A DNA stretch of 64,000 nucleotides from the NCBI GenBank assembly GCA_035446965.1, contig DAOTGE010000006.1:728-64727 (forward strand), given 5' to 3'. A program made the translations under genes and the position numbers. This document shows, in pieces, positions 1 to 64,000 of the stretch. The number at the start of each line of letters is the position of its first letter. Within the stretch, counting starts at the first letter, position 1. The DNA is from Eubacteriales bacterium. GTDB lineage: Bacteria; Bacillota; Clostridia; Christensenellales; CAG-138. The notes beneath the pieces were generated by a model. That model had not been told where the DNA came from. It saw nothing but the letters and a program-made list of their open reading frames with translations, and did no database searches.

Positions 1-2
1 AA

Positions 3-167
3 GTCGCCGCAAGCGTATTCGACCGTTACCGCGATCCGCTTTACAAGCAGGCGTCCTTCAAGCCGTATGTCATCGCCGCGATGATCTTCCTCGCCAAAGT
101 GAAAGATCCCGCAGCAATGCTCAAGCAGCTTGAAAAGCGCGGCTTGGAGCGTCACCTGGGTATCTGA
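3..167 (+). CDS. 3' end of an unidentified protein (partial, enters from the left edge)
   Basis: Open frame from nt 3 to TGA at 165-167 (VAASVFDRYRDPLY...LEKRGLERHLGI*), followed at once by a terminator-like hairpin. Family not recognised. Confidence 0.55.
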   Translation, partial: VAASVFDRYRDPLYKQASFKPYVIAAMIFLAKVKDPAAMLKQLEKRGLERHLGI

Positions 168-190
168 CCCGCCATACAAACATAAGCGTC

Positions 191-228
191 AGCAAGCGCC
201 TCCAAACGAATGGAGGCGCTTGTTTGCA
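191..228 (+). terminator. Intrinsic terminator-like hairpin
   Basis: AGCAAGCGCCTCCA-aacgaa-TGGAGGCGCTTGTT, followed by T-rich sequence just after the stop at 167. Confidence 0.7.
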
Positions 229-784
229 TTTTTAAAGTACAGCGATGTTTTAGAAGCGTCGACACCTTCGGAGGCTTACTCCTCGTCCGCTTTGAATTGA
301 ATGCGGCTCTTTACAAATTATCATACGAAACGCGCTGTGCTTCCGATACACGCGGCAGGAACTGTGAAGAAAAGCCCTCTTGTCTGTTTAATTTCAGCAG
401 CGCTGCAGCGTCGCAGAGGCTATTTTAAGCCTTTTTCATTATTTTCAAGCTAGGATATCCCTTTATCCTTTTTTTCCGGCTGACACGCGTTCTCCTGAAC
501 CAAAACCCGGTTTTTACATTTTACGCACGGGTTTTTGACTTTACCGTTTAAAAAAATACCCTGTATGGTATGTGTTATCTTTTTATCGACTTTAATCTTC
601 GAATAACTTAGAAATTTCCTTAATATATTTGTGTTATACGTACATTTGTTTGTAATAATTTACCATAAAACAAAGCATCTCTTTCTTTTCTCTGCCCCTG
701 CCCGGACTTTCACTTCCTTTCCCTTCCCCTTTTATCTCAAATTGACTATAATACAAGCAGAGCGAATTATCACATGGAGGACGC

Positions 785-1294
785 ATGATTCACTTATATT
801 ATGGCGACGGCAAGGGCAAAACGACCGCCGCGCTGGGACTGATCGTCCGGCATGCCGGATCCGGCGGACAGGCGGTCTTCGCCCAGTTTCTCAAGAGCAT
901 GCCGACCGGGGAACTGGCCGCGCTGGAAACGCTCGGCATACCCGTCTACCGCAACGATCTGCCGCACGGCTTCTTCCCTTCCATGACAGAGGAGACCAAA
1001 GCCGCCGTGGCCGCCATGCACGACCGTACGCTCGCCGAGGTTACGCGCCTAGTCCAAACGCATGCGTGCACGCTGCTCGTGCTGGACGAGCTCTGTGCGG
1101 CACTCTCGCTCAAGCTGATCGATTCAGGCGCCGTGTTCGCTCTGCTCGATAATCCCGGCGAAACGGAGATTGTCATCACAGGCCGAGACCCTTCCCCTTC
1201 TTTGATTGACCGAGCGGACTACATCACGGAAATGAAGCTAATCCGGCATCCGTATCAGAAAGGCGTTCAGGCAAGGAAAGGAATTGAGTTTTAA
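785..1294 (+). CDS. cobO: Cob(I)yrinic acid a,c-diamide adenosyltransferase (CobO/BtuR family)
   Basis: IHLYYGDGKGKTTAALG P-loop, QFLK, LLVLDE, ITGR and HPYQKGVQARKGIEF C-terminus; GGAGG RBS upstream. Confidence 0.93.
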   Translation: MIHLYYGDGKGKTTAALGLIVRHAGSGGQAVFAQFLKSMPTGELAALETLGIPVYRNDLPHGFFPSMTEETKAAVAAMHDRTLAEVTRLVQTHACTLLVLDELCAALSLKLIDSGAVFALLDNPGETEIVITGRDPSPSLIDRADYITEMKLIRHPYQKGVQARKGIEF

Positions 1295-1298
1295 CGCT

Positions 1299-1496
1299 TG
1301 CCTTTTATTTTTCCGAAAAAAAGAAACAAAAAGAGCTTCCACTTTGGAAGTTCTTTTTTAACGCTTTCTTAATTAAGAAGAGGATTCTTTTGCTTCTTTT
1401 TTTCAATAAGAGAAGAGTATAATTCTTTTGCTTCTTTTCTTTTAAAAAAGAAGAGTACGGCTCTTTTGCTTACTTTTCTTTTAAGAAAAGTAAGTC
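1299..1496. repeat. AT-rich palindromic repeat cassette, copy 1 (between convergent cobO and parB)
   Basis: Tandem units (T/C)TCTTTTGCTT(A)CTTTT...AAGAG/AAGTAAG at about 1385-1418, 1423-1456 and 1461-1496, plus hairpin AAAAAGAGCTTCC-act-TTGGAAGTTCTTTTTT at about 1329-1359. Confidence 0.85.
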
Positions 1497-2348
1497 GTAA
1501 ACCCGCTCCAGGTCTTCTTTACTGTAGTACTCAATCGTGACCTTTCCACGCGAATGGCTGCCGGAGAGCGTTACTTTGGTTCCAAGCGATTCGCGGAACG
1601 CGTTCTCAATAGTCTGCAAATCAGCGGAAAGCGGTTTTTTCTCTTTTTTTACAACGGGTTTCTTTTTGTCGTTCAAATGCCGGATTCGTTCTTCCAGCGC
1701 CCGAACGGAGTATTCGTTCTGCACGCACTCCTGCGCAAGCTGCAAAACCTGCGCCTGATCCGTCAGCCCCGCAAGCGCGCGACCGTGTCCGGCGGAAAGT
1801 ACGCCGCTTTTAAGGAGTTCAATCACCGGTTCCGGCAGCTGCAGCAAACGCACGGCGTTTGCAATCGCCGGACGGCTTTTTCCGAGGCGCGCGGCAACCT
1901 CCTCCTGCGTCATATCGTGCTGTTTCATCAGAAACCGAATCGCCGCGGCTTCCTCAATTGGGTTCAAATCCTCACGTTGAATGTTTTCTATCAGCGAAAC
2001 TTCGTGAATCTGCGCTTCGTCGTAATCCGCAACCAGCACCGGAACTTCCGTCAATCCAGCAAGACGCGCGGCGCGAAACCGCCGCTCGCCCGCAATAATG
2101 AAATAGCGGTCCTTTTTCTTTTTAACGATCAGCGGCTGCACGATACCGTGCACGCGAATCGACTCCGCAAGTTCCTTCAGAGACGTTTCGTCAAACTGTT
2201 TTCTCGGCTGGAGCGCGTTGGTGTCGATTTCCCGAACGCCAACCATCAGGACTCCCTTTCCGGACTCCTTTTGCTCTTCTAGGGAAAGATCGTAAGGATC
2301 GAGCAGCGCGTCCAGCCCGCGGCCAAGCCCTTTTTTCTGTGCCGCCAT
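1470..2348 (-). CDS. parB: ParB/Spo0J chromosome partitioning protein
   Basis: KKGLGRGLDALL N-terminus, QPRKQF, GIVQPLIV, IIAGERRFRAA CTP-binding motif, ENIQREDLNPIEEA, HTH with KSRPAIANAVRLL. Confidence 0.97.
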   Translation of the reverse strand: MAAQKKGLGRGLDALLDPYDLSLEEQKESGKGVLMVGVREIDTNALQPRKQFDETSLKELAESIRVHGIVQPLIVKKKKDRYFIIAGERRFRAARLAGLTEVPVLVADYDEAQIHEVSLIENIQREDLNPIEEAAAIRFLMKQHDMTQEEVAARLGKSRPAIANAVRLLQLPEPVIELLKSGVLSAGHGRALAGLTDQAQVLQLAQECVQNEYSVRALEERIRHLNDKKKPVVKKEKKPLSADLQTIENAFRESLGTKVTLSGSHSRGKVTIEYYSKEDLERVYDLLFLKEK

Positions 2349-3119
2349 TTACACGCCCTCCTTTGTCACGATTTCCGCAGCGAGCGCGTTATAAGCCGTG
2401 GCGCCGGCGCTGCCGGGCGCATATCGCGTAATCGGCAGACCGAACGACGGCGCTTCGCCAAGACGGACGCTCCTTGGAATCACCGTATCATAAACCTTGT
2501 TTTTAAAGAACTTTTTAACTTCTTCTACAACCTGCATCGAAAGATTCGTGCGGGAATCGAACATCGTCAGCACGACGCCTTCGACATCAAGCTCCGGATT
2601 TAAACTTCTCTTCACTAATTTTACCGTGTTCATCAGGAGGCTGAGTCCTTCGAGCGCATAGAATTCGCACTGAATCGGCACAAGCAGCGTGTTCGCAGCC
2701 GTCAGCGCATTAAGAGTCAGAAGCCCCAGCGACGGCGGACAGTCTATAAAAATGTAATCGTATTCCCGTTTGGTCGCATGCAGCGCATTTTTCATCACCT
2801 GCTCGCGCGCAATCATATTGACGAGTTCCACTTCCGCACCCGCAAGTGAAATATGTGCGGGAAGAAGCTTGAGCGTTTCAATCATCGTATCGCGCGTTGC
2901 ATCGTCTACGGAAACATCGTTGATCAAAACGTCGTAAACGGAAGCTTCACTGCCTTGTTTTTTTAATCCCAGGCCGCTTGTGCTGTTTCCCTGCGGGTCG
3001 GCGTCCACCAAAAGGACGCGTTTGCCCTGTTCGGCCAGACACGCGCTTAAATTGACGGCGGTCGTCGTTTTGCCGACGCCGCCTTTTTGATTTGCAATTG
3101 CTACGATCTTCATAATCAA
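2349..3119 (-). CDS. parA: ParA/Soj ATPase
   Basis: Deviant Walker [38 protein letters not shown]; its stop abuts the parB start. Confidence 0.97.
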
Positions 3120-3177
3120 ACAGATCCTCCGCTCGTACCGATATTGCTATTATACTGTATCCGGCTTATCGTTTCAA

Positions 3178-3193
3178 TGTTCCACGTGAAACA
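3178..3193. promoter_or_regulatory. parS site 1
   Basis: TGTTCCACGTGAAACA matches the Firmicute consensus TGTTNCACGTGAAACA. Confidence 0.92.
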
Positions 3194-3285
3194 TACGCCG
3201 AGGTAAAACCGCCGTTATTCTGATTTTAGGGGTATTTATAACTGTTTATTTTCTCTTTTTTTCGTTGAAGTTCCCTGTTCCGCAG

Positions 3286-3301
3286 TGTTTCACGTGAAAC
3301 A
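3286..3301. promoter_or_regulatory. parS site 2
   Basis: Perfect palindrome TGTTTCACGTGAAACA. Confidence 0.95.
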
Positions 3302-3440
3302 ATCAGTCCCTTAGAGTATTTTTGAAAAATACCTTTCATCACCTAAAATCTATCTGTTTTTATTCTGATACATAAACCTTTTCCTGTTTTGCTTTTTTTA
3401 AAAAAAGACACCTCTTATAAAAGAATTTTCGCTGACGAAA

Positions 3441-3456
3441 AGTTTCACGTGAAACA
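3441..3456. promoter_or_regulatory. parS site 3
   Basis: AGTTTCACGTGAAACA, one mismatch to the perfect palindrome. Confidence 0.88.
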
Positions 3457-3463
3457 TTTTAAC

Positions 3464-3488
3464 AAAAAAAGCGCCGAAGCGCTTTTTT
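3464..3488 (-). terminator. Bidirectional-type terminator downstream of dnaN
   Basis: AAAAAAAGCGC-CGAA-GCGCTTTTT, 13 nt beyond the dnaN stop. Confidence 0.75.
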
Positions 3489-3501
3489 ATATTCGGAATA
3501 G

Positions 3502-4605
3502 TTAGAAATTTGAATAAATTCTCACCGGAACGATCAAATAATAGAATCCGTCGCTCTTGGCCGGCCTAATCACACAAGGGCTGATACTGGTCGTAAAATC
3601 CATGTAAATATGGTCGTCCGGAATGCATTTCAGAATGTTCATGCAAAATCTCGGATTAAAAGCGATATCGATGTCCTCGCCATTGATTTGCACGTCCATT
3701 TCTTCATTGATCCGGCCTGCAAAACTGTTTGCGGAAATCGTAAGCTTGTTGTTATGGAATTTCATAACAATATTGTTGTTTCCTTCGCGCGCCATGAGCT
3801 GCGCACGGTCGATGCTCTCCATTAACTCCGCTTTATCGATCAGTACGCGCGTCGTATGGTCCTTTGGAAGAATCTGTTTGTATTTAATATAGTCGCCGTC
3901 CAAAAGCCGCGCAACGAGTTTGGAATGCTTAATGTTGACGCAGACATGCGTTTTTGTAAACGTAAGTTCCGCGTCATCCTCGGTTTCATCCATCATGCGG
4001 GAAATTTCCGCCATCGATTTTCCGGGAATTACCATATGGTGTTCCGGAACGGGCGTTTTCAGCGTCATAGAGCGCATAGCGAACTGATATGCATCCGTCG
4101 CGACAATATTGATTTCCGTCCCGAGTTCCATCAAAACGCCGGTCAGGATTGGTTTACTGTCGTCCTGCGCAGTGGCAAATACCGTTTGGTTGATCATATC
4201 GCGGCAGTCCGCATGATCCATCTTTACGGTAAACGTTTCGCCCGTAAAGCGCATATCCGGAAAATCTTCCGTGGTCTCGACGCACTGCAGGCTGCTTTTG
4301 GCACGCCCGCAATTGATATCGAGCGATTTTCCATTCAGCGTTATTTCCGCAATCGAATCCGGCAGTTTTCTGACGATTTCAGAAAACAGCTTCCCGGGAA
4401 TAATCGCAAACCCGTCCTCTTCGACCGTTGCTGGAAGAAGGCACTCCTTCTGCAGCATGAGGTCCGAACACTTGAGTTTAACGCCTTCCTGCGTCGCTTC
4501 CAGATAGATACCTTCCAAAATGGGCATTGTCGTCCGGACGGGCAGCGCTTTGATAACGGAAAGGACTCCTCCCATAAGTTCTTTTGAGTCGATAAAGAAA
4601 TGCAT
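3502..4605 (-). CDS. dnaN: DNA polymerase III beta sliding clamp
   Basis: 367 aa; PILEGIYL, IPGKLFSEIVRKLP, RPILTGV-like KPILTGV, VATDAYQ, RLLDGDYIKY, IAFNPRF; directly downstream of dnaA. Confidence 0.97.
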   Translation of the reverse strand: MHFFIDSKELMGGVLSVIKALPVRTTMPILEGIYLEATQEGVKLKCSDLMLQKECLLPATVEEDGFAIIPGKLFSEIVRKLPDSIAEITLNGKSLDINCGRAKSSLQCVETTEDFPDMRFTGETFTVKMDHADCRDMINQTVFATAQDDSKPILTGVLMELGTEINIVATDAYQFAMRSMTLKTPVPEHHMVIPGKSMAEISRMMDETEDDAELTFTKTHVCVNIKHSKLVARLLDGDYIKYKQILPKDHTTRVLIDKAELMESIDRAQLMAREGNNNIVMKFHNNKLTISANSFAGRINEEMDVQINGEDIDIAFNPRFCMNILKCIPDDHIYMDFTTSISPCVIRPAKSDGFYYLIVPVRIYSNF

Positions 4606-4952
4606 ATAACAACTTCCTTTCTCTTCGCTACGATATAAATTTTTGAAATTCTGGCAAGTTATCCACTCGGTTGCTCCTCTTTTTGTGTATATCTTTATAG
4701 TAATACAGAAGCAGGAGTAGTAGTTGTGTTGTGCAAAGTGTGGAAAATCTTATTTTTCTGCAGAAACAGGCGTTTTTCTACGTGGAAGACTTTGTGGAAA
4801 AAGAGGGATTTTTATCAAACTTTATCCACACATTCCATAGAATCCACGCTTTGCACATTCTATCCACATTCAATTTCCACGATTTGTGGAAAAGTTTTAT
4901 CTAAAAAAGAATCGAACCTGCAACCGTTAAAAAACGTACGCTTCCGGATAAA
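4606..4952. other. oriC (dnaA-dnaN intergenic): DnaA boxes and unwinding element
   Basis: One perfect TTATCCACA (4822-4830). Near-consensus boxes at 4659-4667, 4739-4747, 4793-4801, 4860-4868 and 4885-4893. Tandem boxes at 4730-4747 sit next to NAG trinucleotide repeats (about 4698-4723, TAG TAA TAC AG AAG CAG GAG TAG TAG) and an AT-rich stretch, the B. subtilis-type DnaA-trio layout. Gene orientation flips around this locus. Confidence 0.9.
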
Positions 4953-6263
4953 TCAACTCATTCTCTTTTTGATATCTTCAAGCGTCGACGCAAAAGAAGC
5001 GTCCGACGAAATCATTTCCTCAACCCTTTTACAGGCGTTGATAGCAGTTGTATGATCGTTTCGGTCAAAAAGCGTGCTGACGCGCTTATACGGGATGCCG
5101 AGCAGGCTATGGCAAAGGTACATTGCAACCTGCCGCGGCAAAACGATTTCGCGGTCACGCCGTTCGGAAAGCATGCTTTCAAGCGGAATAGAGTAATATT
5201 CCGAAACGGTGTTTTTGATGATCTGCGGCGTGATTTCTTTCTTTTTTACGTCCGGCAGCAGATCGCGCAGCGCTTCCACAGTAAGCTCGAGTGTCAACGG
5301 ACGGCGGCGCAGCTGCGAATAGGCGACAACGCGGGTGAGGGAACCCTCCAGTTCACGGATGTTGCTGACGACATGCTCCGCAATGAACTGAATGATATCG
5401 TCGCTCACATTTAGATTATCCAGCCGGGCACGGTTTCTTAAAATAGCGATTCGCGTTTCAACATCCGGCGGCTGAATGTCCGCAATCAAACCCCATTCAA
5501 AACGGGAACGCAGACGCTCTTCCAGACTGGATATTTCCTTCGGCGGCCGGTCGGAACTGATGATGATCTGTTTGTTGGCGTTATGCAGCGTGTTAAAGGT
5601 GTTGAAAAATTCTTCCTGCACGGACTGTTTTTTTGCAATGAACTGGACGTCGTCTATCAGCAGCACGTCCACATTGCGGTAACGTTTGCGAAACTCCAGA
5701 CGTTTGTCCATCTGGATTGCGGTGATGAGTTCGTTGGTGAACGTTTCGCTGGTGACATACATAACTCGCACGGCCGGGTCCTTTGCTTTGACCGCGTGGC
5801 CGATGGCATGCATCAGGTGCGTTTTGCCCAGTCCGACGCCGCCGTAGATGAAAAGGGGATTGTATGCGGCCGCCGGGTTCTGTGCGACGGCGAGCGCCGC
5901 GGCATGCGCAAAATGATTCGAACCGCCGACGACGAACGTTTCGAAAGTGTATTTAGGGTTCAGCGCGAATACGTTGATCGGTTCCGCGGTCACCGGATTG
6001 ATATAGATGTCCCGGTCTTCCGGCAGCACGATTTTGATTTCCGTGATCGTATCATTCGCTGCCTTTACGGCATTTCGCAAATTGTCAAAATAAAAATCTT
6101 CCAGTGTTTTCTGGATGTCCGGCGTCGGAACTTCGAGAATCAGAACGTCCTGCCGAAGTGCAAGCGGAACGATCACGTCGATCCAGGCGTGAAACGACAG
6201 CCCCGTCATCTGAGGACGGATATTTTCGCGTGCGGCCGCCCAAATCGATTGTAATTGATCCAT
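4953..6263 (-). CDS. dnaA: Chromosomal replication initiator DnaA
   Basis: LNPKYTFETFVVG, YNPLFIYGGVGLGKTHL, LLIDDVQF, RLRSRFEWGL, SNIRELEG, RQVAMYL, DHTT. Start set at MDQLQ behind a GGGGG RBS; the ORF track starts at 6296. Confidence 0.98.
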   Translation of the reverse strand: MDQLQSIWAAARENIRPQMTGLSFHAWIDVIVPLALRQDVLILEVPTPDIQKTLEDFYFDNLRNAVKAANDTITEIKIVLPEDRDIYINPVTAEPINVFALNPKYTFETFVVGGSNHFAHAAALAVAQNPAAAYNPLFIYGGVGLGKTHLMHAIGHAVKAKDPAVRVMYVTSETFTNELITAIQMDKRLEFRKRYRNVDVLLIDDVQFIAKKQSVQEEFFNTFNTLHNANKQIIISSDRPPKEISSLEERLRSRFEWGLIADIQPPDVETRIAILRNRARLDNLNVSDDIIQFIAEHVVSNIRELEGSLTRVVAYSQLRRRPLTLELTVEALRDLLPDVKKKEITPQIIKNTVSEYYSIPLESMLSERRDREIVLPRQVAMYLCHSLLGIPYKRVSTLFDRNDHTTAINACKRVEEMISSDASFASTLEDIKKRMS

Positions 6264-6762
6264 GTTCGCTATACCCCCTATATTACACATCATCATAGCA
6301 AAAACGCCGCTTTATTTCAAGGTATGCTTCCTGCATACGCCCGCTGAAAAGAGCATCTCTCACAGGATAAAAACAGGATTACGCGCCCGCGTATTTTCAG
6401 GGAAAAAATAAAGACGATGTCCGCCGTAAGGAAAAGGAGAAGTTGAACAAAACGTATAAAAACCGCTTTATGCACAGATGGTCGTCTCGGATTTGGGCGG
6501 TAAGGGAGCAAATTGCAGGAAAAAGAGACGGGAAGACAGAAAATGTTGCAGGAATTCCTGCGTGCAAAAAAGCAAAAGAAGGAACGATTAACCCCCGCAG
6601 AGACAAAAAACACGTAAAACAGCTGTATATTGCCCCACAAACCACGAAATTATCGCAAAATAAGCCGCGAGGGGTTAACAATCTGTGACAAAGAGGCGGT
6701 TTGATTGCAAATCGTCTTTTCAGGGGTTACAATAAGAAAAGAATATTGGTATCGGGGGAAGA

Positions 6763-7704
6763 TTGCCCGTGGGAGAATCGCTGCGCAGCCAGTTATTCAT
6801 CAATTCCGAAAAGGTGGGCGATTTTATAGACGTCGTTTTACCCGCGTCCGGGGATGAGGAGGAGGGTGAAATTGCGCGCATCCATTATTTGGAAGCCGGC
6901 GTCGGGGAACCGCTGCTGCTGGTTCATTCGATCGGACAGTCCCTTTTCACATGGAGAAACGTATTTGCCGAGCTTTCGGACAACTATCGCGTGATCGCCG
7001 TCGATTTGCCGGGACACGGATATTCCGCGCGGCCGGACACGCTGGACTATACCGCAGACGATATGGCGTTTGTTTTGAACGCGTTTCTGGATGCGCTGAA
7101 CATCAAAAGCGCGCATATCGTCGGTTTTTCGATTGGAGCCGTCTATATGCTCCGGCTGCTTTCACTTTATCCAAGGCGGGTAGCCAACTGCATCGCAATA
7201 TCCCCCGGCGGGGTGACGGAGCAGATGCCGAAACTGATCCATAATCTGCAAAAACCGCTTGTTTCGGTGTTTGCAAGGAATCTATATACCGCCGGTAACG
7301 TGCGCGCGTTGCTGGAGGAATGCGTGAGCGATCCGCAGCTGATCGACGATCATGTCGTCAAACAGTATTACGAGCCGATTTCGGACGGGCTTGCAAGGGA
7401 AGCGCTGATGTATGCGCTGAGAAATCTCGACATGGAAGCCGTTGCGGAGGGGCTTTTGCCCGTGGAACACGAAGTGCTCGTGCTCTGGGGCAAGGACGAC
7501 AACTGGCATCCGCCCGCCGGCAGCGTGTATTATCAAAGCATCCTGCGCGCCGGGCGGTATTATCTGGTGCGAAACGCAGGACACCTTTTGCAGGAGGAAG
7601 CGCCGACAAAGCTGCTGGAAATTATTTACAGCTATATTCCGCCCGCGGTGCCGAACTATGATGTATACCGCTATACGCAGCACCTTGCGGAAGACGAGGA
7701 ATGA
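6763..7704 (+). CDS. Alpha/beta hydrolase fold protein
   Basis: LLLVHSIG, VDLPGHGYS, G-F-S-I-G nucleophile elbow, LWGKDD, NAGHLLQEE; TTG start. Confidence 0.88.
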   Translation: MPVGESLRSQLFINSEKVGDFIDVVLPASGDEEEGEIARIHYLEAGVGEPLLLVHSIGQSLFTWRNVFAELSDNYRVIAVDLPGHGYSARPDTLDYTADDMAFVLNAFLDALNIKSAHIVGFSIGAVYMLRLLSLYPRRVANCIAISPGGVTEQMPKLIHNLQKPLVSVFARNLYTAGNVRALLEECVSDPQLIDDHVVKQYYEPISDGLAREALMYALRNLDMEAVAEGLLPVEHEVLVLWGKDDNWHPPAGSVYYQSILRAGRYYLVRNAGHLLQEEAPTKLLEIIYSYIPPAVPNYDVYRYTQHLAEDEE

Positions 7705-7901
7705 TTATTGACTTTTCGCTGGGCGACGTGGTGATGATGAAGAAACCGCACGCCTGCGGGGCAAACGAATGGACGATTATCCGGGTCGGCGCGGACGTCA
7801 AGATTAAATGCAACCGCTGCGGGCGCATTGTGATGCTTGACCGTGCCGATTTTGTGCGTATGGGTAAAAAAATACTGACGAAAACAGGAACAGCCGAGTG
7901 A
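7701..7901 (+). CDS. DUF951 (YyzM-like) small protein
   Basis: LGDVVMMKKPHACGANEWTIIRVGADVKIKCNRCGRIVMLDR; overlaps the upstream stop (ATGA). Confidence 0.9.
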   Translation: MIIDFSLGDVVMMKKPHACGANEWTIIRVGADVKIKCNRCGRIVMLDRADFVRMGKKILTKTGTAE

Positions 7902-8509
7902 AAAGCAGGAGCTTTACGCCGAGCCAGATCCGGTATCTGCGCGAGCGTGCTGAAGAACAATATGAAAACATGCGCGGTTCACGTGCGTATCGCAACGTGG
8001 AGTTTTTTATATACATTCTAATCGTGGTTCTCACGGCGCTTGCCATCCGTTCCTTTATTGCGGAGCCCATCCGCGTGGACGGCGATTCCATGGTGCCGAC
8101 GCTGTATAACACCGAAGACATGCTTGTGGAGAAGGTGAGCTACTGGTTCAGCGACCCGCTGCGCGGGGACATCATAATCTGCTACTATCCCGGCTATACG
8201 GAAAGCTGCGTCAAGCGGGTCATAGGACTGCCGGGCGAGACGGTCGCGGTCAGCGGCGGCGATATTTACATCGACGGGGTTTGCCTGGACGAGAGCGAAT
8301 ACTGGGACGGGGAGATCATCGGGGACATGGACCCGGTGACGGTCGGTGCGCGGGAAGTGTTCGTTTGCGGAGATAACCGCAACGGCAGCAAGGACAGCCG
8401 CAGCACGTCCGTTGGATGCATCCCCTATTCCAAGGTAGTCGGCCGCGTTCTGGCGGTCGTGTGGCCTCTGAGTGAGCATCGCGCGTTCGATCGGGTGATT
8501 TACTCGTGA
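7898..8509 (+). CDS. lepB: Signal peptidase I (S26), copy 1
   Basis: TM helix, then GDSMVPTL (Ser), VKRVIGLPGE (Lys) and GDNRNGSKDSR. Confidence 0.93.
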   Translation: MKSRSFTPSQIRYLRERAEEQYENMRGSRAYRNVEFFIYILIVVLTALAIRSFIAEPIRVDGDSMVPTLYNTEDMLVEKVSYWFSDPLRGDIIICYYPGYTESCVKRVIGLPGETVAVSGGDIYIDGVCLDESEYWDGEIIGDMDPVTVGAREVFVCGDNRNGSKDSRSTSVGCIPYSKVVGRVLAVVWPLSEHRAFDRVIYS

Positions 8510-9060
8510 GCGGCGAACGGAAACAAAGGCGCTCCGACGGGCGCGAACGGGCTTACCGGAACGCAAGGCGGCTTGGCTGGCTGTTTTCCATACTGGCGGC
8601 CGTTGCAGTGCTTTGTCTTGTTTTCCTGGTCTGGCTGTTTCCGGCGCGCATTGTCGATCAGAGCATGGAGCCGACGCTCACCGGCGGGGAAGTCGTGCTC
8701 TGCGATCGTCTGGCAAAGTATGTTTCCAAGCCGGAACGAGGGGACATCATTCTTTTTAAAACGGAGGACGGCGTTTTTATCAAGCGAATCGTCGGGCTGC
8801 CGGGCGAGAGCGTGGAAGTTGTCGGCGGGTATGTGTTTATCGACAGCAGGCCGCTCGACGAAAGCGCATATGCCAGCGATTATGCCGGGGATATGGAACC
8901 CGTGATCGTGCCGGACGGCGAAGTGTTTGTGCTTGGCGACAAGCGTTCCCAGATGTACGACAGCAGGCTGGAAGCCGTTGGATGCATCTCTTACGAAAAT
9001 ATCCTTGGGGAACTCCGCGTCCGCGTCGCTCCGATCGAGAAACTGACTTTCTTTTCCTGA
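8506..9060 (+). CDS. lepB: Signal peptidase I (S26), copy 2
   Basis: TM helix, DQSMEPTL, IKRIVGLPGE, GDKRSQMYDSR; overlaps the copy 1 stop (GTGA). Confidence 0.9.
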   Translation: MSGERKQRRSDGRERAYRNARRLGWLFSILAAVAVLCLVFLVWLFPARIVDQSMEPTLTGGEVVLCDRLAKYVSKPERGDIILFKTEDGVFIKRIVGLPGESVEVVGGYVFIDSRPLDESAYASDYAGDMEPVIVPDGEVFVLGDKRSQMYDSRLEAVGCISYENILGELRVRVAPIEKLTFFS

Positions 9061-9396
9061 CTTACTTTTCTTAGAAGAAAAGTAAGAAAAAGAACTTTCA
9101 CTTTTTAGTAAATACGCAAACGGTTGCTTTAGAAATCTTCTTTTCTTGAGAGAAAAGCAAGAAAAAGGACTTTTATCTTTCAATTTTAAAAGCAGTTGAA
9201 TGAAACCAAAGTTTTGACGCCATTCTTTTCTGAAAGAAAAACTTAGAAGAACCCGCAAAATCAGAGATTAGAAAAGTGCTGCACAAGAAGCACTTTTTTG
9301 TTTAAGATTTACTTTATAAGCAAAAAAAGAACTTCTCTTGCAGAGAGAAGTTCAAATGTAAGTTCTTTTGTTTCTTTTCTTTCAAGAAAAGAAGGG
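9059..9396. repeat. AT-rich palindromic repeat cassette, copy 2 (between convergent lepB2 and arcC)
   Basis: GACTTACTTTTCTTAGAAGAAAAGTAAGAAAAAGAAC (9059-9095), related unit at 9137-9170, hairpin AAAAAAGAACTTCTC-ttgcaga-GAGAAGTTC (9323-9353), inverted unit at 9362-9396. Confidence 0.85.
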
Positions 9397-9404
9397 AAAA
9401 ACAC

Positions 9405-10346
9405 CTATTCCACAATCATCGTGCCGGCGGAACCGCTCAGCGCGTCGACGGCTTTGTCGAGCGAAGTGATGATGGCGCGGCGGCCGGGTTTGCTGGCGGC
9501 GAAGAGACATGCGGCCCGAATTTTGGGCAGCATGGAACCGGGAGCGAAATGTCCCTGGTCGATATATTTGTTTGCCTCGGCAACGCTGATTCTGCCGAGC
9601 CGCTGCTCGTTTGGTTTGCCGTAGTTCAGGCAGACCTGTTCGACCGCGGTAAGGATGAGGAGCGTGTCCGCTTCCACGTCCTCTGCAAGGCGTTCGGAAG
9701 CGAGGTCCTTATCGATGACGGCCGCAGTGCCGGAAAGATCGCCGTTGGCGTCCCGTACGACGGGGATGCCGCCGCCGCCGACGGTGACGACGACGAATCC
9801 GCATTGAATCAGGCATTCGACCGCGGGCAGCTCGACGATTTCAACCGGTTTTGGCGAAGCGACGACCCTGCGCCAGCCGCGGCCGGCGTCTTCTTTTACG
9901 ACATAGCCCTTTTCGGTCTGGAGCTTCTTTGCTTCGTCTTCGGTGTAAAATGGACCGATCGGCTTGCTGGGGTTGGAAAACGCCGGATCGCTTTGATCGA
10001 CGACGACCTGCGTGACAACGGTGGCGACGCCTGTATGATTGCCGCGCGCACGCAACGCTTTGGCCAGTCCCTGCTGGATATGGTAGCCGATCATTCCCTG
10101 GCTCATGGCGCCGCAAACGTCGAACGGCATGGCCGGGGTCACGCTAACGGCGGTTTCGTTCTGAAGAACAATGCGTCCGACCTGCGGACCGTTGCCGTGC
10201 GCCAGGATCACGCGATACCCTTTTTCGATGATATCGGCAATGTAAACGGACGTTTTTTCAACGACCTCCAGCTGCGCTTCCGCGGTCGCCGGGCCTTTGC
10301 CTTGCTGAAGCGCGTTCCCGCCAAGGGCGATGACCAGTTTTTCCAT
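9405..10346 (-). CDS. arcC: Carbamate kinase
   Basis: KLVIALGGNAL, HGNGPQVG, MSQGMIGY, KPIGPFY, WRRVVASPKP, GGGGIPV, VIDKD, GSMLPK. Start at MEKLV behind an AGGCAGG RBS. Confidence 0.96.
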   Translation of the reverse strand: MEKLVIALGGNALQQGKGPATAEAQLEVVEKTSVYIADIIEKGYRVILAHGNGPQVGRIVLQNETAVSVTPAMPFDVCGAMSQGMIGYHIQQGLAKALRARGNHTGVATVVTQVVVDQSDPAFSNPSKPIGPFYTEDEAKKLQTEKGYVVKEDAGRGWRRVVASPKPVEIVELPAVECLIQCGFVVVTVGGGGIPVVRDANGDLSGTAAVIDKDLASERLAEDVEADTLLILTAVEQVCLNYGKPNEQRLGRISVAEANKYIDQGHFAPGSMLPKIRAACLFAASKPGRRAIITSLDKAVDALSGSAGTMIVE

Positions 10347-10390
10347 TGTTGATACCTGCCTTATTAAAAATAAGTAGTCCTGCAAAAATT

Positions 10391-10419
10391 ACTTTAGCAT
10401 GCAGTTCCAAGCTTGTCAA
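10391..10419 (-). promoter_or_regulatory. Sigma-A promoter for arcC
   Basis: Minus strand TTGACA-N17-TAAAGT. Confidence 0.65.
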
Positions 10420-10541
10420 TTCATTCCGGGGAAAATCGTGCGTTTTTAACAGGAATTTCTAAAAATGCAGGATTATGACAAGTAAAATTGCAAACAAACA
10501 GACGAGAAGCGTTGGGAATCTGGCAAGAACATCGATATTAT

Positions 10542-10569
10542 ATAGGATTTAAGGCGATTTCAGCAGAAT
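10542..10569 (+). promoter_or_regulatory. Candidate sigma-H-type promoter upstream of murA
   Basis: ATAGGATTT...GCAGAAT, with 18 nt between AGGA and GAAT, fitting the B. subtilis sigma-H consensus spacing. Confidence 0.35.
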
Positions 10570-10789
10570 GGGCATAGAAAACGAAGACAGCTTATGAAAT
10601 TAAAAAAGCAAGTTCCTGCAAAACAAAACAAGGCAAAAAGCGGTTTGCAAATCTATATCGAAGAGCGGAGAATATAAAACCCTGCGGTTTATACAAAACC
10701 ACGAAGACGACCCCTGCGGACCGGGCGATATTTTACCCTAAATGTCGCCGCTTGACTTTGAAATGCGATTCCGCTAGACTAATCATGGT

Positions 10790-12070
10790 ATGCTGAAGCA
10801 ATGGTATGAAATTAAAGGCGGAAAACGGTTGGAAGGTACCGTGACCATCAGCGGCGCGAAAAACGCCGCGGTTGCCATTATACCGGCGGCGGTCCTCGCA
10901 GGCGAAACCTGCGTGCTGGAAAACCTGCCGCACATTCAGGACGTCCAGAGCCTCAAAGAGATTCTCGAGGAACTGGGCGTTTCCGTCGACTATACAGATG
11001 GCGATTGCATGCGCATCGATTCGCGTACGCTGAACACGACCAAGGCGCTCAGCGAGGCGGTCAGCAGCATGCGCGCTTCCTATTACTTGATCGGCGCTCT
11101 GCTGGCGCGCTATGGAGAGGTGGAAGTCGCGCTGCCGGGCGGATGCGTGATTGGCGCACGCCCGATCGACCAGCATATCAAAGGCCTGCGTGCGCTCGGC
11201 GCGGTGGTCGAATGCGATACGGAGCGCAACATCGTCCGCGCCCGTGCAAAAAAGCTGACCGGCGCGGAGATTTATTTCGACGTGGTCAGCGTGGGCGCAA
11301 CCATCAACGTGATGCTTGCCGCCAGCATGGCCGAAGGGCTGACCGTGCTCAGCAATGTTGCAAAGGAACCGCATGTGGTCGACGTTGCAAATTTTCTGAA
11401 TATGATGGGCGCCAGCGTCAAAGGCGCCGGTACGGACGTGATCCGCATTGCCGGCAGGCAGAAACTGCACGGCTGCGGCTACGCCATCATTCCCGATCAA
11501 ATCGAAACGGGCACGTTTATGATCGCCGCCGCCGCGACAATGGGGGACGTGATCATTAAAAACGTAATCCCGACCCATATGGAAGCCGTGTCCGCAAAGC
11601 TCATGGAAAGCGGCGCGCGCGTGATCGAAGGCGACGACGGGCGGGATTTCTACATCCGCGTCGTTATGAACGACCGTCCGCGCGCAATCAACGTTAAGAC
11701 CCTGCCGTACCCCGGTTTTCCGACCGACCTGCAGCAGCCGATCATGGCATACCTCTGCGCGAGCAACGGACTTTCCACAATCAATGAAACAATCTTTGAA
11801 AACCGGTTTAATCATGTCCGCGAACTGCGGCGCATGGGCGCCTCCATCAGCGCGAAGGATTCGTTCGCCAAGGTGAAGGGGATTGCATCCCTGCACGGAG
11901 CGGACATCTACGCAAGCGACCTGCGGGCGGGCGCCTCGCTGATGGTGGCCGGTCTGGCAGCGACGGGGGTTACCAATGTTCACAACATTGAATTTATTGA
12001 CCGTGGATATGAATATATCGATTTAAAACTCAATGCGCTTGGGGCGACCGTGACAAGGCGCGAAAAGTAA
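10790..12070 (+). CDS. murA: UDP-N-acetylglucosamine 1-carboxyvinyltransferase
   Basis: ISGAKNAAV, MRASYY, LPGGCVIGARPID (catalytic Cys), VSVGATIN, AKEPHV, PYPGFPTDLQ, FENRF, DLRAGA, IDRGY. Confidence 0.97.
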   Translation: MLKQWYEIKGGKRLEGTVTISGAKNAAVAIIPAAVLAGETCVLENLPHIQDVQSLKEILEELGVSVDYTDGDCMRIDSRTLNTTKALSEAVSSMRASYYLIGALLARYGEVEVALPGGCVIGARPIDQHIKGLRALGAVVECDTERNIVRARAKKLTGAEIYFDVVSVGATINVMLAASMAEGLTVLSNVAKEPHVVDVANFLNMMGASVKGAGTDVIRIAGRQKLHGCGYAIIPDQIETGTFMIAAAATMGDVIIKNVIPTHMEAVSAKLMESGARVIEGDDGRDFYIRVVMNDRPRAINVKTLPYPGFPTDLQQPIMAYLCASNGLSTINETIFENRFNHVRELRRMGASISAKDSFAKVKGIASLHGADIYASDLRAGASLMVAGLAATGVTNVHNIEFIDRGYEYIDLKLNALGATVTRREK

Positions 12071-12097
12071 GAATAGCGTGTAGCGTCGGCAAGGATG

Positions 12098-12128
12098 CCT
12101 TCCTCAAAAGAGGAAGGTTTTTGTTTTT
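12098..12128 (+). terminator. murA terminator
   Basis: CCTTCCTC-AAAA-GAGGAAGG followed by a T tract. Confidence 0.8.
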
Positions 12129-12328
12129 GGGAAACAGGGGATAGACGGCCGCATCGGACGCAAAATTATACCTTGCAGGGTAGAATTGGAAATGAAGTGT
12201 GCACCTGACTGAATTGCAGGGAAAAAGGAAAAAACCATCACCCTGTATGGTACAATTGCTGGTAACAATTTGTTCATAAAACGCATATGAAATGTAGATA
12301 TCCAAAGCAAATCACACTGATTATGAAC

Positions 12329-12407
12329 TTATACACATCCCAAAAGCCGAAAACATCGCGATATGTGGATAACATGGTGGACAATGTGGATAAACGGGTG
12401 TGGATAA
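12329..12407. promoter_or_regulatory. Distal DnaA-box cluster 1
   Basis: TGTGGATAA at 12364-12372, 12385-12393 and 12399-12407; degenerate GGTGGACAA at 12376-12384; TTATACACA at 12329-12337. Confidence 0.85.
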
Positions 12408-12691
12408 CTCATACAGTTTTCGTGCATAATGCTGAAAACGGTAAAGATTTGCTGTATGGTAAAGCCGTAAAAAGAAAAGGAGTTTTGCAGGAAATCCTGC
12501 CGGAATTTGAGAAAAAACTCGAGGTGCGTGCAGAAAACGGAAGGCAGAGTGAAAAAAGGACGTGCCTTAAAACAGGAAAAATAACGGCTGGTTCCATAAA
12601 AGCACGCCGCCACTGGCGGGAATGGCGTGCAGCGGGTATACTGATAAGGAACAAAAGACCGGATGAAATGCCGGGCATGGAGGAGCAGAAA

Positions 12692-13216
12692 ATGCGGATG
12701 TTTATTGCAGTCCCGCTTCCGCCGGATGTGGTGCGCGCGGTTGCGCATGCGCGCGCGGCGCTGGAAGGGTACGGCGCGGCGGGCCGGTTTGTCCCGCGCG
12801 AAAACTATCACGTGACGCTGCATTTTCTTGGGGAAACGGATCAATTGATGGAGGCGGCCGGTGCGGTCGGCGAAGCCTGCAAGGACATTCATCCGTTCGT
12901 CCTGCGGCTGGGCGGATATGGTTCGTTCAAGAGTGAAAAATCGCATACGGGGTTCGTTTCGGTTTCCTGCGACAGCGACGAGCTGGACAAGCTCTATGAA
13001 TCGCTGGAAGCGGCGCTCTGGGAACGCGGTTTCGTAAAGAACCGCGGGCGGCTCACACCGCATATTACGCTTGGCCGGCGGATCGAAGGGGACGAGGGAT
13101 TTGTTCTTCCGCCGCGCAATGTCGCGTTTACAGCAAATATGGTAACGCTTTATGAAAGCCGGAGCGAAAACGGCGTGATGCGCTACACGAGCCTGCACAG
13201 GGAGCGGTTAGTATGA
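12692..13216 (+). CDS. thpR: RNA 2',3'-cyclic phosphodiesterase (2H family, ThpR/LigT)
   Basis: MRMFIAVPLP start behind GGAGGAG; two HxT motifs (YHVTLHFLGE, PHITLGR). Confidence 0.92.
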   Translation: MRMFIAVPLPPDVVRAVAHARAALEGYGAAGRFVPRENYHVTLHFLGETDQLMEAAGAVGEACKDIHPFVLRLGGYGSFKSEKSHTGFVSVSCDSDELDKLYESLEAALWERGFVKNRGRLTPHITLGRRIEGDEGFVLPPRNVAFTANMVTLYESRSENGVMRYTSLHRERLV

Positions 13217-16200
13217 AAAGCGAACTGACGTTCCTGCTCGGTAGGGCGGGAACGGGCAAAACCTGGCGAATTTATCAGCAGCTTAAGGCGCTGCAGGCCG
13301 CGGGAGAACGCGCGGTGCTGATCGTGCCGGAACAGTATACATTCGAGACAGAACGAGCGCTGGCAGACGAAATCGGTGGGCTGCTCGGCGTGCAGGTGTT
13401 CAGTTTTCAGCGGCTTTGCGAGCGTATTTTGCAGCTGCACGGGCAGACGAAGCCGTTTTTAAGCGCGCAGGGGTACCGCATGGCCGTGCGGCGTGCGCTC
13501 GAACGGAAAAAAGGCGAACTGAAGGTGTTCGGCACAGCGTGCGCGCAAACGGGATTCGCCGCCGAAGCAGAGCAAATCTTCCGGGATTTCAAGCGCGCCG
13601 GACTTTCGCCGGACGCACTGGACTCGCTCATACAAAAACTGTCGGCTGAATCACCGCTGGCGGAAAAGCTAAGCGATCTTTCTGTACTGTACCGCGAAAC
13701 CGAAGAATATCTTTCCGAACGATATTTCAGCCTGGACGATGCGCCGGACACGGCGGCGGGCTTGCTGCCGCAGTCGTTCGTTTCCGGAATTCCTGTTTTT
13801 ATCGACGGACTCGATCATCCGAACCGGCAGACATACCGGCTCATCGAGACAATGCTTTCGTGCTGTCCGGGGGTGACGGTCGCGCTGCGCGTCGGCAGCG
13901 ACAGCCCGCCGGACGACGATCTGTTTGAACCGGACCGAAAAGCGCTTTATCTGCTGCGGCAGATCGGCGGGCGCTGCGGCGCGATCGTTCATGAAGAGCG
14001 TCTTTCGGTGCAGCAAGGTAATTTTGATCCGATGATGCGGCATATCGAGCGAAACCTGTTTGCCTATCCGGCGAAAACATGGCAGGGTGAAGCGAAAAAC
14101 CTGACCGTGTTCGGTGCAAGCGACCGCCGCGCGGAGGCGGAGTCGCTTGCCGAGGCGATTCAAAGTCTTGCGCGGAAGGGCGTTCGCTACCGCGACATGG
14201 CGGTCATCGTCTCCGACTTGGACGCGTATGCCTACCTGATCCGCCGTTCGTGCGAACGCAGAGACATTCCGATTTTTCTTGACCGCAAGCGGCCGCTGAC
14301 CGGACATGCCGCGATCGATGCGGTGCTTTCCGCCGTGCGGTTTACGGCGGGCGGTTATCCGGCCGCGGAACTGCTGAAGTTTATCAAAAGCGGCTATACC
14401 GACTGCCCGCAGGACGAAGCGGAAGAACTGGAGCTGTATCTGCGCCGCACCGGTATCCGCGGCGGGGCGTTGCTCAAGCCGTTTACCCGCGCGGAGCCTC
14501 CCGAAGCGGCGGAGCATGCACGCGGGCGGGCGGCGAACGCACTCGAACCGCTGGCAAAAGCGCTGGCGAAGGCGACGGTGTCCGAACAGGTGCGCGCGCT
14601 GTATGCGTTTTTACAGGGACTTGAATTGCAGCGGCGGCTGGAAGAACGAGCCGAACTGCTCGAGCGGGAAGGCCGCATCGCCGAGGCGCAGGAACATGCG
14701 CAGGTTTGGAACCTTTTGATCGAGATGCTCGATCAACTGGATGCGATACTGGGTTCCCTGCGCGTCGGGCGAAAGGGATTTCTTGCTTTGCTGGAAGAAG
14801 GGCTTGGCGGCGGAAGCGTCGGCGTTGTTCCCGGCACGGCGGACCAGGGACTGGTCGGCGACGTCGTGCGCACGCGCAGCCGCACGGTAAGAGCGCTGTT
14901 CGTGGTCGGCGCAAACGATGGTCTGCTCCCGTGCCCGCAGCAAAACGACGGACTGATCGACGAACGGGATTTGAGCGAACTGCGCATGCAGGGGACACAA
15001 CTGCGCTTTACCGGCGCGGAACTCGGCGCGTACGACCGCCTCGATTTATACACGGCGCTGGCCAAGACGACGGAAACGCTTTATATCAGCTTTGCCTATG
15101 GGGACGGAACGAGCGAGCTTGCGCCGTCCTCCGTTGTGGAGCGCCTGATGACCATCTGCCCGAACTGCACGGTCAAAAGCGATATCGAATCGACCGGCGA
15201 ACTGCCGGACTGCGAGGCGCAGGCGCTGACGCTTGTGGCGGGCGATTTAAGGCGATACCGGGAGAGCGGGGCTGCGTCGGAGCGCTTGCCCGCGCTGATC
15301 GACTGGCTGAGCGAAAAAGAAGAAACACGCGGGCTTGTCGCGCGCATGATTGAGGAAAGCGCCGCGCGCTTCGGCGGGCAGAAGATCGGACGGGAAACGG
15401 CAAACACCCTGTATGGTAGAATTGTTCAGATGAGTGCAAGCCGCTTGGAAAGTTTCAACAACTGCCCGTTTCAGCACTTTGTCCGCTATGGTCTTGGCGC
15501 ACAGGAGGTCAAAGAATATACCGAGCGGGCGATGGACATGGGCTCGTTTTACCATGCGGCGTTGGAAGCGTTTGTGAACGCCGTAAACGAAAAGGAGCTG
15601 CACTGGAAGCTGCTTTCGGACGAAAAAGCTGTGGAAATTGTGGACGAAGTCCTGTCGGGCGTAATCGCCGGGCATAACTTTGGCATCCTTGCGGAAAACG
15701 AGCGGCTGAAGGCGACGCTGTTCTTGCTGGTTGAAACCATCCGCCAGAGCGCGCTGGCTATTACAAGGCAAATCCGCGCCGGCAGTTTTGAGCCCGTGTA
15801 TACGGAAGCGCGCTTCGGGCCGGGCGAACCGTTCCCGGCAATCCGGCTTGCGCTCGAAGACGGAAGCGAGGCGTTCATAAAAGGAAAGATCGACCGTATC
15901 GACCGTGCGAATACGCAGGGGCGGACGCTTACGCGCGTTGTCGACTATAAGACCGGCGGACGCGATTTCGATTTCGCCGGCGTGCTCGAAGGGCTGACGC
16001 TTCAGCTGCCGCTTTATCTGATGGCGGCCAGCGGGAACGCCGAGGTGCGCGCCGGGCTGTATTACATGCCCGTGTCGCAGCCTGCCGTTTCGGACGCCGA
16101 GGAGGACGTTGAAGGTGCGGTTGCGGATGCGTTCCGCCTGCAGGGGCTGACGCTTTCGGACGCGGCGGTGGTGCGTGCGAGCGATAATCACATTGAAAGC

Positions 16201-16524
16201 GATTCTTCGGTTTTGTATAAAGTGCGCGCGGCGGGCGAAGATTCCTATTCCGGCAGCGTGTGTTCGAAAGCGGAGATGGATTTACTCATCCGCGCGGCAA
16301 AGCAAACGTCGGAAAAGACCTTTGCGCACATGATGGAAGGGGACATGCGCGCGTCCCCGGCGGCGCGTAAGAAAAACAGTCCCGCCTGTAAATACTGCGA
16401 CTACAAGAGCGTTTGCCGATTCGACCCGAAAACGCCGGGTTGCAGCGTGCGGCTGTATCGAACGGTCAAACAGGAAGAATTTTTTAAGCTGATCGGAGGC
16501 GATGCGGATGCGATGGACCGATGA
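13213..16524 (+). CDS. addB: ATP-dependent helicase/nuclease subunit B
   Basis: GRAGTGKT, LIVPEQYTF, SASRLESFNNCPFQHF, GKIDRID, VVDYKTG, QLPLY, CKYCDYKSVCRFD (Fe-S cysteines). Confidence 0.95.
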   Translation: MKSELTFLLGRAGTGKTWRIYQQLKALQAAGERAVLIVPEQYTFETERALADEIGGLLGVQVFSFQRLCERILQLHGQTKPFLSAQGYRMAVRRALERKKGELKVFGTACAQTGFAAEAEQIFRDFKRAGLSPDALDSLIQKLSAESPLAEKLSDLSVLYRETEEYLSERYFSLDDAPDTAAGLLPQSFVSGIPVFIDGLDHPNRQTYRLIETMLSCCPGVTVALRVGSDSPPDDDLFEPDRKALYLLRQIGGRCGAIVHEERLSVQQGNFDPMMRHIERNLFAYPAKTWQGEAKNLTVFGASDRRAEAESLAEAIQSLARKGVRYRDMAVIVSDLDAYAYLIRRSCERRDIPIFLDRKRPLTGHAAIDAVLSAVRFTAGGYPAAELLKFIKSGYTDCPQDEAEELELYLRRTGIRGGALLKPFTRAEPPEAAEHARGRAANALEPLAKALAKATVSEQVRALYAFLQGLELQRRLEERAELLEREGRIAEAQEHAQVWNLLIEMLDQLDAILGSLRVGRKGFLALLEEGLGGGSVGVVPGTADQGLVGDVVRTRSRTVRALFVVGANDGLLPCPQQNDGLIDERDLSELRMQGTQLRFTGAELGAYDRLDLYTALAKTTETLYISFAYGDGTSELAPSSVVERLMTICPNCTVKSDIESTGELPDCEAQALTLVAGDLRRYRESGAASERLPALIDWLSEKEETRGLVARMIEESAARFGGQKIGRETANTLYGRIVQMSASRLESFNNCPFQHFVRYGLGAQEVKEYTERAMDMGSFYHAALEAFVNAVNEKELHWKLLSDEKAVEIVDEVLSGVIAGHNFGILAENERLKATLFLLVETIRQSALAITRQIRAGSFEPVYTEARFGPGEPFPAIRLALEDGSEAFIKGKIDRIDRANTQGRTLTRVVDYKTGGRDFDFAGVLEGLTLQLPLYLMAASGNAEVRAGLYYMPVSQPAVSDAEEDVEGAVADAFRLQGLTLSDAAVVRASDNHIESDSSVLYKVRAAGEDSYSGSVCSKAEMDLLIRAAKQTSEKTFAHMMEGDMRASPAARKKNSPACKYCDYKSVCRFDPKTPGCSVRLYRTVKQEEFFKLIGGDADAMDR

Positions 16525-19500
16525 ACAGCGTAGCGCAATTGAAACCGGCGGGAACCTGATCGTCTCCGCGGCGGCGGGGGCGGGGAAGACCGCCGTGCTG
16601 ACCGAGCGCGTGGTGTCGCGCGTTCTGGATGGAACGCCGGTGGAAAACATGCTGGTGCTTACCTTCACACGCGCGGCCGCGGCGGAGATGAAAACAAGGA
16701 TCGCTGCCCGCCTCAACGAACTTGCCGGCGAACAGGAAGACGTAAAGAAAACGCAGTATCTGCGCAGGCAGGCGCGGAATGTGGAAAGCGCGTATATTTC
16801 CACGATTCACGCGTTCTGTGCGCGCGTGCTCCGGCGGCATTATCATGCGGTCGGTCTGCCGGCGCAAAGCCGTACGGCGGACGATATGGAAAGCGCCGCG
16901 CTTATCGAGCGTGTGCGGGACGAGGTTTTGACAGCGCTTTCCGTAAGCGAAGATGAAGATTATAAAACGCTGCTTGCCGCGTTCGGCGGGGAAGACCCGG
17001 CGTGGAGCGCGGTGATGCAGACCTATCGCTTTACGCGTGCGCAGCCGGACCCGGACGGCTGGCTGGACGCCGCCAGCGCGCGTTACGGCGACGAACAAGC
17101 GCTGATGCGCCTGCTCGGGGACGCGGTTGCGTTTGCCGGACGCGAACTTTCGCTTGCGCTCGAACCGGTCGCCGCCGAAAGGGACGCGCTGCCGCCGCAA
17201 TGGGATAAGGCGATTACCGCGTTGGACGACGATTTGACGCGCTGCCGTGCGCTGCTGCTCTGCAAAACCTATGACGAGTACCGCGAGGCGCTGAATTCGG
17301 TTGAATTTTCGCGGATGACCTTTCCGCGGGGAACGGCGGACGCGGAAAAGAAACCGGTCCAGGCTGCGCGGCAGGCGGAAAAGGATCTGATCAAGGTACA
17401 GCTGCGGCGTTTCAGCCGTCCGCAGCATGCGGAACTTACGATTTTGCGCCGTTCCGGCGAAGCGGTGCGGGCGCTGGTTGCGGTCGTCAAACAGTTTGAA
17501 ACGGCGTATGCCGCCGCCAAACGCGAAGCCGGATTGCAGGACTACGACGATCTGGAGCATTTCACGCTGGAAGCGCTTTCGCATGAAGCGATTGCAAAAG
17601 AGTACCGCGAGCGGTTCGAGTGGATCGCGATGGACGAATATCAGGACAGCAACCGCGTGCAGGAGGAGATTGTAAAGCGCATTACCCGGGGCGATAATCT
17701 CTTTTTCGTGGGAGACGTCAAGCAGTCGATCTATCGGTTCCGGCAGGCGGAGCCAAAGCTGTTTTTGGAAAAACTTGCGTTCTTTTCGGGAGAACGGGGG
17801 ACAAGGATCGACCTGACGAGCAATTTCCGCAGTTCCGGCGAGGTGCTGTCCGCCGTGAACGAAGTTTTTTCCGCGATTCTGAACGAGGATTCCGGCGGAA
17901 TCGAATACGACGAGCGTGCGAAGCTCGCCTGCGGGGCAAACCCGCCTGAAGGCAGCGCGGAACTGCATCTGGTGCGGCGCGGGCTTGCGGAAACGGAGGA
18001 AGGGGAAGACCCGCTGGAGGACGCGGCGGACCTGGAGATTGAAGCAAGGCTGATTGCCGGCCGCATCCGGGAGATTATTGAAAAAGAATCGTATTTCGAT
18101 CCGAAAACGGGGCAGGCGCGCGCATACCGCTACAGCGATTTTGCGGTGCTGCTGCGCACGGGCGCGGGCGCACAGACCGTTGCGCAGACGCTTGCGCAAA
18201 GCAGCGTGCCGAGCTATGCGCAATCCGGCGGCGGTTATTTCGACGCGGTGGAGGTGCAGATTTTCAGGAACTTGCTGCGCGTGATCGATAACCGGCGGCA
18301 GGATGTGCCGCTGATCTCCGTGCTCTGTTCCTCCATTGGGAATTTCACATATGAAGAACTGGCGCGCGTACGGGCCGCGCACAGGGCGGGATCGTTCTTT
18401 GAAGCGTTTGCCGCCTGTGCCGAACAGGACGAAACGGCGCTTGGGACGCGGGCAAAGCGCTTCTTTGAAACGCTCGCGCGGTACCGCGAAGAAAGCAGGC
18501 TGGTTTCCGTTGAGGAACTCGTCGGAAAACTGCTGGACGAAACGGGGTTTTATGAGGAGATGGGCGCGGGCGTCAACGGCATGCAGAGACAGGCGAACCT
18601 CAACGCCCTGCTCGATAAAGCACACGCGTTCGAGCAGACGGGGTCGCGCGGCGTATGGAGCTTTCTGCGGCAGATCGACCTTGCGGAAAACAACGCTTCC
18701 GTCGGCGCGGCACAGACGCTTGCGGCGGACGTGGTCCGCATTCTGACCATCCATAAATCGAAAGGGCTTGAATTCCCGGTCGTGTTTGTCGCGGGGCTTG
18801 GGAAACGATTCAATACCGAGGATATGCGGAAGTCCGTTTTGCTGCATGCGGACGGCGGGATTGCGCTGCGCTTTATTGACCGGGAGGAAAACGGCGCGCG
18901 CGTCAAGCGCGACACGGTCGTGCGCCGCACGCTCGCCGAGCGCGTCAAAACGGAACAACTGGGTGAGGAAATGCGCGTTTTGTATGTTGCGATGACGCGC
19001 GCTAAACGGAAGCTGATCCTGACGGCATGCGTCGACAAGCCGGAGGAGAAACTGGCGCTTGCACCGGAACGCCCGAAGGCCTGGCAGGTGCTCAAATGCT
19101 CCGGCATGGCACAATGGCTTTTGATGGGAAACCACCATTTTTTGACGCGCAAGGTGCATGAGCGGGAAACTTGGCTTGCGGGTGAAAAGAAAGAAGTCCT
19201 GCCTGAACTGCCGCCGCCCGATCCGGTAACGCTGGCGGCGGTCCGGGAAAGACTCGGCTGGGAATATGCGTTTACCGGCGCCGTGCAGCTTGGCGCAAAG
19301 GCAGCGGTCAGCCGTATTGGCAAGGATGAAAACGAGCCGCCCGTGTTTTCCGAACCGGCGTTCCTCGGCAAAAAAAAGAGCGCGGTATTCACCGGGACGG
19401 CGACGCATGCCGCCATGCAGTATCTTCCGCTGGAAAAAGCGATGGACAAAGAAGAAATCGGTGTGTATCTGCAGCGGCTGGCACAAACCGGAAAGATCAC

Positions 19501-19894
19501 GCCCGAACAGGCGGAAGCTGCGGACGCGGATGCCATCGCGTGGTTTACAGATTCTTTGCTGGCGCAGCGGATGCGAAAGGCGGAGCGGCTGGAGCGGGAG
19601 CTTTCGTTTTCCTATGCGATTGCGGCAAACGTGCTTTATGGCGAAGAGATCGACACGGACGAACAGGTCCTCCTGCAGGGCGTGATGGACGTATGTTTCC
19701 TCGAAGCCGGCGGCTGGACGATTGCGGACTACAAGACCGACCGCGTCCGGCCGGGCGAAACCGCCGAAGCGGCGGCGAGCCGTCACGCGCGCCAGCTCAG
19801 GCTGTATGCAGCCGCGCTGGAGGCGCTGAGCGGGAAGACGGTTGTGCAGACGCTGGTCGTGCTGCTGTCTCATCGGGAAATCGTTGCGGTATAG
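16508..19894 (+). CDS. addA: ATP-dependent helicase/nuclease subunit A
   Basis: WTDEQ, SAAAGAGKTAVLTER, TFTRAAAAEM, STIHAFC, DEYQD, VGDVKQSIYRFR, NFRS, TIHKSKGLEFP, LYVAMTRA, QGVMD, DYKTD. Confidence 0.96.
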   Translation: MRWTDEQRSAIETGGNLIVSAAAGAGKTAVLTERVVSRVLDGTPVENMLVLTFTRAAAAEMKTRIAARLNELAGEQEDVKKTQYLRRQARNVESAYISTIHAFCARVLRRHYHAVGLPAQSRTADDMESAALIERVRDEVLTALSVSEDEDYKTLLAAFGGEDPAWSAVMQTYRFTRAQPDPDGWLDAASARYGDEQALMRLLGDAVAFAGRELSLALEPVAAERDALPPQWDKAITALDDDLTRCRALLLCKTYDEYREALNSVEFSRMTFPRGTADAEKKPVQAARQAEKDLIKVQLRRFSRPQHAELTILRRSGEAVRALVAVVKQFETAYAAAKREAGLQDYDDLEHFTLEALSHEAIAKEYRERFEWIAMDEYQDSNRVQEEIVKRITRGDNLFFVGDVKQSIYRFRQAEPKLFLEKLAFFSGERGTRIDLTSNFRSSGEVLSAVNEVFSAILNEDSGGIEYDERAKLACGANPPEGSAELHLVRRGLAETEEGEDPLEDAADLEIEARLIAGRIREIIEKESYFDPKTGQARAYRYSDFAVLLRTGAGAQTVAQTLAQSSVPSYAQSGGGYFDAVEVQIFRNLLRVIDNRRQDVPLISVLCSSIGNFTYEELARVRAAHRAGSFFEAFAACAEQDETALGTRAKRFFETLARYREESRLVSVEELVGKLLDETGFYEEMGAGVNGMQRQANLNALLDKAHAFEQTGSRGVWSFLRQIDLAENNASVGAAQTLAADVVRILTIHKSKGLEFPVVFVAGLGKRFNTEDMRKSVLLHADGGIALRFIDREENGARVKRDTVVRRTLAERVKTEQLGEEMRVLYVAMTRAKRKLILTACVDKPEEKLALAPERPKAWQVLKCSGMAQWLLMGNHHFLTRKVHERETWLAGEKKEVLPELPPPDPVTLAAVRERLGWEYAFTGAVQLGAKAAVSRIGKDENEPPVFSEPAFLGKKKSAVFTGTATHAAMQYLPLEKAMDKEEIGVYLQRLAQTGKITPEQAEAADADAIAWFTDSLLAQRMRKAERLERELSFSYAIAANVLYGEEIDTDEQVLLQGVMDVCFLEAGGWTIADYKTDRVRPGETAEAAASRHARQLRLYAAALEALSGKTVVQTLVVLLSHREIVAV

Positions 19895-19974
19895 CACAAA
19901 AGCGCTTGCAAAGCAAAAAAGAACGTGCTACGATAACGGAGAAATCGGGAACGCGTTTCCCGAAACAACACAAT

Positions 19975-20115
19975 AGCTTCGGGGCGGGGTGCAATTCCCC
20001 ACCGGCGGTGAAGCGGCAGTGCCGACAAGCCCGCGCGTCAGAACGACTGAGACGGTTGGAATCCGTCGCCGACGGTAGACCGGTCGAAAGACCGGAAAGT
20101 CCGGATGAAAGAAGC
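19975..20115 (+). ncRNA. FMN riboswitch (RFN element)
   Basis: CTTCGGGGCGGGGTGCAATTCCCCACCGGCGGT...AAGCCCGCG...GCCGACGGT...AAAGTCCGGATGAAAGAAG. Preceded by TTGCAA-N17-TACGAT (19906-19934) and followed by the terminator ACCCCGCAG-tttt-CTGTGGGGTTTTTT. Confidence 0.93.
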
Positions 20116-20187
20116 AAAATGCCGCGCGAAACGGTATGCATTCACCCCGCAGTTTTCTGTGGGGTTTTTTGTACGGAGGAAATTTTC

Positions 20188-20802
20188 ATGAAGCAAAAAA
20201 GCACCGTGGACCGTCTCGTGAAGCTCGGCATGCTGACCGCGCTTTCGGTTATCCTCGTGTATGCCGTCCATTTTCCAATTTTTCCCGCGGCGTCGTTTTT
20301 GGAATACGACATGGCGGACGTGCCGATTCTGATCGGGACGTTCCTGTACGGCCCCTGGTGGGGGCTCGGGCTGACCGCGGTGGTCAGCCTTCTGCAGTGG
20401 CTGCTGGTTTCGCCGCAGAGCATGTGGGTCGGCGCGCTGATGCACTTCTGCGCGACCGGTTCCTATGTGATTGCGGCGGGGCTGATCTATCAAAAACACC
20501 GTTCGCTCAAGGGCGCGATCATCGGCATGGCGGTCGGCTCACTGCTGCAGACGGCGATGATGGTGCCGATGAATTTGATTTTTACGGTGTATTTTTACGG
20601 CGTACCGAAAGACACGGTCGTCGCGTTGCTTCCGACGGCGATCATTCCGTTCAACGCGATCAAGACCGTGGCGAACTCGCTGATTACGTTTCTGCTCTAT
20701 AAGCGCGTGGAAAAACTGCTTCGCTTCGATTTGATCAAGCCAACCGCAAAGCATCCTAAGCCGGCAGAAACCGGGAACGCAGAAAAGAACCAGGACGGTT
20801 AA
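20188..20802 (+). CDS. ribU: ECF transporter S component, probable riboflavin transporter
   Basis: FPIFPAASFLEYDMADVPILIGTFLYGP motif, multi-TM, IIPFNAIK; located under an FMN riboswitch. Confidence 0.88.
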   Translation: MKQKSTVDRLVKLGMLTALSVILVYAVHFPIFPAASFLEYDMADVPILIGTFLYGPWWGLGLTAVVSLLQWLLVSPQSMWVGALMHFCATGSYVIAAGLIYQKHRSLKGAIIGMAVGSLLQTAMMVPMNLIFTVYFYGVPKDTVVALLPTAIIPFNAIKTVANSLITFLLYKRVEKLLRFDLIKPTAKHPKPAETGNAEKNQDG

Positions 20803-20840
20803 TAGATAGAAATATATTGTTGCAAACAGCCCTAAAAGGG

Positions 20841-20890
20841 TTGACGGGATTCATTAACTGGTTTATTATAATAACAGTAATTGTTATTGT
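20841..20890 (+). promoter_or_regulatory. Sigma-A promoter with overlapping AT-rich inverted repeat (candidate PerR/Fur operator)
   Basis: TTGACG-N17-TATTAT (20841-20869), overlapped by AATAACA-gtaat-TGTTATT (imperfect palindrome 20868-20890). Confidence 0.6.
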
Positions 20891-20929
20891 AAAAGAGCAA
20901 ATAATAAGAAATGTTTTGGAGTGAAACGC

Positions 20930-21328
20930 ATGCGGTATTCGCATCAACGAGAAAAGATTTATCGAGCGGTGGCGGAAAGCGACGCGCATCCAACTGCGAT
21001 CATGGTGTACGATGCGCTGAAGACCGAAATGCCGAAGCTCAGCCTTGGCACGGTCTATCGCAATCTGAATCAGCTTGCTGACGCCGGGAGGCTGAAAAAA
21101 ATTCCGCTGGCCGACGGAAGCTGCCGGTTTGACAAAACGACGGTCCCGCATTCGCACATTGTATGCGAGGAGTGCGGATGTGTTGCGGATGTTGAACTGC
21201 CGGCGATGGAGCAGATGCGCCGGGCGGTCGAAGACCAGACCGGCTATTCGCTGCGCTCCTACGACGTTGTTTTACGCGGGCTTTGCAAAAACTGCCAGAA
21301 GGCGGTTGCGGGCAGGTCGCTGCTGTAA
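20930..21328 (+). CDS. perR: Fur-family repressor, PerR-like
   Basis: [30 protein letters not shown] and CKNC Zn motifs; upstream of rubrerythrin. Confidence 0.85.
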
Positions 21329-21417
21329 AGCGGGGGACGGCCGGGCGGTCGGGCGTTCCGGACATGGAAGAGAAGACGCTTTTCAAAATATGCAATAAAC
21401 AGGAGGGTGAAAAAGTT

Positions 21418-21957
21418 ATGGAACTCAAAGGAAGCAAAACCGAACGGAATCTGATGGAAGCGTTCGCGGGGGAATCCCAGGCGCGCAACAAGTACACGTA
21501 TTTTGCATCGGTTGCAAAGAAGGCGGGATTTGAGCAGATCTCGGCGATTTTTGCCGAGACGGCGGATAACGAAAAAGAGCATGCAAAACTTTGGTTCAAG
21601 GCGCTGCAGGGCGGTGAAATGCCCGACCTCAAAACCGCGCTTGTGATGGCGGCGGACGGCGAGCATTATGAATGGACGGACATGTACGCCCGTTTTGCCG
21701 AGGAAGCGAAGGAAGAAGGGTTTGACAAGCTCGCGTATCAGTTTGCGGCGGTCGCCCAGATCGAAAAGGGACACGAAGAGCGTTACCGCAAGCTCCGCGA
21801 GAACCTCGAAGACGGCATCGTTTACGAACGTGACGGCAAGGTTTTCTGGCAGTGCCGCAACTGCGGATACGTTTACGAAGGCACCAAAGCACCTGAAGTG
21901 TGCCCGGTTTGCGCACATCCCAAGGCGTTCTTTGAAATCCGCAAGATCAACTACTAA
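21418..21957 (+). CDS. rbr: Rubrerythrin
   Basis: [43 protein letters not shown]-terminal WQCRNCG...CPVCAHP. Confidence 0.96.
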
Positions 21958-21974
21958 TCGAAGCATCCAGCGAC

Positions 21975-22004
21975 AGGGACCGCGGCGTACTCGCCGCGGT
22001 CCTT
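21975..22004 (+). terminator. rbr terminator
   Basis: AGGGACCGCGGCG-TACT-CGCCGCGGTCCTT. Confidence 0.75.
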
Positions 22005-22101
22005 TGGCGATTTGCATAAAAAACAGATTGTGTGCAGGTTGCTCACCAACATACGGGGAATCTATGGTATTCTGATAACATCAAATCAGGAGGTCGAAGA
22101 A

Positions 22102-22380
22102 ATGGGATTGTTCGATAAAAAAAGCACATCGGTCTGGGAGTTCGAAGAGAGATTAAAGCGGGACCCGAAATTCATGCTGGACGTTTTGCATCTCTTCGAC
22201 GGGAATCCGACGCTTGCAACCGTCACAAGCGGTGTAAAAAGGCTTGGATTTAATTTGGAAGCGGACGGCATGATCAAGGCTATCGCGAGCGCGCTGGAAT
22301 ACTATAAGCGTACGTACGGTGACCAGTTTGAAGAAACCACCGGTTCGGGCAGCAAGAGCTTCATGGGCTTCAAACAGTAA
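22102..22380 (+). CDS. Hypothetical protein (92 aa)
   Basis: AGGAGG RBS, host-like codon usage, isolated between terminators; family not recognised. Confidence 0.7.
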   Translation: MGLFDKKSTSVWEFEERLKRDPKFMLDVLHLFDGNPTLATVTSGVKRLGFNLEADGMIKAIASALEYYKRTYGDQFEETTGSGSKSFMGFKQ

Positions 22381-22564
22381 CGCCGCAGAAAGCGCAGGAA
22401 AAAAGATTTACGGGCGAAGCGCGGACGGCAGCAATCTTTCGACACAAAAAACAACGGAACGGAAGCGTTCCGTTGTTTTTTGCTGAAAACCCGCTTCTTA
22501 AAAAACTGTAGACGGAAGTTCACATTCAGTTTTTTGTGATGTTGCAATGCGGGGGCTGGTGTGT

Positions 22565-22593
22565 TTGCATAATAGGTAGAAGTCCGTTATACT
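22565..22593 (+). promoter_or_regulatory. Sigma-A promoter for lon-engB
   Basis: TTGCAT-N17-TATACT. Confidence 0.6.
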
Positions 22594-22650
22594 GGTCATA
22601 CAATCATGGGGGACTCTACATATTGGGGTTCTCGTGTGGAGGTGAAAACA

Positions 22651-25026
22651 ATGGAACTGCATGGAATCGTAACGCTGCCCGTAATCCCGCTTCGGGGAAT
22701 TGCGGTGCTGCCTGGCGAGATTATGCATTGCGATATCGGCCGTAAAAAAACGCTCTCGGCAATGGAGCAGGCGCTCTCCGACGAAGGGTATGCTTTCTTT
22801 GTCGCGCAGAAAAACGCAAAGGTCGTGGACGTAACGCCGGACGATCTGTATTCGGTGGGCACGATCTGCCGCATCCGGCAGGTCTTCCGCATTCAGAACG
22901 ACACGGTACATTTGCTTGTAACCGGCGTTGTGCGTGCGCGCGTGGAGAACATCATTTCTGAAAATCCGCATTACACCGCGCAGGTGCAGGTGCTCGAAGC
23001 CGAAGAGCCGGACGAGGCGACCGTGGAAGCGCTGCGCCGCCGCCTGAGCGAGGGCTTTACCGAGCACGCCAACCAGCGCGACCGCCTGACGCAGGATCAA
23101 AAGGACGCAATTCTCGCGCTGCCGACGCTTGCCGAACTGACGGATGCGATTGCGCAGCAGGTGGTCGGTAAGTTGGAGGACAAGCAAAAGCTGATTGAAA
23201 CCGACGATCTCGTGACCCGATCGGCAACGCTGCTGGGCGTTATCGAAAACGAACTGCTCATCATGCAGGTCGACCGCCGCATCGCGGGTAAAATCAAGGC
23301 TGCGCTTGAGCGCAACCAAAAAGAATTTGTCCTGCGCGAGCAGCTGAAAGCCGTACAGGAAGAGCTTGGCGAGGGCGACGACGAGGTTGTCGAAGGGTAC
23401 CGCGAACGCGCGCTGGTAAAGAAACTGCCGGACGAAGTGCGCGCGGCGCTCGATCGCCAGATCGACCGGTTTGCTTCGCTGCCCGGCGGTTCGCATGAAG
23501 CGCCTATGGCGCAGGCGTATATCGAGCTGATTCTCGATTTGCCGTGGATGGAAGCCACGGAAGACAATCTGGATTTAAAGCACGCGCGCGCCGTGCTGGA
23601 CCGCGATCATTACGGCATGGAACGCGTCAAGTCGCGCATCATCGAAAGCCTGGCCGTGCAGCGGCTGACCAACAATCCGCAGGGACAGATTCTCTGCCTC
23701 GTGGGCCCGCCGGGCGTCGGCAAAACGTCCATCGTCCGCGGGATTGCGGAGGCGATGGGACGTAAATTCGTCCGCATGAGCCTCGGCGGCGTGCACGACG
23801 AAGCGGAAATCCGCGGACACCGGCGCACGTATATCGGCGCGCAGCCCGGCCGTGTGATCGAAGCCGTCCGCAAGGCCGGTTCCATCAACCCGGTACTGCT
23901 TTTCGACGAAATCGACAAGCTTGGCGCGGACGTGCGGGGCGACCCGTCTTCGGCCATGCTGGAGGTGCTCGACAGCGCGCAGAACAATGCGTTTATCGAT
24001 CACTTCCTTGAGCTGCCGTTCGACCTTTCGCGCTGCATGCTCATTACGACCGCCAACGACGCGGGGGCAATCCCGCAGCCGCTGCGCGACCGCATGGAGC
24101 TCATCGAGGTGCCGAGCTATCTTTTTTATGAAAAAGAGGAGATTGCAAAGCGGCATCTGCTTCCCAAGCAGATGGAAAAGAACGGGTTGAAAAAAAGCAA
24201 CCTGCGCGTGTCCGAAGGCGCGCTGCAAACGCTGATCGGCTGCTATACGCGCGAAGCCGGCGTGCGGGAACTCGAACGCGTGCTCGCAAGCGTCTGCCGC
24301 AAGGCCGCCTGCGAAATTGCGGACGGGAAAACGCGTATTACGCTGACCGACGGGCGCATTACGGACTGGCTCGGGCCGCGCAAATTCAGACGGAACGAAC
24401 CGCTCCGGCCGGACACGGTCGGCGTGGTCACGGGGCTTGCCTGGACCAGCGTGGGCGGCGAAACGCTGGAGGTGGAAGCCGCGGCGGTGCCCGGCAAGGG
24501 CGTCTTGCAGCTCACCGGCCATCTGGGCGACGTGATGCAGGAGTCCGCCAAGGCGGCCATGACGTATGTGCGTGCCAACGCGAACCGCTTCGGCATCGAT
24601 CCGAGTTTCCTCGAAACGCTGGACGTGCACATCCATGTGCCCGAGGGCGCCGTTCCCAAGGACGGACCGTCCGCAGGCGTATCGATGGCGACGGCGCTGG
24701 TTTCCGCGCTGACCGGAATTCCCGTTAAGAGTTCCGTTGCGATGACCGGCGAAGTTACGCTGCGCGGGCGCGTCCTGCCGATCGGCGGTCTGCGTGAAAA
24801 GCTGCTTGCTGCGGTACGCGCGGGTATCGAGCGCGTGGTACTGCCAAAAGACAACCGCGAAGACCTCTATGACGTTCCGGCGGAAGTAAAGGCGGCGCTG
24901 AAGATCGACTTTGCGGAAACGGTGGACGAGGTGCTCGGCGTTGCGCTGACGATGCACCCGCACGGCACGGAACCGCTGATCAATTTACCGGGAATGGATA
25001 TGACGCATGAAGCCGTTCGCCATTAA
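22651..25026 (+). CDS. lon: Lon protease
   Basis: LPVIPLRG N-domain, LCLVGPPGVGKTS, GGVHDEAEIRGHRRTYIGA, DEIDK, HIHVPEGAVPKDGPSAG (Ser), GGLREK (Lys). Confidence 0.98.
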   Translation: MELHGIVTLPVIPLRGIAVLPGEIMHCDIGRKKTLSAMEQALSDEGYAFFVAQKNAKVVDVTPDDLYSVGTICRIRQVFRIQNDTVHLLVTGVVRARVENIISENPHYTAQVQVLEAEEPDEATVEALRRRLSEGFTEHANQRDRLTQDQKDAILALPTLAELTDAIAQQVVGKLEDKQKLIETDDLVTRSATLLGVIENELLIMQVDRRIAGKIKAALERNQKEFVLREQLKAVQEELGEGDDEVVEGYRERALVKKLPDEVRAALDRQIDRFASLPGGSHEAPMAQAYIELILDLPWMEATEDNLDLKHARAVLDRDHYGMERVKSRIIESLAVQRLTNNPQGQILCLVGPPGVGKTSIVRGIAEAMGRKFVRMSLGGVHDEAEIRGHRRTYIGAQPGRVIEAVRKAGSINPVLLFDEIDKLGADVRGDPSSAMLEVLDSAQNNAFIDHFLELPFDLSRCMLITTANDAGAIPQPLRDRMELIEVPSYLFYEKEEIAKRHLLPKQMEKNGLKKSNLRVSEGALQTLIGCYTREAGVRELERVLASVCRKAACEIADGKTRITLTDGRITDWLGPRKFRRNEPLRPDTVGVVTGLAWTSVGGETLEVEAAAVPGKGVLQLTGHLGDVMQESAKAAMTYVRANANRFGIDPSFLETLDVHIHVPEGAVPKDGPSAGVSMATALVSALTGIPVKSSVAMTGEVTLRGRVLPIGGLREKLLAAVRAGIERVVLPKDNREDLYDVPAEVKAALKIDFAETVDEVLGVALTMHPHGTEPLINLPGMDMTHEAVRH

Positions 25027-25609
25027 GCAAGCCGAATTTGTCACCAGTGTGGGGCAGGGACAGCAGTACCCTGCCTCGCTTGCGTGCGAAATTGCAATCG
25101 TGGGGCGCAGCAACGTTGGCAAATCAAGCCTCATCAACAGCATCTGCAACAACAAAAAGCTGGCGCGGATTTCCCAAACGCCCGGCAAGACGCGCCTGAT
25201 CAACTACTTTCTGCTCAACAGGGAACTGTATCTGGTCGATTTGCCGGGATACGGCTTTGCAAAAACCGGCAAGGCGGAACAGCGCAGCTGGGGCGAACTG
25301 ATCGGCAGCTATCTCGGCAGCGGGCGGCCGAAGCATCTGCTGCTGCTATTGGACATCCGGCATGCGCCTTCCGTGGAAGACAAGCAGATGTTTGAGTGGG
25401 TGCTTTATTATGGCGTTCCGTTTACGCTGGTTGCGACCAAGTCGGACAAACTGAGCAAGTCCGCCCGCGCGGCGGCCGCCTGTAAGGCTGCCAAACTGCT
25501 CGGTGCGCCGCCGTTTGCCGTACCGTTTTCCGCGGAGAGCAAAGAAGGGCGCGACGAGCTGATTGCCCGCATCGGACAGATTGCCGAAGACTGCGCAAAA
25601 CGGGCATAA
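25007..25609 (+). CDS. engB: Ribosome biogenesis GTPase YihA/YsxC/EngB
   Basis: GRSNVGKSSLIN, ISQTPGKT, VDLPGYG, TKSDK; classic position downstream of lon. Confidence 0.96.
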   Translation: MKPFAIKQAEFVTSVGQGQQYPASLACEIAIVGRSNVGKSSLINSICNNKKLARISQTPGKTRLINYFLLNRELYLVDLPGYGFAKTGKAEQRSWGELIGSYLGSGRPKHLLLLLDIRHAPSVEDKQMFEWVLYYGVPFTLVATKSDKLSKSARAAAACKAAKLLGAPPFAVPFSAESKEGRDELIARIGQIAEDCAKRA

Positions 25610-25664
25610 TCGCTGACAAAAACCGGTTGCAAGACCATCCGGCGCGCCGGAATGAAGGTTTCAC

Positions 25665-25693
25665 TTGACAGGCGAAAAAAACTTCTGCATAAT
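25665..25693 (+). promoter_or_regulatory. Sigma-A promoter for the Zn-finger/phosphoesterase pair
   Basis: TTGACA-N17-CATAAT. Confidence 0.7.
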
Positions 25694-25734
25694 AACCTGC
25701 GTAATGTTTGAAATCAAAGGCAGGACTGAAGGAT

Positions 25735-26064
25735 ATGGCATTGCATAAGTGTCCGAAATGCGAACTGAATTACGTTCGCGACGGGGAAGATTTCTGCGAC
25801 GTTTGCAAGCGCGAAATGAAGCGCGCGCAGGCACGCGGACGGCATGTTGAAGAGAGTTCCGAAGAAGACGAAATCATCATGTGCACCGAATGCGGAGAAG
25901 CGCCCGCCGTGCGCGGCGGCGAGCTTTGCGCGGCGTGCCTCAAGGAGCAGAAGCGGCAGGCGGACCTGGAAAAAACCGCCGATCTGGACGACGAAGATTA
26001 CGATGACGACGATGACGGCGAAGAGATTGAAATAGACGGGGACGACACGTCGGACGAGGAATAA
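25735..26064 (+). CDS. Small double-C4 zinc-finger protein with acidic tail (unknown function)
   Basis: Two CxxC-x11-CxxC modules (CPKC..CDVC and CTEC..CAAC), then a D/E-rich tail. Confidence 0.8.
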   Translation: MALHKCPKCELNYVRDGEDFCDVCKREMKRAQARGRHVEESSEEDEIIMCTECGEAPAVRGGELCAACLKEQKRQADLEKTADLDDEDYDDDDDGEEIEIDGDDTSDEE

Positions 26065-26100
26065 ACGGACCCTCCGGCGGACGGGGAGAGGAGCGAACGG

Positions 26101-26784
26101 ATGCGTATCTACGCCATGGCGGACCTGCACCTTTCGCACTCCAACGAAAAGCCCATGGACGTTTTTGGCGAAGCGTGGCGGGGGCATGCCGAAAAGATCG
26201 AGCACGCCTGGCGCGCCACAGTCGGGCAGGACGACCTTGTGCTCGTTCCCGGAGATATCAGTTGGGCGATGCAGCTCAACGACGCGCTGCCGGACCTTGC
26301 GTATATCGGGCGGCTTCCGGGGCGGAAAATTCTTCTCCGCGGCAATCACGATTACTGGTGGAGCGCCATCGGCCGTGTGCGCGCGGCATTGCCGCAGGGG
26401 ATGCGCGCGCTGCAGAACGACGCGTTCCTAGAAGGAAGCGTCGGTATCTGCGGAAGCCGCGGCTGGCTGACGCCGGGAAGCACGAACTATACGGCGGACG
26501 ATGAAAAGATATACCGGCGCGAAACCGACCGTCTCAAGCTGTCCCTGCGCGCGCTGCCCGACGCGGAGACAAAAATTGCGATGATGCATTATCCGCCGTT
26601 CTGCGAACGGGAACGCGGGTCTGCGTTTACCGAACTCTTCGAGCAGAACGGGATCGACATTGTGGTATACGGCCATCTGCATGGGGACGCAAACCGGTAT
26701 GCGTTTGAGGGCGAGCGAAACGGCGTGATTTATCATTGCGTCGCCGCGGACAAGCTGGATTTTGTCCCCAAACGGATTTATTGA
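26101..26784 (+). CDS. Calcineurin-like metallophosphoesterase
   Basis: ADLHLS, PGDISW, GNHDYWW, MHYPP, YGHLHG. Confidence 0.92.
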   Translation: MRIYAMADLHLSHSNEKPMDVFGEAWRGHAEKIEHAWRATVGQDDLVLVPGDISWAMQLNDALPDLAYIGRLPGRKILLRGNHDYWWSAIGRVRAALPQGMRALQNDAFLEGSVGICGSRGWLTPGSTNYTADDEKIYRRETDRLKLSLRALPDAETKIAMMHYPPFCERERGSAFTELFEQNGIDIVVYGHLHGDANRYAFEGERNGVIYHCVAADKLDFVPKRIY

Positions 26785-26905
26785 ATGACACGGGCCGGGC
26801 GGAACGCCCGGCCCGCTGCAGGGTATCACCGCGGGGTCGCCGCGGTTTTTATTTTGCAAAATCGCGGGCCGGAGCGAAATGAAACCACAAAAAGGGGGTT
26901 GTTCC

Positions 26906-27613
26906 ATGTGTACGAGGTTTGTTTACAACGGCGACGATACGATTACCGGATTCAATTTTGATATCGACCTTGCCGTGTGGGACCATAAACTGCTCTTTGA
27001 TGAAAGCAGGTTTGGCATCGGCATCAAAATGCCGGACGGCGTATATCATATGTTTCACGGCGTGCATGCCGGCGGCAATGCGGGCACGCTGCTGTACGTC
27101 CACGGCAACGAGAAAGCGGCGGTGTGCAGCACACCGGGCTGCGTCGTGATTTCCGATCTTGCAGAGCGCTATGTCAAAAGCGAACTTACGTTTGACGAAG
27201 CGCTTGAGATTGTTCGCAATAGGAAAATCGTTTATGCGCCGGATGCGACGATGCAGGCGATGCTGTCCGACTCAAAGGGACGGGCGCTGATCGTTGAACC
27301 GGGGATCGGCTTCCGCCTGGAGGAAAAACAACGGTATTCGCTGATTACGAATTATTCCCTGCTGAATCCGGCGAGCACGCAGCCTTATATCGTGCCGGGC
27401 GACGACCGATACGAACGTGCTAAGGAATGGCTCGAGCAAGCGGACGACGGCTTTTCCGTGCAGGACGCGTTCGCGCTCCTTTACGAAGTCCGGCAGGAAG
27501 GGCTTTGGGCGACGCGCGTTTCGTTTGTTTTCTCCGCGCGGCAGGACCGCGTGTACTACGCGCTGAACAACGATTTTTCAAATATACGGGAACACAGATT
27601 TGCGATGGCGTAA
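26906..27613 (+). CDS. Ntn-fold linear amide C-N hydrolase (choloylglycine hydrolase-like), short form
   Basis: MCT start giving an N-terminal Cys nucleophile, G-F-N-F-D, HGVHAGG, ITNY, DDRYERA; 235 aa. Confidence 0.7.
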   Translation: MCTRFVYNGDDTITGFNFDIDLAVWDHKLLFDESRFGIGIKMPDGVYHMFHGVHAGGNAGTLLYVHGNEKAAVCSTPGCVVISDLAERYVKSELTFDEALEIVRNRKIVYAPDATMQAMLSDSKGRALIVEPGIGFRLEEKQRYSLITNYSLLNPASTQPYIVPGDDRYERAKEWLEQADDGFSVQDAFALLYEVRQEGLWATRVSFVFSARQDRVYYALNNDFSNIREHRFAMA

Positions 27614-27642
27614 CCGGCGCGTGCAGACCGAACCAAAGATAA

Positions 27643-27672
27643 AACAAGCGCCCGCAGAAACGGGCGCTTGTT
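27643..27672. terminator. Bidirectional terminator between convergent genes
   Basis: Perfect 12-bp stem AACAAGCGCCCG-cagaaa-CGGGCGCTTGTT. Confidence 0.8.
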
Positions 27673-27682
27673 GTCGTTTTAT

Positions 27683-28606
27683 TTATCCAGCTTGTGTGTC
27701 TGCTGCATCTTCCTGTTCGCACCGAACCAACAGTCGGTTGGTGCCGTTATCTTTGCAGGTCATGAGCGTCAGCCCGCAGGTGCCCTTGTAGGAGTCCAGT
27801 GCGCTGAACGAATCCGGCGCAATGCTCTTGATCTGATACACAACATAGCGCACGCGCGTACCCGTTGCACTGTCGGTCAGGTAAATTTCGCTGCCGACCG
27901 AAAGGGACTTCAGCTGCCCGAAATGCGCGCCGCTTTTGTAGTTGTGCCCGATGAGCACGAGGTTGCCCGCTTCGTTCGGATCGGGGCCTTTATAACGGCA
28001 GATCGAGATCTTGAGCAGATTATAAGACCATTTGCCGATGATAGGGAGCTCTTGGTTCAGCTCCGGAATCTCGAGGATGCCGATTACGCCGTCTTCGCCG
28101 GTCGCGTTGATGATCTTTTCGATCGTTGCGCTCAGCTCGGAAACGTCCGGTGCATCGGGCTGAACATATTCGCCGCTTTCATCGACGCCTTCGTTCGAGC
28201 CGTCGTCGGCGAGGTGTTCATCCGCGTCTGCAGCGGCGCTTGCATCCGCATCGGCGTCGGTCTGTTCCAGATCCTCGTTGGAATCATCGGACGGTTCCGG
28301 CGTGTCCGCGGCCTCCGTAGGCTCCGGCGAAACGGTGACGACAGGCGTCGCCGTCGCTTTTGCCTTATATGCTTCCAGGAGCACCGTTGCATTTTTTCCG
28401 GCGGCTTCACCCTCAAAGAGCTTAACGCCGATGAGCGTGAGCGCGGCAAAGCCGAGGAGGATGGCGACCAGGCCGAGCGTGCGGATTGCGTTGAGCTCCC
28501 GCTGCGCTTTTGACCGGCGCCTTTTCTTTGCATGCCTGCCTGTAACGGTCAGTCCGGTTGGTTCGTCGTCCTTATGCGTCGTTAAAGCGTTTCTTCCGGA
28601 TGGCAT
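27683..28606 (-). CDS. Sortase (class D-like)
   Basis: N-terminal TM, acidic linker, IGILEIP, LVLIGHNY (His), LTLMTC (Cys) and RLLVR (Arg). Start placed at MPSG behind GGGAG. Confidence 0.9.
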   Translation of the reverse strand: MPSGRNALTTHKDDEPTGLTVTGRHAKKRRRSKAQRELNAIRTLGLVAILLGFAALTLIGVKLFEGEAAGKNATVLLEAYKAKATATPVVTVSPEPTEAADTPEPSDDSNEDLEQTDADADASAAADADEHLADDGSNEGVDESGEYVQPDAPDVSELSATIEKIINATGEDGVIGILEIPELNQELPIIGKWSYNLLKISICRYKGPDPNEAGNLVLIGHNYKSGAHFGQLKSLSVGSEIYLTDSATGTRVRYVVYQIKSIAPDSFSALDSYKGTCGLTLMTCKDNGTNRLLVRCEQEDAADTQAG

Positions 28607-29948
28607 ACCAAACTCCCGCCGCAATCAGAAGCGCACCGCATAGGCCGCCGAACACATATACCAGCGTGAAATCCTGGCCGGTCTGCGGCAGGCTGCTCAA
28701 GCCGGTGATGTAGATGGTGATGGAGGCGCGGTTCGAGCTGTCGTCGTTGATCCAGGCGTAGAGCTTCGTGCCGGTAGTCGGCGTGTTGTAACGGGCGTAG
28801 AGCTGGATCTGCGCCTGTCCGTCTTCCATGTCGGCCCGGCTGTCGTTCAGGGTCGCGCTTGAGATCTTGAGGTAGGACGAGCTCCAGCTCCAGTGTGCGG
28901 TGCTCGTGTCGTCGTTGACGACGGTGCCGTCCGCTTCATGCAGCGTGAGCGTATAGGTACCGTAGCGGCTCGAACTGTTGAGTGCGGTCGGCCCTTCCAG
29001 CGTCAGGTAACGCGCGGTGTACACGTTTACGGTCGCCGTATGCGCCGAGGTGTAGGTGCCTGCGCCGTTGATGGTCGCCGTGATGGTGCTGCTTCCGTTC
29101 GTGCCGGACGAATTGGACGTATAGGTCGCCGTGCAGATCAGCGACGTACCGCTGGTGGTAAACGCCGTCGGCGCGGACAGCGAGCCGGCCGTCGTGTTGG
29201 AATTGCTCCAGGTCACGGTGGAAGAAGAGGTAATCAGATCTCCGCCGTAATCGACCTTCAGCTGAATGGTTGCGCTGGTACTGGCAGAGGTGATGTTCTG
29301 CGTGGCCGGCGTGATGGTGATGATCGGATTCACTGTGACCGTGCAGGTTTTGGTTTGCACGGCACCCAGCGTGGGCGTGTTCGTTGCGGTGATGACCGCC
29401 TGGCCGGCGCCGACCGCCGTCACATAACCGGTGTTCGGGTCGACCGTCGCCACGACGTCCCTGCTGGAAGACCACACTGTGGTGCTGCCCGAAGAAACGT
29501 TGCCTACGGTGAGAGTCTGTGCCGCGCCGCCGTTCAACGTCAGGGTGGAGTTGCTGATGGTCATGGCCACGACGTTGATGGTTATCGCGCTGCTGGTAAC
29601 CGGATCAGGGCCGCCGTCGTCGCTGGCGGTTACGGTGATGTCTGTGGCGGTGCCCGGAATCATGCCCGTTACGGTGATGGTGTCGCCTGTCGTGCTGGAA
29701 AGGTTGACATATCCGCCGCCGGTCGTGTTATTCCAGGTGTAGGTAAGGGTTCCAACCGGCGCGCCGGTCGGGGTTGCGGTGAGATCGACCGTTCCTCCTA
29801 CGGGAATGGTGTAGCTCTGGCCTGCGCCGGGCGTAATGGTAACGGCGGTGACGTCCGCCAAAGCCGAGTTCGGAATCCCGGCGATGACCAGCGCCAGCGC
29901 AAGCGTCATTACGACCGCAGCCGCTCTGGATAATCTGATTTTCTTCAT
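28572..29948 (-). CDS. LPXTG-anchored surface protein with Ig-like (Big_2-type) domains
   Basis: Signal peptide, Thr-rich beta-repeats, WSSSRDVVATVDPNTGYVTAVGAGQAVITAT, C-terminal LPQTG + TM + RKKR. Confidence 0.9.
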   Translation of the reverse strand: MKKIRLSRAAAVVMTLALALVIAGIPNSALADVTAVTITPGAGQSYTIPVGGTVDLTATPTGAPVGTLTYTWNNTTGGGYVNLSSTTGDTITVTGMIPGTATDITVTASDDGGPDPVTSSAITINVVAMTISNSTLTLNGGAAQTLTVGNVSSGSTTVWSSSRDVVATVDPNTGYVTAVGAGQAVITATNTPTLGAVQTKTCTVTVNPIITITPATQNITSASTSATIQLKVDYGGDLITSSSTVTWSNSNTTAGSLSAPTAFTTSGTSLICTATYTSNSSGTNGSSTITATINGAGTYTSAHTATVNVYTARYLTLEGPTALNSSSRYGTYTLTLHEADGTVVNDDTSTAHWSWSSSYLKISSATLNDSRADMEDGQAQIQLYARYNTPTTGTKLYAWINDDSSNRASITIYITGLSSLPQTGQDFTLVYVFGGLCGALLIAAGVWYAIRKKRFNDA

Positions 29949-30017
29949 GATTTTGGTTCCTCCTTTTGAGCGAACGGAACGTTATTCTCGGATGAATTTA
30001 CGCAATGGAATGATACT

Positions 30018-30046
30018 ATCATACGAACAGGTCTTCCTAATGTCAA
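30018..30046 (-). promoter_or_regulatory. Sigma-A promoter for the LPXTG protein-sortase operon
   Basis: Minus strand TTGACA-N17-TATGAT. Confidence 0.72.
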
Positions 30047-30151
30047 TAAAAGCAGGTTATCGTTTTCGATTTCTTTACCGAAACGTAACGAATCCGCCTT
30101 GTTACGGCGTCAAACCTGCACCGTGGCCGTAAAACAGAGACCAAACGCGCA

Positions 30152-31864
30152 TTATTGGTAAAACGTGTTGCCGCCGATAAACTCGCGCAGGATCGAAGTA
30201 GGCGGGATTTCATCCTCCACGTTTGCCTCCATAAAGTAGTTCAGGAATTTCACGATCGAGTGCGCTTCATCGTAATACGGGCTTTCGAGCTGAACGGCGG
30301 TCAGCAGCGGGAAAATGTGCTTTTTCAGCACCGCGGGCTCGTAGATCAGCGTCGTGTTGAAGATTGCGTCCGCATCTTCCTGAAACGGGAAAATCCATTT
30401 TTCCTCACCCGCGCGCACGCTGTCCCACATGGAGAGCGTACGTTCGATGGAAGCGCCGCGCGTTTCATAGTCGCGCACCATGCGCCGCAAGAGGCGGATG
30501 GACGTGGTCGGGATGCGGTTGTGGTCGTCCAGATTGAGCGTAGTCAGCGCGGAGACGTAGAGCCGGAAAATCAATTTTTTGTCCACGGTGCCCGGAAGCA
30601 GTTGCGGGTTGAGGCCGTGGAGCCCTTCGATGACCAGCGGGGCGCTCTCGTCGACGCGGATTTTCACGCCGCTGCGGCAGCGGCGCTGTTTGATGAAATC
30701 GAAGCGCGGCAGTTCGACCTCCTCGCCGGCCATCAGCCGGGTCAGATCGCTTTGAAACTGTTCCACGTCGATGGTGTTGAAGTGTTCCAGGTCGATCTTG
30801 CCGTCCGGGCCGGGCTTGATCGTGTCGCGGTCGCGGTAATAGTCGTCCAGCGAGACGAGCACCGGTGTTTTTCCGTGGACGCGCAGCTGCGTGCAGAGGC
30901 GGTTGGCGCTGGTCGTTTTGCCGGAACTGGACGGCCCGGCGATGACCACGGCGCGTGCACCGCGCTCGATGATTTCGTCCGCAAGCGCGGCGAAGCGTTT
31001 TTCGTGCAGCGCTTCGTTGACGCGTATCAGCGTGCGGACGTCGCCGCTGAGCACCATGTCGTTGAGATCGGCCACCACGGTGCAGTGCATGAGCCGTCCC
31101 CATTCCTCGCTTTCGGAAAACACGCCCGCAAGATGCGGCATGTATACGTGTTTTGCAGGCACGTTTGGGTCCTTTGCCGACGGACGGATCAGAAACAGGC
31201 CGGTCGGCAGCGCCTGCAGGTCGAATACGTTCGCATAACCGGTGGACGGCGCCATTTCGCCATAGAAATAGTCCACGTAATCTTCCTGCCGGTATACGTC
31301 AAAATAGGAAAACTGACGCCAGCGAAGCAGGCGCACCTTGTCCTCCTGTCCGTCACAGCTGAAGAAATCGATTGCATCGTCAACATCGACCCGCTTACGC
31401 TCCAGGGTGAGGTCCGCTTCCACAATGCGGCGCATTTCGCGCTTGACGGCAAGCACTTCCGGTTCAGTCAGGCGCATATTGTCCCCAACGCTGGCGTAAA
31501 GGCCGGCGCCGACGGCATAGTTGATGCGCACGCGGGTTTTTGGATACAGCTTGCGCATGGCGAGCAGAAACACAAACAGCATAGTTCGCTCGTACACGCG
31601 GTTGCCGCGCGCGGAATCGTACCGCAGGAGAGAAACTTCTCCGTTTGCCGCGCGGACGGCGCGCCGCAGCATCGCGCGCGGGACGGATTTGCCCTCCTGC
31701 TCGCGAACGGGCACGTAATTGAGCGTAAACGTTTCGCCGGCGACGTTGGCGGCGAGCGGTCGCGTGCGTAAATCAGCGCTGTCCAGCCCGAGCTTGCGCA
31801 CGAGGTACAGAAGCGATTCGCCGCACTGCGCGTCCACCGGGCGGCCATCTATTTTCAGCAGCAT
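30152..31864 (-). CDS. Uridine-kinase-family nucleoside kinase with N-terminal ThrRS-like (TGS/editing) region
   Basis: N-terminal ThrRS-like region (YERTMLFVFL, VDYFYGEMAPSTG); kinase IAGPSSSGKTTS, SLDDYY, LPRFDF, IEGLHGLN, RLLRRMVRD, EEKWIFPFQE. Confidence 0.88.
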   Translation of the reverse strand: MLLKIDGRPVDAQCGESLLYLVRKLGLDSADLRTRPLAANVAGETFTLNYVPVREQEGKSVPRAMLRRAVRAANGEVSLLRYDSARGNRVYERTMLFVFLLAMRKLYPKTRVRINYAVGAGLYASVGDNMRLTEPEVLAVKREMRRIVEADLTLERKRVDVDDAIDFFSCDGQEDKVRLLRWRQFSYFDVYRQEDYVDYFYGEMAPSTGYANVFDLQALPTGLFLIRPSAKDPNVPAKHVYMPHLAGVFSESEEWGRLMHCTVVADLNDMVLSGDVRTLIRVNEALHEKRFAALADEIIERGARAVVIAGPSSSGKTTSANRLCTQLRVHGKTPVLVSLDDYYRDRDTIKPGPDGKIDLEHFNTIDVEQFQSDLTRLMAGEEVELPRFDFIKQRRCRSGVKIRVDESAPLVIEGLHGLNPQLLPGTVDKKLIFRLYVSALTTLNLDDHNRIPTTSIRLLRRMVRDYETRGASIERTLSMWDSVRAGEEKWIFPFQEDADAIFNTTLIYEPAVLKKHIFPLLTAVQLESPYYDEAHSIVKFLNYFMEANVEDEIPPTSILREFIGGNTFYQ

Positions 31865-31904
31865 GGTATTCTCCTTTGCCGGTCTGTTTTATTACCCCGG
31901 CGCA

Positions 31905-33518
31905 TCAGCCCCAGAGGAGGGAAAGCGCGGGGACGATTTGCTTTTTGCGGGAGATTACGCCGGGCAGATACGCGGCGTTGTTTTTGAGCGTCACGTTAAA
32001 AGCATGCTCGACCGTTTCGGTATCGCCCACGGCATAGAGCCGTGTGCCCTCTTTGAGCACGTCGGTGAGCATCAGCAGCATCATGTCGAAACCGCGCTTT
32101 TTTATTTCCCGCTCCATAAGCGCGAGGAAACCGTCCTTCATTTTGGCGAATTCGTCGGTGTCCGCCGTGGTAATCTGCGAAATGCCGAGCGAATGGCCGG
32201 AAAACTCAAACTGCTTAAAGTCCGCAAAGTATAAATCCTCAAGGCTGTGGTTCCCGCTTGCCGAAACGGAGAAGATCTCCTCTCCGAGCGTTTCCAGCGA
32301 AAGCCCGGCAATCTTGGCCATGCGCGCGGCCATTGCGCGGTCCACGTCCGTACTGGTCGGAGACTTGAACGCGATGGTGTCCGAAACGATGGCCGCAGCG
32401 AGCAGTCCCGCGAGTTTTTTGCTCGGCATAATCCCGCGCTCGAAAAACATGCTTGTGATGATGGTGCAGGTGCTTCCGACCGGCTCGTTGCGTACGTAGA
32501 CCGGCGAGCTCGTCTGCACGTCCGCAATGCGGTGGTGGTCGATGATTTCGACGATTTCCGCCTGTTCGAGGCCGGGGACGGACTGTGAAAGTTCGTTATG
32601 GTCAACCAGTACGACGCGCTTGCGGTTGGGACGCAGCAGGTGGAAACGCGAGAGCGTGCCAACCACGCGGTCGTCGTCGTCCAGAATCGGGTAGCTTCGG
32701 AAGCGGGATTTCAGCGTTTCCTCGCGCACGTCGTCCACATAGTCGGAAAGGTGGAACGAAACGAGGTTTTCCTTCCGGCAGATGCGCGAAACGGGCACGG
32801 CGAGAAACACGAGCCTGCAGGCGGCATACGCGTCGTGCGGCGTGGCGATGACACAGGTTTTTTCGCAGCCGGCCAACAGAGAGCGGTCCACCTCGGATTC
32901 GCAGACGATCACGCACCCGGCGTGCTGTTCGAGCGCGCGCTTGAGCGCCTCCGGCTGATTGCCGCAGATGACCACGCTGCCCTCCGGGAAGTCCGGCATG
33001 CCCGTGTGATTCGGCAGAGAGAGCACCAGTTCGCCGGAAAATTCGTTAAGCTCCGCTTCCGGGTTGAGCAGTTGCCCGTCGAGACAGGCAAGCAGGTTGA
33101 ACAGCGGGATACCGTCCACGCGGTTGCTGGCAATAAGCTGCATATCGTAGGAGGCGATTTCCTCCGGCGTGAGCATGCCGTAGAGGCGGCCGTCCTCGTC
33201 CGTGACCGGTAAGGCGGGCACGCCCGCGCTGCCGCTGGCGATGGTCTGCCAGGCATGGTAAGCGCTGATGGCGGCGGAAAGAATCGGCGGAGTGTCGTAA
33301 TTTAAATCGGACACCTGCGTGCGGACGTTGTGCAGCGAAGGCGGCGCGGCAAAGTCGAATTTATCGAGCACAAGCTGCGTCTGGTCGCTGACTTCGCCGA
33401 TGCGCGCGGCGGTATAGGCGCGTTCTCCCAATGCGTTTTTCAGCATCGCATAGGCGATTGCGGCGACGATTGAATCCGTGTCCGGATTGCGGTGCCCTGT
33501 AATAAAAATCGGTTCCAT
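31905..33518 (-). CDS. ppaC: Family II Mn-dependent inorganic pyrophosphatase with CBS/DRTGG regulatory insert
   Basis: GHRNPDTDS, CBS pair around DRTGG, LVDHNE, IIDHH, EPVGST, DFKQF, SRKKQIVP; GGAGG RBS. Confidence 0.93.
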   Translation of the reverse strand: MEPIFITGHRNPDTDSIVAAIAYAMLKNALGERAYTAARIGEVSDQTQLVLDKFDFAAPPSLHNVRTQVSDLNYDTPPILSAAISAYHAWQTIASGSAGVPALPVTDEDGRLYGMLTPEEIASYDMQLIASNRVDGIPLFNLLACLDGQLLNPEAELNEFSGELVLSLPNHTGMPDFPEGSVVICGNQPEALKRALEQHAGCVIVCESEVDRSLLAGCEKTCVIATPHDAYAACRLVFLAVPVSRICRKENLVSFHLSDYVDDVREETLKSRFRSYPILDDDDRVVGTLSRFHLLRPNRKRVVLVDHNELSQSVPGLEQAEIVEIIDHHRIADVQTSSPVYVRNEPVGSTCTIITSMFFERGIMPSKKLAGLLAAAIVSDTIAFKSPTSTDVDRAMAARMAKIAGLSLETLGEEIFSVSASGNHSLEDLYFADFKQFEFSGHSLGISQITTADTDEFAKMKDGFLALMEREIKKRGFDMMLLMLTDVLKEGTRLYAVGDTETVEHAFNVTLKNNAAYLPGVISRKKQIVPALSLLWG

Positions 33519-33690
33519 GTATCCTCCCGGCGAGTTTTTTGTACCGGCCGCGCCGACCGGCGGCGGGAAAAGACGACAAAACCGCTGCCAAAGCGCATCA
33601 GCCGGCAACGGGTTCGCTTCTTCCTATTTTAACGGGTTGCGGGGAAAATCGCAAGCGGACGGCTTTTGCCGTCCGCTTGTTTTACGTATG

Positions 33691-34557
33691 TCAGCGCTCC
33701 GACGCCACGAAGAACAGCGCCACCGTACCCGGGCCGGAGTGCGCGCCGATGCTCGTGCCGATGTCGTCGATATGAACGAGCATCTTTGGATACGTCTCCC
33801 GGATGAGGCCCGCGACGTATTCCGCGTCCTCCGCTGCGTCGCAGTGGCCGAGGAACACGACGTCCGTCGCGGTTTCGTCCACGGTTTCCACCATGTGATC
33901 AAACAGTGCGCGCAGGGACTTTTTGCGGCCCTGCACTTTGCCCGTGGCGACCAGAAAACCGCCGTTGTCGACATGCATCACGGGTTTTATGTTGAGGATC
34001 GTTGCAATGGCCGCCGTCGCGCCGCTGATGCGGCCGCCGCGCTTAAGGTAAACGAGGTCGTCCACGGTGAACCAATGCGCAAAATGGAGTTTGCTTTCTT
34101 CAAGCCACCGGGTCAGCGCATCTAAGCCGAGCTCTTTTTGCTTGCGCGCGGCGTAGTAGACGAGCAGGCCTTCGCCGAGCGAGGCTGAAAGGGAGTCCAC
34201 GACGATTACTTTGCGCTGCGGGAATTTTGCTTCCAGGTCTTCTTTTGCGGCGAGCGCGGATTGGAGCGTCCCGGACAGCTTGGAGGAAAAACCGACATAA
34301 AGCACGTCCTCACCGGCCTTCAGCACGGGCTCGAACGCTTCGATAAACGAATAGGCGTTGATTTGCGCGGTAGTGACCAGTTTGCCGGCGCGCATTTCCG
34401 TAAAAAACGTTTCGATCGGCAGGTCCGATCTGCCGGGAATGTAGCTGTAATCCTTCCCGTCCAGCGTAAAGCCCATCGGAAGGACGGTAACGTTCCACTC
34501 GTCCGCAAATTTTGCGGGAAGATCGCTGGTTGCGTCGGTAAAGATACGGTAAGCCAT
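33691..34557 (-). CDS. DegV family fatty-acid-binding protein
   Basis: IFTDATSDL, TTAQ, SSKLSGT, VDSLSASLGEG, DDLVYLKRGGRIS, LNIKP, IGAHSGPG. Confidence 0.95.
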   Translation of the reverse strand: MAYRIFTDATSDLPAKFADEWNVTVLPMGFTLDGKDYSYIPGRSDLPIETFFTEMRAGKLVTTAQINAYSFIEAFEPVLKAGEDVLYVGFSSKLSGTLQSALAAKEDLEAKFPQRKVIVVDSLSASLGEGLLVYYAARKQKELGLDALTRWLEESKLHFAHWFTVDDLVYLKRGGRISGATAAIATILNIKPVMHVDNGGFLVATGKVQGRKKSLRALFDHMVETVDETATDVVFLGHCDAAEDAEYVAGLIRETYPKMLVHIDDIGTSIGAHSGPGTVALFFVASER

Positions 34558-34858
34558 ACTTCGCCTCGTTTCTGCGCGCGGCAGCGGCGCGCCTTTTAGT
34601 ATCCGCGGGGGAAACCACCGCGAACTGATACTTTATTGTACCGTCTTTTCAAAAACGTGACAAGCGCTTTGGACAAACACTGGTTTTGATTATCAAACCA
34701 GTGGCCCGCACAGGCGGGCAGCGGGCCGACGGCAAAACACGCCCGGAAATAGCGCACATTTGCAGGGATATGTTATAATAGCGCTGCGCGCGTATCCGTG
34801 GACCCGGTGGCTCGCAGGCAGGCGCGCGGACCCCCATAACAGGAGCTGAGAATTAATT

Positions 34859-35971
34859 ATGAAAAAAGTGCTTTCCGTAGGGATGGCGACCGTCGCCTCT
34901 ATCCTGCTGATTCTGATTTTGGTGTTTACCTCTATCGGGCTTGTGATCAACGACGAGACGTTTATCAACAACGAGTTCACGAAGCTTTCCATCAGTGAAG
35001 AGATGGGCATCAGCAACTCCGACCTCGTACGGGCGATGACGCAGCTTGTAGATTATATGGAAGGCGACGCGGATGATATCAGCGTCGAGGTCACGCTCGA
35101 CGGCGAGCAGGTCGAGATGTTCGATTACCCGCAGGAAGCCGAGCATATGGCGGACGTGCGGCAAATCTACACGACGATTGCGTCGTACAGGGACATGGGC
35201 GTACTTGTGATGCTGATTCTGTTTCTGTTTGCGGCGGTGGTGGATTTCCGAAAAGCGCCGCAGCGGCTTGCGCAGGGTTATCTTTCCGGTTCGTTTGTCA
35301 TGCTGCTGATCTTTGGATTTTTAGGAACGTGGGCGGCGCTGGACTTCTCCAATTTCTGGACGTTTTTTCACCAGGCGCTGTTTTGGAACGACCTTTGGCT
35401 GTTCGACGCGACCGAAAGCCGCATGATCAACATGCTTCCGGAAGATTTTTTTGCGGATACCGTCGGGCGCATCGGCCTGTATGCAGGCGCGGTCATTGTC
35501 GCACTTATCGTGCTGAGCATCCTTGCGCTGGCGCTTTCCTCCGACGCGCATAAACGCCGCCGGGCGATTGCGCAGGCGCGCGGCAAAGCGCGCAAAGACG
35601 CCTCCGAGTCGCGGAAAAAAGCGAAACAGCAGGCAAAGGAAGAGGCGGAAGAGCAAAAACGTTTGGCCGAGGAACAGAAGCGGTTGGAGGAGAAAAAGGC
35701 ACGCATTGCTGCGGCAAGGGCAAAGAAGCAGCAGCGGCTTGAAACCGAACGGAAAGCGGCGGAGCAGGAGCGACTCACGCAGGAACGTCGTGAAAAAAAG
35801 CATGCCGGGACACATGCGGAAACCGCCGCGCAGCGAAACGCGCCTTCCGCGCGGCAGGCCGCAAAAGCGCCGGCGCAAAAACGGAGCGCCGCGCAAAAAT
35901 CGGCCGCTCACCAAAAAACAAAACAGAAGAAAGAGAATATCGCCGACGATACGGGGTTCCTGGATGACTGA
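34859..35971 (+). CDS. TIGR01906/DUF1461 membrane protein (lipoprotein intramolecular transacylase Lit-like) with long basic/charged C-terminal tail
   Basis: EHMADVR and FWTFFHQALFWNDLWLFD..SRMINMLPEDFF motifs, 4 TM segments, about 130-aa K/E/A/R-rich tail. Confidence 0.78.
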   Translation: MKKVLSVGMATVASILLILILVFTSIGLVINDETFINNEFTKLSISEEMGISNSDLVRAMTQLVDYMEGDADDISVEVTLDGEQVEMFDYPQEAEHMADVRQIYTTIASYRDMGVLVMLILFLFAAVVDFRKAPQRLAQGYLSGSFVMLLIFGFLGTWAALDFSNFWTFFHQALFWNDLWLFDATESRMINMLPEDFFADTVGRIGLYAGAVIVALIVLSILALALSSDAHKRRRAIAQARGKARKDASESRKKAKQQAKEEAEEQKRLAEEQKRLEEKKARIAAARAKKQQRLETERKAAEQERLTQERREKKHAGTHAETAAQRNAPSARQAAKAPAQKRSAAQKSAAHQKTKQKKENIADDTGFLDD

Positions 35972-37040
35972 GTACGACCGGCGCGCCGGGGAAAAACTGG
36001 CGGCGCTGAAGCGCGGGCAGGCCGCAAAGGTGCTCGCGATTGAAACATCGTGCGACGAAACCGCCGCCGCGGTCGTGGAAAACGGACGGAGGGTGCTTTC
36101 CAGCGCCGTACATACGCAAATTCCTCTGCACGTTCCCTACGGCGGAGTCGTGCCGGAGATCGCTTCCCGCAGCCATGTCCAGAAGATCGGCCCGGTCGTA
36201 CAGCGCGCGCTTGAACAGGCGGGCATGTCCCTTGCGCAAATGGACGCCGTCGCCGTGACGAACGGGCCCGGACTGGTCGGGGCGCTGCTGGTCGGCCTGA
36301 GTTATGCAAAGGGCCTTGCCTATGCGGCTGGACTGCCGTTTCTTGGCGTGCACCATATTGCGTCGCACATTGCGGCGAACTATCTGACCTATGCGGAACT
36401 GGAGCCGCCGTTTACATGCCTCGTGGTGTCCGGCGGCCACAGCCATATTATCGCCGTGGAAGCATACGACCGCTACCGCCTGATCGGGCGCACGCGGGAC
36501 GACGCCGCTGGGGAGGCGTTCGACAAGGTCGCGCGCGTACTCGATCTGCCGTACCCCGGCGGGCCGAATCTGGAAAAGCTCGCTCTGTCCGGCGATCCGA
36601 TGAAATATACGTTTCACTCGGCGTTCAACGAGGGGGATGGGTTCGACTTCAGTTTTTCCGGCATCAAAACCGCCGTGGTCAACCGCCTGCACAACGCGCG
36701 CCAGACGGGCGAAAAAATCGATCCGGCCGATCTGGCCGCGTCGTTTCAGCGGACCGTGGTGGATATCCTTACGGAAAAGGCCGTGCGCGCAGCGCTGCTT
36801 GAACGCGGGAAAACCGGCGGCAAGCTCGCGCTGGCCGGCGGGGTTTCCGCCAACAAGGCGCTCCGCGGCGCGTTGGAAAAGCGGTCGGCGGAGGCGGGCG
36901 TGGCGTTTTATTGCCCGGCGTTTGAATACTGCACGGACAACGCCGCAATGGTCGGCGCGGCGGCGTATGGCAAACTCCGGGAGGGCTGTGTCGATGATTT
37001 TTCACTCAACGCGATACCGTATCTTTCCATAGAGGCATAG
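35964..37040 (+). CDS. tsaD: tRNA t6A threonylcarbamoyltransferase TsaD
   Basis: LAIETSCDET, GGVVPEIASRSH, GPGLVGAL, HHIASH, VSGGHS, DDAAGEAFDKVAR, FSFSGIK, CTDNAAM. Confidence 0.97.
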   Translation: MTEYDRRAGEKLAALKRGQAAKVLAIETSCDETAAAVVENGRRVLSSAVHTQIPLHVPYGGVVPEIASRSHVQKIGPVVQRALEQAGMSLAQMDAVAVTNGPGLVGALLVGLSYAKGLAYAAGLPFLGVHHIASHIAANYLTYAELEPPFTCLVVSGGHSHIIAVEAYDRYRLIGRTRDDAAGEAFDKVARVLDLPYPGGPNLEKLALSGDPMKYTFHSAFNEGDGFDFSFSGIKTAVVNRLHNARQTGEKIDPADLAASFQRTVVDILTEKAVRAALLERGKTGGKLALAGGVSANKALRGALEKRSAEAGVAFYCPAFEYCTDNAAMVGAAAYGKLREGCVDDFSLNAIPYLSIEA

Positions 37041-37058
37041 CGTACCGGCAGAGCTTTT

Positions 37059-37094
37059 CGCCGCGCCCCGTGTTTCGGGGCGCGGCGGTTTTTT
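37059..37094 (+). terminator. tsaD terminator
   Basis: CGCCGCGCCCCG-tgttt-CGGGGCGCGGCG followed by a T tract. Confidence 0.88.
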
Positions 37095-37212
37095 CGTTTT
37101 GGAACAAAATACGATGGTATGTTCGCATGAATTTGGACGCAACGGGTCCGGTTTTGCTGACGGAAACTGCAAAACGGGAACGTCACAGTTTTGTCATATT
37201 TGCATAGGGGAT

Positions 37213-37351
37213 TGTGTAAAAGCTGTGTAAAACGAACGGTTTCCTTCCACAGGAACAGAGCTTATTCATCGTGCATTCTGTGGATAACCTGCAGAAAACA
37301 TTTCAAAAAGGAGCTTCGAAGTGTGGATAACTATGTGGACGGTGTGGATAG
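37213..37351. promoter_or_regulatory. Distal DnaA-box cluster 2
   Basis: TGTGGATAA at 37279-37287 and 37322-37330; TGTGGACGG 37334-37342; TGTGGATAG 37343-37351; TGTGTAAAA at 37213-37221 and 37224-37232. Confidence 0.8.
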
Positions 37352-37563
37352 ATCCGTGAATATACAAAAATCCATGCGGAATATCTATGCAGATGCTCTT
37401 TCGGGCATGTTCTGCGATTCTGCAGGGAAACGGACGGCACATTGCAAGCGCATACCCCCGAAAGTCCGATTGGTGGGACGAGAAACGGAGCGGGACGGAC
37501 ATAGAACCAAGAAATAGGGAAAGAACAAAATCAACAGTTTATTGTGGTTTTTGCGTCGCGCAT

Positions 37564-38370
37564 TCAGGCGCGGGGAGACGTTTCGTCGGACGGTGTGCCG
37601 GGATCCTCCGACTCTGGAGGCACGGCGAGCGGCTGTGTCGCGAGCGCCGCAGCGGCCTCCTCCAGCGCGCGCTTTCTATGCCGCGCACGGTAGATGAGCA
37701 TACCGATGCCGCTGACGAGCGCGGTTGCGGCGAACACGATGCCTGCAAAGATGTATTTTTGCGTGCCGAGTGCGTTTCCGCCGACCGTTGAAGTCACGAC
37801 GGACGGGATGCGGGCAATTGAAGTAAGCAAAACCCACGGCAGGAGCTTGATTTTCGTCAGCCCTGCGAAATAGGTAAGCAGGTCCTTCGGCGTGCCGGGG
37901 ATCAAAAAGAGGAAAAAAGCGGCGGTATTGAGTGTTTTTTCGTTTTTCAGGTATTTGAGCGAGTCGATTTGCTCGCGCGGGAAAAAGACCTCGACGGCTT
38001 TGACGCCGATTTTGCGCACAAAGAGGAACACGATGGTGCTGCCCACGACCAGGCCGATCCAGACGAGGACGGTCCCCCAGAACGCGCCGAAGGCATATCC
38101 GGCGGCGATTTCCAGCGGTTCGGCAGGGATGAACGCGACGACTACCTGCAGGATGATCATGCCGACAAAAAGAACCTTGCCCCAAAAGCCGCGCGCGTCG
38201 ATCCAGGCGCGAAACGCCGCGGGATCTTTGAGGCTGTCGATCAGAGGCTTTCCGACAAAAACCGTGAGAAACACGAGCAGCAGGATGAATGCTGCGATCG
38301 AAAGGACGGAGGCGATTTTCTTCCCGCGCGAGGCGGGGGTTTTCCGGTTAGGATTGTCTGGCTGATTCAT
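37564..38370 (-). CDS. TVP38/YdjX (DedA/VTT-domain) membrane protein
   Basis: QVVVAFIPAEPLEIAAGYAFG, FLIPGTPKDLLTYFAGLT, ARIPS. Confidence 0.9.
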   Translation of the reverse strand: MNQPDNPNRKTPASRGKKIASVLSIAAFILLLVFLTVFVGKPLIDSLKDPAAFRAWIDARGFWGKVLFVGMIILQVVVAFIPAEPLEIAAGYAFGAFWGTVLVWIGLVVGSTIVFLFVRKIGVKAVEVFFPREQIDSLKYLKNEKTLNTAAFFLFLIPGTPKDLLTYFAGLTKIKLLPWVLLTSIARIPSVVTSTVGGNALGTQKYIFAGIVFAATALVSGIGMLIYRARHRKRALEEAAAALATQPLAVPPESEDPGTPSDETSPRA

Positions 38371-38547
38371 AAACTCAGTATACCATTGCGGACGGGGCAC
38401 AAAAAAGCACGCAGCTGCGAACTTTTTTGCAATTTTTTGTATGCCGGGACGGAAAAGCTGCAAAGATCCTGCCGGAATTCGTTAAGAAAGCGCCGTCCGT
38501 CCAAACGGCTCTTTTCAAGCGGAACGGCGATACGGTACAATACGCCC

Positions 38548-39726
38548 ATGGCGACAATTTTGCTGATTATCATCTATCTGGCGTTCATCAGTCTCGGCCT
38601 TCCGGACTCCCTGCTCGGGGCGGCCTGGCCCGTGGCGTATGCGGACCTCGGCGCTTCGGTTTCCTATGCGGGGCTGGTATCCATCTTTATCACGGTGGGC
38701 ACGGTGATTTCCAGCCTGGTTTCCGTTCGGGTAATCCGCCGCTTCGGCACGGGGACGGTCACGGCGGCCTGCGTGCTGCTCACCGCGTCCGCGCTGCTGG
38801 GGATTTCCTATGCGAACCGGTTTATCGTGCTTTGCCTGCTCGCCGTTCCGCTCGGGCTCGGCGGCGGGGCGATCGACGCTGCGCTCAATAATTATGTGGC
38901 CCTGCACTACAAAGCCAGCCATATGAGCTTTTTGCATAGCTTCTGGGGTGTCGGTGCAACGGTCGGACCGCTGATTATTTCCTATTACCTGGCGCAGGGT
39001 TCCAACTGGCGCGGCGGATACCACACGGTTTCGCTGATTCAGTTTTCACTTGCGGCGGTCATGCTTGCGTCGCTCCCGCTTTGGAAGCGCGTTCCGCATG
39101 CGGCGGCGGACGAGGCGGGCGAACCCATCGTGATCGACAACCGGACGGCCATCCGTGCCCGCGGCGCGCTGGCGGCGGTGCTTTCGTTTTTCTTCTACTG
39201 TGCCGGGGAAACGACCACCGGACTCTGGGCGGCGACCTATTTCGTCGGCGTGCGCGGCGTGGAGCCGAGCGTGGCCGCAAGCTGGGGTTCGCTGTTCTTC
39301 TTCGGCATCATGGGCGGCCGCATGCTCTCCGGCGTGCTGGCCGTGCGCGTTAAGGAAAAAACGCTCGTGCGCTGGGGCATCGCGATTGCGGCAGTCGGCG
39401 CGCTCACGCTGACGCTGCCCCTGGCGGAGCCGGTCCCGCTGATCGGGCTGCTGCTCTACGGGCTCGGCTGCGCGCCGGTTTTCCCGAACCTGATCCACAT
39501 CACGCCGAAGCGCTTCGGCGCGGCGCATTCGCAGGCGATCATCGGGCTGCAGATGGCGGCCGCCTACATGGGCAGCACGCTCATGCCGCCGATTGTCGGC
39601 TGGATTGGTCAGAAGGCTGGCTTTACGCTGCTGCCGTATTATCTGCTTGCATGCCTGGTTGCACTGTCGTTCGCAATCGTCGTATGCAACCGCAAAACGG
39701 GGTTTGGCGCCGCGGCCGCAGAATAA
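38548..39726 (+). CDS. MFS transporter (fucose permease-like)
   Basis: AFISLGLPDSLLGAAWP, GGAIDAALNNY, HSFWGVGATVGP, GCAPVFP; about 12 TM. Confidence 0.9.
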   Translation: MATILLIIIYLAFISLGLPDSLLGAAWPVAYADLGASVSYAGLVSIFITVGTVISSLVSVRVIRRFGTGTVTAACVLLTASALLGISYANRFIVLCLLAVPLGLGGGAIDAALNNYVALHYKASHMSFLHSFWGVGATVGPLIISYYLAQGSNWRGGYHTVSLIQFSLAAVMLASLPLWKRVPHAAADEAGEPIVIDNRTAIRARGALAAVLSFFFYCAGETTTGLWAATYFVGVRGVEPSVAASWGSLFFFGIMGGRMLSGVLAVRVKEKTLVRWGIAIAAVGALTLTLPLAEPVPLIGLLLYGLGCAPVFPNLIHITPKRFGAAHSQAIIGLQMAAAYMGSTLMPPIVGWIGQKAGFTLLPYYLLACLVALSFAIVVCNRKTGFGAAAAE

Positions 39727-39942
39727 AAACGGCAAACGCGCGGCAGTTTCAATTTGCCGGAAAAATCCGCCCCACCGGGCAGGCCTGACCGGCATGGGTT
39801 TCAGTTCCGGAATTGCCGGCAGACTGCACGTCCGCGTTCACACGGGCGTTTTTTTTACAGAAGACGACTCTTGCGGGAAAAATCGCGTCACTCTTGACAA
39901 AACGATAGAATGAGCGTAACGTGCATGTGTTAGAAAGGCAAA

Positions 39943-39995
39943 GCTGTGCCATAGCGCTTGCAGGCCGGGGTGGGACCGGTCGGTCCGGGCACGGT
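39943..39995 (+). ncRNA. Candidate cis-regulatory RNA, possibly a Na+-I (DUF1646-motif) riboswitch
   Basis: Closing stem GCTGTGCC/GGCACGGT around TTGCAGGCCGGG and GGACC/GGTCC; downstream of TTGACA-N17-TAACGT (39894-39922); leads a CPA2 antiporter operon. Family assignment is from memory and context, not a covariance-model search. Confidence 0.5.
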
Positions 39996-40022
39996 TATAG
40001 GATGGAATGAGGAGATGAACGC

Positions 40023-40370
40023 ATGCAGTTACTGATTCACATTACGAACCACGAAGAGAGCGTCACACCGATTTTTTCCAAATTGATGGAAGCCGGGATA
40101 CATGGCGCTTCGGTCGTGGACTGCCATGGCATGCTCACGACGCTGAGCGAATGCGACAGCGTGGACGCACCGCCGATTTTCGGCTCGCTCCGGCAGTTTA
40201 TCAATCCCTGCCGGCAGACCAATAAAATGATTCTGATTGTTTTGAAGGACGAAGACATCCCCACCGTGCGGGATATTATCCACAGCGTTTCCGGCAACCT
40301 AAAAGAGCCCAACACGGGCATCTTCTTCACGGTTCCCGTCATGAACTGGGAAGGAGTTTCGCACAAGTAA
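40023..40370 (+). CDS. P-II-like protein (antiporter-associated type)
   Basis: 115 aa; GIHGASVVDCHGM, PIFGSLR, NKMILIV, PNTGIFFTVPV. P-II-fold pattern without the canonical GlnB T-loop tyrosine motif. Confidence 0.75.
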   Translation: MQLLIHITNHEESVTPIFSKLMEAGIHGASVVDCHGMLTTLSECDSVDAPPIFGSLRQFINPCRQTNKMILIVLKDEDIPTVRDIIHSVSGNLKEPNTGIFFTVPVMNWEGVSHK

Positions 40371-40371
40371 T

Positions 40372-41598
40372 ATGCACACTCTGTTTTATATTGCAATCGC
40401 GATGATCGCGGGGCTTTTGCTTACGCGCGTCGTAAAACTCATTAAGCTGCCCAATGTGACCGGATACCTGATTGCCGGTCTTCTGATCGGCCCGTATTGT
40501 TTCAATCTGCTCAGCGAGGAAACGCTGGTCACGCTGGACATTCTGACCGTTTGCGCGCTGGGGTTCATCGCGTTTTCCATTGGAAGCGAATTTAAGCTTT
40601 CACATATCAAGGCCATCGGCGGACGCGTTATCCTGATTACCGTGTGCGAGGCGCTCGGCGCGGTGATCCTGGTGGACGTCGTGATCAGCGCGTTCGGCTT
40701 CCCGGTGCCGATGGCGATTGCGATGGGCGCGATCGCCGCGGCAACCGCGCCTGCGGCGACGCTGCTTGTGGTCCGCCAGTACAAGGCAAAGGGAGAGCTC
40801 ACCAGTACGCTTTTGCCCGTTGTGGCAATGGACGACGCGATCGGGCTTATGGCGTATGCCATCTCCATTTCCATCGCCAAAATGCTCCAAAACGGAGACG
40901 GATTCAACGTGATGACCACGATCGTCGACCCGCTGCTTGAGATCGTACTTTCCCTTCTGGTCGGCGGGGCGATTGGTCTGCTCGTGGCCATATCCAACCG
41001 GTTTTTCCACAGCCGGGCCAACCGGCTCTGCATCAGCATTGCCGCCGTAATGCTCGGCGTGGGGATCGCCAAACAGTTCGACCTTTCGCATCTGCTTTTA
41101 TGCATGGCGATCGGCGCGGTCTATGTGAACCTCCGCGACGATGCAATCCGGACGCTCGAACAGGTCGATTCCTGGACGCCGCCGCTGTTTATGATGTTTT
41201 TCGTGATTTCCGGTGCGGACCTCAATGTGTCCATGCTGCCGAAACTCGGCCTCATTGGCGTGCTGTACATCGTTGCCCGCGTAGTCGGCAAGTATTTTGG
41301 CGCGTATCTCGGCTGCACCATCTCCAAGATGCCGCAAAAAATCCGCAAATATCTCGGTTTCTCGCTGGTTCCGCAGGCGGGCGTTGCAATCGGCATCGCG
41401 CAGCTGGCCGTGACCGAACTGCCCGAGTACGGTTCGTCCATCCAGGCGGTCATACTGTGCGCGACGCTGATTTACGAACTGATTGGGCCGGTGCTCACCA
41501 AGGTTTCGCTCATCAAAGCGGGCGAAATCCAGGTGGAAGAAAAGAAACCCCGGCATAAGAAGACGCAGCCTCCGCAAACACCGCAGGCAACGGCCTGA
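40372..41598 (+). CDS. Cation:proton antiporter, CPA2 (KefB/NapA-like)
   Basis: KLPNVTGYLIAGLLIGP, GFIAFSIGSEF, AATAPAAT, VVAMDDA, FFVISGA, RVVGKY, LVPQAGVAIG. Confidence 0.92.
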   Translation: MHTLFYIAIAMIAGLLLTRVVKLIKLPNVTGYLIAGLLIGPYCFNLLSEETLVTLDILTVCALGFIAFSIGSEFKLSHIKAIGGRVILITVCEALGAVILVDVVISAFGFPVPMAIAMGAIAAATAPAATLLVVRQYKAKGELTSTLLPVVAMDDAIGLMAYAISISIAKMLQNGDGFNVMTTIVDPLLEIVLSLLVGGAIGLLVAISNRFFHSRANRLCISIAAVMLGVGIAKQFDLSHLLLCMAIGAVYVNLRDDAIRTLEQVDSWTPPLFMMFFVISGADLNVSMLPKLGLIGVLYIVARVVGKYFGAYLGCTISKMPQKIRKYLGFSLVPQAGVAIGIAQLAVTELPEYGSSIQAVILCATLIYELIGPVLTKVSLIKAGEIQVEEKKPRHKKTQPPQTPQATA

Positions 41599-41614
41599 AC
41601 AAAGAAATTTATGC

Positions 41615-41735
41615 AAAAAGAACTTCTCCTGCAAAAGAGAAGTTCTTTTTTGTTTTGATTTTCAAAGGGCGGATCTTTTATTTGGAAAAGAGAAGTTCTT
41701 TTGTTTCTTTTCTTTTAAGAAAAGAAAGGAAAAAG
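41615..41735. repeat. AT-rich palindromic repeat cassette, copy 3 (between convergent CPA2 antiporter and yhaM)
   Basis: AAAAAGAACTTCTC-ctgcaaaa-GAGAAGTTCTTTTT (41615-41650) and GTTCTTTTGTTTCTTTTCTTTTAAGAAAAGAAAGG (41695-41729). Confidence 0.85.
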
Positions 41736-41738
41736 AAG

Positions 41739-42716
41739 TTACTTACTTTCTCCTTTTTTGATGTGCCCGTGCCCGTGGCGGTAAAGCTGGCGGTTGTCCA
41801 GCGCCCACTGCCGCTCGGAAAACGCGCCGACCGACACGCCGTCCAGCGCGCTGAACATTTCATACATCTTGCTGTCGAGCAAGTCCAGTTCGGCGAGGAC
41901 CTCCGCCTCCGGAAACATCGGCTGCTTGGGGCTGCCGAATTCCGCCTGTCCGTGATGGGCAAGCAGCATGTGCTCTATGAGCATGCCGGTCTCTTCCGGC
42001 ACACCGAGCATTTCGCAGGCGGCGCTGACTTCGGAGATGCCGATGGAGATATGCCCGACCAGCTGGCCGCGCGTTGTGTACCCGCCCGCAATGCCGAGTT
42101 CACCCGTGTCGAGTTCTTCCAGCTTGCCGATGTCGTGCAGGATTGCCCCCGCGTAAATCAGGTCCGGATCGAGCGCGGGATAGATTGTGACGACGGACTT
42201 GGCCAGCTGTGTGATGGTCCAGGTATGGTGCAGCAGTCCGCCGCGCGTGGCGTGGTGCAGTTTGACAGCCGCCGGGAAAAAGAGCAGTTTTTCTTTTTTC
42301 TCGCGCAGGAAGTACTGCACGAGCCGTCTTAAGTCGTCGTCCTCAAACGATTCCGCAAGCTCGAAGAGCTGGTCGTAGAGCCATTCGGGGTCGAACGGGG
42401 AACAGGGCAGAAGCAGCGCCATATCCACGCTGTCCTCCGGGGTGGCGTGACGGATTTTATCGATTTTCAGCTGTTCGGTGTCTTTCCATATATTAATGGA
42501 GCCGCGCACCTTGATGATATCGTCCGGCGCGAAGACGCCGTGAAGTTCCTTGCTGTAGTCCCAGAGTTTGGCGGCGCAGTCGCCCTCGCAGTCCGCCAGT
42601 ACAAGGTCAAGGTATTCGCTGCCCTTGACGTTGGTTTTTACTGCTACGGTTTTAACAAGACAGAAGCCTTCAAACGATTGTCCCTTGCTTTCGTTCAGCA
42701 GCCGCATGCGGCTCAT
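41739..42716 (-). CDS. yhaM: 3'-5' exoribonuclease YhaM/CBF-1 (OB fold + HD domain)
   Basis: N-terminal OB fold (YLDLVLADCEG, AKLWD), PAAVKLHHATRGGLLHHT, AILHDIGK, GHISIG, HMLLAHHG, GSP; AAGGAGG RBS. Confidence 0.92.
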   Translation of the reverse strand: MSRMRLLNESKGQSFEGFCLVKTVAVKTNVKGSEYLDLVLADCEGDCAAKLWDYSKELHGVFAPDDIIKVRGSINIWKDTEQLKIDKIRHATPEDSVDMALLLPCSPFDPEWLYDQLFELAESFEDDDLRRLVQYFLREKKEKLLFFPAAVKLHHATRGGLLHHTWTITQLAKSVVTIYPALDPDLIYAGAILHDIGKLEELDTGELGIAGGYTTRGQLVGHISIGISEVSAACEMLGVPEETGMLIEHMLLAHHGQAEFGSPKQPMFPEAEVLAELDLLDSKMYEMFSALDGVSVGAFSERQWALDNRQLYRHGHGHIKKGESK

Positions 42717-42945
42717 GGAAACGTCCTCCTTTGGTGATGTGGAATCCAACTTGTTTTTACAGTATACCACATTCCGCACGCGGCGCGGCAGAAGATTGCA
42801 CAGCCATGGCAAGCCGTGCGTTGCGGGAACGGGCGGGGTGTGATAGAATTGCGCTCGTAAAACCGCGCTGGGCAAGCCTTTTTAGTAAGCGCGCGGGATT
42901 TTATAAATATCGGGAAAGAACACGGAAAGAAACGCATACATAAAA

Positions 42946-44832
42946 ATGGAAACGGCATTTACGCAAAAATTCGATATTGTCGTCATCGGCGCGGGGCATG
43001 CCGGGGTGGAAGCCGCCCTGGCGAGCGCGCGCATGGGGCAAAAAACGCTGATGCTTACGCTGAACCTGGACTCAGTGGGGCTTATGCCTTGCAATCCGGC
43101 CATCGGAGGCACTGGAAAGGGGCATCTGGTTCGAGAAATCGACGCAATGGGCGGCGAAATGGGGCTTGCTGCGGACGACACGCTGATCCAGATGCGCATG
43201 CTCAACACCGGCAAGGGCCCGGCGGTGCATTCCCTGCGCGCGCAGATGGACAAGCGCCGCTATCACGAGCGCGTCAAGCGCGCGCTCGAACACCAGAAGG
43301 ATTTATTTCTCGTCCAGGGTGAAGCGAGCCGGTTTCTTACCGAAAACGGGCGGATTTGCGGCGTGGTCACGGCGGAAGGATTCACGTATGCGTGCCGCGC
43401 GGCGGTGGTCTGCACGGGGGTGTACCTCAAAAGCAGGATTCTCATCGGCGAATGCGTGCGCGAGAGCGGCCCTTCCGGCCTGCTTCGCGCGGAGACGCTC
43501 AGCGACGCGCTGGGGGAGCTAGGCATTCCGATTCAGCGCTTCAAAACCGGCACGCCTGCGCGCGTGAACGCGCGCTCGCTGGATTATGGCGAGATGGAGC
43601 GGCAGGACGGGGACGTGCCCGCGCCCGCGTTCTCGTTTCTGAACGGGCGGCTTTCGCTTGAGCAGACGCCGTGCTATCTGACCTATACCAATGAAGAAAC
43701 GCACCGCATCATACTTGACAACATCCATCGCTCGCCGATGTACAGCGGGCTTATTCATGCGACGGGCACGCGCTACTGCCCGAGCATCGAAGACAAGATT
43801 GTCCGTTTTGCGGACAAGGAACGGCATCAGATTTTCATCGAACCGGAGGGGCGCTCGACCGACGAAATGTACGTGCAGGGCATGAGCACGAGTCTGCCGG
43901 GCGATGTGCAGCTGCAAATGCTGCATACGCTGCCGGGACTGCGAAACTGCGAGGTCATGCGCCTGGGTTACGCCATCGAATACGACTGCATCGACCCGAC
44001 GGTGATGGACGCGTCCATGAACGTGCGTGCGGTGCCGGGTCTCTACACCGCAGGGCAGATCAACGGCACGTCCGGGTACGAAGAAGCCGCCGCCCAGGGA
44101 CTGCTTGCGGGAATCAACGCTGCGCTGTACTGCAAAGGCGAAGCGCCGCTCACGCTCGGGCGGGACGAAGCGTACCTCGGCGTGCTGGTGGACGACCTCT
44201 CCGTCAAAGGAACGCCGGAGCCTTACCGCATGATGACGTCGCGCTGCGAATACCGCCTGCTGCTGCGGCAGGACAACGCGGACGAACGGCTCACCGAAAA
44301 AGCGATGCGCACGGGGCTGATCTCCGGCGAACGATACGAGCTGCTCATGCGCAAGCGCGAACGGCTGAACGCCGCGCTTTCCTCTCTGGACAAAACCGTT
44401 CCGCCGGGAGAGGCGCTCAAGCAGCTTATGATTGAAAAAGGCGAAAGCGTGCCGTCCGCGGGTGTAAAGCTTTTTGACCTGCTCAAGCGCACGAATATCC
44501 GCTATACCGATTTGCTTTCGATTTTTAATTCGCTCGAACCGATCGACTGGGAGACCGAGGAGCGCGTGGAGACGCTTGCGCGCTACGACGGGTACATCCA
44601 AAAACAGCGCGAGCAGGTGCGCCGCAGCCGCGCGCTGGAGGACACACCGCTTCCCGGCGACGTGGACTATCTGACGCTGGACGGGCTGCGCATCGAGGCA
44701 CGGCAGAAGCTCAACCAGCATAAGCCCGCGAGCATTGGCATGGCCTCCCGCATTTCCGGCGTGACGCCTGCGGACGTAAACGTGCTTCTGATCTACTGCA
44801 AACGCGGTTTTTCTCCGCAGCCGCATGCCTGA
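42946..44832 (+). CDS. mnmG: tRNA uridine-5-carboxymethylaminomethyl modification enzyme MnmG
   Basis: VIGAGHAGVEAA, MPCNPAIGG, KGPAVHSLRAQ, RFKTGTP, RYCPSIEDK, GQINGTSGYEEAAAQG, MMTSRCEYRL. Confidence 0.98.
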   Translation: METAFTQKFDIVVIGAGHAGVEAALASARMGQKTLMLTLNLDSVGLMPCNPAIGGTGKGHLVREIDAMGGEMGLAADDTLIQMRMLNTGKGPAVHSLRAQMDKRRYHERVKRALEHQKDLFLVQGEASRFLTENGRICGVVTAEGFTYACRAAVVCTGVYLKSRILIGECVRESGPSGLLRAETLSDALGELGIPIQRFKTGTPARVNARSLDYGEMERQDGDVPAPAFSFLNGRLSLEQTPCYLTYTNEETHRIILDNIHRSPMYSGLIHATGTRYCPSIEDKIVRFADKERHQIFIEPEGRSTDEMYVQGMSTSLPGDVQLQMLHTLPGLRNCEVMRLGYAIEYDCIDPTVMDASMNVRAVPGLYTAGQINGTSGYEEAAAQGLLAGINAALYCKGEAPLTLGRDEAYLGVLVDDLSVKGTPEPYRMMTSRCEYRLLLRQDNADERLTEKAMRTGLISGERYELLMRKRERLNAALSSLDKTVPPGEALKQLMIEKGESVPSAGVKLFDLLKRTNIRYTDLLSIFNSLEPIDWETEERVETLARYDGYIQKQREQVRRSRALEDTPLPGDVDYLTLDGLRIEARQKLNQHKPASIGMASRISGVTPADVNVLLIYCKRGFSPQPHA

Positions 44833-44847
44833 GCGAAAGGAAAAACG

Positions 44848-45528
44848 ATGCAGGAAACGCTCAAACGCCTCCGCCCGGAATTGACGGCGGAACAGCTCGG
44901 CCGGTTTGAACGGTATTTCGAGATGCTGGTCGACTGGAATACGCGCATGAACCTTACCGCGATTACGCGCAAGGAAGACGTGGCGAACAAGCATTTCATC
45001 GATTCCATTGCCGCTGAACCGTATTTACAGCGCAACGCGAAGGTGATCGACGTCGGCACCGGGGCGGGATTTCCCGGCGTGCCGCTGTTGATCGTTCGTC
45101 CCGATCTGGAGATGACGCTGCTGGACGGGCTGAACAAACGCATCCTTTTTCTGGAGGCGGTCCTGCAGGACCTGGGACTGACGGCAAAATGCGTGCATAT
45201 GCGCGCCGAGGACGCGGGACGAAACCCGCTGTACCGCGGTAAATTCGACGCGGCGCTGACCCGCGCGGTCTCAGCGTTGCCGGTGATTGCCGAGCTGACG
45301 GTGCCGCTGATCAAAGTCGGCGGAATCAGCGTCGCCTATAAGGGAGAGATTTCGGAGGAACTGGAGAGCAGCCGCGGCGCGCTGCAACGGCTGCACGCGG
45401 AAGCGGAAACGATCGATGTTTCCGGCGGATACGGCGCGCGCACGCTGGTCGTTCTGCGAAAGAACGCGCCAACGCCGAAAACGTACCCGCGCAAAGCCGG
45501 AACGCCGTCGAAAAACCCGCTTTCCTAA
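44848..45528 (+). CDS. rsmG: 16S rRNA m7G527 methyltransferase RsmG
   Basis: MNLTAIT, KHFIDS, DVGTGAGFPG, RAED, TRAV, TPKTYPRKAG. Confidence 0.97.
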   Translation: MQETLKRLRPELTAEQLGRFERYFEMLVDWNTRMNLTAITRKEDVANKHFIDSIAAEPYLQRNAKVIDVGTGAGFPGVPLLIVRPDLEMTLLDGLNKRILFLEAVLQDLGLTAKCVHMRAEDAGRNPLYRGKFDAALTRAVSALPVIAELTVPLIKVGGISVAYKGEISEELESSRGALQRLHAEAETIDVSGGYGARTLVVLRKNAPTPKTYPRKAGTPSKNPLS

Positions 45529-45535
45529 ACGAATC

Positions 45536-46579
45536 ATGGCGAACGCAAAACGAAAAACAAAACGGGCACCCGCGCGGAAAACCGCGCCGAGAGCAGCCGC
45601 GCTGTCCGCAAAGCAAACGACGGCGGGCGTGCTTGGCGCGCTGTGCGCGCTTTGGCTGGTCTATGCAACGCTTACGCTTTCTCCGTTTTCCTGGGGGACG
45701 CTCGCCGAGGAACTCATCCTTGCGCTGTGCGCGCTGTTTGCGCTCCGCCTGCTCTGCTTCACCCGGCTGCCGAACGGGCTGATTGCGGCATGCCTGATCC
45801 TGCTGCCGGCGGGGATTGTGCTCTATGGCGCGTATGCCGCGGCGAACCTGAACGCGGATTTCGCCCGCGCGCTGTGCCTGGCCGGGACCGCCGCAATCGT
45901 GCTGCTGACGGCGCGCGCGCTCGACGAACGGGCGGACGGCGTCGTGCTTGCCGCGCTTTTATTTTGTGCCGCGCTGCCCGTGCTGTTTGCGGCGGACACG
46001 CTGCTGATCGAAGAATTTGCCCGACTCCTGCTTGCTGCAAGCGTGCTTGCCGCCGTTGCGGCGTTACGCGAAAAAGCGGTTTGGTTTGCGTTCCTTGCCG
46101 CAGGGCTGACCGGTATGGCCGGAGCGGCGGGGTATTTCGCCGCGCTGTACGGCGCGGGCATAGGCGCGGCGCTCCTTGTCTGCGCGCCTAAAAAACAAAA
46201 AAACTTATGGACGTTTGCCGCGCTGCTGGCGGGGGGCCTGCCGCTCGCCGTGCGGCTTTTGATGCTTGCACGCCTGCCGGCAGAGGCTGTGCTGCTGCAG
46301 GAAAATTTGCTTGCGCCGGGTGCGGCCGCCGTGGCGATCGCGCCGCACCTGCTCCGTATTTATGCGGTTGGCGCATTGCTTTTCTCCGTGCGGTGCGCGC
46401 TTGGGCGGGAAGGCGCTGCGGCGCTGCCTGTGCTGTTCGCGCTGATTGGCGCGGCGGCGTTCCGGCTGGCGGCGCCCGCATTGTCGCCGGACGTTTGGAT
46501 GGACGCGCCGCTGCTTTGCGTGCTCGCGGCGGTCGGCACGGCGAAAACGGGCAGGGCGAAAGGCCGGCGTTATGCATGA
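45536..46579 (+). CDS. Polytopic membrane protein, unknown function
   Basis: Basic N-terminus followed by many Ala/Leu-rich hydrophobic segments; follows rsmG by 7 nt. Confidence 0.7.
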   Translation: MANAKRKTKRAPARKTAPRAAALSAKQTTAGVLGALCALWLVYATLTLSPFSWGTLAEELILALCALFALRLLCFTRLPNGLIAACLILLPAGIVLYGAYAAANLNADFARALCLAGTAAIVLLTARALDERADGVVLAALLFCAALPVLFAADTLLIEEFARLLLAASVLAAVAALREKAVWFAFLAAGLTGMAGAAGYFAALYGAGIGAALLVCAPKKQKNLWTFAALLAGGLPLAVRLLMLARLPAEAVLLQENLLAPGAAAVAIAPHLLRIYAVGALLFSVRCALGREGAAALPVLFALIGAAAFRLAAPALSPDVWMDAPLLCVLAAVGTAKTGRAKGRRYA

Positions 46580-46674
46580 TTTGCTGCATAAAACGGTATT
46601 TTGCAGGAAAAACGCAGGAAATGATATATTCAAGAGAAATCGCGGTAAAATGCGATTTTTTATTTGCCGTTTGG

Positions 46675-46703
46675 TTGCATTTTTATGAGGCGGACGGTAT
46701 AAT
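46675..46703 (+). promoter_or_regulatory. Sigma-A promoter for pckA
   Basis: TTGCAT-N17-TATAAT. Confidence 0.7.
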
Positions 46704-46774
46704 GCAGACAAAATGGGGGAGAATGGCAGTTGCCTTTCTTTTTAAGATATAAAAAACACAAAGGAGACAGAACC

Positions 46775-48352
46775 ATGAAAGAGTATCTGGAATCCCTCGG
46801 CATCATCGCGCCGAAAGCAGTCTACTACAACGCCAGCCCCGCGGCGCTGACCGAACTTGCGCTTGCCCGCGGCGAAGGCGTTTTGGCCGATACCGGCGCG
46901 CTGGTCGTTTTGACCGGCAAGTATACCGGCCGGTCGCCCGAAGACCGCTTTATCGTCGATTCGGCGGATGTACACGACAAGATCAACTGGAACAAAGCAA
47001 ACGTCGCCATCACGCGCGAGCGCGCGGACGCGATCTTCAATAAGATGACCGCCTATCTGCAGCACCGCGACGTGTTCGTGTTCGACGGCTATGCCGGCGC
47101 GGACCCCAAATACGCCCTGCCGGTGCGCGTCATCAACGAACTGGCCAGCTCCGCGCTGTTTGTGCATAACGCGCTGATCCGCCCGACGGAGGAGCAGCTC
47201 AAGTCGTTCGCACCCGGCTTTACCGTGCTTGCGGCGCCTGGCTTTAAGTGCGTGCCCGATGTGGACGGCGTGCATTCCGAAGCGGCCATCGTGCTCGACT
47301 TTGAGAAAAAGCGCATCCTCGTCGCCGGTTCGCAGTATGCCGGCGAAATCAAGAAGGGCATCTTCACCGTGATGAACTTCCTTATGCCGCAGCTGGGCGT
47401 TCTGCCGATGCACTGCTCCGCCAACATTGGCAAGGGCGGCGACTCTGCGCTGTTCTTCGGCCTTTCCGGCACCGGCAAGACCACGCTTTCCGCAGACCCG
47501 AACCGCAAGCTCGTCGGCGACGACGAACACGGCTGGACCGACGAAGGCATTTTCAACTTCGAGGGCGGTTGCTATGCAAAGTGCATCAACCTTTCCAAGG
47601 AAAACGAACCGCAGATCTGGAACGCAATCAAATTCGGCGCGCTGGTGGAAAATGTCGTGCTGGACGGCGAGCGTCATATGGACTTTGACGACGACACCTA
47701 CACCGCCAACACCCGCGCGGGTTACCCCGTGGAATACATTCCCGACTGCGTAATTCCCGGCGTGGGCGGCCTGCCCAAAGCGGTCGTGTTCCTTACGGCG
47801 GACGCGTTCGGCGTGATTCCGCCGATCAGCAAGCTGGACAAGAACGCCGCCATGTATCACTTCGTCTCCGGCTACACAAGCAAGCTTGCCGGGACCGAGC
47901 GCGGCGTTACCGAACCGCAGACCACGTTCTCGACGCTCTTCGGCGCGCCGTTTATGCCCATGAACCCGGCGGTTTATGCCGAAATGCTGGGCGAGCGCAT
48001 CGACCGCGACGACGTTAGCGTCTTCCTGCTTAACACCGGCTGGTGCGGCCATAAGGCCGGCGACGGCAAGCGCATGAGCATCAAGTACACGCGCGCCATG
48101 CTGACCGCCGCTCTGACGGGTGAGCTGGACAAGGCGGGCTATGAGCTCGATCCCATCTTCAACGTGCAGGTTCCGAAGGCCTGCCCCGACGTGCCGGCAG
48201 AAGTGCTTTCGCCGCGCAAGATGTGGGCCAAGGAAGCGGGCGAAGCCGCCTACGAAGCCACTGCCAAGGACCTTGCGTCGCGCTTTGAAAAGAACTTCCA
48301 GAAATACGACCATATGCCCAAGCATATCGTCGACGCAGGCCCGAAGGCGTAA
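46775..48352 (+). CDS. pckA: Phosphoenolpyruvate carboxykinase (ATP)
   Basis: TGKYTGRSPEDRF, YAGEIKK, MHCSAN, FFGLSGTGKTTLS, GDDEHGW, NFEGGCYAK, NTRAGYP, DAFGVIPP. Confidence 0.98.
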   Translation: MKEYLESLGIIAPKAVYYNASPAALTELALARGEGVLADTGALVVLTGKYTGRSPEDRFIVDSADVHDKINWNKANVAITRERADAIFNKMTAYLQHRDVFVFDGYAGADPKYALPVRVINELASSALFVHNALIRPTEEQLKSFAPGFTVLAAPGFKCVPDVDGVHSEAAIVLDFEKKRILVAGSQYAGEIKKGIFTVMNFLMPQLGVLPMHCSANIGKGGDSALFFGLSGTGKTTLSADPNRKLVGDDEHGWTDEGIFNFEGGCYAKCINLSKENEPQIWNAIKFGALVENVVLDGERHMDFDDDTYTANTRAGYPVEYIPDCVIPGVGGLPKAVVFLTADAFGVIPPISKLDKNAAMYHFVSGYTSKLAGTERGVTEPQTTFSTLFGAPFMPMNPAVYAEMLGERIDRDDVSVFLLNTGWCGHKAGDGKRMSIKYTRAMLTAALTGELDKAGYELDPIFNVQVPKACPDVPAEVLSPRKMWAKEAGEAAYEATAKDLASRFEKNFQKYDHMPKHIVDAGPKA

Positions 48353-48375
48353 CTTAAAAACAATCGACATAAGCA

Positions 48376-48411
48376 AAACAAAGCGCCCGCCGCAAGACGG
48401 GCGCTTTGTTT
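48376..48411 (+). terminator. pckA terminator
   Basis: AAACAAAGCGCCCG-N8-CGGGCGCTTTGTTT. Confidence 0.8.
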
Positions 48412-48528
48412 GCCACGCGGCAAGACCGGCAAACGGCACGGCGGGCGCCGACGGAACGCCCGGCTTGTGCCGCGGCGTGCTCTTGCGGTATACTGGCGGT
48501 GCTGTAAAAGAAAGGAGAAGCGCTCCGG

Positions 48529-50148
48529 ATGGATCAAAACCCGTTTGAACAGAAGATACGGCAGGCAAACGAACGCCTCCGCGCGCAGAGCGTGCCGGAG
48601 ACGGCCGTCCTAATCGTGGTTCTGGTCTGCGCGCTTTTGCTCTGCGTGGCGAGCCTGGCCGCTACGAGCGTGATCGATCCGCAGGCGTATCAGAGCGGGA
48701 ACGTCCTTTTTGCGAAAGATTCGTCCGGCTTCAATTTTGCGGTTTTGCTTTTGCTTGCCGCGGCGGCGCGCGTGCTGCGGGCCGCGCGCATTTCCGAACG
48801 GTTCCTGCGGCGGTCGACGGTGCTTCTGCTGACGCTGCTTGGCGGGGTCGGGTTGCTTTGGATCCTGCTTGAAAAAGCGCTGCCCGCCGGCGATCAGCTC
48901 GTTTGCTATAACGCGGCGAAGGCGCTTGTCCATGGCGATACGTCCGCACTGACGGACGAGAACGGCGCATTCTTTTTCTTTTTTGCCTGTTCGCCGAACC
49001 GGTTCGGGACGCTCTTCTACACGGAGGTTCTGATGCGCGTGTTCGGCGAGAAGGGCATTTTGCTTGCCGCGCCCGCACTGAACGTGCTGCTGGTGCTCTT
49101 TGGATATGTTTTACTGCTGCGTCTGACGGAGAATCTCTTCAAAGACCGGCGGATTGCGCTGCTGACGCTGTTCTTTTTATGCATTTTCTTTCAACCGATT
49201 CTGTCCTGCACGGTGATCGACGGCGCGGCGTTTGCCTTTGCGCTTTCGGCCTGGGCGCTGGAGAGGACGTTTTTGTACCTGCGAAACGGAAAGAAGCGCG
49301 AACTGGCCGGTGCGGCGGTACTCTTCCTGTTTGCCGCGCTGTTCCGTCCGTTTGCGCTGGCTGCCGCGGGCGCGGTGGTTCTGGCGCTCCTGCTTGCCGC
49401 GTTTCGGAAAAGAAGCTGGGTTCCGCTGGCTGCCGGAGTCGTCGTCGCAGCGGCGGCGGTCATCGGACTGTTTTTCCCGCGCGTCTTGTATGAGGCGCGG
49501 CTGAGTACGGACTATGGCGGGGGACTGAACGCCGTGGTCTGGCGGGCGGCGGAACGGAGCGCCGGGGAAACGGAGAATATGGAGGAAATCCGTGCGTACT
49601 TCAACGAACAAAAGGAAGAATACGGGCTGGATTTTGCGGCGTTTGCCGAACAGGCGGAGGCCGACCTTGCGGCGGAGGAACAAACCGGCGCAGGTTCGGC
49701 GTCCGAATGGCTGGCAAGACGGATTTCCGCCGTTTGGAACGAGCCGACGTTCGGTTCCCTCTGGGCGAGCGGTGCGTTTGAGCCGTTCGGCGAGAGATCG
49801 GAACTGGCGCTGAGCATTTCCGGCGGGACGGCGGCGCAGGCGCTCAACCGCGCCTGGAATCAGCTGATGCAGTTGCTCTACGCGGGCGTGTTCCTTTCGG
49901 CCATATTGCTTATGATGCAAAAGTCCGAGGGGAAGATGCTTCTGCCGGCCGCCGTTCTGTTTGGGGTGATTTTCTGTCTGTTTTCCGGGCCGTCGGCGGG
50001 GAATGCGGTTTGGTTCCTGCCGCTGCTGTGCCCGCTCGCGGCGCTGGGCGTATTTGCGTTCGGAGTGGACGTGACGGCTCTGTTTACGCGCCCGTCCACC
50101 ACCTGGGAGCAGGCGAAACAGGAGCGCGGAAGCCGCAAAGTGAAATGA
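48529..50148 (+). CDS. Polytopic membrane protein, possible GT-C-fold glycosyltransferase
   Basis: About 12 hydrophobic segments, extracytoplasmic loop with GDQ..C(Y)NAA and PN..G motifs, large acidic second loop; family inferred only. Confidence 0.55.
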   Translation: MDQNPFEQKIRQANERLRAQSVPETAVLIVVLVCALLLCVASLAATSVIDPQAYQSGNVLFAKDSSGFNFAVLLLLAAAARVLRAARISERFLRRSTVLLLTLLGGVGLLWILLEKALPAGDQLVCYNAAKALVHGDTSALTDENGAFFFFFACSPNRFGTLFYTEVLMRVFGEKGILLAAPALNVLLVLFGYVLLLRLTENLFKDRRIALLTLFFLCIFFQPILSCTVIDGAAFAFALSAWALERTFLYLRNGKKRELAGAAVLFLFAALFRPFALAAAGAVVLALLLAAFRKRSWVPLAAGVVVAAAAVIGLFFPRVLYEARLSTDYGGGLNAVVWRAAERSAGETENMEEIRAYFNEQKEEYGLDFAAFAEQAEADLAAEEQTGAGSASEWLARRISAVWNEPTFGSLWASGAFEPFGERSELALSISGGTAAQALNRAWNQLMQLLYAGVFLSAILLMMQKSEGKMLLPAAVLFGVIFCLFSGPSAGNAVWFLPLLCPLAALGVFAFGVDVTALFTRPSTTWEQAKQERGSRKVK

Positions 50149-50255
50149 AGGAATCGCCGTAAAGATTTTATGCTTGAACGGTGCGCACCCTTGCTGTTAT
50201 ACTGGTTGAACTGTCCGCGGGCAACGCGGACCGGGAAACGATGAGGAACAGCGGA

Positions 50256-51683
50256 ATGAAAAAGAGGATTGCGGGTCTGTTCGACCGCGCGTTTTGGAGC
50301 GCGGCGCTTCCGCTCGCCCTTCCGATTGCGCTGCAAAATCTTTTAATGACGTCGTTTCGCATGGTCGACACGCTCATGATCGGCCGCCTTGGGGACGTTT
50401 CCATCGCGGCGGTCGGGCTGGCCGGGTATGCGTCCTTTTTCATGGAACTGATTTCCTTTGGCATGGCGTCCGGCGGCGCGGTTTTTGTTGCGCAGTACCA
50501 CGGCGCGGGCAACAGGGACGGAATCCTTCAGTCCTATGGGACCATGCTTTCGTTTATGCTGCCGGTCGGGCTTTTGTTTACCTTCGGCGTCGGGCTGTTT
50601 CCGGAGTTTGTGATGCGCCTGTTTACCAGCGACGCTGCGCTCATCGGCGAAGGCGTGCGGTACCTGCGCTTTGCATGCGTGTCGTACGTTTCCCTTGCGC
50701 TCAACATGGTGATTTCCACGATGCTCCGTTGCACGGAGCAGGTGCGCATCCCAATGATTACCAGCGGCATCAGCGCCGCGCTGAACGCCGTGCTCAACTA
50801 TATGTTCATCTTTGGCGTGTTCGGCCTGCCTGCAATGGGCGTTGCGGGCGCAGGGCTGGCCACGGCGATTTCCTCGCTGGTCAATCCGTTGATGATGCTT
50901 GCGCTTTCCGCCGCGAAGAAAACGGTGGTCTTCGCGCCGCTGAAGAAGATATTTTCCCTGCGCGGATTTCTGAAACCATTTTGGTCGCGCGCGCTGCCGG
51001 TGCTGCTCAACGAGTTTTTCTGGAGCCTCTCGATCGTCGGCGCCAACATGGTTTTCGGTCGAATGGGAACGGACAATTATGCCGCGCTGACCGTGGAGCG
51101 GACGATTGAAAATCTTGTATTCGTGTTTTTCGTCGGCATCTGCAATGCCTGCAACATCCTCGTGGGCAAGTCCGTCGGCGCAGGCAGGCTTGAAGAAGGG
51201 AAAGCGTATGCAGGCAGGTTCCTGCGGCTTACTCCTCTGCTCGGCGTTGCCGCGGGCGCGCTGATCGCGGTTTTGCGCATACCGCTGGTTGGATTATTCG
51301 ACCTTTCCGACACGGCGGCGCACACGGCGCGCGTGCTGCTGCTGATGTTCTCCGTGGATGCGATCGTGCGGTATATCCCGTATGTGGAAGTGGTCGGCAT
51401 CTTTCGTGCGGGCGGCGAAACGCGCTACGGACTGATGTGCGACCTGGTTTCCCAGTATGTGTTCATCCTGCCGACGGTCATACTCTGCGGGCTGGTTTGG
51501 AACCTGCCGTTTTTGACGACGTATCTGTTCATGCTGATCGTGGACGACGTTTCCAAGCTGATTATCACGATTCCGTACTACAGGAGCATGCGCTGGATCA
51601 AGCCGATCACCGCCGTTCCGTTCAATGCGGGCGACGCGCAGCAAGTCCTTTTGCAAAGCGGAGAGGAAACGGGTATACTATAG
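50256..51683 (+). CDS. MATE family efflux transporter
   Basis: LALPIALQNLL, VDTLMIGRLG, AQYHGA, GVAGAGLAT, GKSVGAG, GIFRAGG. Confidence 0.94.
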   Translation: MKKRIAGLFDRAFWSAALPLALPIALQNLLMTSFRMVDTLMIGRLGDVSIAAVGLAGYASFFMELISFGMASGGAVFVAQYHGAGNRDGILQSYGTMLSFMLPVGLLFTFGVGLFPEFVMRLFTSDAALIGEGVRYLRFACVSYVSLALNMVISTMLRCTEQVRIPMITSGISAALNAVLNYMFIFGVFGLPAMGVAGAGLATAISSLVNPLMMLALSAAKKTVVFAPLKKIFSLRGFLKPFWSRALPVLLNEFFWSLSIVGANMVFGRMGTDNYAALTVERTIENLVFVFFVGICNACNILVGKSVGAGRLEEGKAYAGRFLRLTPLLGVAAGALIAVLRIPLVGLFDLSDTAAHTARVLLLMFSVDAIVRYIPYVEVVGIFRAGGETRYGLMCDLVSQYVFILPTVILCGLVWNLPFLTTYLFMLIVDDVSKLIITIPYYRSMRWIKPITAVPFNAGDAQQVLLQSGEETGIL

Positions 51684-51761
51684 CCGTTATAATATTGGAA
51701 CGAAGCGCCGGCTGCACGAAAAACGCTGTTTTATGCGCGGCCGGCCGGGAGAAAAGAGCGT

Positions 51762-53117
51762 ATGCGTAAGGCGCGTCAGGGTATCCGGCCGATTCGCGTG
51801 CTGCCGCTGGGGTTTTTGTGCATCATCCTCATCGGGGCCTTACTTTTGATGCTGCCGGTCTCGAGCAGGGACGGCACGTCTCTGCCGTTTTTGAACGCGC
51901 TGTTTACGTCGACGAGCGCGTCCTGTGTGACAGGGCTTGTCGTTGTGGACACGGGCACGTATTTTTCGCTGTTCGGTCAGATTGTGATTCTGATTATGAT
52001 CCAGCTTGGCGGACTGGGCTTTATGACCACGGCGACGATTCTGTTTTCGCTGACGGGGCGAAAAATTTCCCTGCACGACCGCATGACCATGGCCGAGGGC
52101 TTGGGCGAAAGTCGTCTGCAGGGAATCGTGCGTCTCAGCCGGAGCGCGCTGCTGGTTACGGCCGTGTTCGAATTTCTGGGGATGATTCTGCTTTCCGTGC
52201 GGTTTATCCCGGAATACGGCGTTGTGCGCGGGCTGTGGTATTCGCTCTTCCACAGTGTTTCGGCGTTCTGCAACGCGGGTTTCGACCTGATCGGAGGATA
52301 TCGGTCATTCACGGGGTACAGCGCCGATCCTTATATGCTCTTTACGCTCATGATGCTTATCGTGGTAGGCGGATTGGGCTTTACCGTGCTCATCAACGTC
52401 TATCGCAAGCGGCGGTTTAAAAAGCTGCGGCTGCACGCAAAGCTCGTTTTGGTCGGCACGCTGATTTTGATCGTGTTCGGTACGCTGGTCTTTTTACTGA
52501 TCGAGTACGACAACCCGGAAACGATCGGCGGTATGCCGTTTTTCCAGAAACTGCTCAACGCGCTGTTCCAGTCGGTCACGCTGCGTACCGCCGGGTTCAA
52601 TACCATCAGCGAATATGCGCTGCGCGATGCGAGCAAGGGCGTAAGCGTGCTGCTGATGCTTATCGGCGGCGGTCCGGCCGGCACGGCGGGCGGCCTCAAG
52701 ATCACGACCGTGTTTACGCTGGTGCTCGCCGTGCGTGCGTATATCCGGGGGCGCTTCGACACCGTGGTCTTCGGACGGACGATCCCGCTGGAGCAGGTGC
52801 GCCGCGCGCTGACGATTTTCTTCTTCGGGCTCGTGTTCGTGTTCGGCATGGGGATAGCCGTTTCGGTGGTCGAGCAGCATCAGGCGGCCGGCACGCTCGG
52901 CATTATGAATCAGCTGTTTGAAGCCACCAGCGCGTTCTGCACCGTCGGCGTTTCGTCCGGCGTGACGGCGGCCAGCACGTCGGTAACGCGCATCATGCTG
53001 ATCGTTTTGATGTATATCGGCCGCGTCGGTCTTTTGACCGTGGCGATGTCCCTGATAGAGGGGAGCTCCAAAGAATCCGTTTTGCATTATCCGATGGAGG
53101 ATATTTTAATCGGCTGA
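51762..53117 (+). CDS. trkH: Trk/Ktr potassium uptake membrane subunit
   Basis: LFTSTSASCVTGL, IQLGGLG, SAFCNAGF, LRTAGF, GGGPAGTAGGLK, SAFCTVG, MYIGRVG. Confidence 0.93.
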   Translation: MRKARQGIRPIRVLPLGFLCIILIGALLLMLPVSSRDGTSLPFLNALFTSTSASCVTGLVVVDTGTYFSLFGQIVILIMIQLGGLGFMTTATILFSLTGRKISLHDRMTMAEGLGESRLQGIVRLSRSALLVTAVFEFLGMILLSVRFIPEYGVVRGLWYSLFHSVSAFCNAGFDLIGGYRSFTGYSADPYMLFTLMMLIVVGGLGFTVLINVYRKRRFKKLRLHAKLVLVGTLILIVFGTLVFLLIEYDNPETIGGMPFFQKLLNALFQSVTLRTAGFNTISEYALRDASKGVSVLLMLIGGGPAGTAGGLKITTVFTLVLAVRAYIRGRFDTVVFGRTIPLEQVRRALTIFFFGLVFVFGMGIAVSVVEQHQAAGTLGIMNQLFEATSAFCTVGVSSGVTAASTSVTRIMLIVLMYIGRVGLLTVAMSLIEGSSKESVLHYPMEDILIG

Positions 53118-53177
53118 CGCGCCGCGGCTTCTGCGGCCCGGCCGGAACCACCTGAATTTGCGCAAGGAGTGAACTGC

Positions 53178-53819
53178 ATGAGCAAAAGCTTTATTATCAT
53201 TGGGTTGGGGCGCTTCGGCATGAGCACGGCGCGCATGCTGACCACGCTCGGGCACGAGGTGCTCGCCGTGGACAAGCGCGCCGACCGCGTGAACGCCATC
53301 AAGGACAGCGTGATGCATGCCGTCCAGGCGGACACCACGGACGAGCGTGCCGTTTCGCATCTTGGCGTACGCAACTTTGACTGCGTGGTCATCTGCATCG
53401 GGGACGATATCCGCGCGTCCGTTCTGGCAACCGTGCTCTGCCGCGAGATGGGCGCAAAGAAAATCGTCGCCAAAGCGCAGGACGACCTGCATCAGAAACT
53501 GCTGATTAAAACCGGCGCGGACCGCGTCGTCCAGCCAGAGCACGACGGCGGGATCCGCCTTGCGCGTTCGCTGGTCGCCGAGGGCGTTCTGGATTCCCTC
53601 GATCTCTCGGAGGAATACAGCATCAACGAAATCGAAGTCCCGCGCGACTGGGTCGGCCGGTCGCTTGCGCAGATCAACGTGCGCAATAAATACGGGCTTT
53701 CCGTCATCGCAGTCCGGCGCGAAGGGCATATTGCGGTCAATTTCAACCCGAACGAACCGTTCCACGCGGATGATTCGATTTATGTGCTCGGTGACAACAA
53801 GAGCATGGAGCGCATCTGA
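53178..53819 (+). CDS. trkA: Trk/Ktr potassium uptake NAD-binding (RCK) subunit
   Basis: IIGLGRFG, VLAVD, QADTTD, VVQPEHDGG, C-terminal TrkA-C domain. Confidence 0.93.
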   Translation: MSKSFIIIGLGRFGMSTARMLTTLGHEVLAVDKRADRVNAIKDSVMHAVQADTTDERAVSHLGVRNFDCVVICIGDDIRASVLATVLCREMGAKKIVAKAQDDLHQKLLIKTGADRVVQPEHDGGIRLARSLVAEGVLDSLDLSEEYSINEIEVPRDWVGRSLAQINVRNKYGLSVIAVRREGHIAVNFNPNEPFHADDSIYVLGDNKSMERI

Positions 53820-53971
53820 ACCGGCCTTCGTGTGCGAATGAAGACAAACAAATCCGGCAAAACCCGCAGGAAGAACTGCGGGTTTTGCTTTGCCGTATGC
53901 CGCCGGGATTGCGCGGCGGCGGACGATTTGTTAAAATGCTTTTCAGAACAGATCGAAGGACGGAAAAACGC

Positions 53972-55258
53972 ATGCAGAAAACGAAGCGTACGCTGCAGGA
54001 AAAACTCCACGCAAGGAAGATCAAACAGCCTCCGAAGCTTGTTTACTGCGCGCTGGGGTACCTTTGGCGGATTTTGTATTTTAAGCGGCTCGGACTTTCC
54101 GTTGAAATTAAGGACGACCCCAGAAAATGCAAAGGACCTTATATCGTCGTAAGCAACCACGCCTCGAGGCTGGATTATATCTATACAGGCGTCGTGCTGC
54201 TGCCGGACACACTGAACTTTGTCGCCGGGTACAACGAATTCTTCCGTTCGCACCTCGCGCGCATCTTCCGGATTTTACAGATCATTCCGAAAAAGAATTT
54301 CACGCCGGACGTATACACCGTTAAGGAAATTGCCCGCATTATCCGCGGCGGCGGCCGCGTAATCCTTTTTCCCGAGGGTATGAGTTCCATTGGCGGCGGC
54401 AATCAGCCCAGCGCGATCGGCAGCGGCAAACTGCTCAAGCACTTCGGCGTGCCTGTGTATGTCAGCCGGATTTCCGGCGGGTATCTCACGAGCACGAAAT
54501 ATTGCCTGGACGAGCGGCCGGGGCGTGTGGACGTTGTGATTGACCGGCTGTTTTCGCCGGAGCAGCTCGCGGAGATGAGCGCGGATGAAATCCAGCGCCG
54601 GCTCGACGAAGCGATTCGAAACGACGACTATGAATGGAACAAAACCGCGCAGGTGCGTTACGACGGCCACGGACGGATTGCGCACCAGCTGCACACGCTG
54701 CTTTACCGCTGCCCGCGCTGCGGAAAAGAACTCGCCATGCATGCCTCGGGCGACACGATCCGCTGTATGGCCTGCGGCAACGGCGCGCGATTGGACGAAA
54801 CATACCGCCTGATTCCGCTGGACGATACCTGCGCCGTGCCCGACACGCCACGCGTCTGGTTTGACGAGGAACGGCAAATCGTTCGCAGGGAATTGCAGAA
54901 CAAGGCGTTCCGCCTGAGCGAGCGGGTGAAGCTGGGGATGCTTCCAAAGGACCGCTACCTGAAAAATCAGGCGACCAGCGAACCCGCCGGGGAAGGCGAA
55001 ATTACGCTTGCCCGGGACGGATTCACCTACCGCGGGACACGGCGGGGGGAACCGTTTACCTTCCATATCGAGCCGAAACTCCTGCCGACCTACGGTATGT
55101 GCACGGATGTTTCGCGGTTTTATACTTTTTTTGAGGGCGAGTTTTACGAGTTTTTTCCCGAAACGGAATGCGTTGCAAAGTGGCTGCTTGCGACCGAGGA
55201 ACTGCACCGGCTCAGCGGCGGCGAATGGAAGGATTTTCCATCCGCCGTGCGCGCGTAA
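53972..55258 (+). CDS. 1-acyl-sn-glycerol-3-phosphate acyltransferase (long PlsC-like)
   Basis: NHASRLD and ILFPEG acyltransferase blocks; C-terminal extension with two CxxC motifs (CPRC, CMAC). Confidence 0.85.
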   Translation: MQKTKRTLQEKLHARKIKQPPKLVYCALGYLWRILYFKRLGLSVEIKDDPRKCKGPYIVVSNHASRLDYIYTGVVLLPDTLNFVAGYNEFFRSHLARIFRILQIIPKKNFTPDVYTVKEIARIIRGGGRVILFPEGMSSIGGGNQPSAIGSGKLLKHFGVPVYVSRISGGYLTSTKYCLDERPGRVDVVIDRLFSPEQLAEMSADEIQRRLDEAIRNDDYEWNKTAQVRYDGHGRIAHQLHTLLYRCPRCGKELAMHASGDTIRCMACGNGARLDETYRLIPLDDTCAVPDTPRVWFDEERQIVRRELQNKAFRLSERVKLGMLPKDRYLKNQATSEPAGEGEITLARDGFTYRGTRRGEPFTFHIEPKLLPTYGMCTDVSRFYTFFEGEFYEFFPETECVAKWLLATEELHRLSGGEWKDFPSAVRA

Positions 55259-55272
55259 ACGGAGCGGCCGGG

Positions 55273-55521
55273 GTGAACCGGTTTGCGGAGCCGGCAATGG
55301 AAGTGGACCTGCACGGTAAAAACCGGTATCAGGCGCGCATTGCGCTGGATACCGCGCTCAGGCGGAGCCGGGGCGTTTACCGCATCCACGTGGTGCATGG
55401 CCATCTGCGCGGCACGGCGCTGCGGGACATGATTTGGAGCGAATACGCCGGCGACGCGCGCATATTGCGACTGGAAGCGGTCGGCGAAGGCGCAACCGAT
55501 TTGGTTTTGCGGGAACTGTGA
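55273..55521 (+). CDS. Stand-alone Smr-domain protein
   Basis: VDLHG...IHVVHG(HL)RGTALR...GAT pattern; about 82 aa; start could be GTG 55273 or ATG 55297. Confidence 0.78.
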   Translation: MNRFAEPAMEVDLHGKNRYQARIALDTALRRSRGVYRIHVVHGHLRGTALRDMIWSEYAGDARILRLEAVGEGATDLVLREL

Positions 55522-55602
55522 TGATTACAGATAAAAATATAACCGACCCCTGAAGGACGGTTATAAAAAACGACGGGCAGCGGCCGGTGAAACCGGTGGC
55601 TG

Positions 55603-56757
55603 CTATTTCTTTTTTGTTTTTTCGATCAGTGCTGCATAGCGTTCCACCGCGTGGGCGGCGATGCCGTCCCAGGAGAGATAGATGGTTTCGCGCGCCGTTT
55701 TGCCGATGCGGCGCGTGTTTTCCAAATCGTCCAGCGCATGGCGGATCACGCTGTAGAGGCTCTCCGCCGTATCCTCGCAGAGGAAGCCGTTTTCGCCGTT
55801 TTGGATCGGCTCGGCGGTCGCGCTGCCGCGCACCACGACGCTGGGCGTACCCATCGCCGCCGCTTCTCGCACGACCATGCCCGACGTGTCGTAGAGCGAA
55901 GGGAAAACGAACAGGTCGGCGTTTTCATACAGCCCGTAAAGATACGTTTCGTCGGTGATGTGCCCCGTAAAGCGTGTGCAGCCGGAAAGGCCGAGTTCCT
56001 CTGCTTTCCGGCGGATGGCGTGCGCGTCCGGCCCCTGCCCGGCGAGCACGAGCGTAAACGCGCGTCCCTTCTGATTCAGCATGGCGCAGCTTTCCAAAAT
56101 GCGCAGGATATTCTTTTTCCAGTTGATCTGTCCGCAGTAGAGAAGGATTGGTGTGTCCGGCAGATCGAAATATGTCCTTGCGGCGGCGGCGCGCTGCGCG
56201 CTGGGTGCAACGTCCGGCGTGCCGTTGGGCATGATTACGATGTCGCCGTTAAACCCGTAATCAACGAGCGTTTCGGCGGAACTCTGACTAACGGTCCAAA
56301 CCTCGTCGCAGCGCTGATAGAAATTCACAATGGTTGCAACGGCAAAGTTGGCGAGCATTTCCGCACGGGTCAGCTGGTAGAAATCGTCATAGTAGCGCGA
56401 ATGGAACATGCCGATTACGGGAATGCCGCGCCTGCGGCCGAGACGCTGCGCTTCGAGCCCGGCAATGAAGGGGGAATGCGCATGGATGACGTCCAGGTCG
56501 ATGCAGCGCATGCGCGCGTCGTAATGCGTGTCCAGCTGCGGGATGCCGGTGCTGTACTGGCGCTGGCGCGGCACCTCCATGCTGATAAAGTCCACCAGCT
56601 CAAACGGATAGCCGCCGCGGTAGCCGCCGTCTGCCATTGGGGCGACCACATAGCATTCTTCGCCGCGCTTTGCCAGCGCCACGGCGTAGTTGTAGACCAC
56701 GCGCCCGACGCCGTCCACGATTGGAAGGAACGTATCGCTGAACTGTGCGATTTTCAT
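55603..56757 (-). CDS. Glycosyltransferase family 4 (diacylglycerol glycosyltransferase-like)
   Basis: FSDTFLPIVDGV, IHAHSPF, HSRY, PNG, FVFPSLYDTSGMVVREAAAMGTP. Confidence 0.92.
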   Translation of the reverse strand: MKIAQFSDTFLPIVDGVGRVVYNYAVALAKRGEECYVVAPMADGGYRGGYPFELVDFISMEVPRQRQYSTGIPQLDTHYDARMRCIDLDVIHAHSPFIAGLEAQRLGRRRGIPVIGMFHSRYYDDFYQLTRAEMLANFAVATIVNFYQRCDEVWTVSQSSAETLVDYGFNGDIVIMPNGTPDVAPSAQRAAAARTYFDLPDTPILLYCGQINWKKNILRILESCAMLNQKGRAFTLVLAGQGPDAHAIRRKAEELGLSGCTRFTGHITDETYLYGLYENADLFVFPSLYDTSGMVVREAAAMGTPSVVVRGSATAEPIQNGENGFLCEDTAESLYSVIRHALDDLENTRRIGKTARETIYLSWDGIAAHAVERYAALIEKTKKK

Positions 56758-56909
56758 ACGAATAAGAACCTCTTTGCTGTTCTGAAATTACGCAAATCAG
56801 GCGCCGGGGGATTGCAGGCGCTTTGCTTACCGGTCTATTCTACCATATTATTAAAAAACGTGTTATCATGAAAGCTGACTTTGACTGCCGAGGAGGAAAC
56901 GAACGCCGC

Positions 56910-57989
56910 ATGAAACGAACGCTTGCCGTGCTGATAGTGTTCTGCCTGATACTGGCGGCGCCCGGCTTTTCGCGTGCGGAGACGCGGCTTACGGGTGATC
57001 TCGACAGCGACGGGGAAATATCGGCCAGCGACGCGGCAAAGGTGCTGCGGGCCGCGGGCGGCATCGTCACACCGGACGCGGCGGTTTCCGCCATTGCGGA
57101 CGCGACGGGCAACATGGAGGTCGGCACGGCGGACGCCGTCGCCATCCTGCTCTATGCAACAGGCGAAATCGATGCGTTTTCCGACCTTGCGGGCCTTTCG
57201 GCGGACAGCCTGCTCGGCGAAAAATACCTGGAGAAGTTTTCCTACCGCGGGATCGTTTCACAAAACGGCGGCTACCGCAGCCGGGTCGTAAGCGTGAACG
57301 TTTCCAGCGGCGAATCGGACGGCTTTGTTTATTGGGTCGCCGACGTCTATGTGCAGAGCGTTGAAAGCATCCACACCGCGTTCGGCGGCGGGGAATACCT
57401 CGGCGGCCGGGAAACGACACAGCAGCTTGCGATTGCAAACGGAGCAATCCTTGCAATCAACGGGGACGGTTATTCCGGGCGGCAGCAGGGGCCGCTGGTG
57501 CGCAACGGCGTTTGGTACCGGGACACGATCGACATTGAAAACGATATTTGCGTGCTGTTTGCAAACGGGGAACTGACCGTTTATGCGTCCGGTTCCGTGA
57601 CCGCCGAAGAACTGGCCGATTTGGGCGTGTACCAAACCTGGACGGGCGGCGTGCGCCTGCTGGACGGAGACGGGGAGGCGCTTGCTTCGTTTGGCGTGCA
57701 GGGAGAGGATACCCATACCGCGCGCACGGCGATTGGATATTATGAACCGGGACACTATTGTTTTATCACGGCCGACGGGCGGCAAAACGCCGCGTCGAGC
57801 GGCGCGACGCTCGCCCAGCTTGCCCGGCTTGCGTCCGGGCTCGGCTGCGTTTCGGCTTATTCGCTGCTTGGCGGTAATTCCACCGTAATGGCAACCCAGA
57901 CGGGGGTCATAAACTATAACCCGGACGGCGGACGGACCGTAAGTGACATCGTTTACGTTTGCGAGCCGGTCCAAAATGGCGGAGAATGA
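56910..57989 (+). CDS. Secreted dockerin + phosphodiester glycosidase (NAGPA/DUF2233) protein, copy 1 (degenerate active-site motif)
   Basis: Signal peptide; GDLDSDGEISASDA...DATGNMEVGTADA dockerin-like pair; AINGDGY, ARTAIG, ADGR, AYSLLGGNS. Confidence 0.82.
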   Translation: MKRTLAVLIVFCLILAAPGFSRAETRLTGDLDSDGEISASDAAKVLRAAGGIVTPDAAVSAIADATGNMEVGTADAVAILLYATGEIDAFSDLAGLSADSLLGEKYLEKFSYRGIVSQNGGYRSRVVSVNVSSGESDGFVYWVADVYVQSVESIHTAFGGGEYLGGRETTQQLAIANGAILAINGDGYSGRQQGPLVRNGVWYRDTIDIENDICVLFANGELTVYASGSVTAEELADLGVYQTWTGGVRLLDGDGEALASFGVQGEDTHTARTAIGYYEPGHYCFITADGRQNAASSGATLAQLARLASGLGCVSAYSLLGGNSTVMATQTGVINYNPDGGRTVSDIVYVCEPVQNGGE

Positions 57990-59065
57990 AGAAACTGCGG
58001 TTGATTGGTGTTTGCGTGCTGGTGTTTGCCGGGGTATTTTTCCCGGTTCTGGGCACGCAGGCGGAAACGGCGCCCGAACTGGGCGATTTAAACGGGGACG
58101 GTGCGTTTTCCGCTGCGGACGCGGCGGTGATGCTGCGGCTTGGCGGAACGGACGCGCTCTCCGCAGATGAACGGCCGGACTGCGACTTGACGCAAAACGG
58201 CACGATTGACGCGACCGACGCGCGCGCGGCGCTGCTCTACGCCTGCGGCGGGATTGACGATTTGGTTAAATTTTCCGAGCGGGTGTCCAGCGGGCTTTGC
58301 GACGAAACGCTGTTTGACCGCTTCAGCTATACGGGTGTGCAGGACGATCTGAACGGGAACTATCGGAGCGAAAACGTTTCGGTCACGATTGAGTCCGGGC
58401 ATGTGTTCGACAGCGATTATTATCTTGCCGACGTATACGTGCAGGACATCGCCTGCATCACCAATGTCTTTGCACGGGATGAATTTCTCGGCAAAGTGGA
58501 GTCGGTGGAAGATATCTTCGGCCGCTGCGAGGGCGGGATCGTCGGTGTGAACGGCGACTTTTATTCGCTGCATGTCTACGGGCCGGTCGTGCGCAACGGA
58601 GTCGTTTATGCAGACCAAGTGGCCGACAACTGGGATATTGCGGTTCTGCGCGCAAACGGGGAACTGGTTACGTTCGATTACGGCACGCTCACACAGGAAA
58701 CGCTCTTTGCGCTGTCGCCGTATCAGACCTGGGTGTTCGGGCCGTCCCTTCTGGACGAGGACGGGCACGCAAAGACATACTTCCGCAGCAGCGTAAAGCC
58801 CGCAAATCCGCGTACGGTGCTCGGTTACTATGAACCGGGGCACTATGCGCTGATGGTCGTCGACGGACGAACCAGCCAGAGCGAAGGGGTCACGATGGAC
58901 CAGCTTGCGGAATTTTGCGAAGAGCTTGGTTTTGCGGTTGCATACAACCTGGACGGCGGCCGTTCCAGCGTCATGGTGAGTCAAAGCGGCCCGATCGACG
59001 CGCCGTATCTCGGCGGCCGCTCCTGCAGCGACTGTCTGGCCGTACGGGAACTTCCGACGGAATAG
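57986..59065 (+). CDS. Secreted dockerin + phosphodiester glycosidase (NAGPA/DUF2233) protein, copy 2
   Basis: Signal peptide; GDLNGDGAFSAADA...DLTQNGTIDATDA; GVNGDFY, FGPSLL, NPRTVLG, VDGR, AYNLDGGRS. Confidence 0.88.
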   Translation: MKKLRLIGVCVLVFAGVFFPVLGTQAETAPELGDLNGDGAFSAADAAVMLRLGGTDALSADERPDCDLTQNGTIDATDARAALLYACGGIDDLVKFSERVSSGLCDETLFDRFSYTGVQDDLNGNYRSENVSVTIESGHVFDSDYYLADVYVQDIACITNVFARDEFLGKVESVEDIFGRCEGGIVGVNGDFYSLHVYGPVVRNGVVYADQVADNWDIAVLRANGELVTFDYGTLTQETLFALSPYQTWVFGPSLLDEDGHAKTYFRSSVKPANPRTVLGYYEPGHYALMVVDGRTSQSEGVTMDQLAEFCEELGFAVAYNLDGGRSSVMVSQSGPIDAPYLGGRSCSDCLAVRELPTE

Positions 59066-59079
59066 CCGGGGAAAAGAAA

Positions 59080-60396
59080 ATGGACGATTTATTCACAAAT
59101 ACTGCCGAAGAAAGCGCGCCGCTTGCCGACCGCATGCGCCCGCGCACGCTCGACGAATTCGTCGGGCAGGAGCATATCGTCGGTGAAGGCCGGCTGCTGC
59201 GCCGCGCAATTCTGACCGACCGGCTCCAAAGCAGCATCTTTTTCGGCCCGCCGGGAACGGGGAAAACCACGCTGGCGGCCATCGTGGCCAACGCAACCGG
59301 CGGCGCGTTTGCAAAACTCAATGCGGTGACCGCGGGCGTCAAGGAACTGCGCGCCATCGTGGAGGACGCGGAAAATCGGCTCAAGCTCTACCGCAAGCCG
59401 ACATATCTTTTGCTCGACGAATGCCACCGCTGGAGCAAGACGCAGTCGGACTCGCTTTTGCCCGCGCTCGAAAAAGGCACGATCCGCTTCATCGGTTCAA
59501 CGACCGAAAATCCGATGATTTCCATGACGAGCGCAATCGTTTCCCGCTGCCGGGTCTTTCAGTTTTATCCGCTTACGAACGACGACGTGGAAAAAGTCGT
59601 ATTAAATGCTCTTTCCGATGCGGAACGCGGGTTCGGCAAGCTGGACGTCGTCCTCGAAGAAGACGCACTGCATACGATTTCGGCCATCGCCAACGGCGAC
59701 TGCCGCAACGCGCTCAACGCGCTCGAACTTGCGGTTCTGACCACGCTGCCGGACGGTGCGGGAAAAATCCGCGTTACAAAGGAAATTGCCGCGGAGTCGA
59801 GCCAGCGTAAGGTCGTCAAGTGTGACGAACAGCTGTTTTACGATATGCTTTCGGCGTTTTGCAAGAGCCTGCGCGGCGGCGATTCGGACGCGGCGCTCGC
59901 GTGGTTTGCACGATTGCTGTATGCGGGCGTCGACCCGCGTATCATCGCGCGGCGGCTGATTGCGCATGCCAGCGAGGATGTGGGGCTCGCCAATCCCCAG
60001 GCGATGGTGCAGGCCGTCGCCGCGGCGGAAGCGCTCGAACGCGTGGGCGTGCCGGAAGCGCGGCTGTCGCTGACACAGGCGATCCTATATATCTGTGAGT
60101 CGCCGAAATCCAACAGTGTCGTTACCGCCATGAGCGCCGCATTTGCGGATGCGGAAAGCAGCTTCGACGAGCCGGTGCCCGTCCACCTGCGGGATACGTC
60201 GTTTGCCGGCGCGGCGAAACTCGGCCATGGCAAGGGGTATCTCTATCCGCATGATTATCCGGGTCACTGGGTGAAGCAGGACTATATGCCGCCCTCTTTG
60301 CAGGGGAAACGATATTACGATCCGTCCGACCAGGGGCAGGAAGCAAAGATAAAGGAAAATCACGAAAAGCGCGACCCGCTCCGCGGCGACGGCTGA
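59080..60396 (+). CDS. rarA: Replication-associated recombination protein A (RarA/MgsA)
   Basis: PLADRMRPRTLDEFVGQEH, FGPPGTGKTT, LDECHR, GSTTENP, SAFCKSLRG, ASEDVGLA, YLYPHDY. Confidence 0.97.
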   Translation: MDDLFTNTAEESAPLADRMRPRTLDEFVGQEHIVGEGRLLRRAILTDRLQSSIFFGPPGTGKTTLAAIVANATGGAFAKLNAVTAGVKELRAIVEDAENRLKLYRKPTYLLLDECHRWSKTQSDSLLPALEKGTIRFIGSTTENPMISMTSAIVSRCRVFQFYPLTNDDVEKVVLNALSDAERGFGKLDVVLEEDALHTISAIANGDCRNALNALELAVLTTLPDGAGKIRVTKEIAAESSQRKVVKCDEQLFYDMLSAFCKSLRGGDSDAALAWFARLLYAGVDPRIIARRLIAHASEDVGLANPQAMVQAVAAAEALERVGVPEARLSLTQAILYICESPKSNSVVTAMSAAFADAESSFDEPVPVHLRDTSFAGAAKLGHGKGYLYPHDYPGHWVKQDYMPPSLQGKRYYDPSDQGQEAKIKENHEKRDPLRGDG

Positions 60397-60435
60397 ACGT
60401 TCCGCCGCAAGAGCGCTTTCATAAAGGAGTAAAGT

Positions 60436-60888
60436 ATGGTGAGCGTCAATTCCGCCGGCAGCGGGTTTATTCCTCTTTTTGTCGGCATCTTTTCCGGCAC
60501 GTTCGGGCTGATCGGCCTGATATTCCTCATTGTCGGCGCTTCGGTTTCGGCCGCAGGGCGGCGCAGGCGCGCGCTTTGCACCGCCTATGCCGAAGGAGTT
60601 GTGAGCGCGTTTCAGGGACAGTACGGTTCGAGCGCCGTCCGTCTCGTCTATTCCTTCACGATCGACGGACAGCAGATGCAGGGTCTCTCGCAATATGCGT
60701 CCGGCACGCCGCGGCTGCTGGTCGGGCAAAAGGTGCATGTGCACTATGATCCCCAGAACGTCGGGAACCTGTATGTGGAAGAAGAGAACGCGCAAAACAC
60801 GTTTCCAAGGGTTTTTACGATTATCGGCGGCGTTTTCCTTGCCGTTGCGCTGATCGTTGCAGCCGTTTTGCTTGGCGTTGCGCGGTAA
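60436..60888 (+). CDS. DUF3592-like membrane protein
   Basis: TM - AEGVV...LVYSFTIDG...VGQKVHVHYDPQN - TM architecture. Confidence 0.8.
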   Translation: MVSVNSAGSGFIPLFVGIFSGTFGLIGLIFLIVGASVSAAGRRRRALCTAYAEGVVSAFQGQYGSSAVRLVYSFTIDGQQMQGLSQYASGTPRLLVGQKVHVHYDPQNVGNLYVEEENAQNTFPRVFTIIGGVFLAVALIVAAVLLGVAR

Positions 60889-61030
60889 AAACGTCCGGAT
60901 GCGGACAAAGGCGACATTTCGGACATTTTGTGAATATTCGCAAGGCGGCGTTGGCAGTTGACCGGCCATATGGTAAACTGGACGTTGCGAAAATGCGGGT
61001 CCGCATTTTTGCGGAAGGAGTATTATACCC

Positions 61031-64000
61031 ATGGCGAGACGAAGAAGGAGAGCATCGGCGGCGCGCAGAAGCCTGATTTTTGTATTGCTGATCGCCTGCC
61101 TGATCGCGCTCATTCTTTATTTAACAAAAGGCGGAACGTCGTCGGAAACCGACGGCACCGCCGAAATACAGATCAACGAAGTGATGACCAGCAACAAGGG
61201 GACGGTGCCGGACGAAACGGGCGACTTCCCGGACTGGGTGGAGATCGCCAACACCACCGATTCTGCTCTGGACATCTCCGGTTACGGTCTTTCGGACGAT
61301 TTGCTTTCCGCCGCCAAATGGACGTTCCCCGAGGGGAGCGTTATCGAGGCGCACGGTTATATTGTTGTTTTCTGCAGCGGGGACGTATCGCGCGGGTCGA
61401 TGCATACAGGCTTTAAGCTTTCCGCTTCGGACGACGTGATCCTTTCTTCGGTTTCCGGCACGGTGATCGACAGCATCTCCCTGCGCTCGGTGACGAGCGG
61501 GTATTCGCTCGGCCGTGATGCGGCGGACGCTTCCACCTGGAAGGAAATGCTGCCGAGCCCCGGGTATCCGAATACGGACGACGGCGCGGCGCAGTATCTT
61601 GCAACGCTGTCCGCCAGCGCGGACGAGTCCGTCGGCGTATATATAAACGAATTTATGCCGAGCAACGCCTCCACCATCGTAGGCCCGGACGGGTCGTACT
61701 GCGACTGGATCGAGCTTTATAATACGACCGGTTCGGAGGTCGATCTTTCGGGCTACGGCATTTCGGACAGTCCGACGCAGCCGCTGAAATACACGCTGCC
61801 GGAAGGTACGAAAATATCCGCTTACGGCGTGCTGATGATCTATTGCACCGGCCGCGTAACGCCGGACGGGTCGGCTGAGGTTGAAGCGCCGTTCGCACTT
61901 GCTGCTTACTCCGAGAGCGTGGTGCTTTCCACGCCGGCCGGGCGCATTCTGGACGAATATGACTATACCCGCGCGGACACGGACATCAGCTTTGCGCGGT
62001 CCCCCGACGGAACGGGCGAATTTACCACGACGGCCCAGCCGACGCCGGGATATACCAACGATAACGCCGGTCTGCAGGCGTTTATGGCGACGCTTTCGTT
62101 CGGCACCGGCGACGTGGTGATTTCGGAAGCGCTCAGCGCCAACTATTCCTATCTCAAACAGCCGGACGGCGAATATTACGACTGGATCGAGATTCACAAC
62201 CGAACGGATTCACCGGTTTCGCTGGCCGGGTACGCGCTTTCGAATAACGCGAAAAACCCGGCAAAGTGGGTCTTTCCCGACATCACGCTGGAAGCGGGTG
62301 AATACCTAACGGTGCTGGCGTCGGGCAAAAACGTGTCCGACGCACAAAAAAAAAATAGTCTGGAAACAAACTTCAGTCTCTCTGCGGACGGCGATGTAGT
62401 ATTCCTGTTTTCGCCGGATGGCACGCTGCTGGACAAACTCCAACTGCCCGCGGCGCATGCGGATGTGAGTTACGGCAGAACGGGGACCGAACTGCTCTAT
62501 TATGAAACGCCCACGCCATCCGCGGCCAACGGCGCAGGGTTTGCCGGATATGCCGAGGAACCGACGATTCTGCTTGCAAGCGGCTGCTACGACAGCGCGC
62601 AGAGCGTCACAATAGACGTGCCGGACGGCTGCTATGTTACCTATACGACGGACGGGTCGGTGCCGACGGAGAATTCCAGCAAATATTCCGGCGCAATCTC
62701 AATTTCCAGCACGACGCCGCTGCGCGCGCGCGCGTTTAAGACCGGCCTGGCCGGCAGCAGCACTGCGACGGCGAGCTACTTTATCTATACCGGCGCGGAC
62801 ACGCTGCAGAACCACCGAACGACGCTGCCGATCGTCAGCCTTGTTACCGACCCGGACAATTTCTGGGGCGGTGAAACCGGCATTTATGTTGTCGGAGACG
62901 ATTATGCCGCAGTGTCGGGACAGGACCCGAGCGATATTACCATGACGGCCGGCATGAACAACGACGACTGGAACCTTGCCAATTTCAACGCGCAGCCGGT
63001 TTCGCACCCCGACCCGCTCGGGCGCGGCTGGGAGCGGGACGTGCATTTCGACCTGATCGGCGACGACGGCAGCTATGAGTACGACGCGGACTGCCTGATC
63101 CGCATCTTCGGCGCGTATTCACGCAACAAGGAGCAAAAGGGGCTTGCGCTGGTCACGCGTGCGGGCTACGGCGATTCGGAACTCGACTATCAGTTCTTTG
63201 ACGATCTGGACATCACGGAGTTTCATTCGCTGACCCTCCGCGCGAGCGGACAGGACGCGACCAACAGCCGTATCCGCGACATTGTGATCACTTCGCTGCT
63301 TGGAGACGGCGATCTGGGCCTTTCGGCCGATCAGGATATTTACGTGCAGGCGTTCAAGCAGGTGGTCGTATATATCAACGGTCAGTACTGGGGCGTATAC
63401 AACCTGCGCGAAAAGATCACGAAGTATTTTATCGCCTCGCATTACGACATTGCCGATCCGGATTCTATCGATATCCTGATGGGCAACGGCAACAATATGT
63501 GCGTGATTTCCGGCGATGGCTGGGAAGATTACACCGATATGGTGGAGTGGGCCGGCAGCCACGACCTGAGCAATTCGGCGAACTACGAATATATCTGTTC
63601 GCTGATGGACGTTGAGAACTTTGCGGCCTATACCGCCGCGGAGATTGTCGTCGGCAACACCGACACGGGCAACATCAAATATTGGCGCACGAAAGAGACC
63701 GACAATAAATGGCGCTGGCTGTTTTACGATTTCTGCTGGGCCATGAACCGCAACGACAATTATTCCGACTCGTCGACTTCCGGCTACCGGCGGGACTTCT
63801 TCTCGAAGTATTTCAACGAGCAGGGACACGGCGCGGGCAAATCGACTTCCACGGTGCTTGTGCGCGCGCTGCTGCAAAACGCCTCGTTCCGCGCGCTCTT
63901 CCTCGAAAAGGTTGCGCTTATGCTCAACGAGGTGTTTACGCCGGAGAAGATCAACGCGCGAATCGACGAACTGCAGGCGGCGATTTTTGATGAAATGCAA
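61031..64000 (+). CDS. Membrane-anchored lamin-tail-domain x3 / Fn3-associated / CotH-kinase protein (partial, runs off the right edge; absent from the ORF track)
   Basis: Hand translation gives an open frame from ATG 61031 to the window end (990 codons). MARRRRR + TM; three LTDs (INEVMTSN..DWVEI, INEFMPSN..DWIEL, ISEALSAN..DWIEI); YTTDGSVP; CotH motifs GRGWERDVH, LRASGQD, YINGQYWGVYNLREK, GNTD.GNIKYWR, WRWLFYD. Confidence 0.9.
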   Translation, partial: MARRRRRASAARRSLIFVLLIACLIALILYLTKGGTSSETDGTAEIQINEVMTSNKGTVPDETGDFPDWVEIANTTDSALDISGYGLSDDLLSAAKWTFPEGSVIEAHGYIVVFCSGDVSRGSMHTGFKLSASDDVILSSVSGTVIDSISLRSVTSGYSLGRDAADASTWKEMLPSPGYPNTDDGAAQYLATLSASADESVGVYINEFMPSNASTIVGPDGSYCDWIELYNTTGSEVDLSGYGISDSPTQPLKYTLPEGTKISAYGVLMIYCTGRVTPDGSAEVEAPFALAAYSESVVLSTPAGRILDEYDYTRADTDISFARSPDGTGEFTTTAQPTPGYTNDNAGLQAFMATLSFGTGDVVISEALSANYSYLKQPDGEYYDWIEIHNRTDSPVSLAGYALSNNAKNPAKWVFPDITLEAGEYLTVLASGKNVSDAQKKNSLETNFSLSADGDVVFLFSPDGTLLDKLQLPAAHADVSYGRTGTELLYYETPTPSAANGAGFAGYAEEPTILLASGCYDSAQSVTIDVPDGCYVTYTTDGSVPTENSSKYSGAISISSTTPLRARAFKTGLAGSSTATASYFIYTGADTLQNHRTTLPIVSLVTDPDNFWGGETGIYVVGDDYAAVSGQDPSDITMTAGMNNDDWNLANFNAQPVSHPDPLGRGWERDVHFDLIGDDGSYEYDADCLIRIFGAYSRNKEQKGLALVTRAGYGDSELDYQFFDDLDITEFHSLTLRASGQDATNSRIRDIVITSLLGDGDLGLSADQDIYVQAFKQVVVYINGQYWGVYNLREKITKYFIASHYDIADPDSIDILMGNGNNMCVISGDGWEDYTDMVEWAGSHDLSNSANYEYICSLMDVENFAAYTAAEIVVGNTDTGNIKYWRTKETDNKWRWLFYDFCWAMNRNDNYSDSSTSGYRRDFFSKYFNEQGHGAGKSTSTVLVRALLQNASFRALFLEKVALMLNEVFTPEKINARIDELQAAIFDEMQ

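Follow-up and report, generated by a model that had tools for sequence, protein, structure and literature searches.

The three AT-rich junctions of the window, by which we mean the whole 64,000-nucleotide stretch of DNA analysed, are probably mosaics of a genus-wide palindromic repeat of a REP/BIME- or BOX/SPRITE-like kind, which sits between stop codon and terminator and would have been copied by an enzyme and multiplied further by slippage. The repeat, module B, is a discrete unit of 36–38 nt. A polypyrimidine arm, a loop of 2–6 nt and a complementary polypurine arm form an A/U-only hairpin (stem 10–12 bp), followed by the tail CAAAAGAACTT. The original prediction of a dispersed, modular, REP/BIME-like family with fixed position and orientation was supported, and further copies were found both genome-wide and genus-wide.

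Architecture of the three junctions

Our own gene calls together with Pfam place each of the three AT-rich loci, as originally described, between convergent genes: CobO/ParB, signal peptidase S26/carbamate-kinase-like and Na-H exchanger/HD-domain YhaM-like. At the first junction a degenerate module B follows the cobO stop (1301–1338, plus strand; hairpin CCTTTTATTTTTCC/GAAAAAAAGAAA, tail CAAAAAGAGCTT; nhmmer C6 2029–2065, E=0.11). Its tail also supplies the left half of the bidirectional terminator, module A, at 1328–1359 (AAAAAGAGCTTCC-ACTTT-GGAAGTTCTTTTTT; terminator-like score and fold). Tandem units on the minus strand extend from there to parB: two weaker ones, fourth and third from the gene, at 1350–1417 (seen in the sequence; covariance model R1 match G000:C6:2108–2144, corresponding to 1381–1417 of the window, E=0.011), the second at 1419–1455 (R1 40.5 bits, E=2e-6) and the first at 1462–1497 (R1 32.5 bits; fold -11.5 kcal/mol, z=-3.8). 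As comparison of the ParB C-terminus across the genus showed, the final 8 codons of this protein and its stop lie within the first unit (DLLFLKEK*). The parB and lepB2 copies, read directly from the sequence, are identical at 33 of 36 nt, as had been claimed.

At the second junction module B begins at or within the TGA stop codon of lepB2, the signal-peptidase gene (9059–9098, plus strand; R1 43.8 bits; fold -11.5 kcal/mol) and is conserved in the sister contigs L110 and L111. A second tandem copy (9135–9173, plus strand; R1 37.2 bits) lacks a counterpart in the L110 alignment, and a degenerate third B-like unit (9222–9253, plus strand; CATTCTTTTCTGAAAGAAAAACTTAGAAGAAC; nhmmer E=0.61) has a homologous degenerate unit there. 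An ordinary bidirectional terminator follows at 9271–9300 (AAAAGTGCT..AGCACTTTTTT), recognised from the sequence and from alignment with the sister contigs, in both of which a 195-bp hairpin-duplicating MITE was found; the terminator is the empty site of this element. Module A (9322–9353, minus strand; GAACTTCTCT-CTGCA-AGAGAAGTTC, then TTTTTTT; terminator-like score) has a U-tract that is predicted to pair with the tail of the module B next to the carbamate-kinase-like gene arcC (9359–9396, minus strand; R1 61.9 bits, E=2.5e-11), and this R1 match ends 8 nt from the arcC stop codon. The third junction combines module A at 41615–41656 (plus strand; AAAAAGAACTTCTC-CTGCAAAA-GAGAAGTTCTTTTTT; terminator-like score and fold) with a module B after the HD-domain (YhaM-like) gene at 41692–41729 (minus strand; R1 60.4 bits), where the match ends 9 nt from the stop codon.

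Module A does consist of two B-type tails head to head. In tail-to-tail pairs of module B the complementary tails make up the A-tract, the U-tract and the stem base of a bidirectional intrinsic terminator, and at all three loci module A is terminator-like, showing a hairpin with a direct U-tract. Since the module-A-type GTTCTTTT is so rare among ordinary terminators of the genome (5 of 517), modules A and B belong together. Module B alone is not an ordinary terminator, as the original prediction had argued, because its hairpin is followed by A-rich sequence on the sense strand; it also has no G-C-rich core, and the antisense U-run precedes the hairpin, so that identity as an intrinsic terminator was rejected.

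Structure and conservation of module B

In the alignment 98.4% of the stem cells are paired and 9 of the 10 pairs have changed on both sides. Compensatory cells number 40, compared with 5.7 in shuffles and 0–4 in slid controls, and paired insertions change half-site sequence and length while pairing is kept. Compensatory substitutions and paired insertions maintain the hairpin. Individual hairpins are only modestly stabler than shuffled sequences on folding (z -1.3 to -3.8). The A/U-only stem stands in a genome of 57.6% GC, and the palindrome is near-perfect over 22–26 bp with very high sequence conservation across species. Both boundaries are sharp, the information content falling to background immediately outside the model. 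The unit is asymmetric: the upstream flank carries no information and only the 3' tail is conserved. Stem mismatches comprise 8 C·A and 5 U·G and show no strand asymmetry, hence nothing in them indicates selection on RNA rather than on DNA.

Unrelated loci carry near-identical copies, as do species with a gene identity of only 72–88%; the copies therefore arose by copying and not by convergence. Identical 32–34-mers were found at non-orthologous loci of species with ~78% identity in genes.

Copy number, placement and orientation

Scanning the window with the pattern CTTTTCTTNNAAGAAAAGNARNAAAAG, allowing up to 2 mismatches, gave 7 matches as opposed to 0.00 in 100 dinucleotide shuffles, so the similarity goes beyond low complexity. 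In the whole genome R1 detected ~26 sense copies (E<0.05; best 2e-10) and nhmmer agrees; this corresponds to about one copy per 100 kb, essentially all intergenic apart from the overlap with parB. R1 matches were present in all 39 other genomes of the genus, ranging from 1 to >60 each, with 66 copies in the complete genome G020; beyond the genus, 9 of 21 genera of the same family also have them.

Of 92 copies, 61 have their hairpin side no more than 25 nt from a gene end, which is a stop in 45 and a start in 16; for the tail side this holds in 7 of 86. The hairpin side is typically 0–16 nt from a stop codon and less often 10–20 nt before a start codon; the median distance after a stop is 6.5 nt, versus 36 nt for 517 ordinary predicted terminators. 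In 67 of 84 copies the hairpin points toward the nearest gene end and the tail toward the interior of the spacer. The claim of fixed position and orientation at 3' ends held for position and orientation; copies also occur elsewhere than at 3' ends, about one in four of those near genes being antisense, just upstream of a start codon. Likewise, the proposed restriction to convergent junctions turned out to be a tendency only: convergent genes flank 10 of the 18 intergenic regions with copies, compared with 14.8% in the background (P=7e-5).

Arrays, gain and loss, and regional clustering

Module B units occur singly, in tandem arrays with a period of 38–50 nt or as tail-to-tail inverted pairs, which make up about a third of the copies in G020; the spacers between paired units are unrelated, differing in sequence and length. 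Copies amplify in tandem and are gained and lost between species. The number of units in an array differs between close lineages: parB is followed by 4 units here and by 3 in L110 (~89% identical), lepB2 by 2 here and by 1 in L110. The orthologous arcC junction has a B1-T-B2 architecture across the genus, module B being present in about two thirds of the genomes. The YhaM junction is a rearranged one, with module B in one subclade only, namely the five genomes in which that gene has the highest identity. In G020, G006, G007 and G027 the native parB stop is directly followed by module B with differing stem variants, and species-specific tandem composites containing the unit exist in G013, G004 and G012. 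A clean empty site for a dispersed copy was not recovered; the closest available lineage (~89% identity) has module B at the same sites.

Copies cluster regionally, usually around oriC. In G020, 43 of 66 copies fall within 19% of the chromosome around dnaA, and strong clustering around dnaA is also seen in G021, G022 and G035; in G029 and G034 the main clusters are 1.3–1.4 Mb from dnaA. A freely transposing element is not obviously expected to cluster in this way.

Search for a mobilising enzyme and for known classes

No mobilising enzyme for module B was found. The Y1 transposase family PF01797, used to test the suggested RAYT/IS200 link, has no match in this 91%-complete genome. Of 40 genomes of the genus only 13 have it, and its presence is unrelated to module B copy number: G004, G012 and G013 lack it despite their many copies, and G005 has it with few. 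With filters switched off, R1 still matched nothing within ~1.5 kb of the six Y1 loci examined in relatives. The target duplications that had been considered were not found either, since direct repeats of 3–8 nt at any boundary offset were not above chance (best 8/83, 3-mers). MITE status was discarded, as terminal inverted repeats bounding a conserved interior are missing and the spacers between paired units are unrelated.

Several known classes were rejected. Integron attC sites, which have R''/R' cores (AAC..GTT) and follow cassette ORFs, would call for an integron integrase; the best TIGR02249 score was 34.8 bits at a cut-off of 265, and the flanked genes are housekeeping genes; a phage origin was excluded. 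Among Rfam 15 families only the FMN riboswitch reaches the gathering score in the window, and the loci give sub-threshold generic hairpin matches. DNA uptake sequences (DUS/USS) occur about once per kb, inside genes as well as between them; the density of module B and its essentially intergenic location do not fit this.

Possible function and alternative explanations

On the mRNA, module B is predicted to form a hairpin of -8 to -12 kcal/mol between stop codon and terminator, and its A-rich tail may pair with the U-tract of the terminator. If it acts at all, it would most likely be an accessory structure of 3' or 5' ends, such as an exonuclease barrier or a terminator flank, and not a terminator. 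New dispersed copies would be made by some hairpin-recognising, non-RAYT enzyme that leaves no target duplication, and slippage or unequal recombination may lengthen and shorten the arrays.

Module B could instead be a non-mobile cis-element selected by the host, a reading that we regard as rather unlikely. It would be an accessory hairpin of special bidirectional terminators or of intercistronic processing sites, inherited vertically, increasing in number solely through local duplication and gene conversion, and kept constant in sequence by a trans-acting RNA-binding protein or by a tail-cutting RNase that leaves hairpin-capped 3' and 5' ends. Retention at the same orthologous junctions across many species, in-place divergence that preserves pairing, the constant position of the hairpin on the coding-sequence side at 3' and 5' ends alike, regional clustering and the lack of both target duplications and a transposase agree with this. 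Selection by the host is harder to reconcile with a copy number of 1 to >60 among congeners, with the identical 32–34-mers at non-orthologous loci and with the subclade-restricted copy at the rearranged junction. Moreover, G·U mismatches are not in excess over C·A, and only ~1% of genes carry the repeat, the neighbouring genes showing no functional theme.

It is doubtful that module B is, more specifically, the substrate of an undescribed, non-RAYT DNA (or RNA) enzyme specific for hairpin plus tail, which would place 36–38-nt units directly behind stops and next to terminators, preferentially near the origin and without target duplication. A second MITE-like family of this genome carries the same 10-nt tail at its termini and might for that reason use the same enzyme.

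We consider it quite improbable that module B is a double-stranded DNA site of a dimeric protein organising the origin-proximal domain, of a centromere-like, nucleoid-protein or gyrase type. BIMEs are sites for gyrase and IHF, and a well-conserved palindrome, mismatches without strand asymmetry and the dnaA-proximal clusters of four genomes would suit such a role. Compensatory changes and paired insertions, however, alter half-site sequence and length, the conserved tail makes the unit asymmetric, tandem arrays and tight adjacency to stop codons are not expected, and the distant clusters of G029 and G034 speak against it. A classical REP/REPIN moved by RAYT or an IS200/IS605 Y1 transposase would share the hairpin with conserved flank, the inverted doublets and the missing target duplication, but is largely refuted by the distribution of PF01797 and the six Y1 loci described above, by the absence of a GTAG-type 5' tag and by the lack of a significant replication-direction bias in G020 (40:26, P=0.11). 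Chance similarity among low-complexity A/T-rich terminators, although stems consist of A and U only and composition-matched shuffles also fold reasonably well, is refuted by 0 of 100 shuffles with any match, by model E-values down to 1e-10 in 40 genomes and by the ordinary terminators of the genome, which do not have the motif and are rich in GC.

Proteobacteria (REP/RAYT) and pneumococci have provided well-studied small palindromic repeats; to our knowledge such repeats have hardly been studied in uncultured Christensenellaceae-type Clostridia, which are common in guts and digesters. The module B family shows that an entire genus can retain a REP-like repeat without RAYT; the repeat builds bidirectional terminators from paired units and, wedged within a few bases of stops, can even supply a protein C-terminus with its stop codon, as in ParB. 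The repeat breaks assemblies (many matches lie at contig ends, and one scaffold gap of the genome falls on module B), can mislead the prediction of terminators and small RNAs and can readily be used as a marker in strain typing. A dedicated enzyme or binding protein, if there is one, would represent a new hairpin-recognition system; should placement by an undescribed non-RAYT enzyme prove true, Christensenellales would have a new host-element system of a REP-like kind.

Comparison with known systems

The ~195-bp hairpin-duplicating MITE shares intergenic niches in terminator regions with module B and forms mosaics with it in C59 and at the second junction of L110. Its sequence is unrelated. 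It duplicates its target hairpin, as seen in the sister-contig alignment, and has a conserved 195-bp interior, whereas module B leaves no duplication and is itself the whole unit.

REP copy number usually exceeds 100; module B has tens of copies, not hundreds. REP/BIME sequences of Enterobacteria and Pseudomonas and REPINs are short (20–40 nt) extragenic imperfect palindromes, occurring alone, in alternating orientation or combined with other motifs into mosaics, at 3' ends and between convergent genes; vertical persistence, copy numbers that differ by lineage and inverted doublets that fold into a longer hairpin are further features (PMC2817692, PMC3116915, PMC3337134). Module B shares all of these properties. 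Its mosaics (B-T-B, B-B-B-B-T-B, 81-nt arrays of B with a GC-rich terminator, and doublet arrays of 153 nt) resemble those of BIMEs in architecture only. Unlike REP, module B has no RAYT and does not flank the Y1 genes of relatives, its stem is A/U-only despite the high GC content of the genome, and its tag is an 11-nt 3' tail instead of a 5' tetranucleotide of the GTAG/GTGG type at the hairpin foot. Its copies abut stop codons and cluster regionally, and the doublet spacers, in contrast to REPINs, are not homologous in sequence or length.

In Streptococcus pneumoniae, BOX elements are modular, with boxA and boxC of about 50–60 nt and tandem boxB arrays that vary in number between strains, and the terminator-like SPRITE is enriched near 3' ends of coding sequences (PMC3049150). 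Module B is likewise a small interspersed repeat of a Firmicute with a modular build; it has no sequence similarity to either, is far smaller than BOX and, unlike SPRITE, lacks a U-rich tract after the stem, a pair of units building a terminator between them instead of being one. Module B probably works like REP/BIME or BOX/SPRITE and is not a member of either family.

Module B is a discrete hairpin-plus-tail unit

The window (G000:C6:728-64727) belongs to a draft genome, G000, of 2.73 Mb and 57.6% GC, in which gene calling with a codon model gave 2337 genes and 87% coding sequence. Its relatives are MAGs labelled uncultured Christensenellaceae, Christensenella sp. or "Oscillospiraceae", recovered from digesters, landfills and guts. 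Genes at the junctions were assigned by our own codon-model calls and Pfam, and together with reading of the sequence these place all three loci between convergent genes, as claimed in the original prediction: CobO 785-1294 (+) faces ParB 1470-2348 (-), a signal peptidase S26 gene 8506/8608-9060 (+) faces a carbamate-kinase-like gene 9405-10346 (-), and a Na/H exchanger 40372-41598 (+) faces an HD-domain YhaM-like gene 41739-42716 (-). Module A scored terminator-like at all three. The window also carries an FMN riboswitch at 19971-20120 (+), scoring 89.7 bits (gathering score, 66.2).

To collect the module B family we used iterated nhmmer together with R1, a covariance model based on nine copies of the same geometry. 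The genome-wide scan found the further copies that a dispersed family should have, about 26 sense copies in G000, spread over 11 contigs and 18 intergenic regions. The unit has the consensus CTTCTTTTCTT-(2-6 nt)-AAGAAAAGAAG-C-AAAAGAACTT. We aligned 100 matches, 90 of them distinct, that came from 85 sources, namely the window and 84 loci fetched from G000 and most genomes of the genus. Stem pairing is retained in 98.4% of cells and both sides have changed in 9 of 10 pairs; with the alignment fitted to R1, 40 compensatory cells were observed versus 5.7 in shuffles and 0–4 with slid partners. Paired insertions into the stem also occur (TTAC/GTAA, TTGC/GCAA, TC-C/G-GA). The tail is conserved at 73–100% per position, and information content drops to background right outside the 38 nt, except for a weak pyrimidine bias over the 7 nt downstream. 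Target duplications had been suggested as a thing to look for; the boundaries of the aligned copies showed no direct repeats flanking the unit. Single hairpins have a predicted folding energy of -7.7 to -11.5 kcal/mol. Given the sharp limits of conservation, the absence of flanking repeats, the compensated stem and the fold, B is a discrete hairpin-plus-tail unit, neither a fragment of a longer element nor a low-complexity accident, and it is a copied, structure-constrained one. The alternative that B forms an end of some longer element was also rejected, as flanks in the complete genome G020 are unrelated and conservation ends sharply.

Module B hugs gene ends

Placement was determined for 94 non-overlapping copies from G000 and its relatives. 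In 61 of 92 copies a gene end (45 stops, 16 starts) is no more than 25 nt away from the hairpin side; for the tail side this holds in only 7 of 86. The closer gene end is on the hairpin side in 67 of 84 (P=2e-8), the copies not being independent. Hairpins start at a median of 6.5 nt past the stop codon, 65% of them within 10 nt; ordinary predicted terminators of G000 (n=517) start at a median of 36 nt, with a minimum distance of 7 nt set by the finder. Convergent spacers make up 10 of the 18 B-bearing spacers versus 14.8% of all spacers in G000 (P=7e-5). Co-directional spacers carry B in tail-to-tail pairs; the second unit is antisense, 11–20 nt ahead of the next start, for example in glnS|gltX|ychF on contig C1 of G000. 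Enrichment at convergent junctions and a fixed orientation to stop codons, both originally predicted, were thus found; strict confinement to 3' ends was not, since only 10 of 18 spacers are convergent and 16 copies of the placement set lie beside a start codon.

At parB the unit has entered the reading frame. ParB of G000 ends in ..RVYDLLFLKEK*, its last 8 codons and stop being supplied by the B hairpin (window 1470-1497). The genus consensus end is ..RVYEKI(S/Y)GKE*, which in G000 and the sister lineage is replaced by the B-encoded DLLFLKEK*. In four relatives (G020, G006, G007, G027) B starts 0–1 nt past the native parB stop and the stem variants differ; most other genus genomes have no B next to parB.

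Pairs of B build a bidirectional terminator

Orthologues of the arcC junction were compared in 29 other genus genomes, and about two thirds share an order of elements: the stop codon, a pyrimidine/purine hairpin, CAAAAAGA(G/A)C, a hairpin GAGCTTCTC..GAGAAGCTC, TTTTTG, an inverted B, and finally the convergent gene's stop. Between the members of an inverted pair the tails are complementary to each other; they make up the A-tract and U-tract of module A as well as its lowest stem pairs. When the arcC transcript is folded in silico, the B tail pairs with the terminator U-tract.

Ordinary terminators of G000 are GC-rich. With the NusG pause motif TTNTTT in mind as an example of a terminator signature (PMC8060035), we considered AAAAGAAC..GTTCTTTT as a general signature of this genome and rejected it; at most it represents module A itself. 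As GTTCTTTT occurs in only 5 of 517 ordinary terminators, module A is specific to B neighbourhoods. This restriction supports the origin proposed for module A, two B tails joined head to head. Solitary B units beside unrelated GC-rich terminators are common in G020; the copied unit is thus B with its tail and module A is the product of pairs. Pairs of B build the bidirectional terminator.

Gain, loss and tandem amplification

R1 matches were found in 39 of 39 other genomes of the genus, with counts from 1 to >60 (at most 66 candidates scored per genome), and in nine of the 21 other genera in this family; elsewhere in the order they are weak or sporadic. In fragmented assemblies many matches lie at contig ends. 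In G000 itself, an N run at C1:103533-103631 has the same B-containing sequence (..tttcttttaagaaaagcaagagaaaagtaagagaaattaggag..) on both sides and is probably an artefact that the repeat produced during scaffolding.

B has evidently been gained and lost at junctions. At the YhaM junction only five genomes carry it, those with highest identity at this gene (G000, G016, G020, G012, G006); the other 25 have no B and a different neighbourhood. Species with an arcC identity of only 75–83% share identical 32-34-mers of B at loci that are not orthologous. In the sister-lineage metagenome contigs L110 and L111, which have about 89% identity with the window, B is kept at the arcC, lepB2, parB and cobO sites, with three tandem units at parB versus four in the window and one good unit at lepB2 versus two. 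Arrays therefore change in unit-length steps, and B amplifies in tandem. Species-specific tandem composites were found in three relatives: 81-nt units combining B with a GC-rich terminator in G013 (L330, C18), with a conserved base (AAAGCGAAGC..GCTTCGCTTT) and a variable top, 153-nt inverted-doublet units in G004 (L336, C14) and 45-nt B arrays in G012 (L338, C17). A different reading, that B is a non-mobile cis-element maintained by selection, we regard as unlikely beside the identical copies at non-orthologous loci.

Other repeat families of G000

The dominant repeat of G000 is not module B; it is a hairpin-duplicating MITE of about 195 bp, to which the commonest over-represented intergenic 8-mers belong (GTCAAAAAA/TTTTTTGAC, ~225–255 occurrences; GCCCTTAAC, ~140). 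At the lepB2/arcC junction of L110 (~2085-2400) and L111 it sits within the second terminator, between two copies of AAAGCGCTTCTTTTGAAGCACT, and window 9271-9300 is the matching empty site, a clean presence/absence pair. In G016 (L271) the same MITE directly follows module A at the third junction.

A further MITE-like family, about 190 nt long, has ends of AAGTTCTTTTTG plus a GCAGGGG..CCCCTGC hairpin and an inner motif CCAAGGG..CCCTTGGGAATTCC; G000 carries it at C17:41637, C55:15111, C60:2113, C31:7206, C5:9616, C50:5438 and C23:4473. Its termini bear the 10-nt tail of module B facing outward, often 4–6 nt from a stop codon. The common tail may hint at a link between the two, a weak one because the hairpin-tail junction CCCCTGCAAAAAGAACTT of this family is nearly confined to G000.

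Regional clustering around dnaA

In four of the six complete genomes the B copies are strongly concentrated near dnaA/oriC. G020 has 43 of 66 copies and 30 of 45 loci within 0.70 Mb around dnaA (C1:2.96-3.66 Mb, 19% of the chromosome; binomial P=4e-19, computed with 46 copies instead of 43 and on copies that are not independent). In G021 11 of 12 copies lie at most 215 kb from dnaA, in G035 all 12 within about 385 kb, and in G022 all 11 within about 355 kb of the arcC orthologue, which is beside dnaA in other complete genomes. G029 and G034 have additional main clusters 1.3–1.4 Mb from dnaA. One origin-proximal block of G020 is origin-proximal in all five other complete genomes and has kept B only in G035 and G022. 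The clustering is real and not strictly tied to the origin. It is improbable that B is a protein site on double-stranded DNA linked to the origin domain. Stem mismatches (C·A 8, U·G 5) show no strand asymmetry, so that selection at the RNA and at the DNA level is indistinguishable.

Comparison with known systems

A transposase of the RAYT/IS200 type, flanked by the repeat, had been proposed as a partner of B, and we found no such link. The Y1 transposase domain PF01797 is absent from G000 and present in 13 of 40 genus genomes, with no relation to B copy number, and R1 scans around six Y1 genes of relatives revealed no flanking B. Replication-direction bias in G020 was not significant either (40:26, P=0.11). 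We therefore rejected a RAYT/IS200-driven repeat, and a classical RAYT REP is very improbable. Chance similarity is practically dismissed by the shuffle control, which bears out that the likeness exceeds low-complexity chance (seven window matches of the B core pattern, none in 100 shuffles).

Three further identities were rejected: an integron attC site, as no IntI integrase was found; a phage origin, as 2.9 million viral contigs contained a single exact match; and a known RNA family, Rfam giving no meaningful match at gathering and E-value thresholds.

We consider it rather probable that B is a repeat of the REP/BIME or BOX/SPRITE kind. In the transcript it would come first among the structures of a 3' UTR, or last among those of a 5' leader, and serve there as a hairpin close to the end, its A-rich tail being complementary to the terminator U-tract. 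Dispersed copies may be made by a putative hairpin-recognising activity that leaves no duplication. In this working B resembles REP/BIME elements (PMC2817692, PMC3116915), but it lacks what defines REPs: a RAYT, a 5' tag and a homologous REPIN spacer. It likewise works like the pneumococcal BOX/SPRITE repeats (PMC3049150), with which it shares no sequence. B is unusual in lacking a transposase, in its A/U-only stem followed by a 3' tail, in its adjacency to stop codons and in its regional clustering.

Follow-up and report, generated by a model that had tools for sequence, protein, structure and literature searches.

Two Conserved DnaA-Box Clusters Outside oriC of a Clostridial Genome as Candidate Docking Sites for ATP-DnaA

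Introduction

Two gene-free stretches of DNA near oriC in a genome of the Clostridia are interpreted here as non-origin DnaA-box clusters (DBCs), that is, as stand-alone, predicted high-affinity docking sites for DnaA that probably act as a sink for ATP-DnaA close to the origin. Both lie in a window of 64,000 nucleotides from a Eubacteriales bacterium (Christensenellales, CAG-138; GenBank assembly GCA_035446965.1, contig DAOTGE010000006.1, positions 728 to 64,727). Non-origin DnaA-box clusters have been known in Bacillus subtilis since 2007 (Ishikawa, 2007; PMC2533591), and the view of the initial annotation that the two stretches are extra-origin clusters comparable to the B. subtilis DBCs and Escherichia coli datA agrees with their conservation and with their nearness to the origin.

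The role of each B. subtilis DBC is unsettled, and the one behind gcp (tsaD) is the least understood, as it binds ATP-DnaA tightly and has no effect when deleted or moved alone. To this the present analysis adds a fixed 30-bp layout kept behind tsaD in many families of the Clostridia, a second cluster of like layout that outlives the loss of its spo0A neighbor, and strong co-oriented boxes that in this family are spaced almost only 0, 3, or 12 nt apart. These three additions define a small unit that can be mutated in its spacing and in its middle box, which renders the question testable. A full-text literature search returned no paper linking tsaD with DnaA boxes.

Rarity and Architecture of the Clusters

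Only 14 perfect TTATCCACA boxes occur in the 2.73-Mb assembly, and eight of them fall on the contig that holds the window, which makes up 2.9% of the assembly (binomial P = 1e-9). Within the window, 23 boxes with at most one mismatch were counted, against 6.2 ± 2.6 in shuffled sequences. A genome-wide scan of box density, suggested beforehand by the initial annotation, left only oriC and the two clusters standing out, and these are the only places in the genome with at least three boxes. A DBC was defined by at least four closely spaced boxes within one mismatch of the relaxed consensus TTATNCACA and an Ishikawa A value above 0.3, a rule that in B. subtilis singled out the eight sites bound in vivo and no others (PMC2533591). 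By our own implementation of this rule, A was 1.3 for cluster 1, 0.37 for cluster 2, and 0.32 for oriC, and no further place in the 2.73-Mb assembly exceeded 0.3. A chance origin of the clusters is excluded.

All of the boxes quoted for the two clusters in the initial annotation lie where it had placed them (Table 1). Each cluster is built around the same 30-bp unit, whose three boxes share one orientation: a strong box is separated by 3 nt from a weak TGTGGA-type box, which a second strong box directly abuts; with box starts at 0/12/21, two helical turns separate the strong boxes. In cluster 1, the middle-box variant GGTGGACAA is one that recurs in many genera of the family, and the perfect fourth box is kept throughout the genus. 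A TTATNCACA-type box, such as the one of opposite orientation here, is found at the -35 position in six of the six other species of the genus examined and in most cluster-1-type loci of other genera. At the position of the degenerate fifth box, a genus alignment has TGTGAATAA in two species and the close variants TGTGAATAC/G, CTGAATAA, and CGTGAATAC in other species. A promoter scan placed a candidate promoter (TGGATA-18 nt-CATAAT) inside cluster 1, which was rejected, its supposed -10 element being this degenerate DnaA box conserved in the genus.

Table 1. Features of oriC, the two DnaA-box clusters, and adjoining predicted signals in the window.
Feature	Position	Strand	Remarks
oriC	4659..4893	.	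between dnaA (4953-6296, -) and dnaN (3502-4605, -)
Cluster 1	12329-12429		gene-free murA-thpR spacer, ~7.5-8 kb from oriC
Cluster 1, opposite-orientation box TTATACACA	12329..12337	+	fits TTATNCACA; 26 nt ahead of three-box unit
Cluster 1, three-box unit TGTGGATAA-CAT-GGTGGACAA-TGTGGATAA	12364..12393	-	box starts 12364, 12376, 12385 (0/12/21)
Cluster 1, fourth box, perfect TGTGGATAA	12399..12407	-	past ACGGG, 5 nt from unit
Cluster 1, fifth box, degenerate CGTGCATAA	12421..12429	-	13 nt beyond fourth box; overlaps CATAAT
Predicted promoter of thpR(ligT-like)-addB-addA operon, TGGCGG-17 nt-TATACT	12614..12642	+	consensus match; ~200 nt downstream of cluster 1
Strong intrinsic terminator of tsaD	37058..37098	+	13-bp GC-rich stem and T-run
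Cluster 2	37279-37363		gene-free spacer, ~32-33 kb from oriC
Cluster 2, upstream perfect box TGTGGATAA	37279..37287	-	34-nt spacer to unit; starts 43 nt apart
Cluster 2, three-box unit TGTGGATAA-CTA-TGTGGACGG-TGTGGATAG	37322..37351	-	box starts 37322, 37334, 37343 (0/12/21)
Cluster 2, degenerate box CGTGAATAT	37355..37363	-	conserved; TGAATAT columns invariant in alignment of relatives

Conservation of the Three-Box Unit

When copies of the unit and its spacing were sought in relatives, as the initial annotation had also advised, the unit turned up in 61 of the 151 family genomes, spread over 28 of 50 genera, and a control read backwards gave no hit; it also occurred in 23 of 400 other Clostridia. 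Because 17 of these 23 units follow tsaD directly on its 3' side and in the same orientation, cluster 2 corresponds, by its position and by comparison with published tables, to DBC[gcp-ydiF] of B. subtilis, in which gcp is tsaD. In an unbiased sample, at least three boxes within 800 nt behind tsaD were present in 20 of 78 Clostridia genomes and 13 of 45 families. This linkage is patchy, since in another five genera of the family no unit stands beside tsaD, and the cluster-2-type unit that they carry is no longer a neighbor of that gene. The gene downstream of the cluster varies between families. Cluster 1 is a family-specific DBC; spo0A precedes it in sporulating relatives, and in this genus the adjacent spo0A is gone and the cluster retained.

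Wherever the unit and dnaA share a contig, the distance between them is 2-46 kb, and this includes three closed genomes of the genus; in some genomes of other Clostridia, 150-290 kb separate the tsaD-linked cluster from dnaA. In a small sample, whose pattern is not clean, a tsaD cluster was present at tsaD-oriC distances of 3, 153, and 291 kb and absent at 85, 446, 910, and 1317 kb.

Among relatives with 76-90% TsaD identity, the cluster 2 unit is invariant bar one base (C/T, in the middle box) amid a diverged spacer. The upstream box stands at -40 to -44 from the cluster-2-type unit in relatives, and other families of the Clostridia have an abutting box pair at about -44 to -79; the length of the spacer between upstream box or boxes and unit is roughly conserved at ~34-45 nt. 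Across the family, 119 of 150 gaps between co-oriented strong boxes measure 0, 3, or 12 nt. The unit is further surrounded by ~200 bp of weaker TGNATA cores, in which the region around the degenerate box of cluster 2 is rich. By k-mer enrichment, TATGCA/TGCATA occurred 87 times in the flanks against ~7.6 expected; within the window, the weak-core counts were 6 and 8 where 0.3 would be expected. The flanking TATGCA, TATACA, and TATTCA all contain the TATNCA core of the relaxed DnaA box and are read as putative weak DnaA sites; binding of these hexamers by a second protein partner was rejected as an explanation, although another factor is possible. No position or phase of the weak cores is common to all loci.

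Proposed Role as an ATP-DnaA Sink

In the DnaA protein of this genome, the C-terminal DNA-binding domain is normal (Bac_DnaA_C, E = 2.6e-22). From the box consensus and the B. subtilis data we infer that the protein binds both clusters and, more weakly, that the clusters function as a sink; titration by them can reasonably be supposed. At oriC and at datA, head-to-tail oligomers of ATP-DnaA form on a co-oriented strong-weak-strong layout. On the present clusters, the strong boxes would probably anchor DnaA, and ATP-DnaA would then cooperatively fill the weak middle box and the flanks. Situated 8 and 33 kb from oriC, the clusters would be copied within seconds of initiation, and this early copying would double the local ATP-DnaA sink and so damp re-initiation. 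The clusters appear to be independent of their neighbors, cluster 1 having been kept after the loss of spo0A and the cluster-2-type unit persisting away from tsaD.

It weighs against a sink that about ten sites could take up no more than a minor share of the DnaA in a cell, barring a spread of binding or a stimulation of hydrolysis, and the greater distances in other Clostridia mean that origin proximity is not universal. A bolder version of the proposal, which we regard as unlikely, is that the unit is a dedicated ATP-DnaA trap throughout the Clostridia and that in this genus, in which YabA was not detected and the spo0A next to cluster 1 in relatives is absent, the two traps within 33 kb of oriC would constitute the main brake on re-initiation, a functional analogue of datA in which ATP hydrolysis might be stimulated with HU in place of IHF.

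Relation to Promoters and Neighboring Genes

Neither cluster is predicted to sit on a promoter. Cluster 2 follows the strong tsaD terminator between the convergent genes tsaD (PF00814, E = 5e-93; gene end at 37040) and a VTT (TVP38)-family gene, which upholds the earlier judgment that it is unlikely to be a promoter operator, and cluster 1 is ~200 nt upstream of a predicted promoter whose TATACT block is conserved in the genus alignment. An unlikely alternative is that the clusters are DnaA-dependent transcription switches, with cluster 1 tuning thpR-addB-addA (double-strand-break repair) or, in relatives, read-through from spo0A, and cluster 2 blocking or tuning the convergent tsaD and VTT genes or driving an unannotated small RNA. 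At several B. subtilis DBCs, among them sda, ywlC, and yydA, DnaA does work as a transcription factor (PMC2533591); in several genera thpR-addBA lies downstream of cluster 1, in the same direction, and conserved blocks extend across all 600 nt of the murA-thpR spacer within the genus. The conserved -35/-10 elements, however, are well separated from cluster 1, whose sole internal promoter-like match is a conserved DnaA box, and the placement of cluster 2 behind a terminator, the changing identity of the downstream gene by family, and the survival of the unit after loss of its tsaD or spo0A neighbor all speak against this alternative. So does the lack of any Rfam RNA family or conserved ORF in the spacers; searches of both for tRNAs and small ORFs likewise found nothing.

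Catalytic and Structural Alternatives

The presence of co-oriented boxes, an origin-proximal site, and a ~34-45 nt spacer is reminiscent of datA, whose boxes 2 and 3 flank the binding site of a bending protein (PMC5742627). Further, searches of this genome and of three closed genomes from the genus gave no YabA homologue (PF06156), so that another brake on DnaA may be needed. These features could be accommodated if the clusters were catalytic regulators of the DnaA nucleotide state, whether by datA-like ATP hydrolysis or by DARS-like ADP release, yet this seems rather improbable. Both datA and DARS2 strictly need IHF, for which HU is no substitute (PMC5742627), and the IHF consensus WATCAANNNNTTR was not seen when the cluster 2 spacer was inspected by eye. 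The nucleotide exchange of the DARS type that was suggested in the initial annotation does not fit the unit itself, as a DARS core requires an oppositely oriented box I next to box II and prefers ADP-DnaA (PMC5742627), whereas the three core boxes here all face one way and ATP-DnaA is the form preferred by the B. subtilis counterpart (PMC4447404). In the literature cited here, neither hydrolysis nor ADP-release activity is reported for any Bacillota DBC.

About equally improbable is a structural function, in which DnaA at the clusters bridges to oriC or recruits DnaD/DnaB or ParA/ParB, thereby shaping the origin domain instead of DnaA availability. The B. subtilis DBCs were proposed to stabilize the domain structure around oriC (Ishikawa et al., PMC2533591), and removing the DBCs together with spo0J has a far more severe effect than removing either alone (ori/ter 5.02; PMC3245932). 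Against this, the tsaD-linked cluster is far from oriC in some genomes.

The Clusters Are Distinct from the Origin

The sign of the GC skew flips at oriC, which contains one perfect box, as the initial annotation had it, and five one-mismatch boxes besides. The spacer between dnaA and dnaN holds an abutting box pair (TTTTCCACA-CTTTGCACA), CTACTACTCCTGCTTC trio-like repeats (CTA-type), and an AT-rich tract. Upstream of dnaA, the reported lack of boxes is correct for perfect ones, but the region is not wholly empty, since TTATGCACA at 6468 fits TTATNCACA. In the usual Bacillota arrangement, a box cluster lies between rpmH and dnaA, and the single relaxed-consensus box found there instead could favor the earlier suggestion of displaced bipartite-origin halves, in which case the clusters would be required in cis for unwinding. 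To our knowledge, distances of 8 and 33 kb far exceed any known origin. The suggestion is highly improbable, because oriC has its own complete unwinding unit between dnaA and dnaN, both distal clusters lack trio repeats and an AT-rich element and would thus be unable to open DNA, and the tsaD-linked cluster, 150-290 kb from dnaA in other Clostridia, coexists with an intact bipartite oriC at ~640 kb in B. subtilis (PMC2533591).

Comparison with Known Systems

The unit shares with the unwinding system of Bacillota oriC the abutting weak-strong pair with which it ends; Bacillota oriC has in addition the DnaA-trios and AT-rich tract that the clusters lack. Like DARS1 and DARS2 of E. coli, the clusters are non-coding and have a three-box core, but in the DARS core box I faces boxes II and III in the opposite orientation, with head-to-head contact (PMC5742627), whereas the three boxes here are co-oriented and the only opposite box of cluster 1 stands 26 nt away. 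Like datA, the clusters are non-coding and origin-proximal, and the essential boxes of datA are co-oriented, two strong and one weak, as in the unit (PMC5742627). datA acts on ATP-DnaA, is duplicated soon after initiation, and works via stimulated ATP hydrolysis (PMC5742627); it needs a specific IHF site between its boxes, and inspection of the cluster 2 spacer by eye showed no IHF consensus.

The nearest comparison for cluster 2 is DBC[gcp-ydiF]. Both lie directly behind tsaD (gcp) at the 3' ends of convergent genes, and hence at no promoter site, and both surpass the dnaA-dnaN origin region in perfect boxes (three versus one for DBC[gcp-ydiF], two versus one for cluster 2). DBC[gcp-ydiF] is kept behind gcp across Bacillus species, as the tsaD-linked cluster is across Clostridia. 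They differ in box number, 8-10 in DBC[gcp-ydiF] against three good and two or three weak boxes in cluster 2, and in distance from oriC, ~640 kb (PMC2533591) against 33 kb. The gcp/ydiF site binds ATP-DnaA with a Kd of 0.15 uM and a 16-fold preference for ATP (Smith and Grossman, 2015; PMC4447404). Deletion of all six B. subtilis DBCs causes over-initiation, with rescue depending on origin proximity (Okumura, 2012; PMC3245932); deletion of DBC[gcp-ydiF] alone has no effect, and when it was put back close to oriC the six-fold deletion was not rescued (ori/ter 3.13 versus 3.17; PMC3245932). On these results, the known site most closely related to cluster 2 does not work as an effective sink on its own.

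Cluster 1 is better compared with the other B. subtilis DBCs (yydA-yycS, ywcI-vpr, ywlC-ywlB, thdF-jag, and yqeG-sda). Several of these are true promoter operators (sda, ywlC, yydA), whereas cluster 1 is ~200 nt from the nearest promoter, and none is reported to adjoin spo0A or addBA. Like cluster 1, they are intergenic and mostly origin-proximal, with A > 0.3, and they jointly restrain initiation; in both, gene neighbors change between lineages while origin proximity stays.

Distribution of DnaA Boxes and Anatomy of the Origin

The window occupies positions 728–64727 of contig C6 in a 2.73-Mb assembly (GCA_035446965.1; 106 contigs, 57.6% G+C) and contains 23 DnaA boxes with at most one mismatch from TTATCCACA, compared with 6.2 ± 2.6 in shuffled versions of the same sequence, none of which (0 of 100) attained 23. 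Perfect boxes in the entire assembly number 14, which by our own estimate is about the base-composition expectation, and eight of them lie on C6, although this contig accounts for 2.9% of the total sequence (binomial P = 1.2e-9). A genome-wide scan that chained boxes at most 100 nt apart returned only oriC, cluster 1 and cluster 2 as groups of at least three boxes, and the initial annotation's reading of the boxes matches the sequence at both clusters. An isolated, unclustered perfect TTATCCACA is located at 40276–40284, within an ORF (40023–40370) 3 kb from cluster 2.

The potential for stable DnaA binding was scored with our own implementation of the A value defined by Ishikawa et al., which sums the box affinities of four consecutive boxes and divides the total by the mean gap between them; in Bacillus subtilis, A > 0.3 singled out exactly the eight sites that are bound in vivo (PMC2533591). 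In this assembly the threshold is exceeded at cluster 1 (1.3), cluster 2 (0.37) and oriC (0.32) and nowhere else, so the earlier description of the clusters as stronger than oriC is true on this measure.

The dnaA–dnaN spacer contains six boxes, among them the abutting pair TTTTCCACA-CTTTGCACA, which is followed by a trio-like CTACTACTCCTGCTTC and then an AT-rich tract, and GC skew changes sign there. This spacer is a complete origin.

Features of the window, with Spo0A-type genes elsewhere in the assembly (contigs C3 and C23) and in loci fetched from relatives (L011 and L017)
Feature	Location	Strand	Remark
dnaN	3502–4605	minus
dnaA	4953–6296	minus
murA-type gene	10790–12070		flanks cluster 1 spacer
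Cluster 1	12329–12429
thpR promoter candidate	12614–12642		TGGCGG-17 nt-TATACT; conserved; ~200 nt downstream of cluster 1
FMN riboswitch	19971–20120		RF00050, 89.7 bits; directly after addA
tsaD terminator	37058–37098
Cluster 2	37279–37363
Spo0A-type genes, same assembly	C3:41270–42046; C23:18538–18837		outside the window
Spo0A-type regulators, relatives	L011:547–1338; L017:436–1293

Genomic Context and Conservation of the Two Clusters

Both clusters are built around a 30-bp unit of three boxes (strong box, 3 nt, weak TGTGGA box and an abutting strong box, starting at 0, 12 and 21). Cluster 2 is flanked on one side by the tsaD terminator and on the other by a convergent VTT/TVP38-family gene, whose 3' end faces the cluster; a perfect box comes first, the unit follows after a 34-nt spacer, and next comes a degenerate box that is conserved. 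Three relatives with TsaD identities of 76–90% vary in this unit at a single base, a C or T of the middle box, although column identity in the surrounding spacer averages only 62%. Other sequences conserved around cluster 2 in relatives (37170–37215 and 37375–37450) are CTGCAAAA, GTCACAGTTTTG.CATATTTGCATAG, GGAATATCTATGCA and TTGCAGGGAAA; some of these blocks carry TATNCA cores and others do not resemble DnaA boxes.

The search for further copies of the module, which the initial annotation proposed as a check, does find them: of 400 Clostridia genomes from outside the family to which the window's genus belongs, 23 contain the strict pattern TGTGGATAA-N5-TGGA-N3-TGTGGATA, and none contains the same pattern read backwards. 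In 17 of these 23 genomes the unit is situated 100–350 nt behind tsaD in the same orientation, at TsaD identities of only 46–57%. The neighboring gene on the far side varies by family. When the 800 nt behind tsaD were fetched as an unbiased test from 78 Clostridia genomes of 45 families, 20 genomes (13 families) had at least three boxes within 120 nt; almost all of these boxes are co-oriented with tsaD, and an x, x+12, x+21 spacing recurs. Five other genera of the family have no boxes behind tsaD and carry the cluster-2-type unit elsewhere, and the unit is therefore not dependent on tsaD in cis. One other genus of the family has the unit behind tsaD, inverted relative to the gene (fetched locus L031, 1501–1529).

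Cluster 1 is found within a ~600-nt spacer that separates the murA-type gene from a LigT/ThpR-like gene, with addB and addA next in line. An opposite-strand TTATACACA comes first; the unit follows after 26 nt, a perfect box 5 nt beyond the unit, and a degenerate box 13 nt further on. All six cluster 1 boxes are kept in six other species of the genus. Searches of the spacers of both clusters found neither an RNA family nor a tRNA nor a plausible ORF. The murA–thpR spacer (12071–12700) has more genus-wide conserved blocks that are not DnaA boxes, located downstream of cluster 1 (e.g., CTTTCACACATGGTAAA and TTTTGCAGGA) and upstream of it (CACCC..TGGTAC...TTGTATA).

Within the family, the unit occurs in 61 of 151 genomes, representing 28 of 50 genera, mostly in one or two copies each, and it has two variants, with a middle box of GGTGGACAA (cluster 1 type) or TGTGGA(C/T)GG (cluster 2 type). 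In several genera the cluster-1 variant precedes thpR-addB, and in most of these it directly follows a full-length response regulator whose C-terminal domain is that of Spo0A (E ~1e-39). Most loci with this variant have an opposite-orientation TTATNCACA box exactly 35 nt before the unit. Genomes with that Spo0A neighbor possess a second, lower-scoring Spo0A-type gene as well. The presence of only this second type in the window's genus suggests loss of the canonical, cluster-adjacent spo0A; cluster 1 itself is retained. Sporulating relatives have two full-length Spo0A-type regulators, the better-scoring of which adjoins the cluster-1 unit; the window's genus has only the weaker-scoring type and a short ORF with the Spo0A_C domain alone.

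Box Layout and Distance From the Origin

Among the 150 family matches listed with two strong co-oriented boxes, the gap was 0 nt in 24, 3 nt in 32 and 12 nt in 63, the last equaling the 3 + 9 + 0 of the unit. TGTGGA is constant in the middle box, and its last three bases vary. Within 200 nt on either side of units, TATGCA, TATACA, TATTCA and their complements, which constitute the TATNCA core of a relaxed box, are strongly enriched (TATGCA/TGCATA, 87 occurrences vs. ~7.6 expected). The two clusters in the window contain six and eight such cores (0.3 expected). No flank position of the weak cores is common to all loci. Strong boxes may thus serve as anchors with weak fill-in sites around them, an arrangement used by ATP-DnaA oligomers at oriC and datA (PMC5742627).

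Wherever unit and dnaA share a contig in the family, they are 2–46 kb apart, and at least 20 of 76 unit places are on the dnaA contig, far above chance for fragmented 2–3-Mb assemblies. Within the window's genus, three single-contig genomes included, cluster-1-type units lie 8.3–10.3 kb and cluster-2-type units 30–46 kb from dnaA; outside the family, the tsaD-linked cluster can be 153–291 kb away. Units in one genus of the family (G049:C91, G125:C77, G112:C176 and G136:C150) are only 2.4–4.4 kb from dnaA.

Predicted Function and Comparison With Known DnaA-Box Clusters

The best-supported reading is that both clusters are stand-alone, cooperative docking sites for ATP-DnaA. A cluster near the origin would be duplicated right after initiation and so could act as a sink. 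Okumura et al. found that deletion of all six B. subtilis DnaA-box clusters (DBCs) raised ori/ter from 2.32 to 3.17 and that rescue hinges on origin proximity (PMC3245932). For cluster 2 a sink role is only moderately likely, because deletion of DBC[gcp-ydiF] alone had no effect and its re-insertion gave no rescue (PMC3245932). A profile search for YabA (PF06156) gave no match above the cut-off, either in the present assembly or in three closed genomes from the same genus (G061, G149 and G087), which is weak evidence; if YabA is truly absent, other systems would have to do more of the braking.

Stimulated hydrolysis of the datA type is conceivable, but inspection by eye showed no IHF consensus in the cluster 2 spacer. 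Nucleotide exchange, suggested by the initial annotation, finds no match in the clusters, since a DARS core requires an opposite box and favors ADP-DnaA (PMC5742627). Its other proposal, displaced halves of a bipartite origin, fails because the dnaA–dnaN spacer already has complete oriC anatomy and cluster 2 is conserved as the counterpart of a known B. subtilis DBC.

That site, DBC[gcp-ydiF], is a DnaA-bound cluster at exactly the place of cluster 2, gcp being tsaD; in vitro it is among the regions bound most tightly by ATP-DnaA (Kd 0.15 uM) and, when protein is scarce, favors ATP-DnaA 16-fold (PMC4447404). Because the position 3' of tsaD is conserved and B. subtilis has a cluster there, cluster 2 is the clostridial counterpart of DBC[gcp-ydiF]. 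A full-text search returned no paper naming both tsaD and DnaA boxes, so the distribution of the site across Clostridia and its fixed layout may be unpublished, whereas DBCs and the gcp-linked site itself have already been described.
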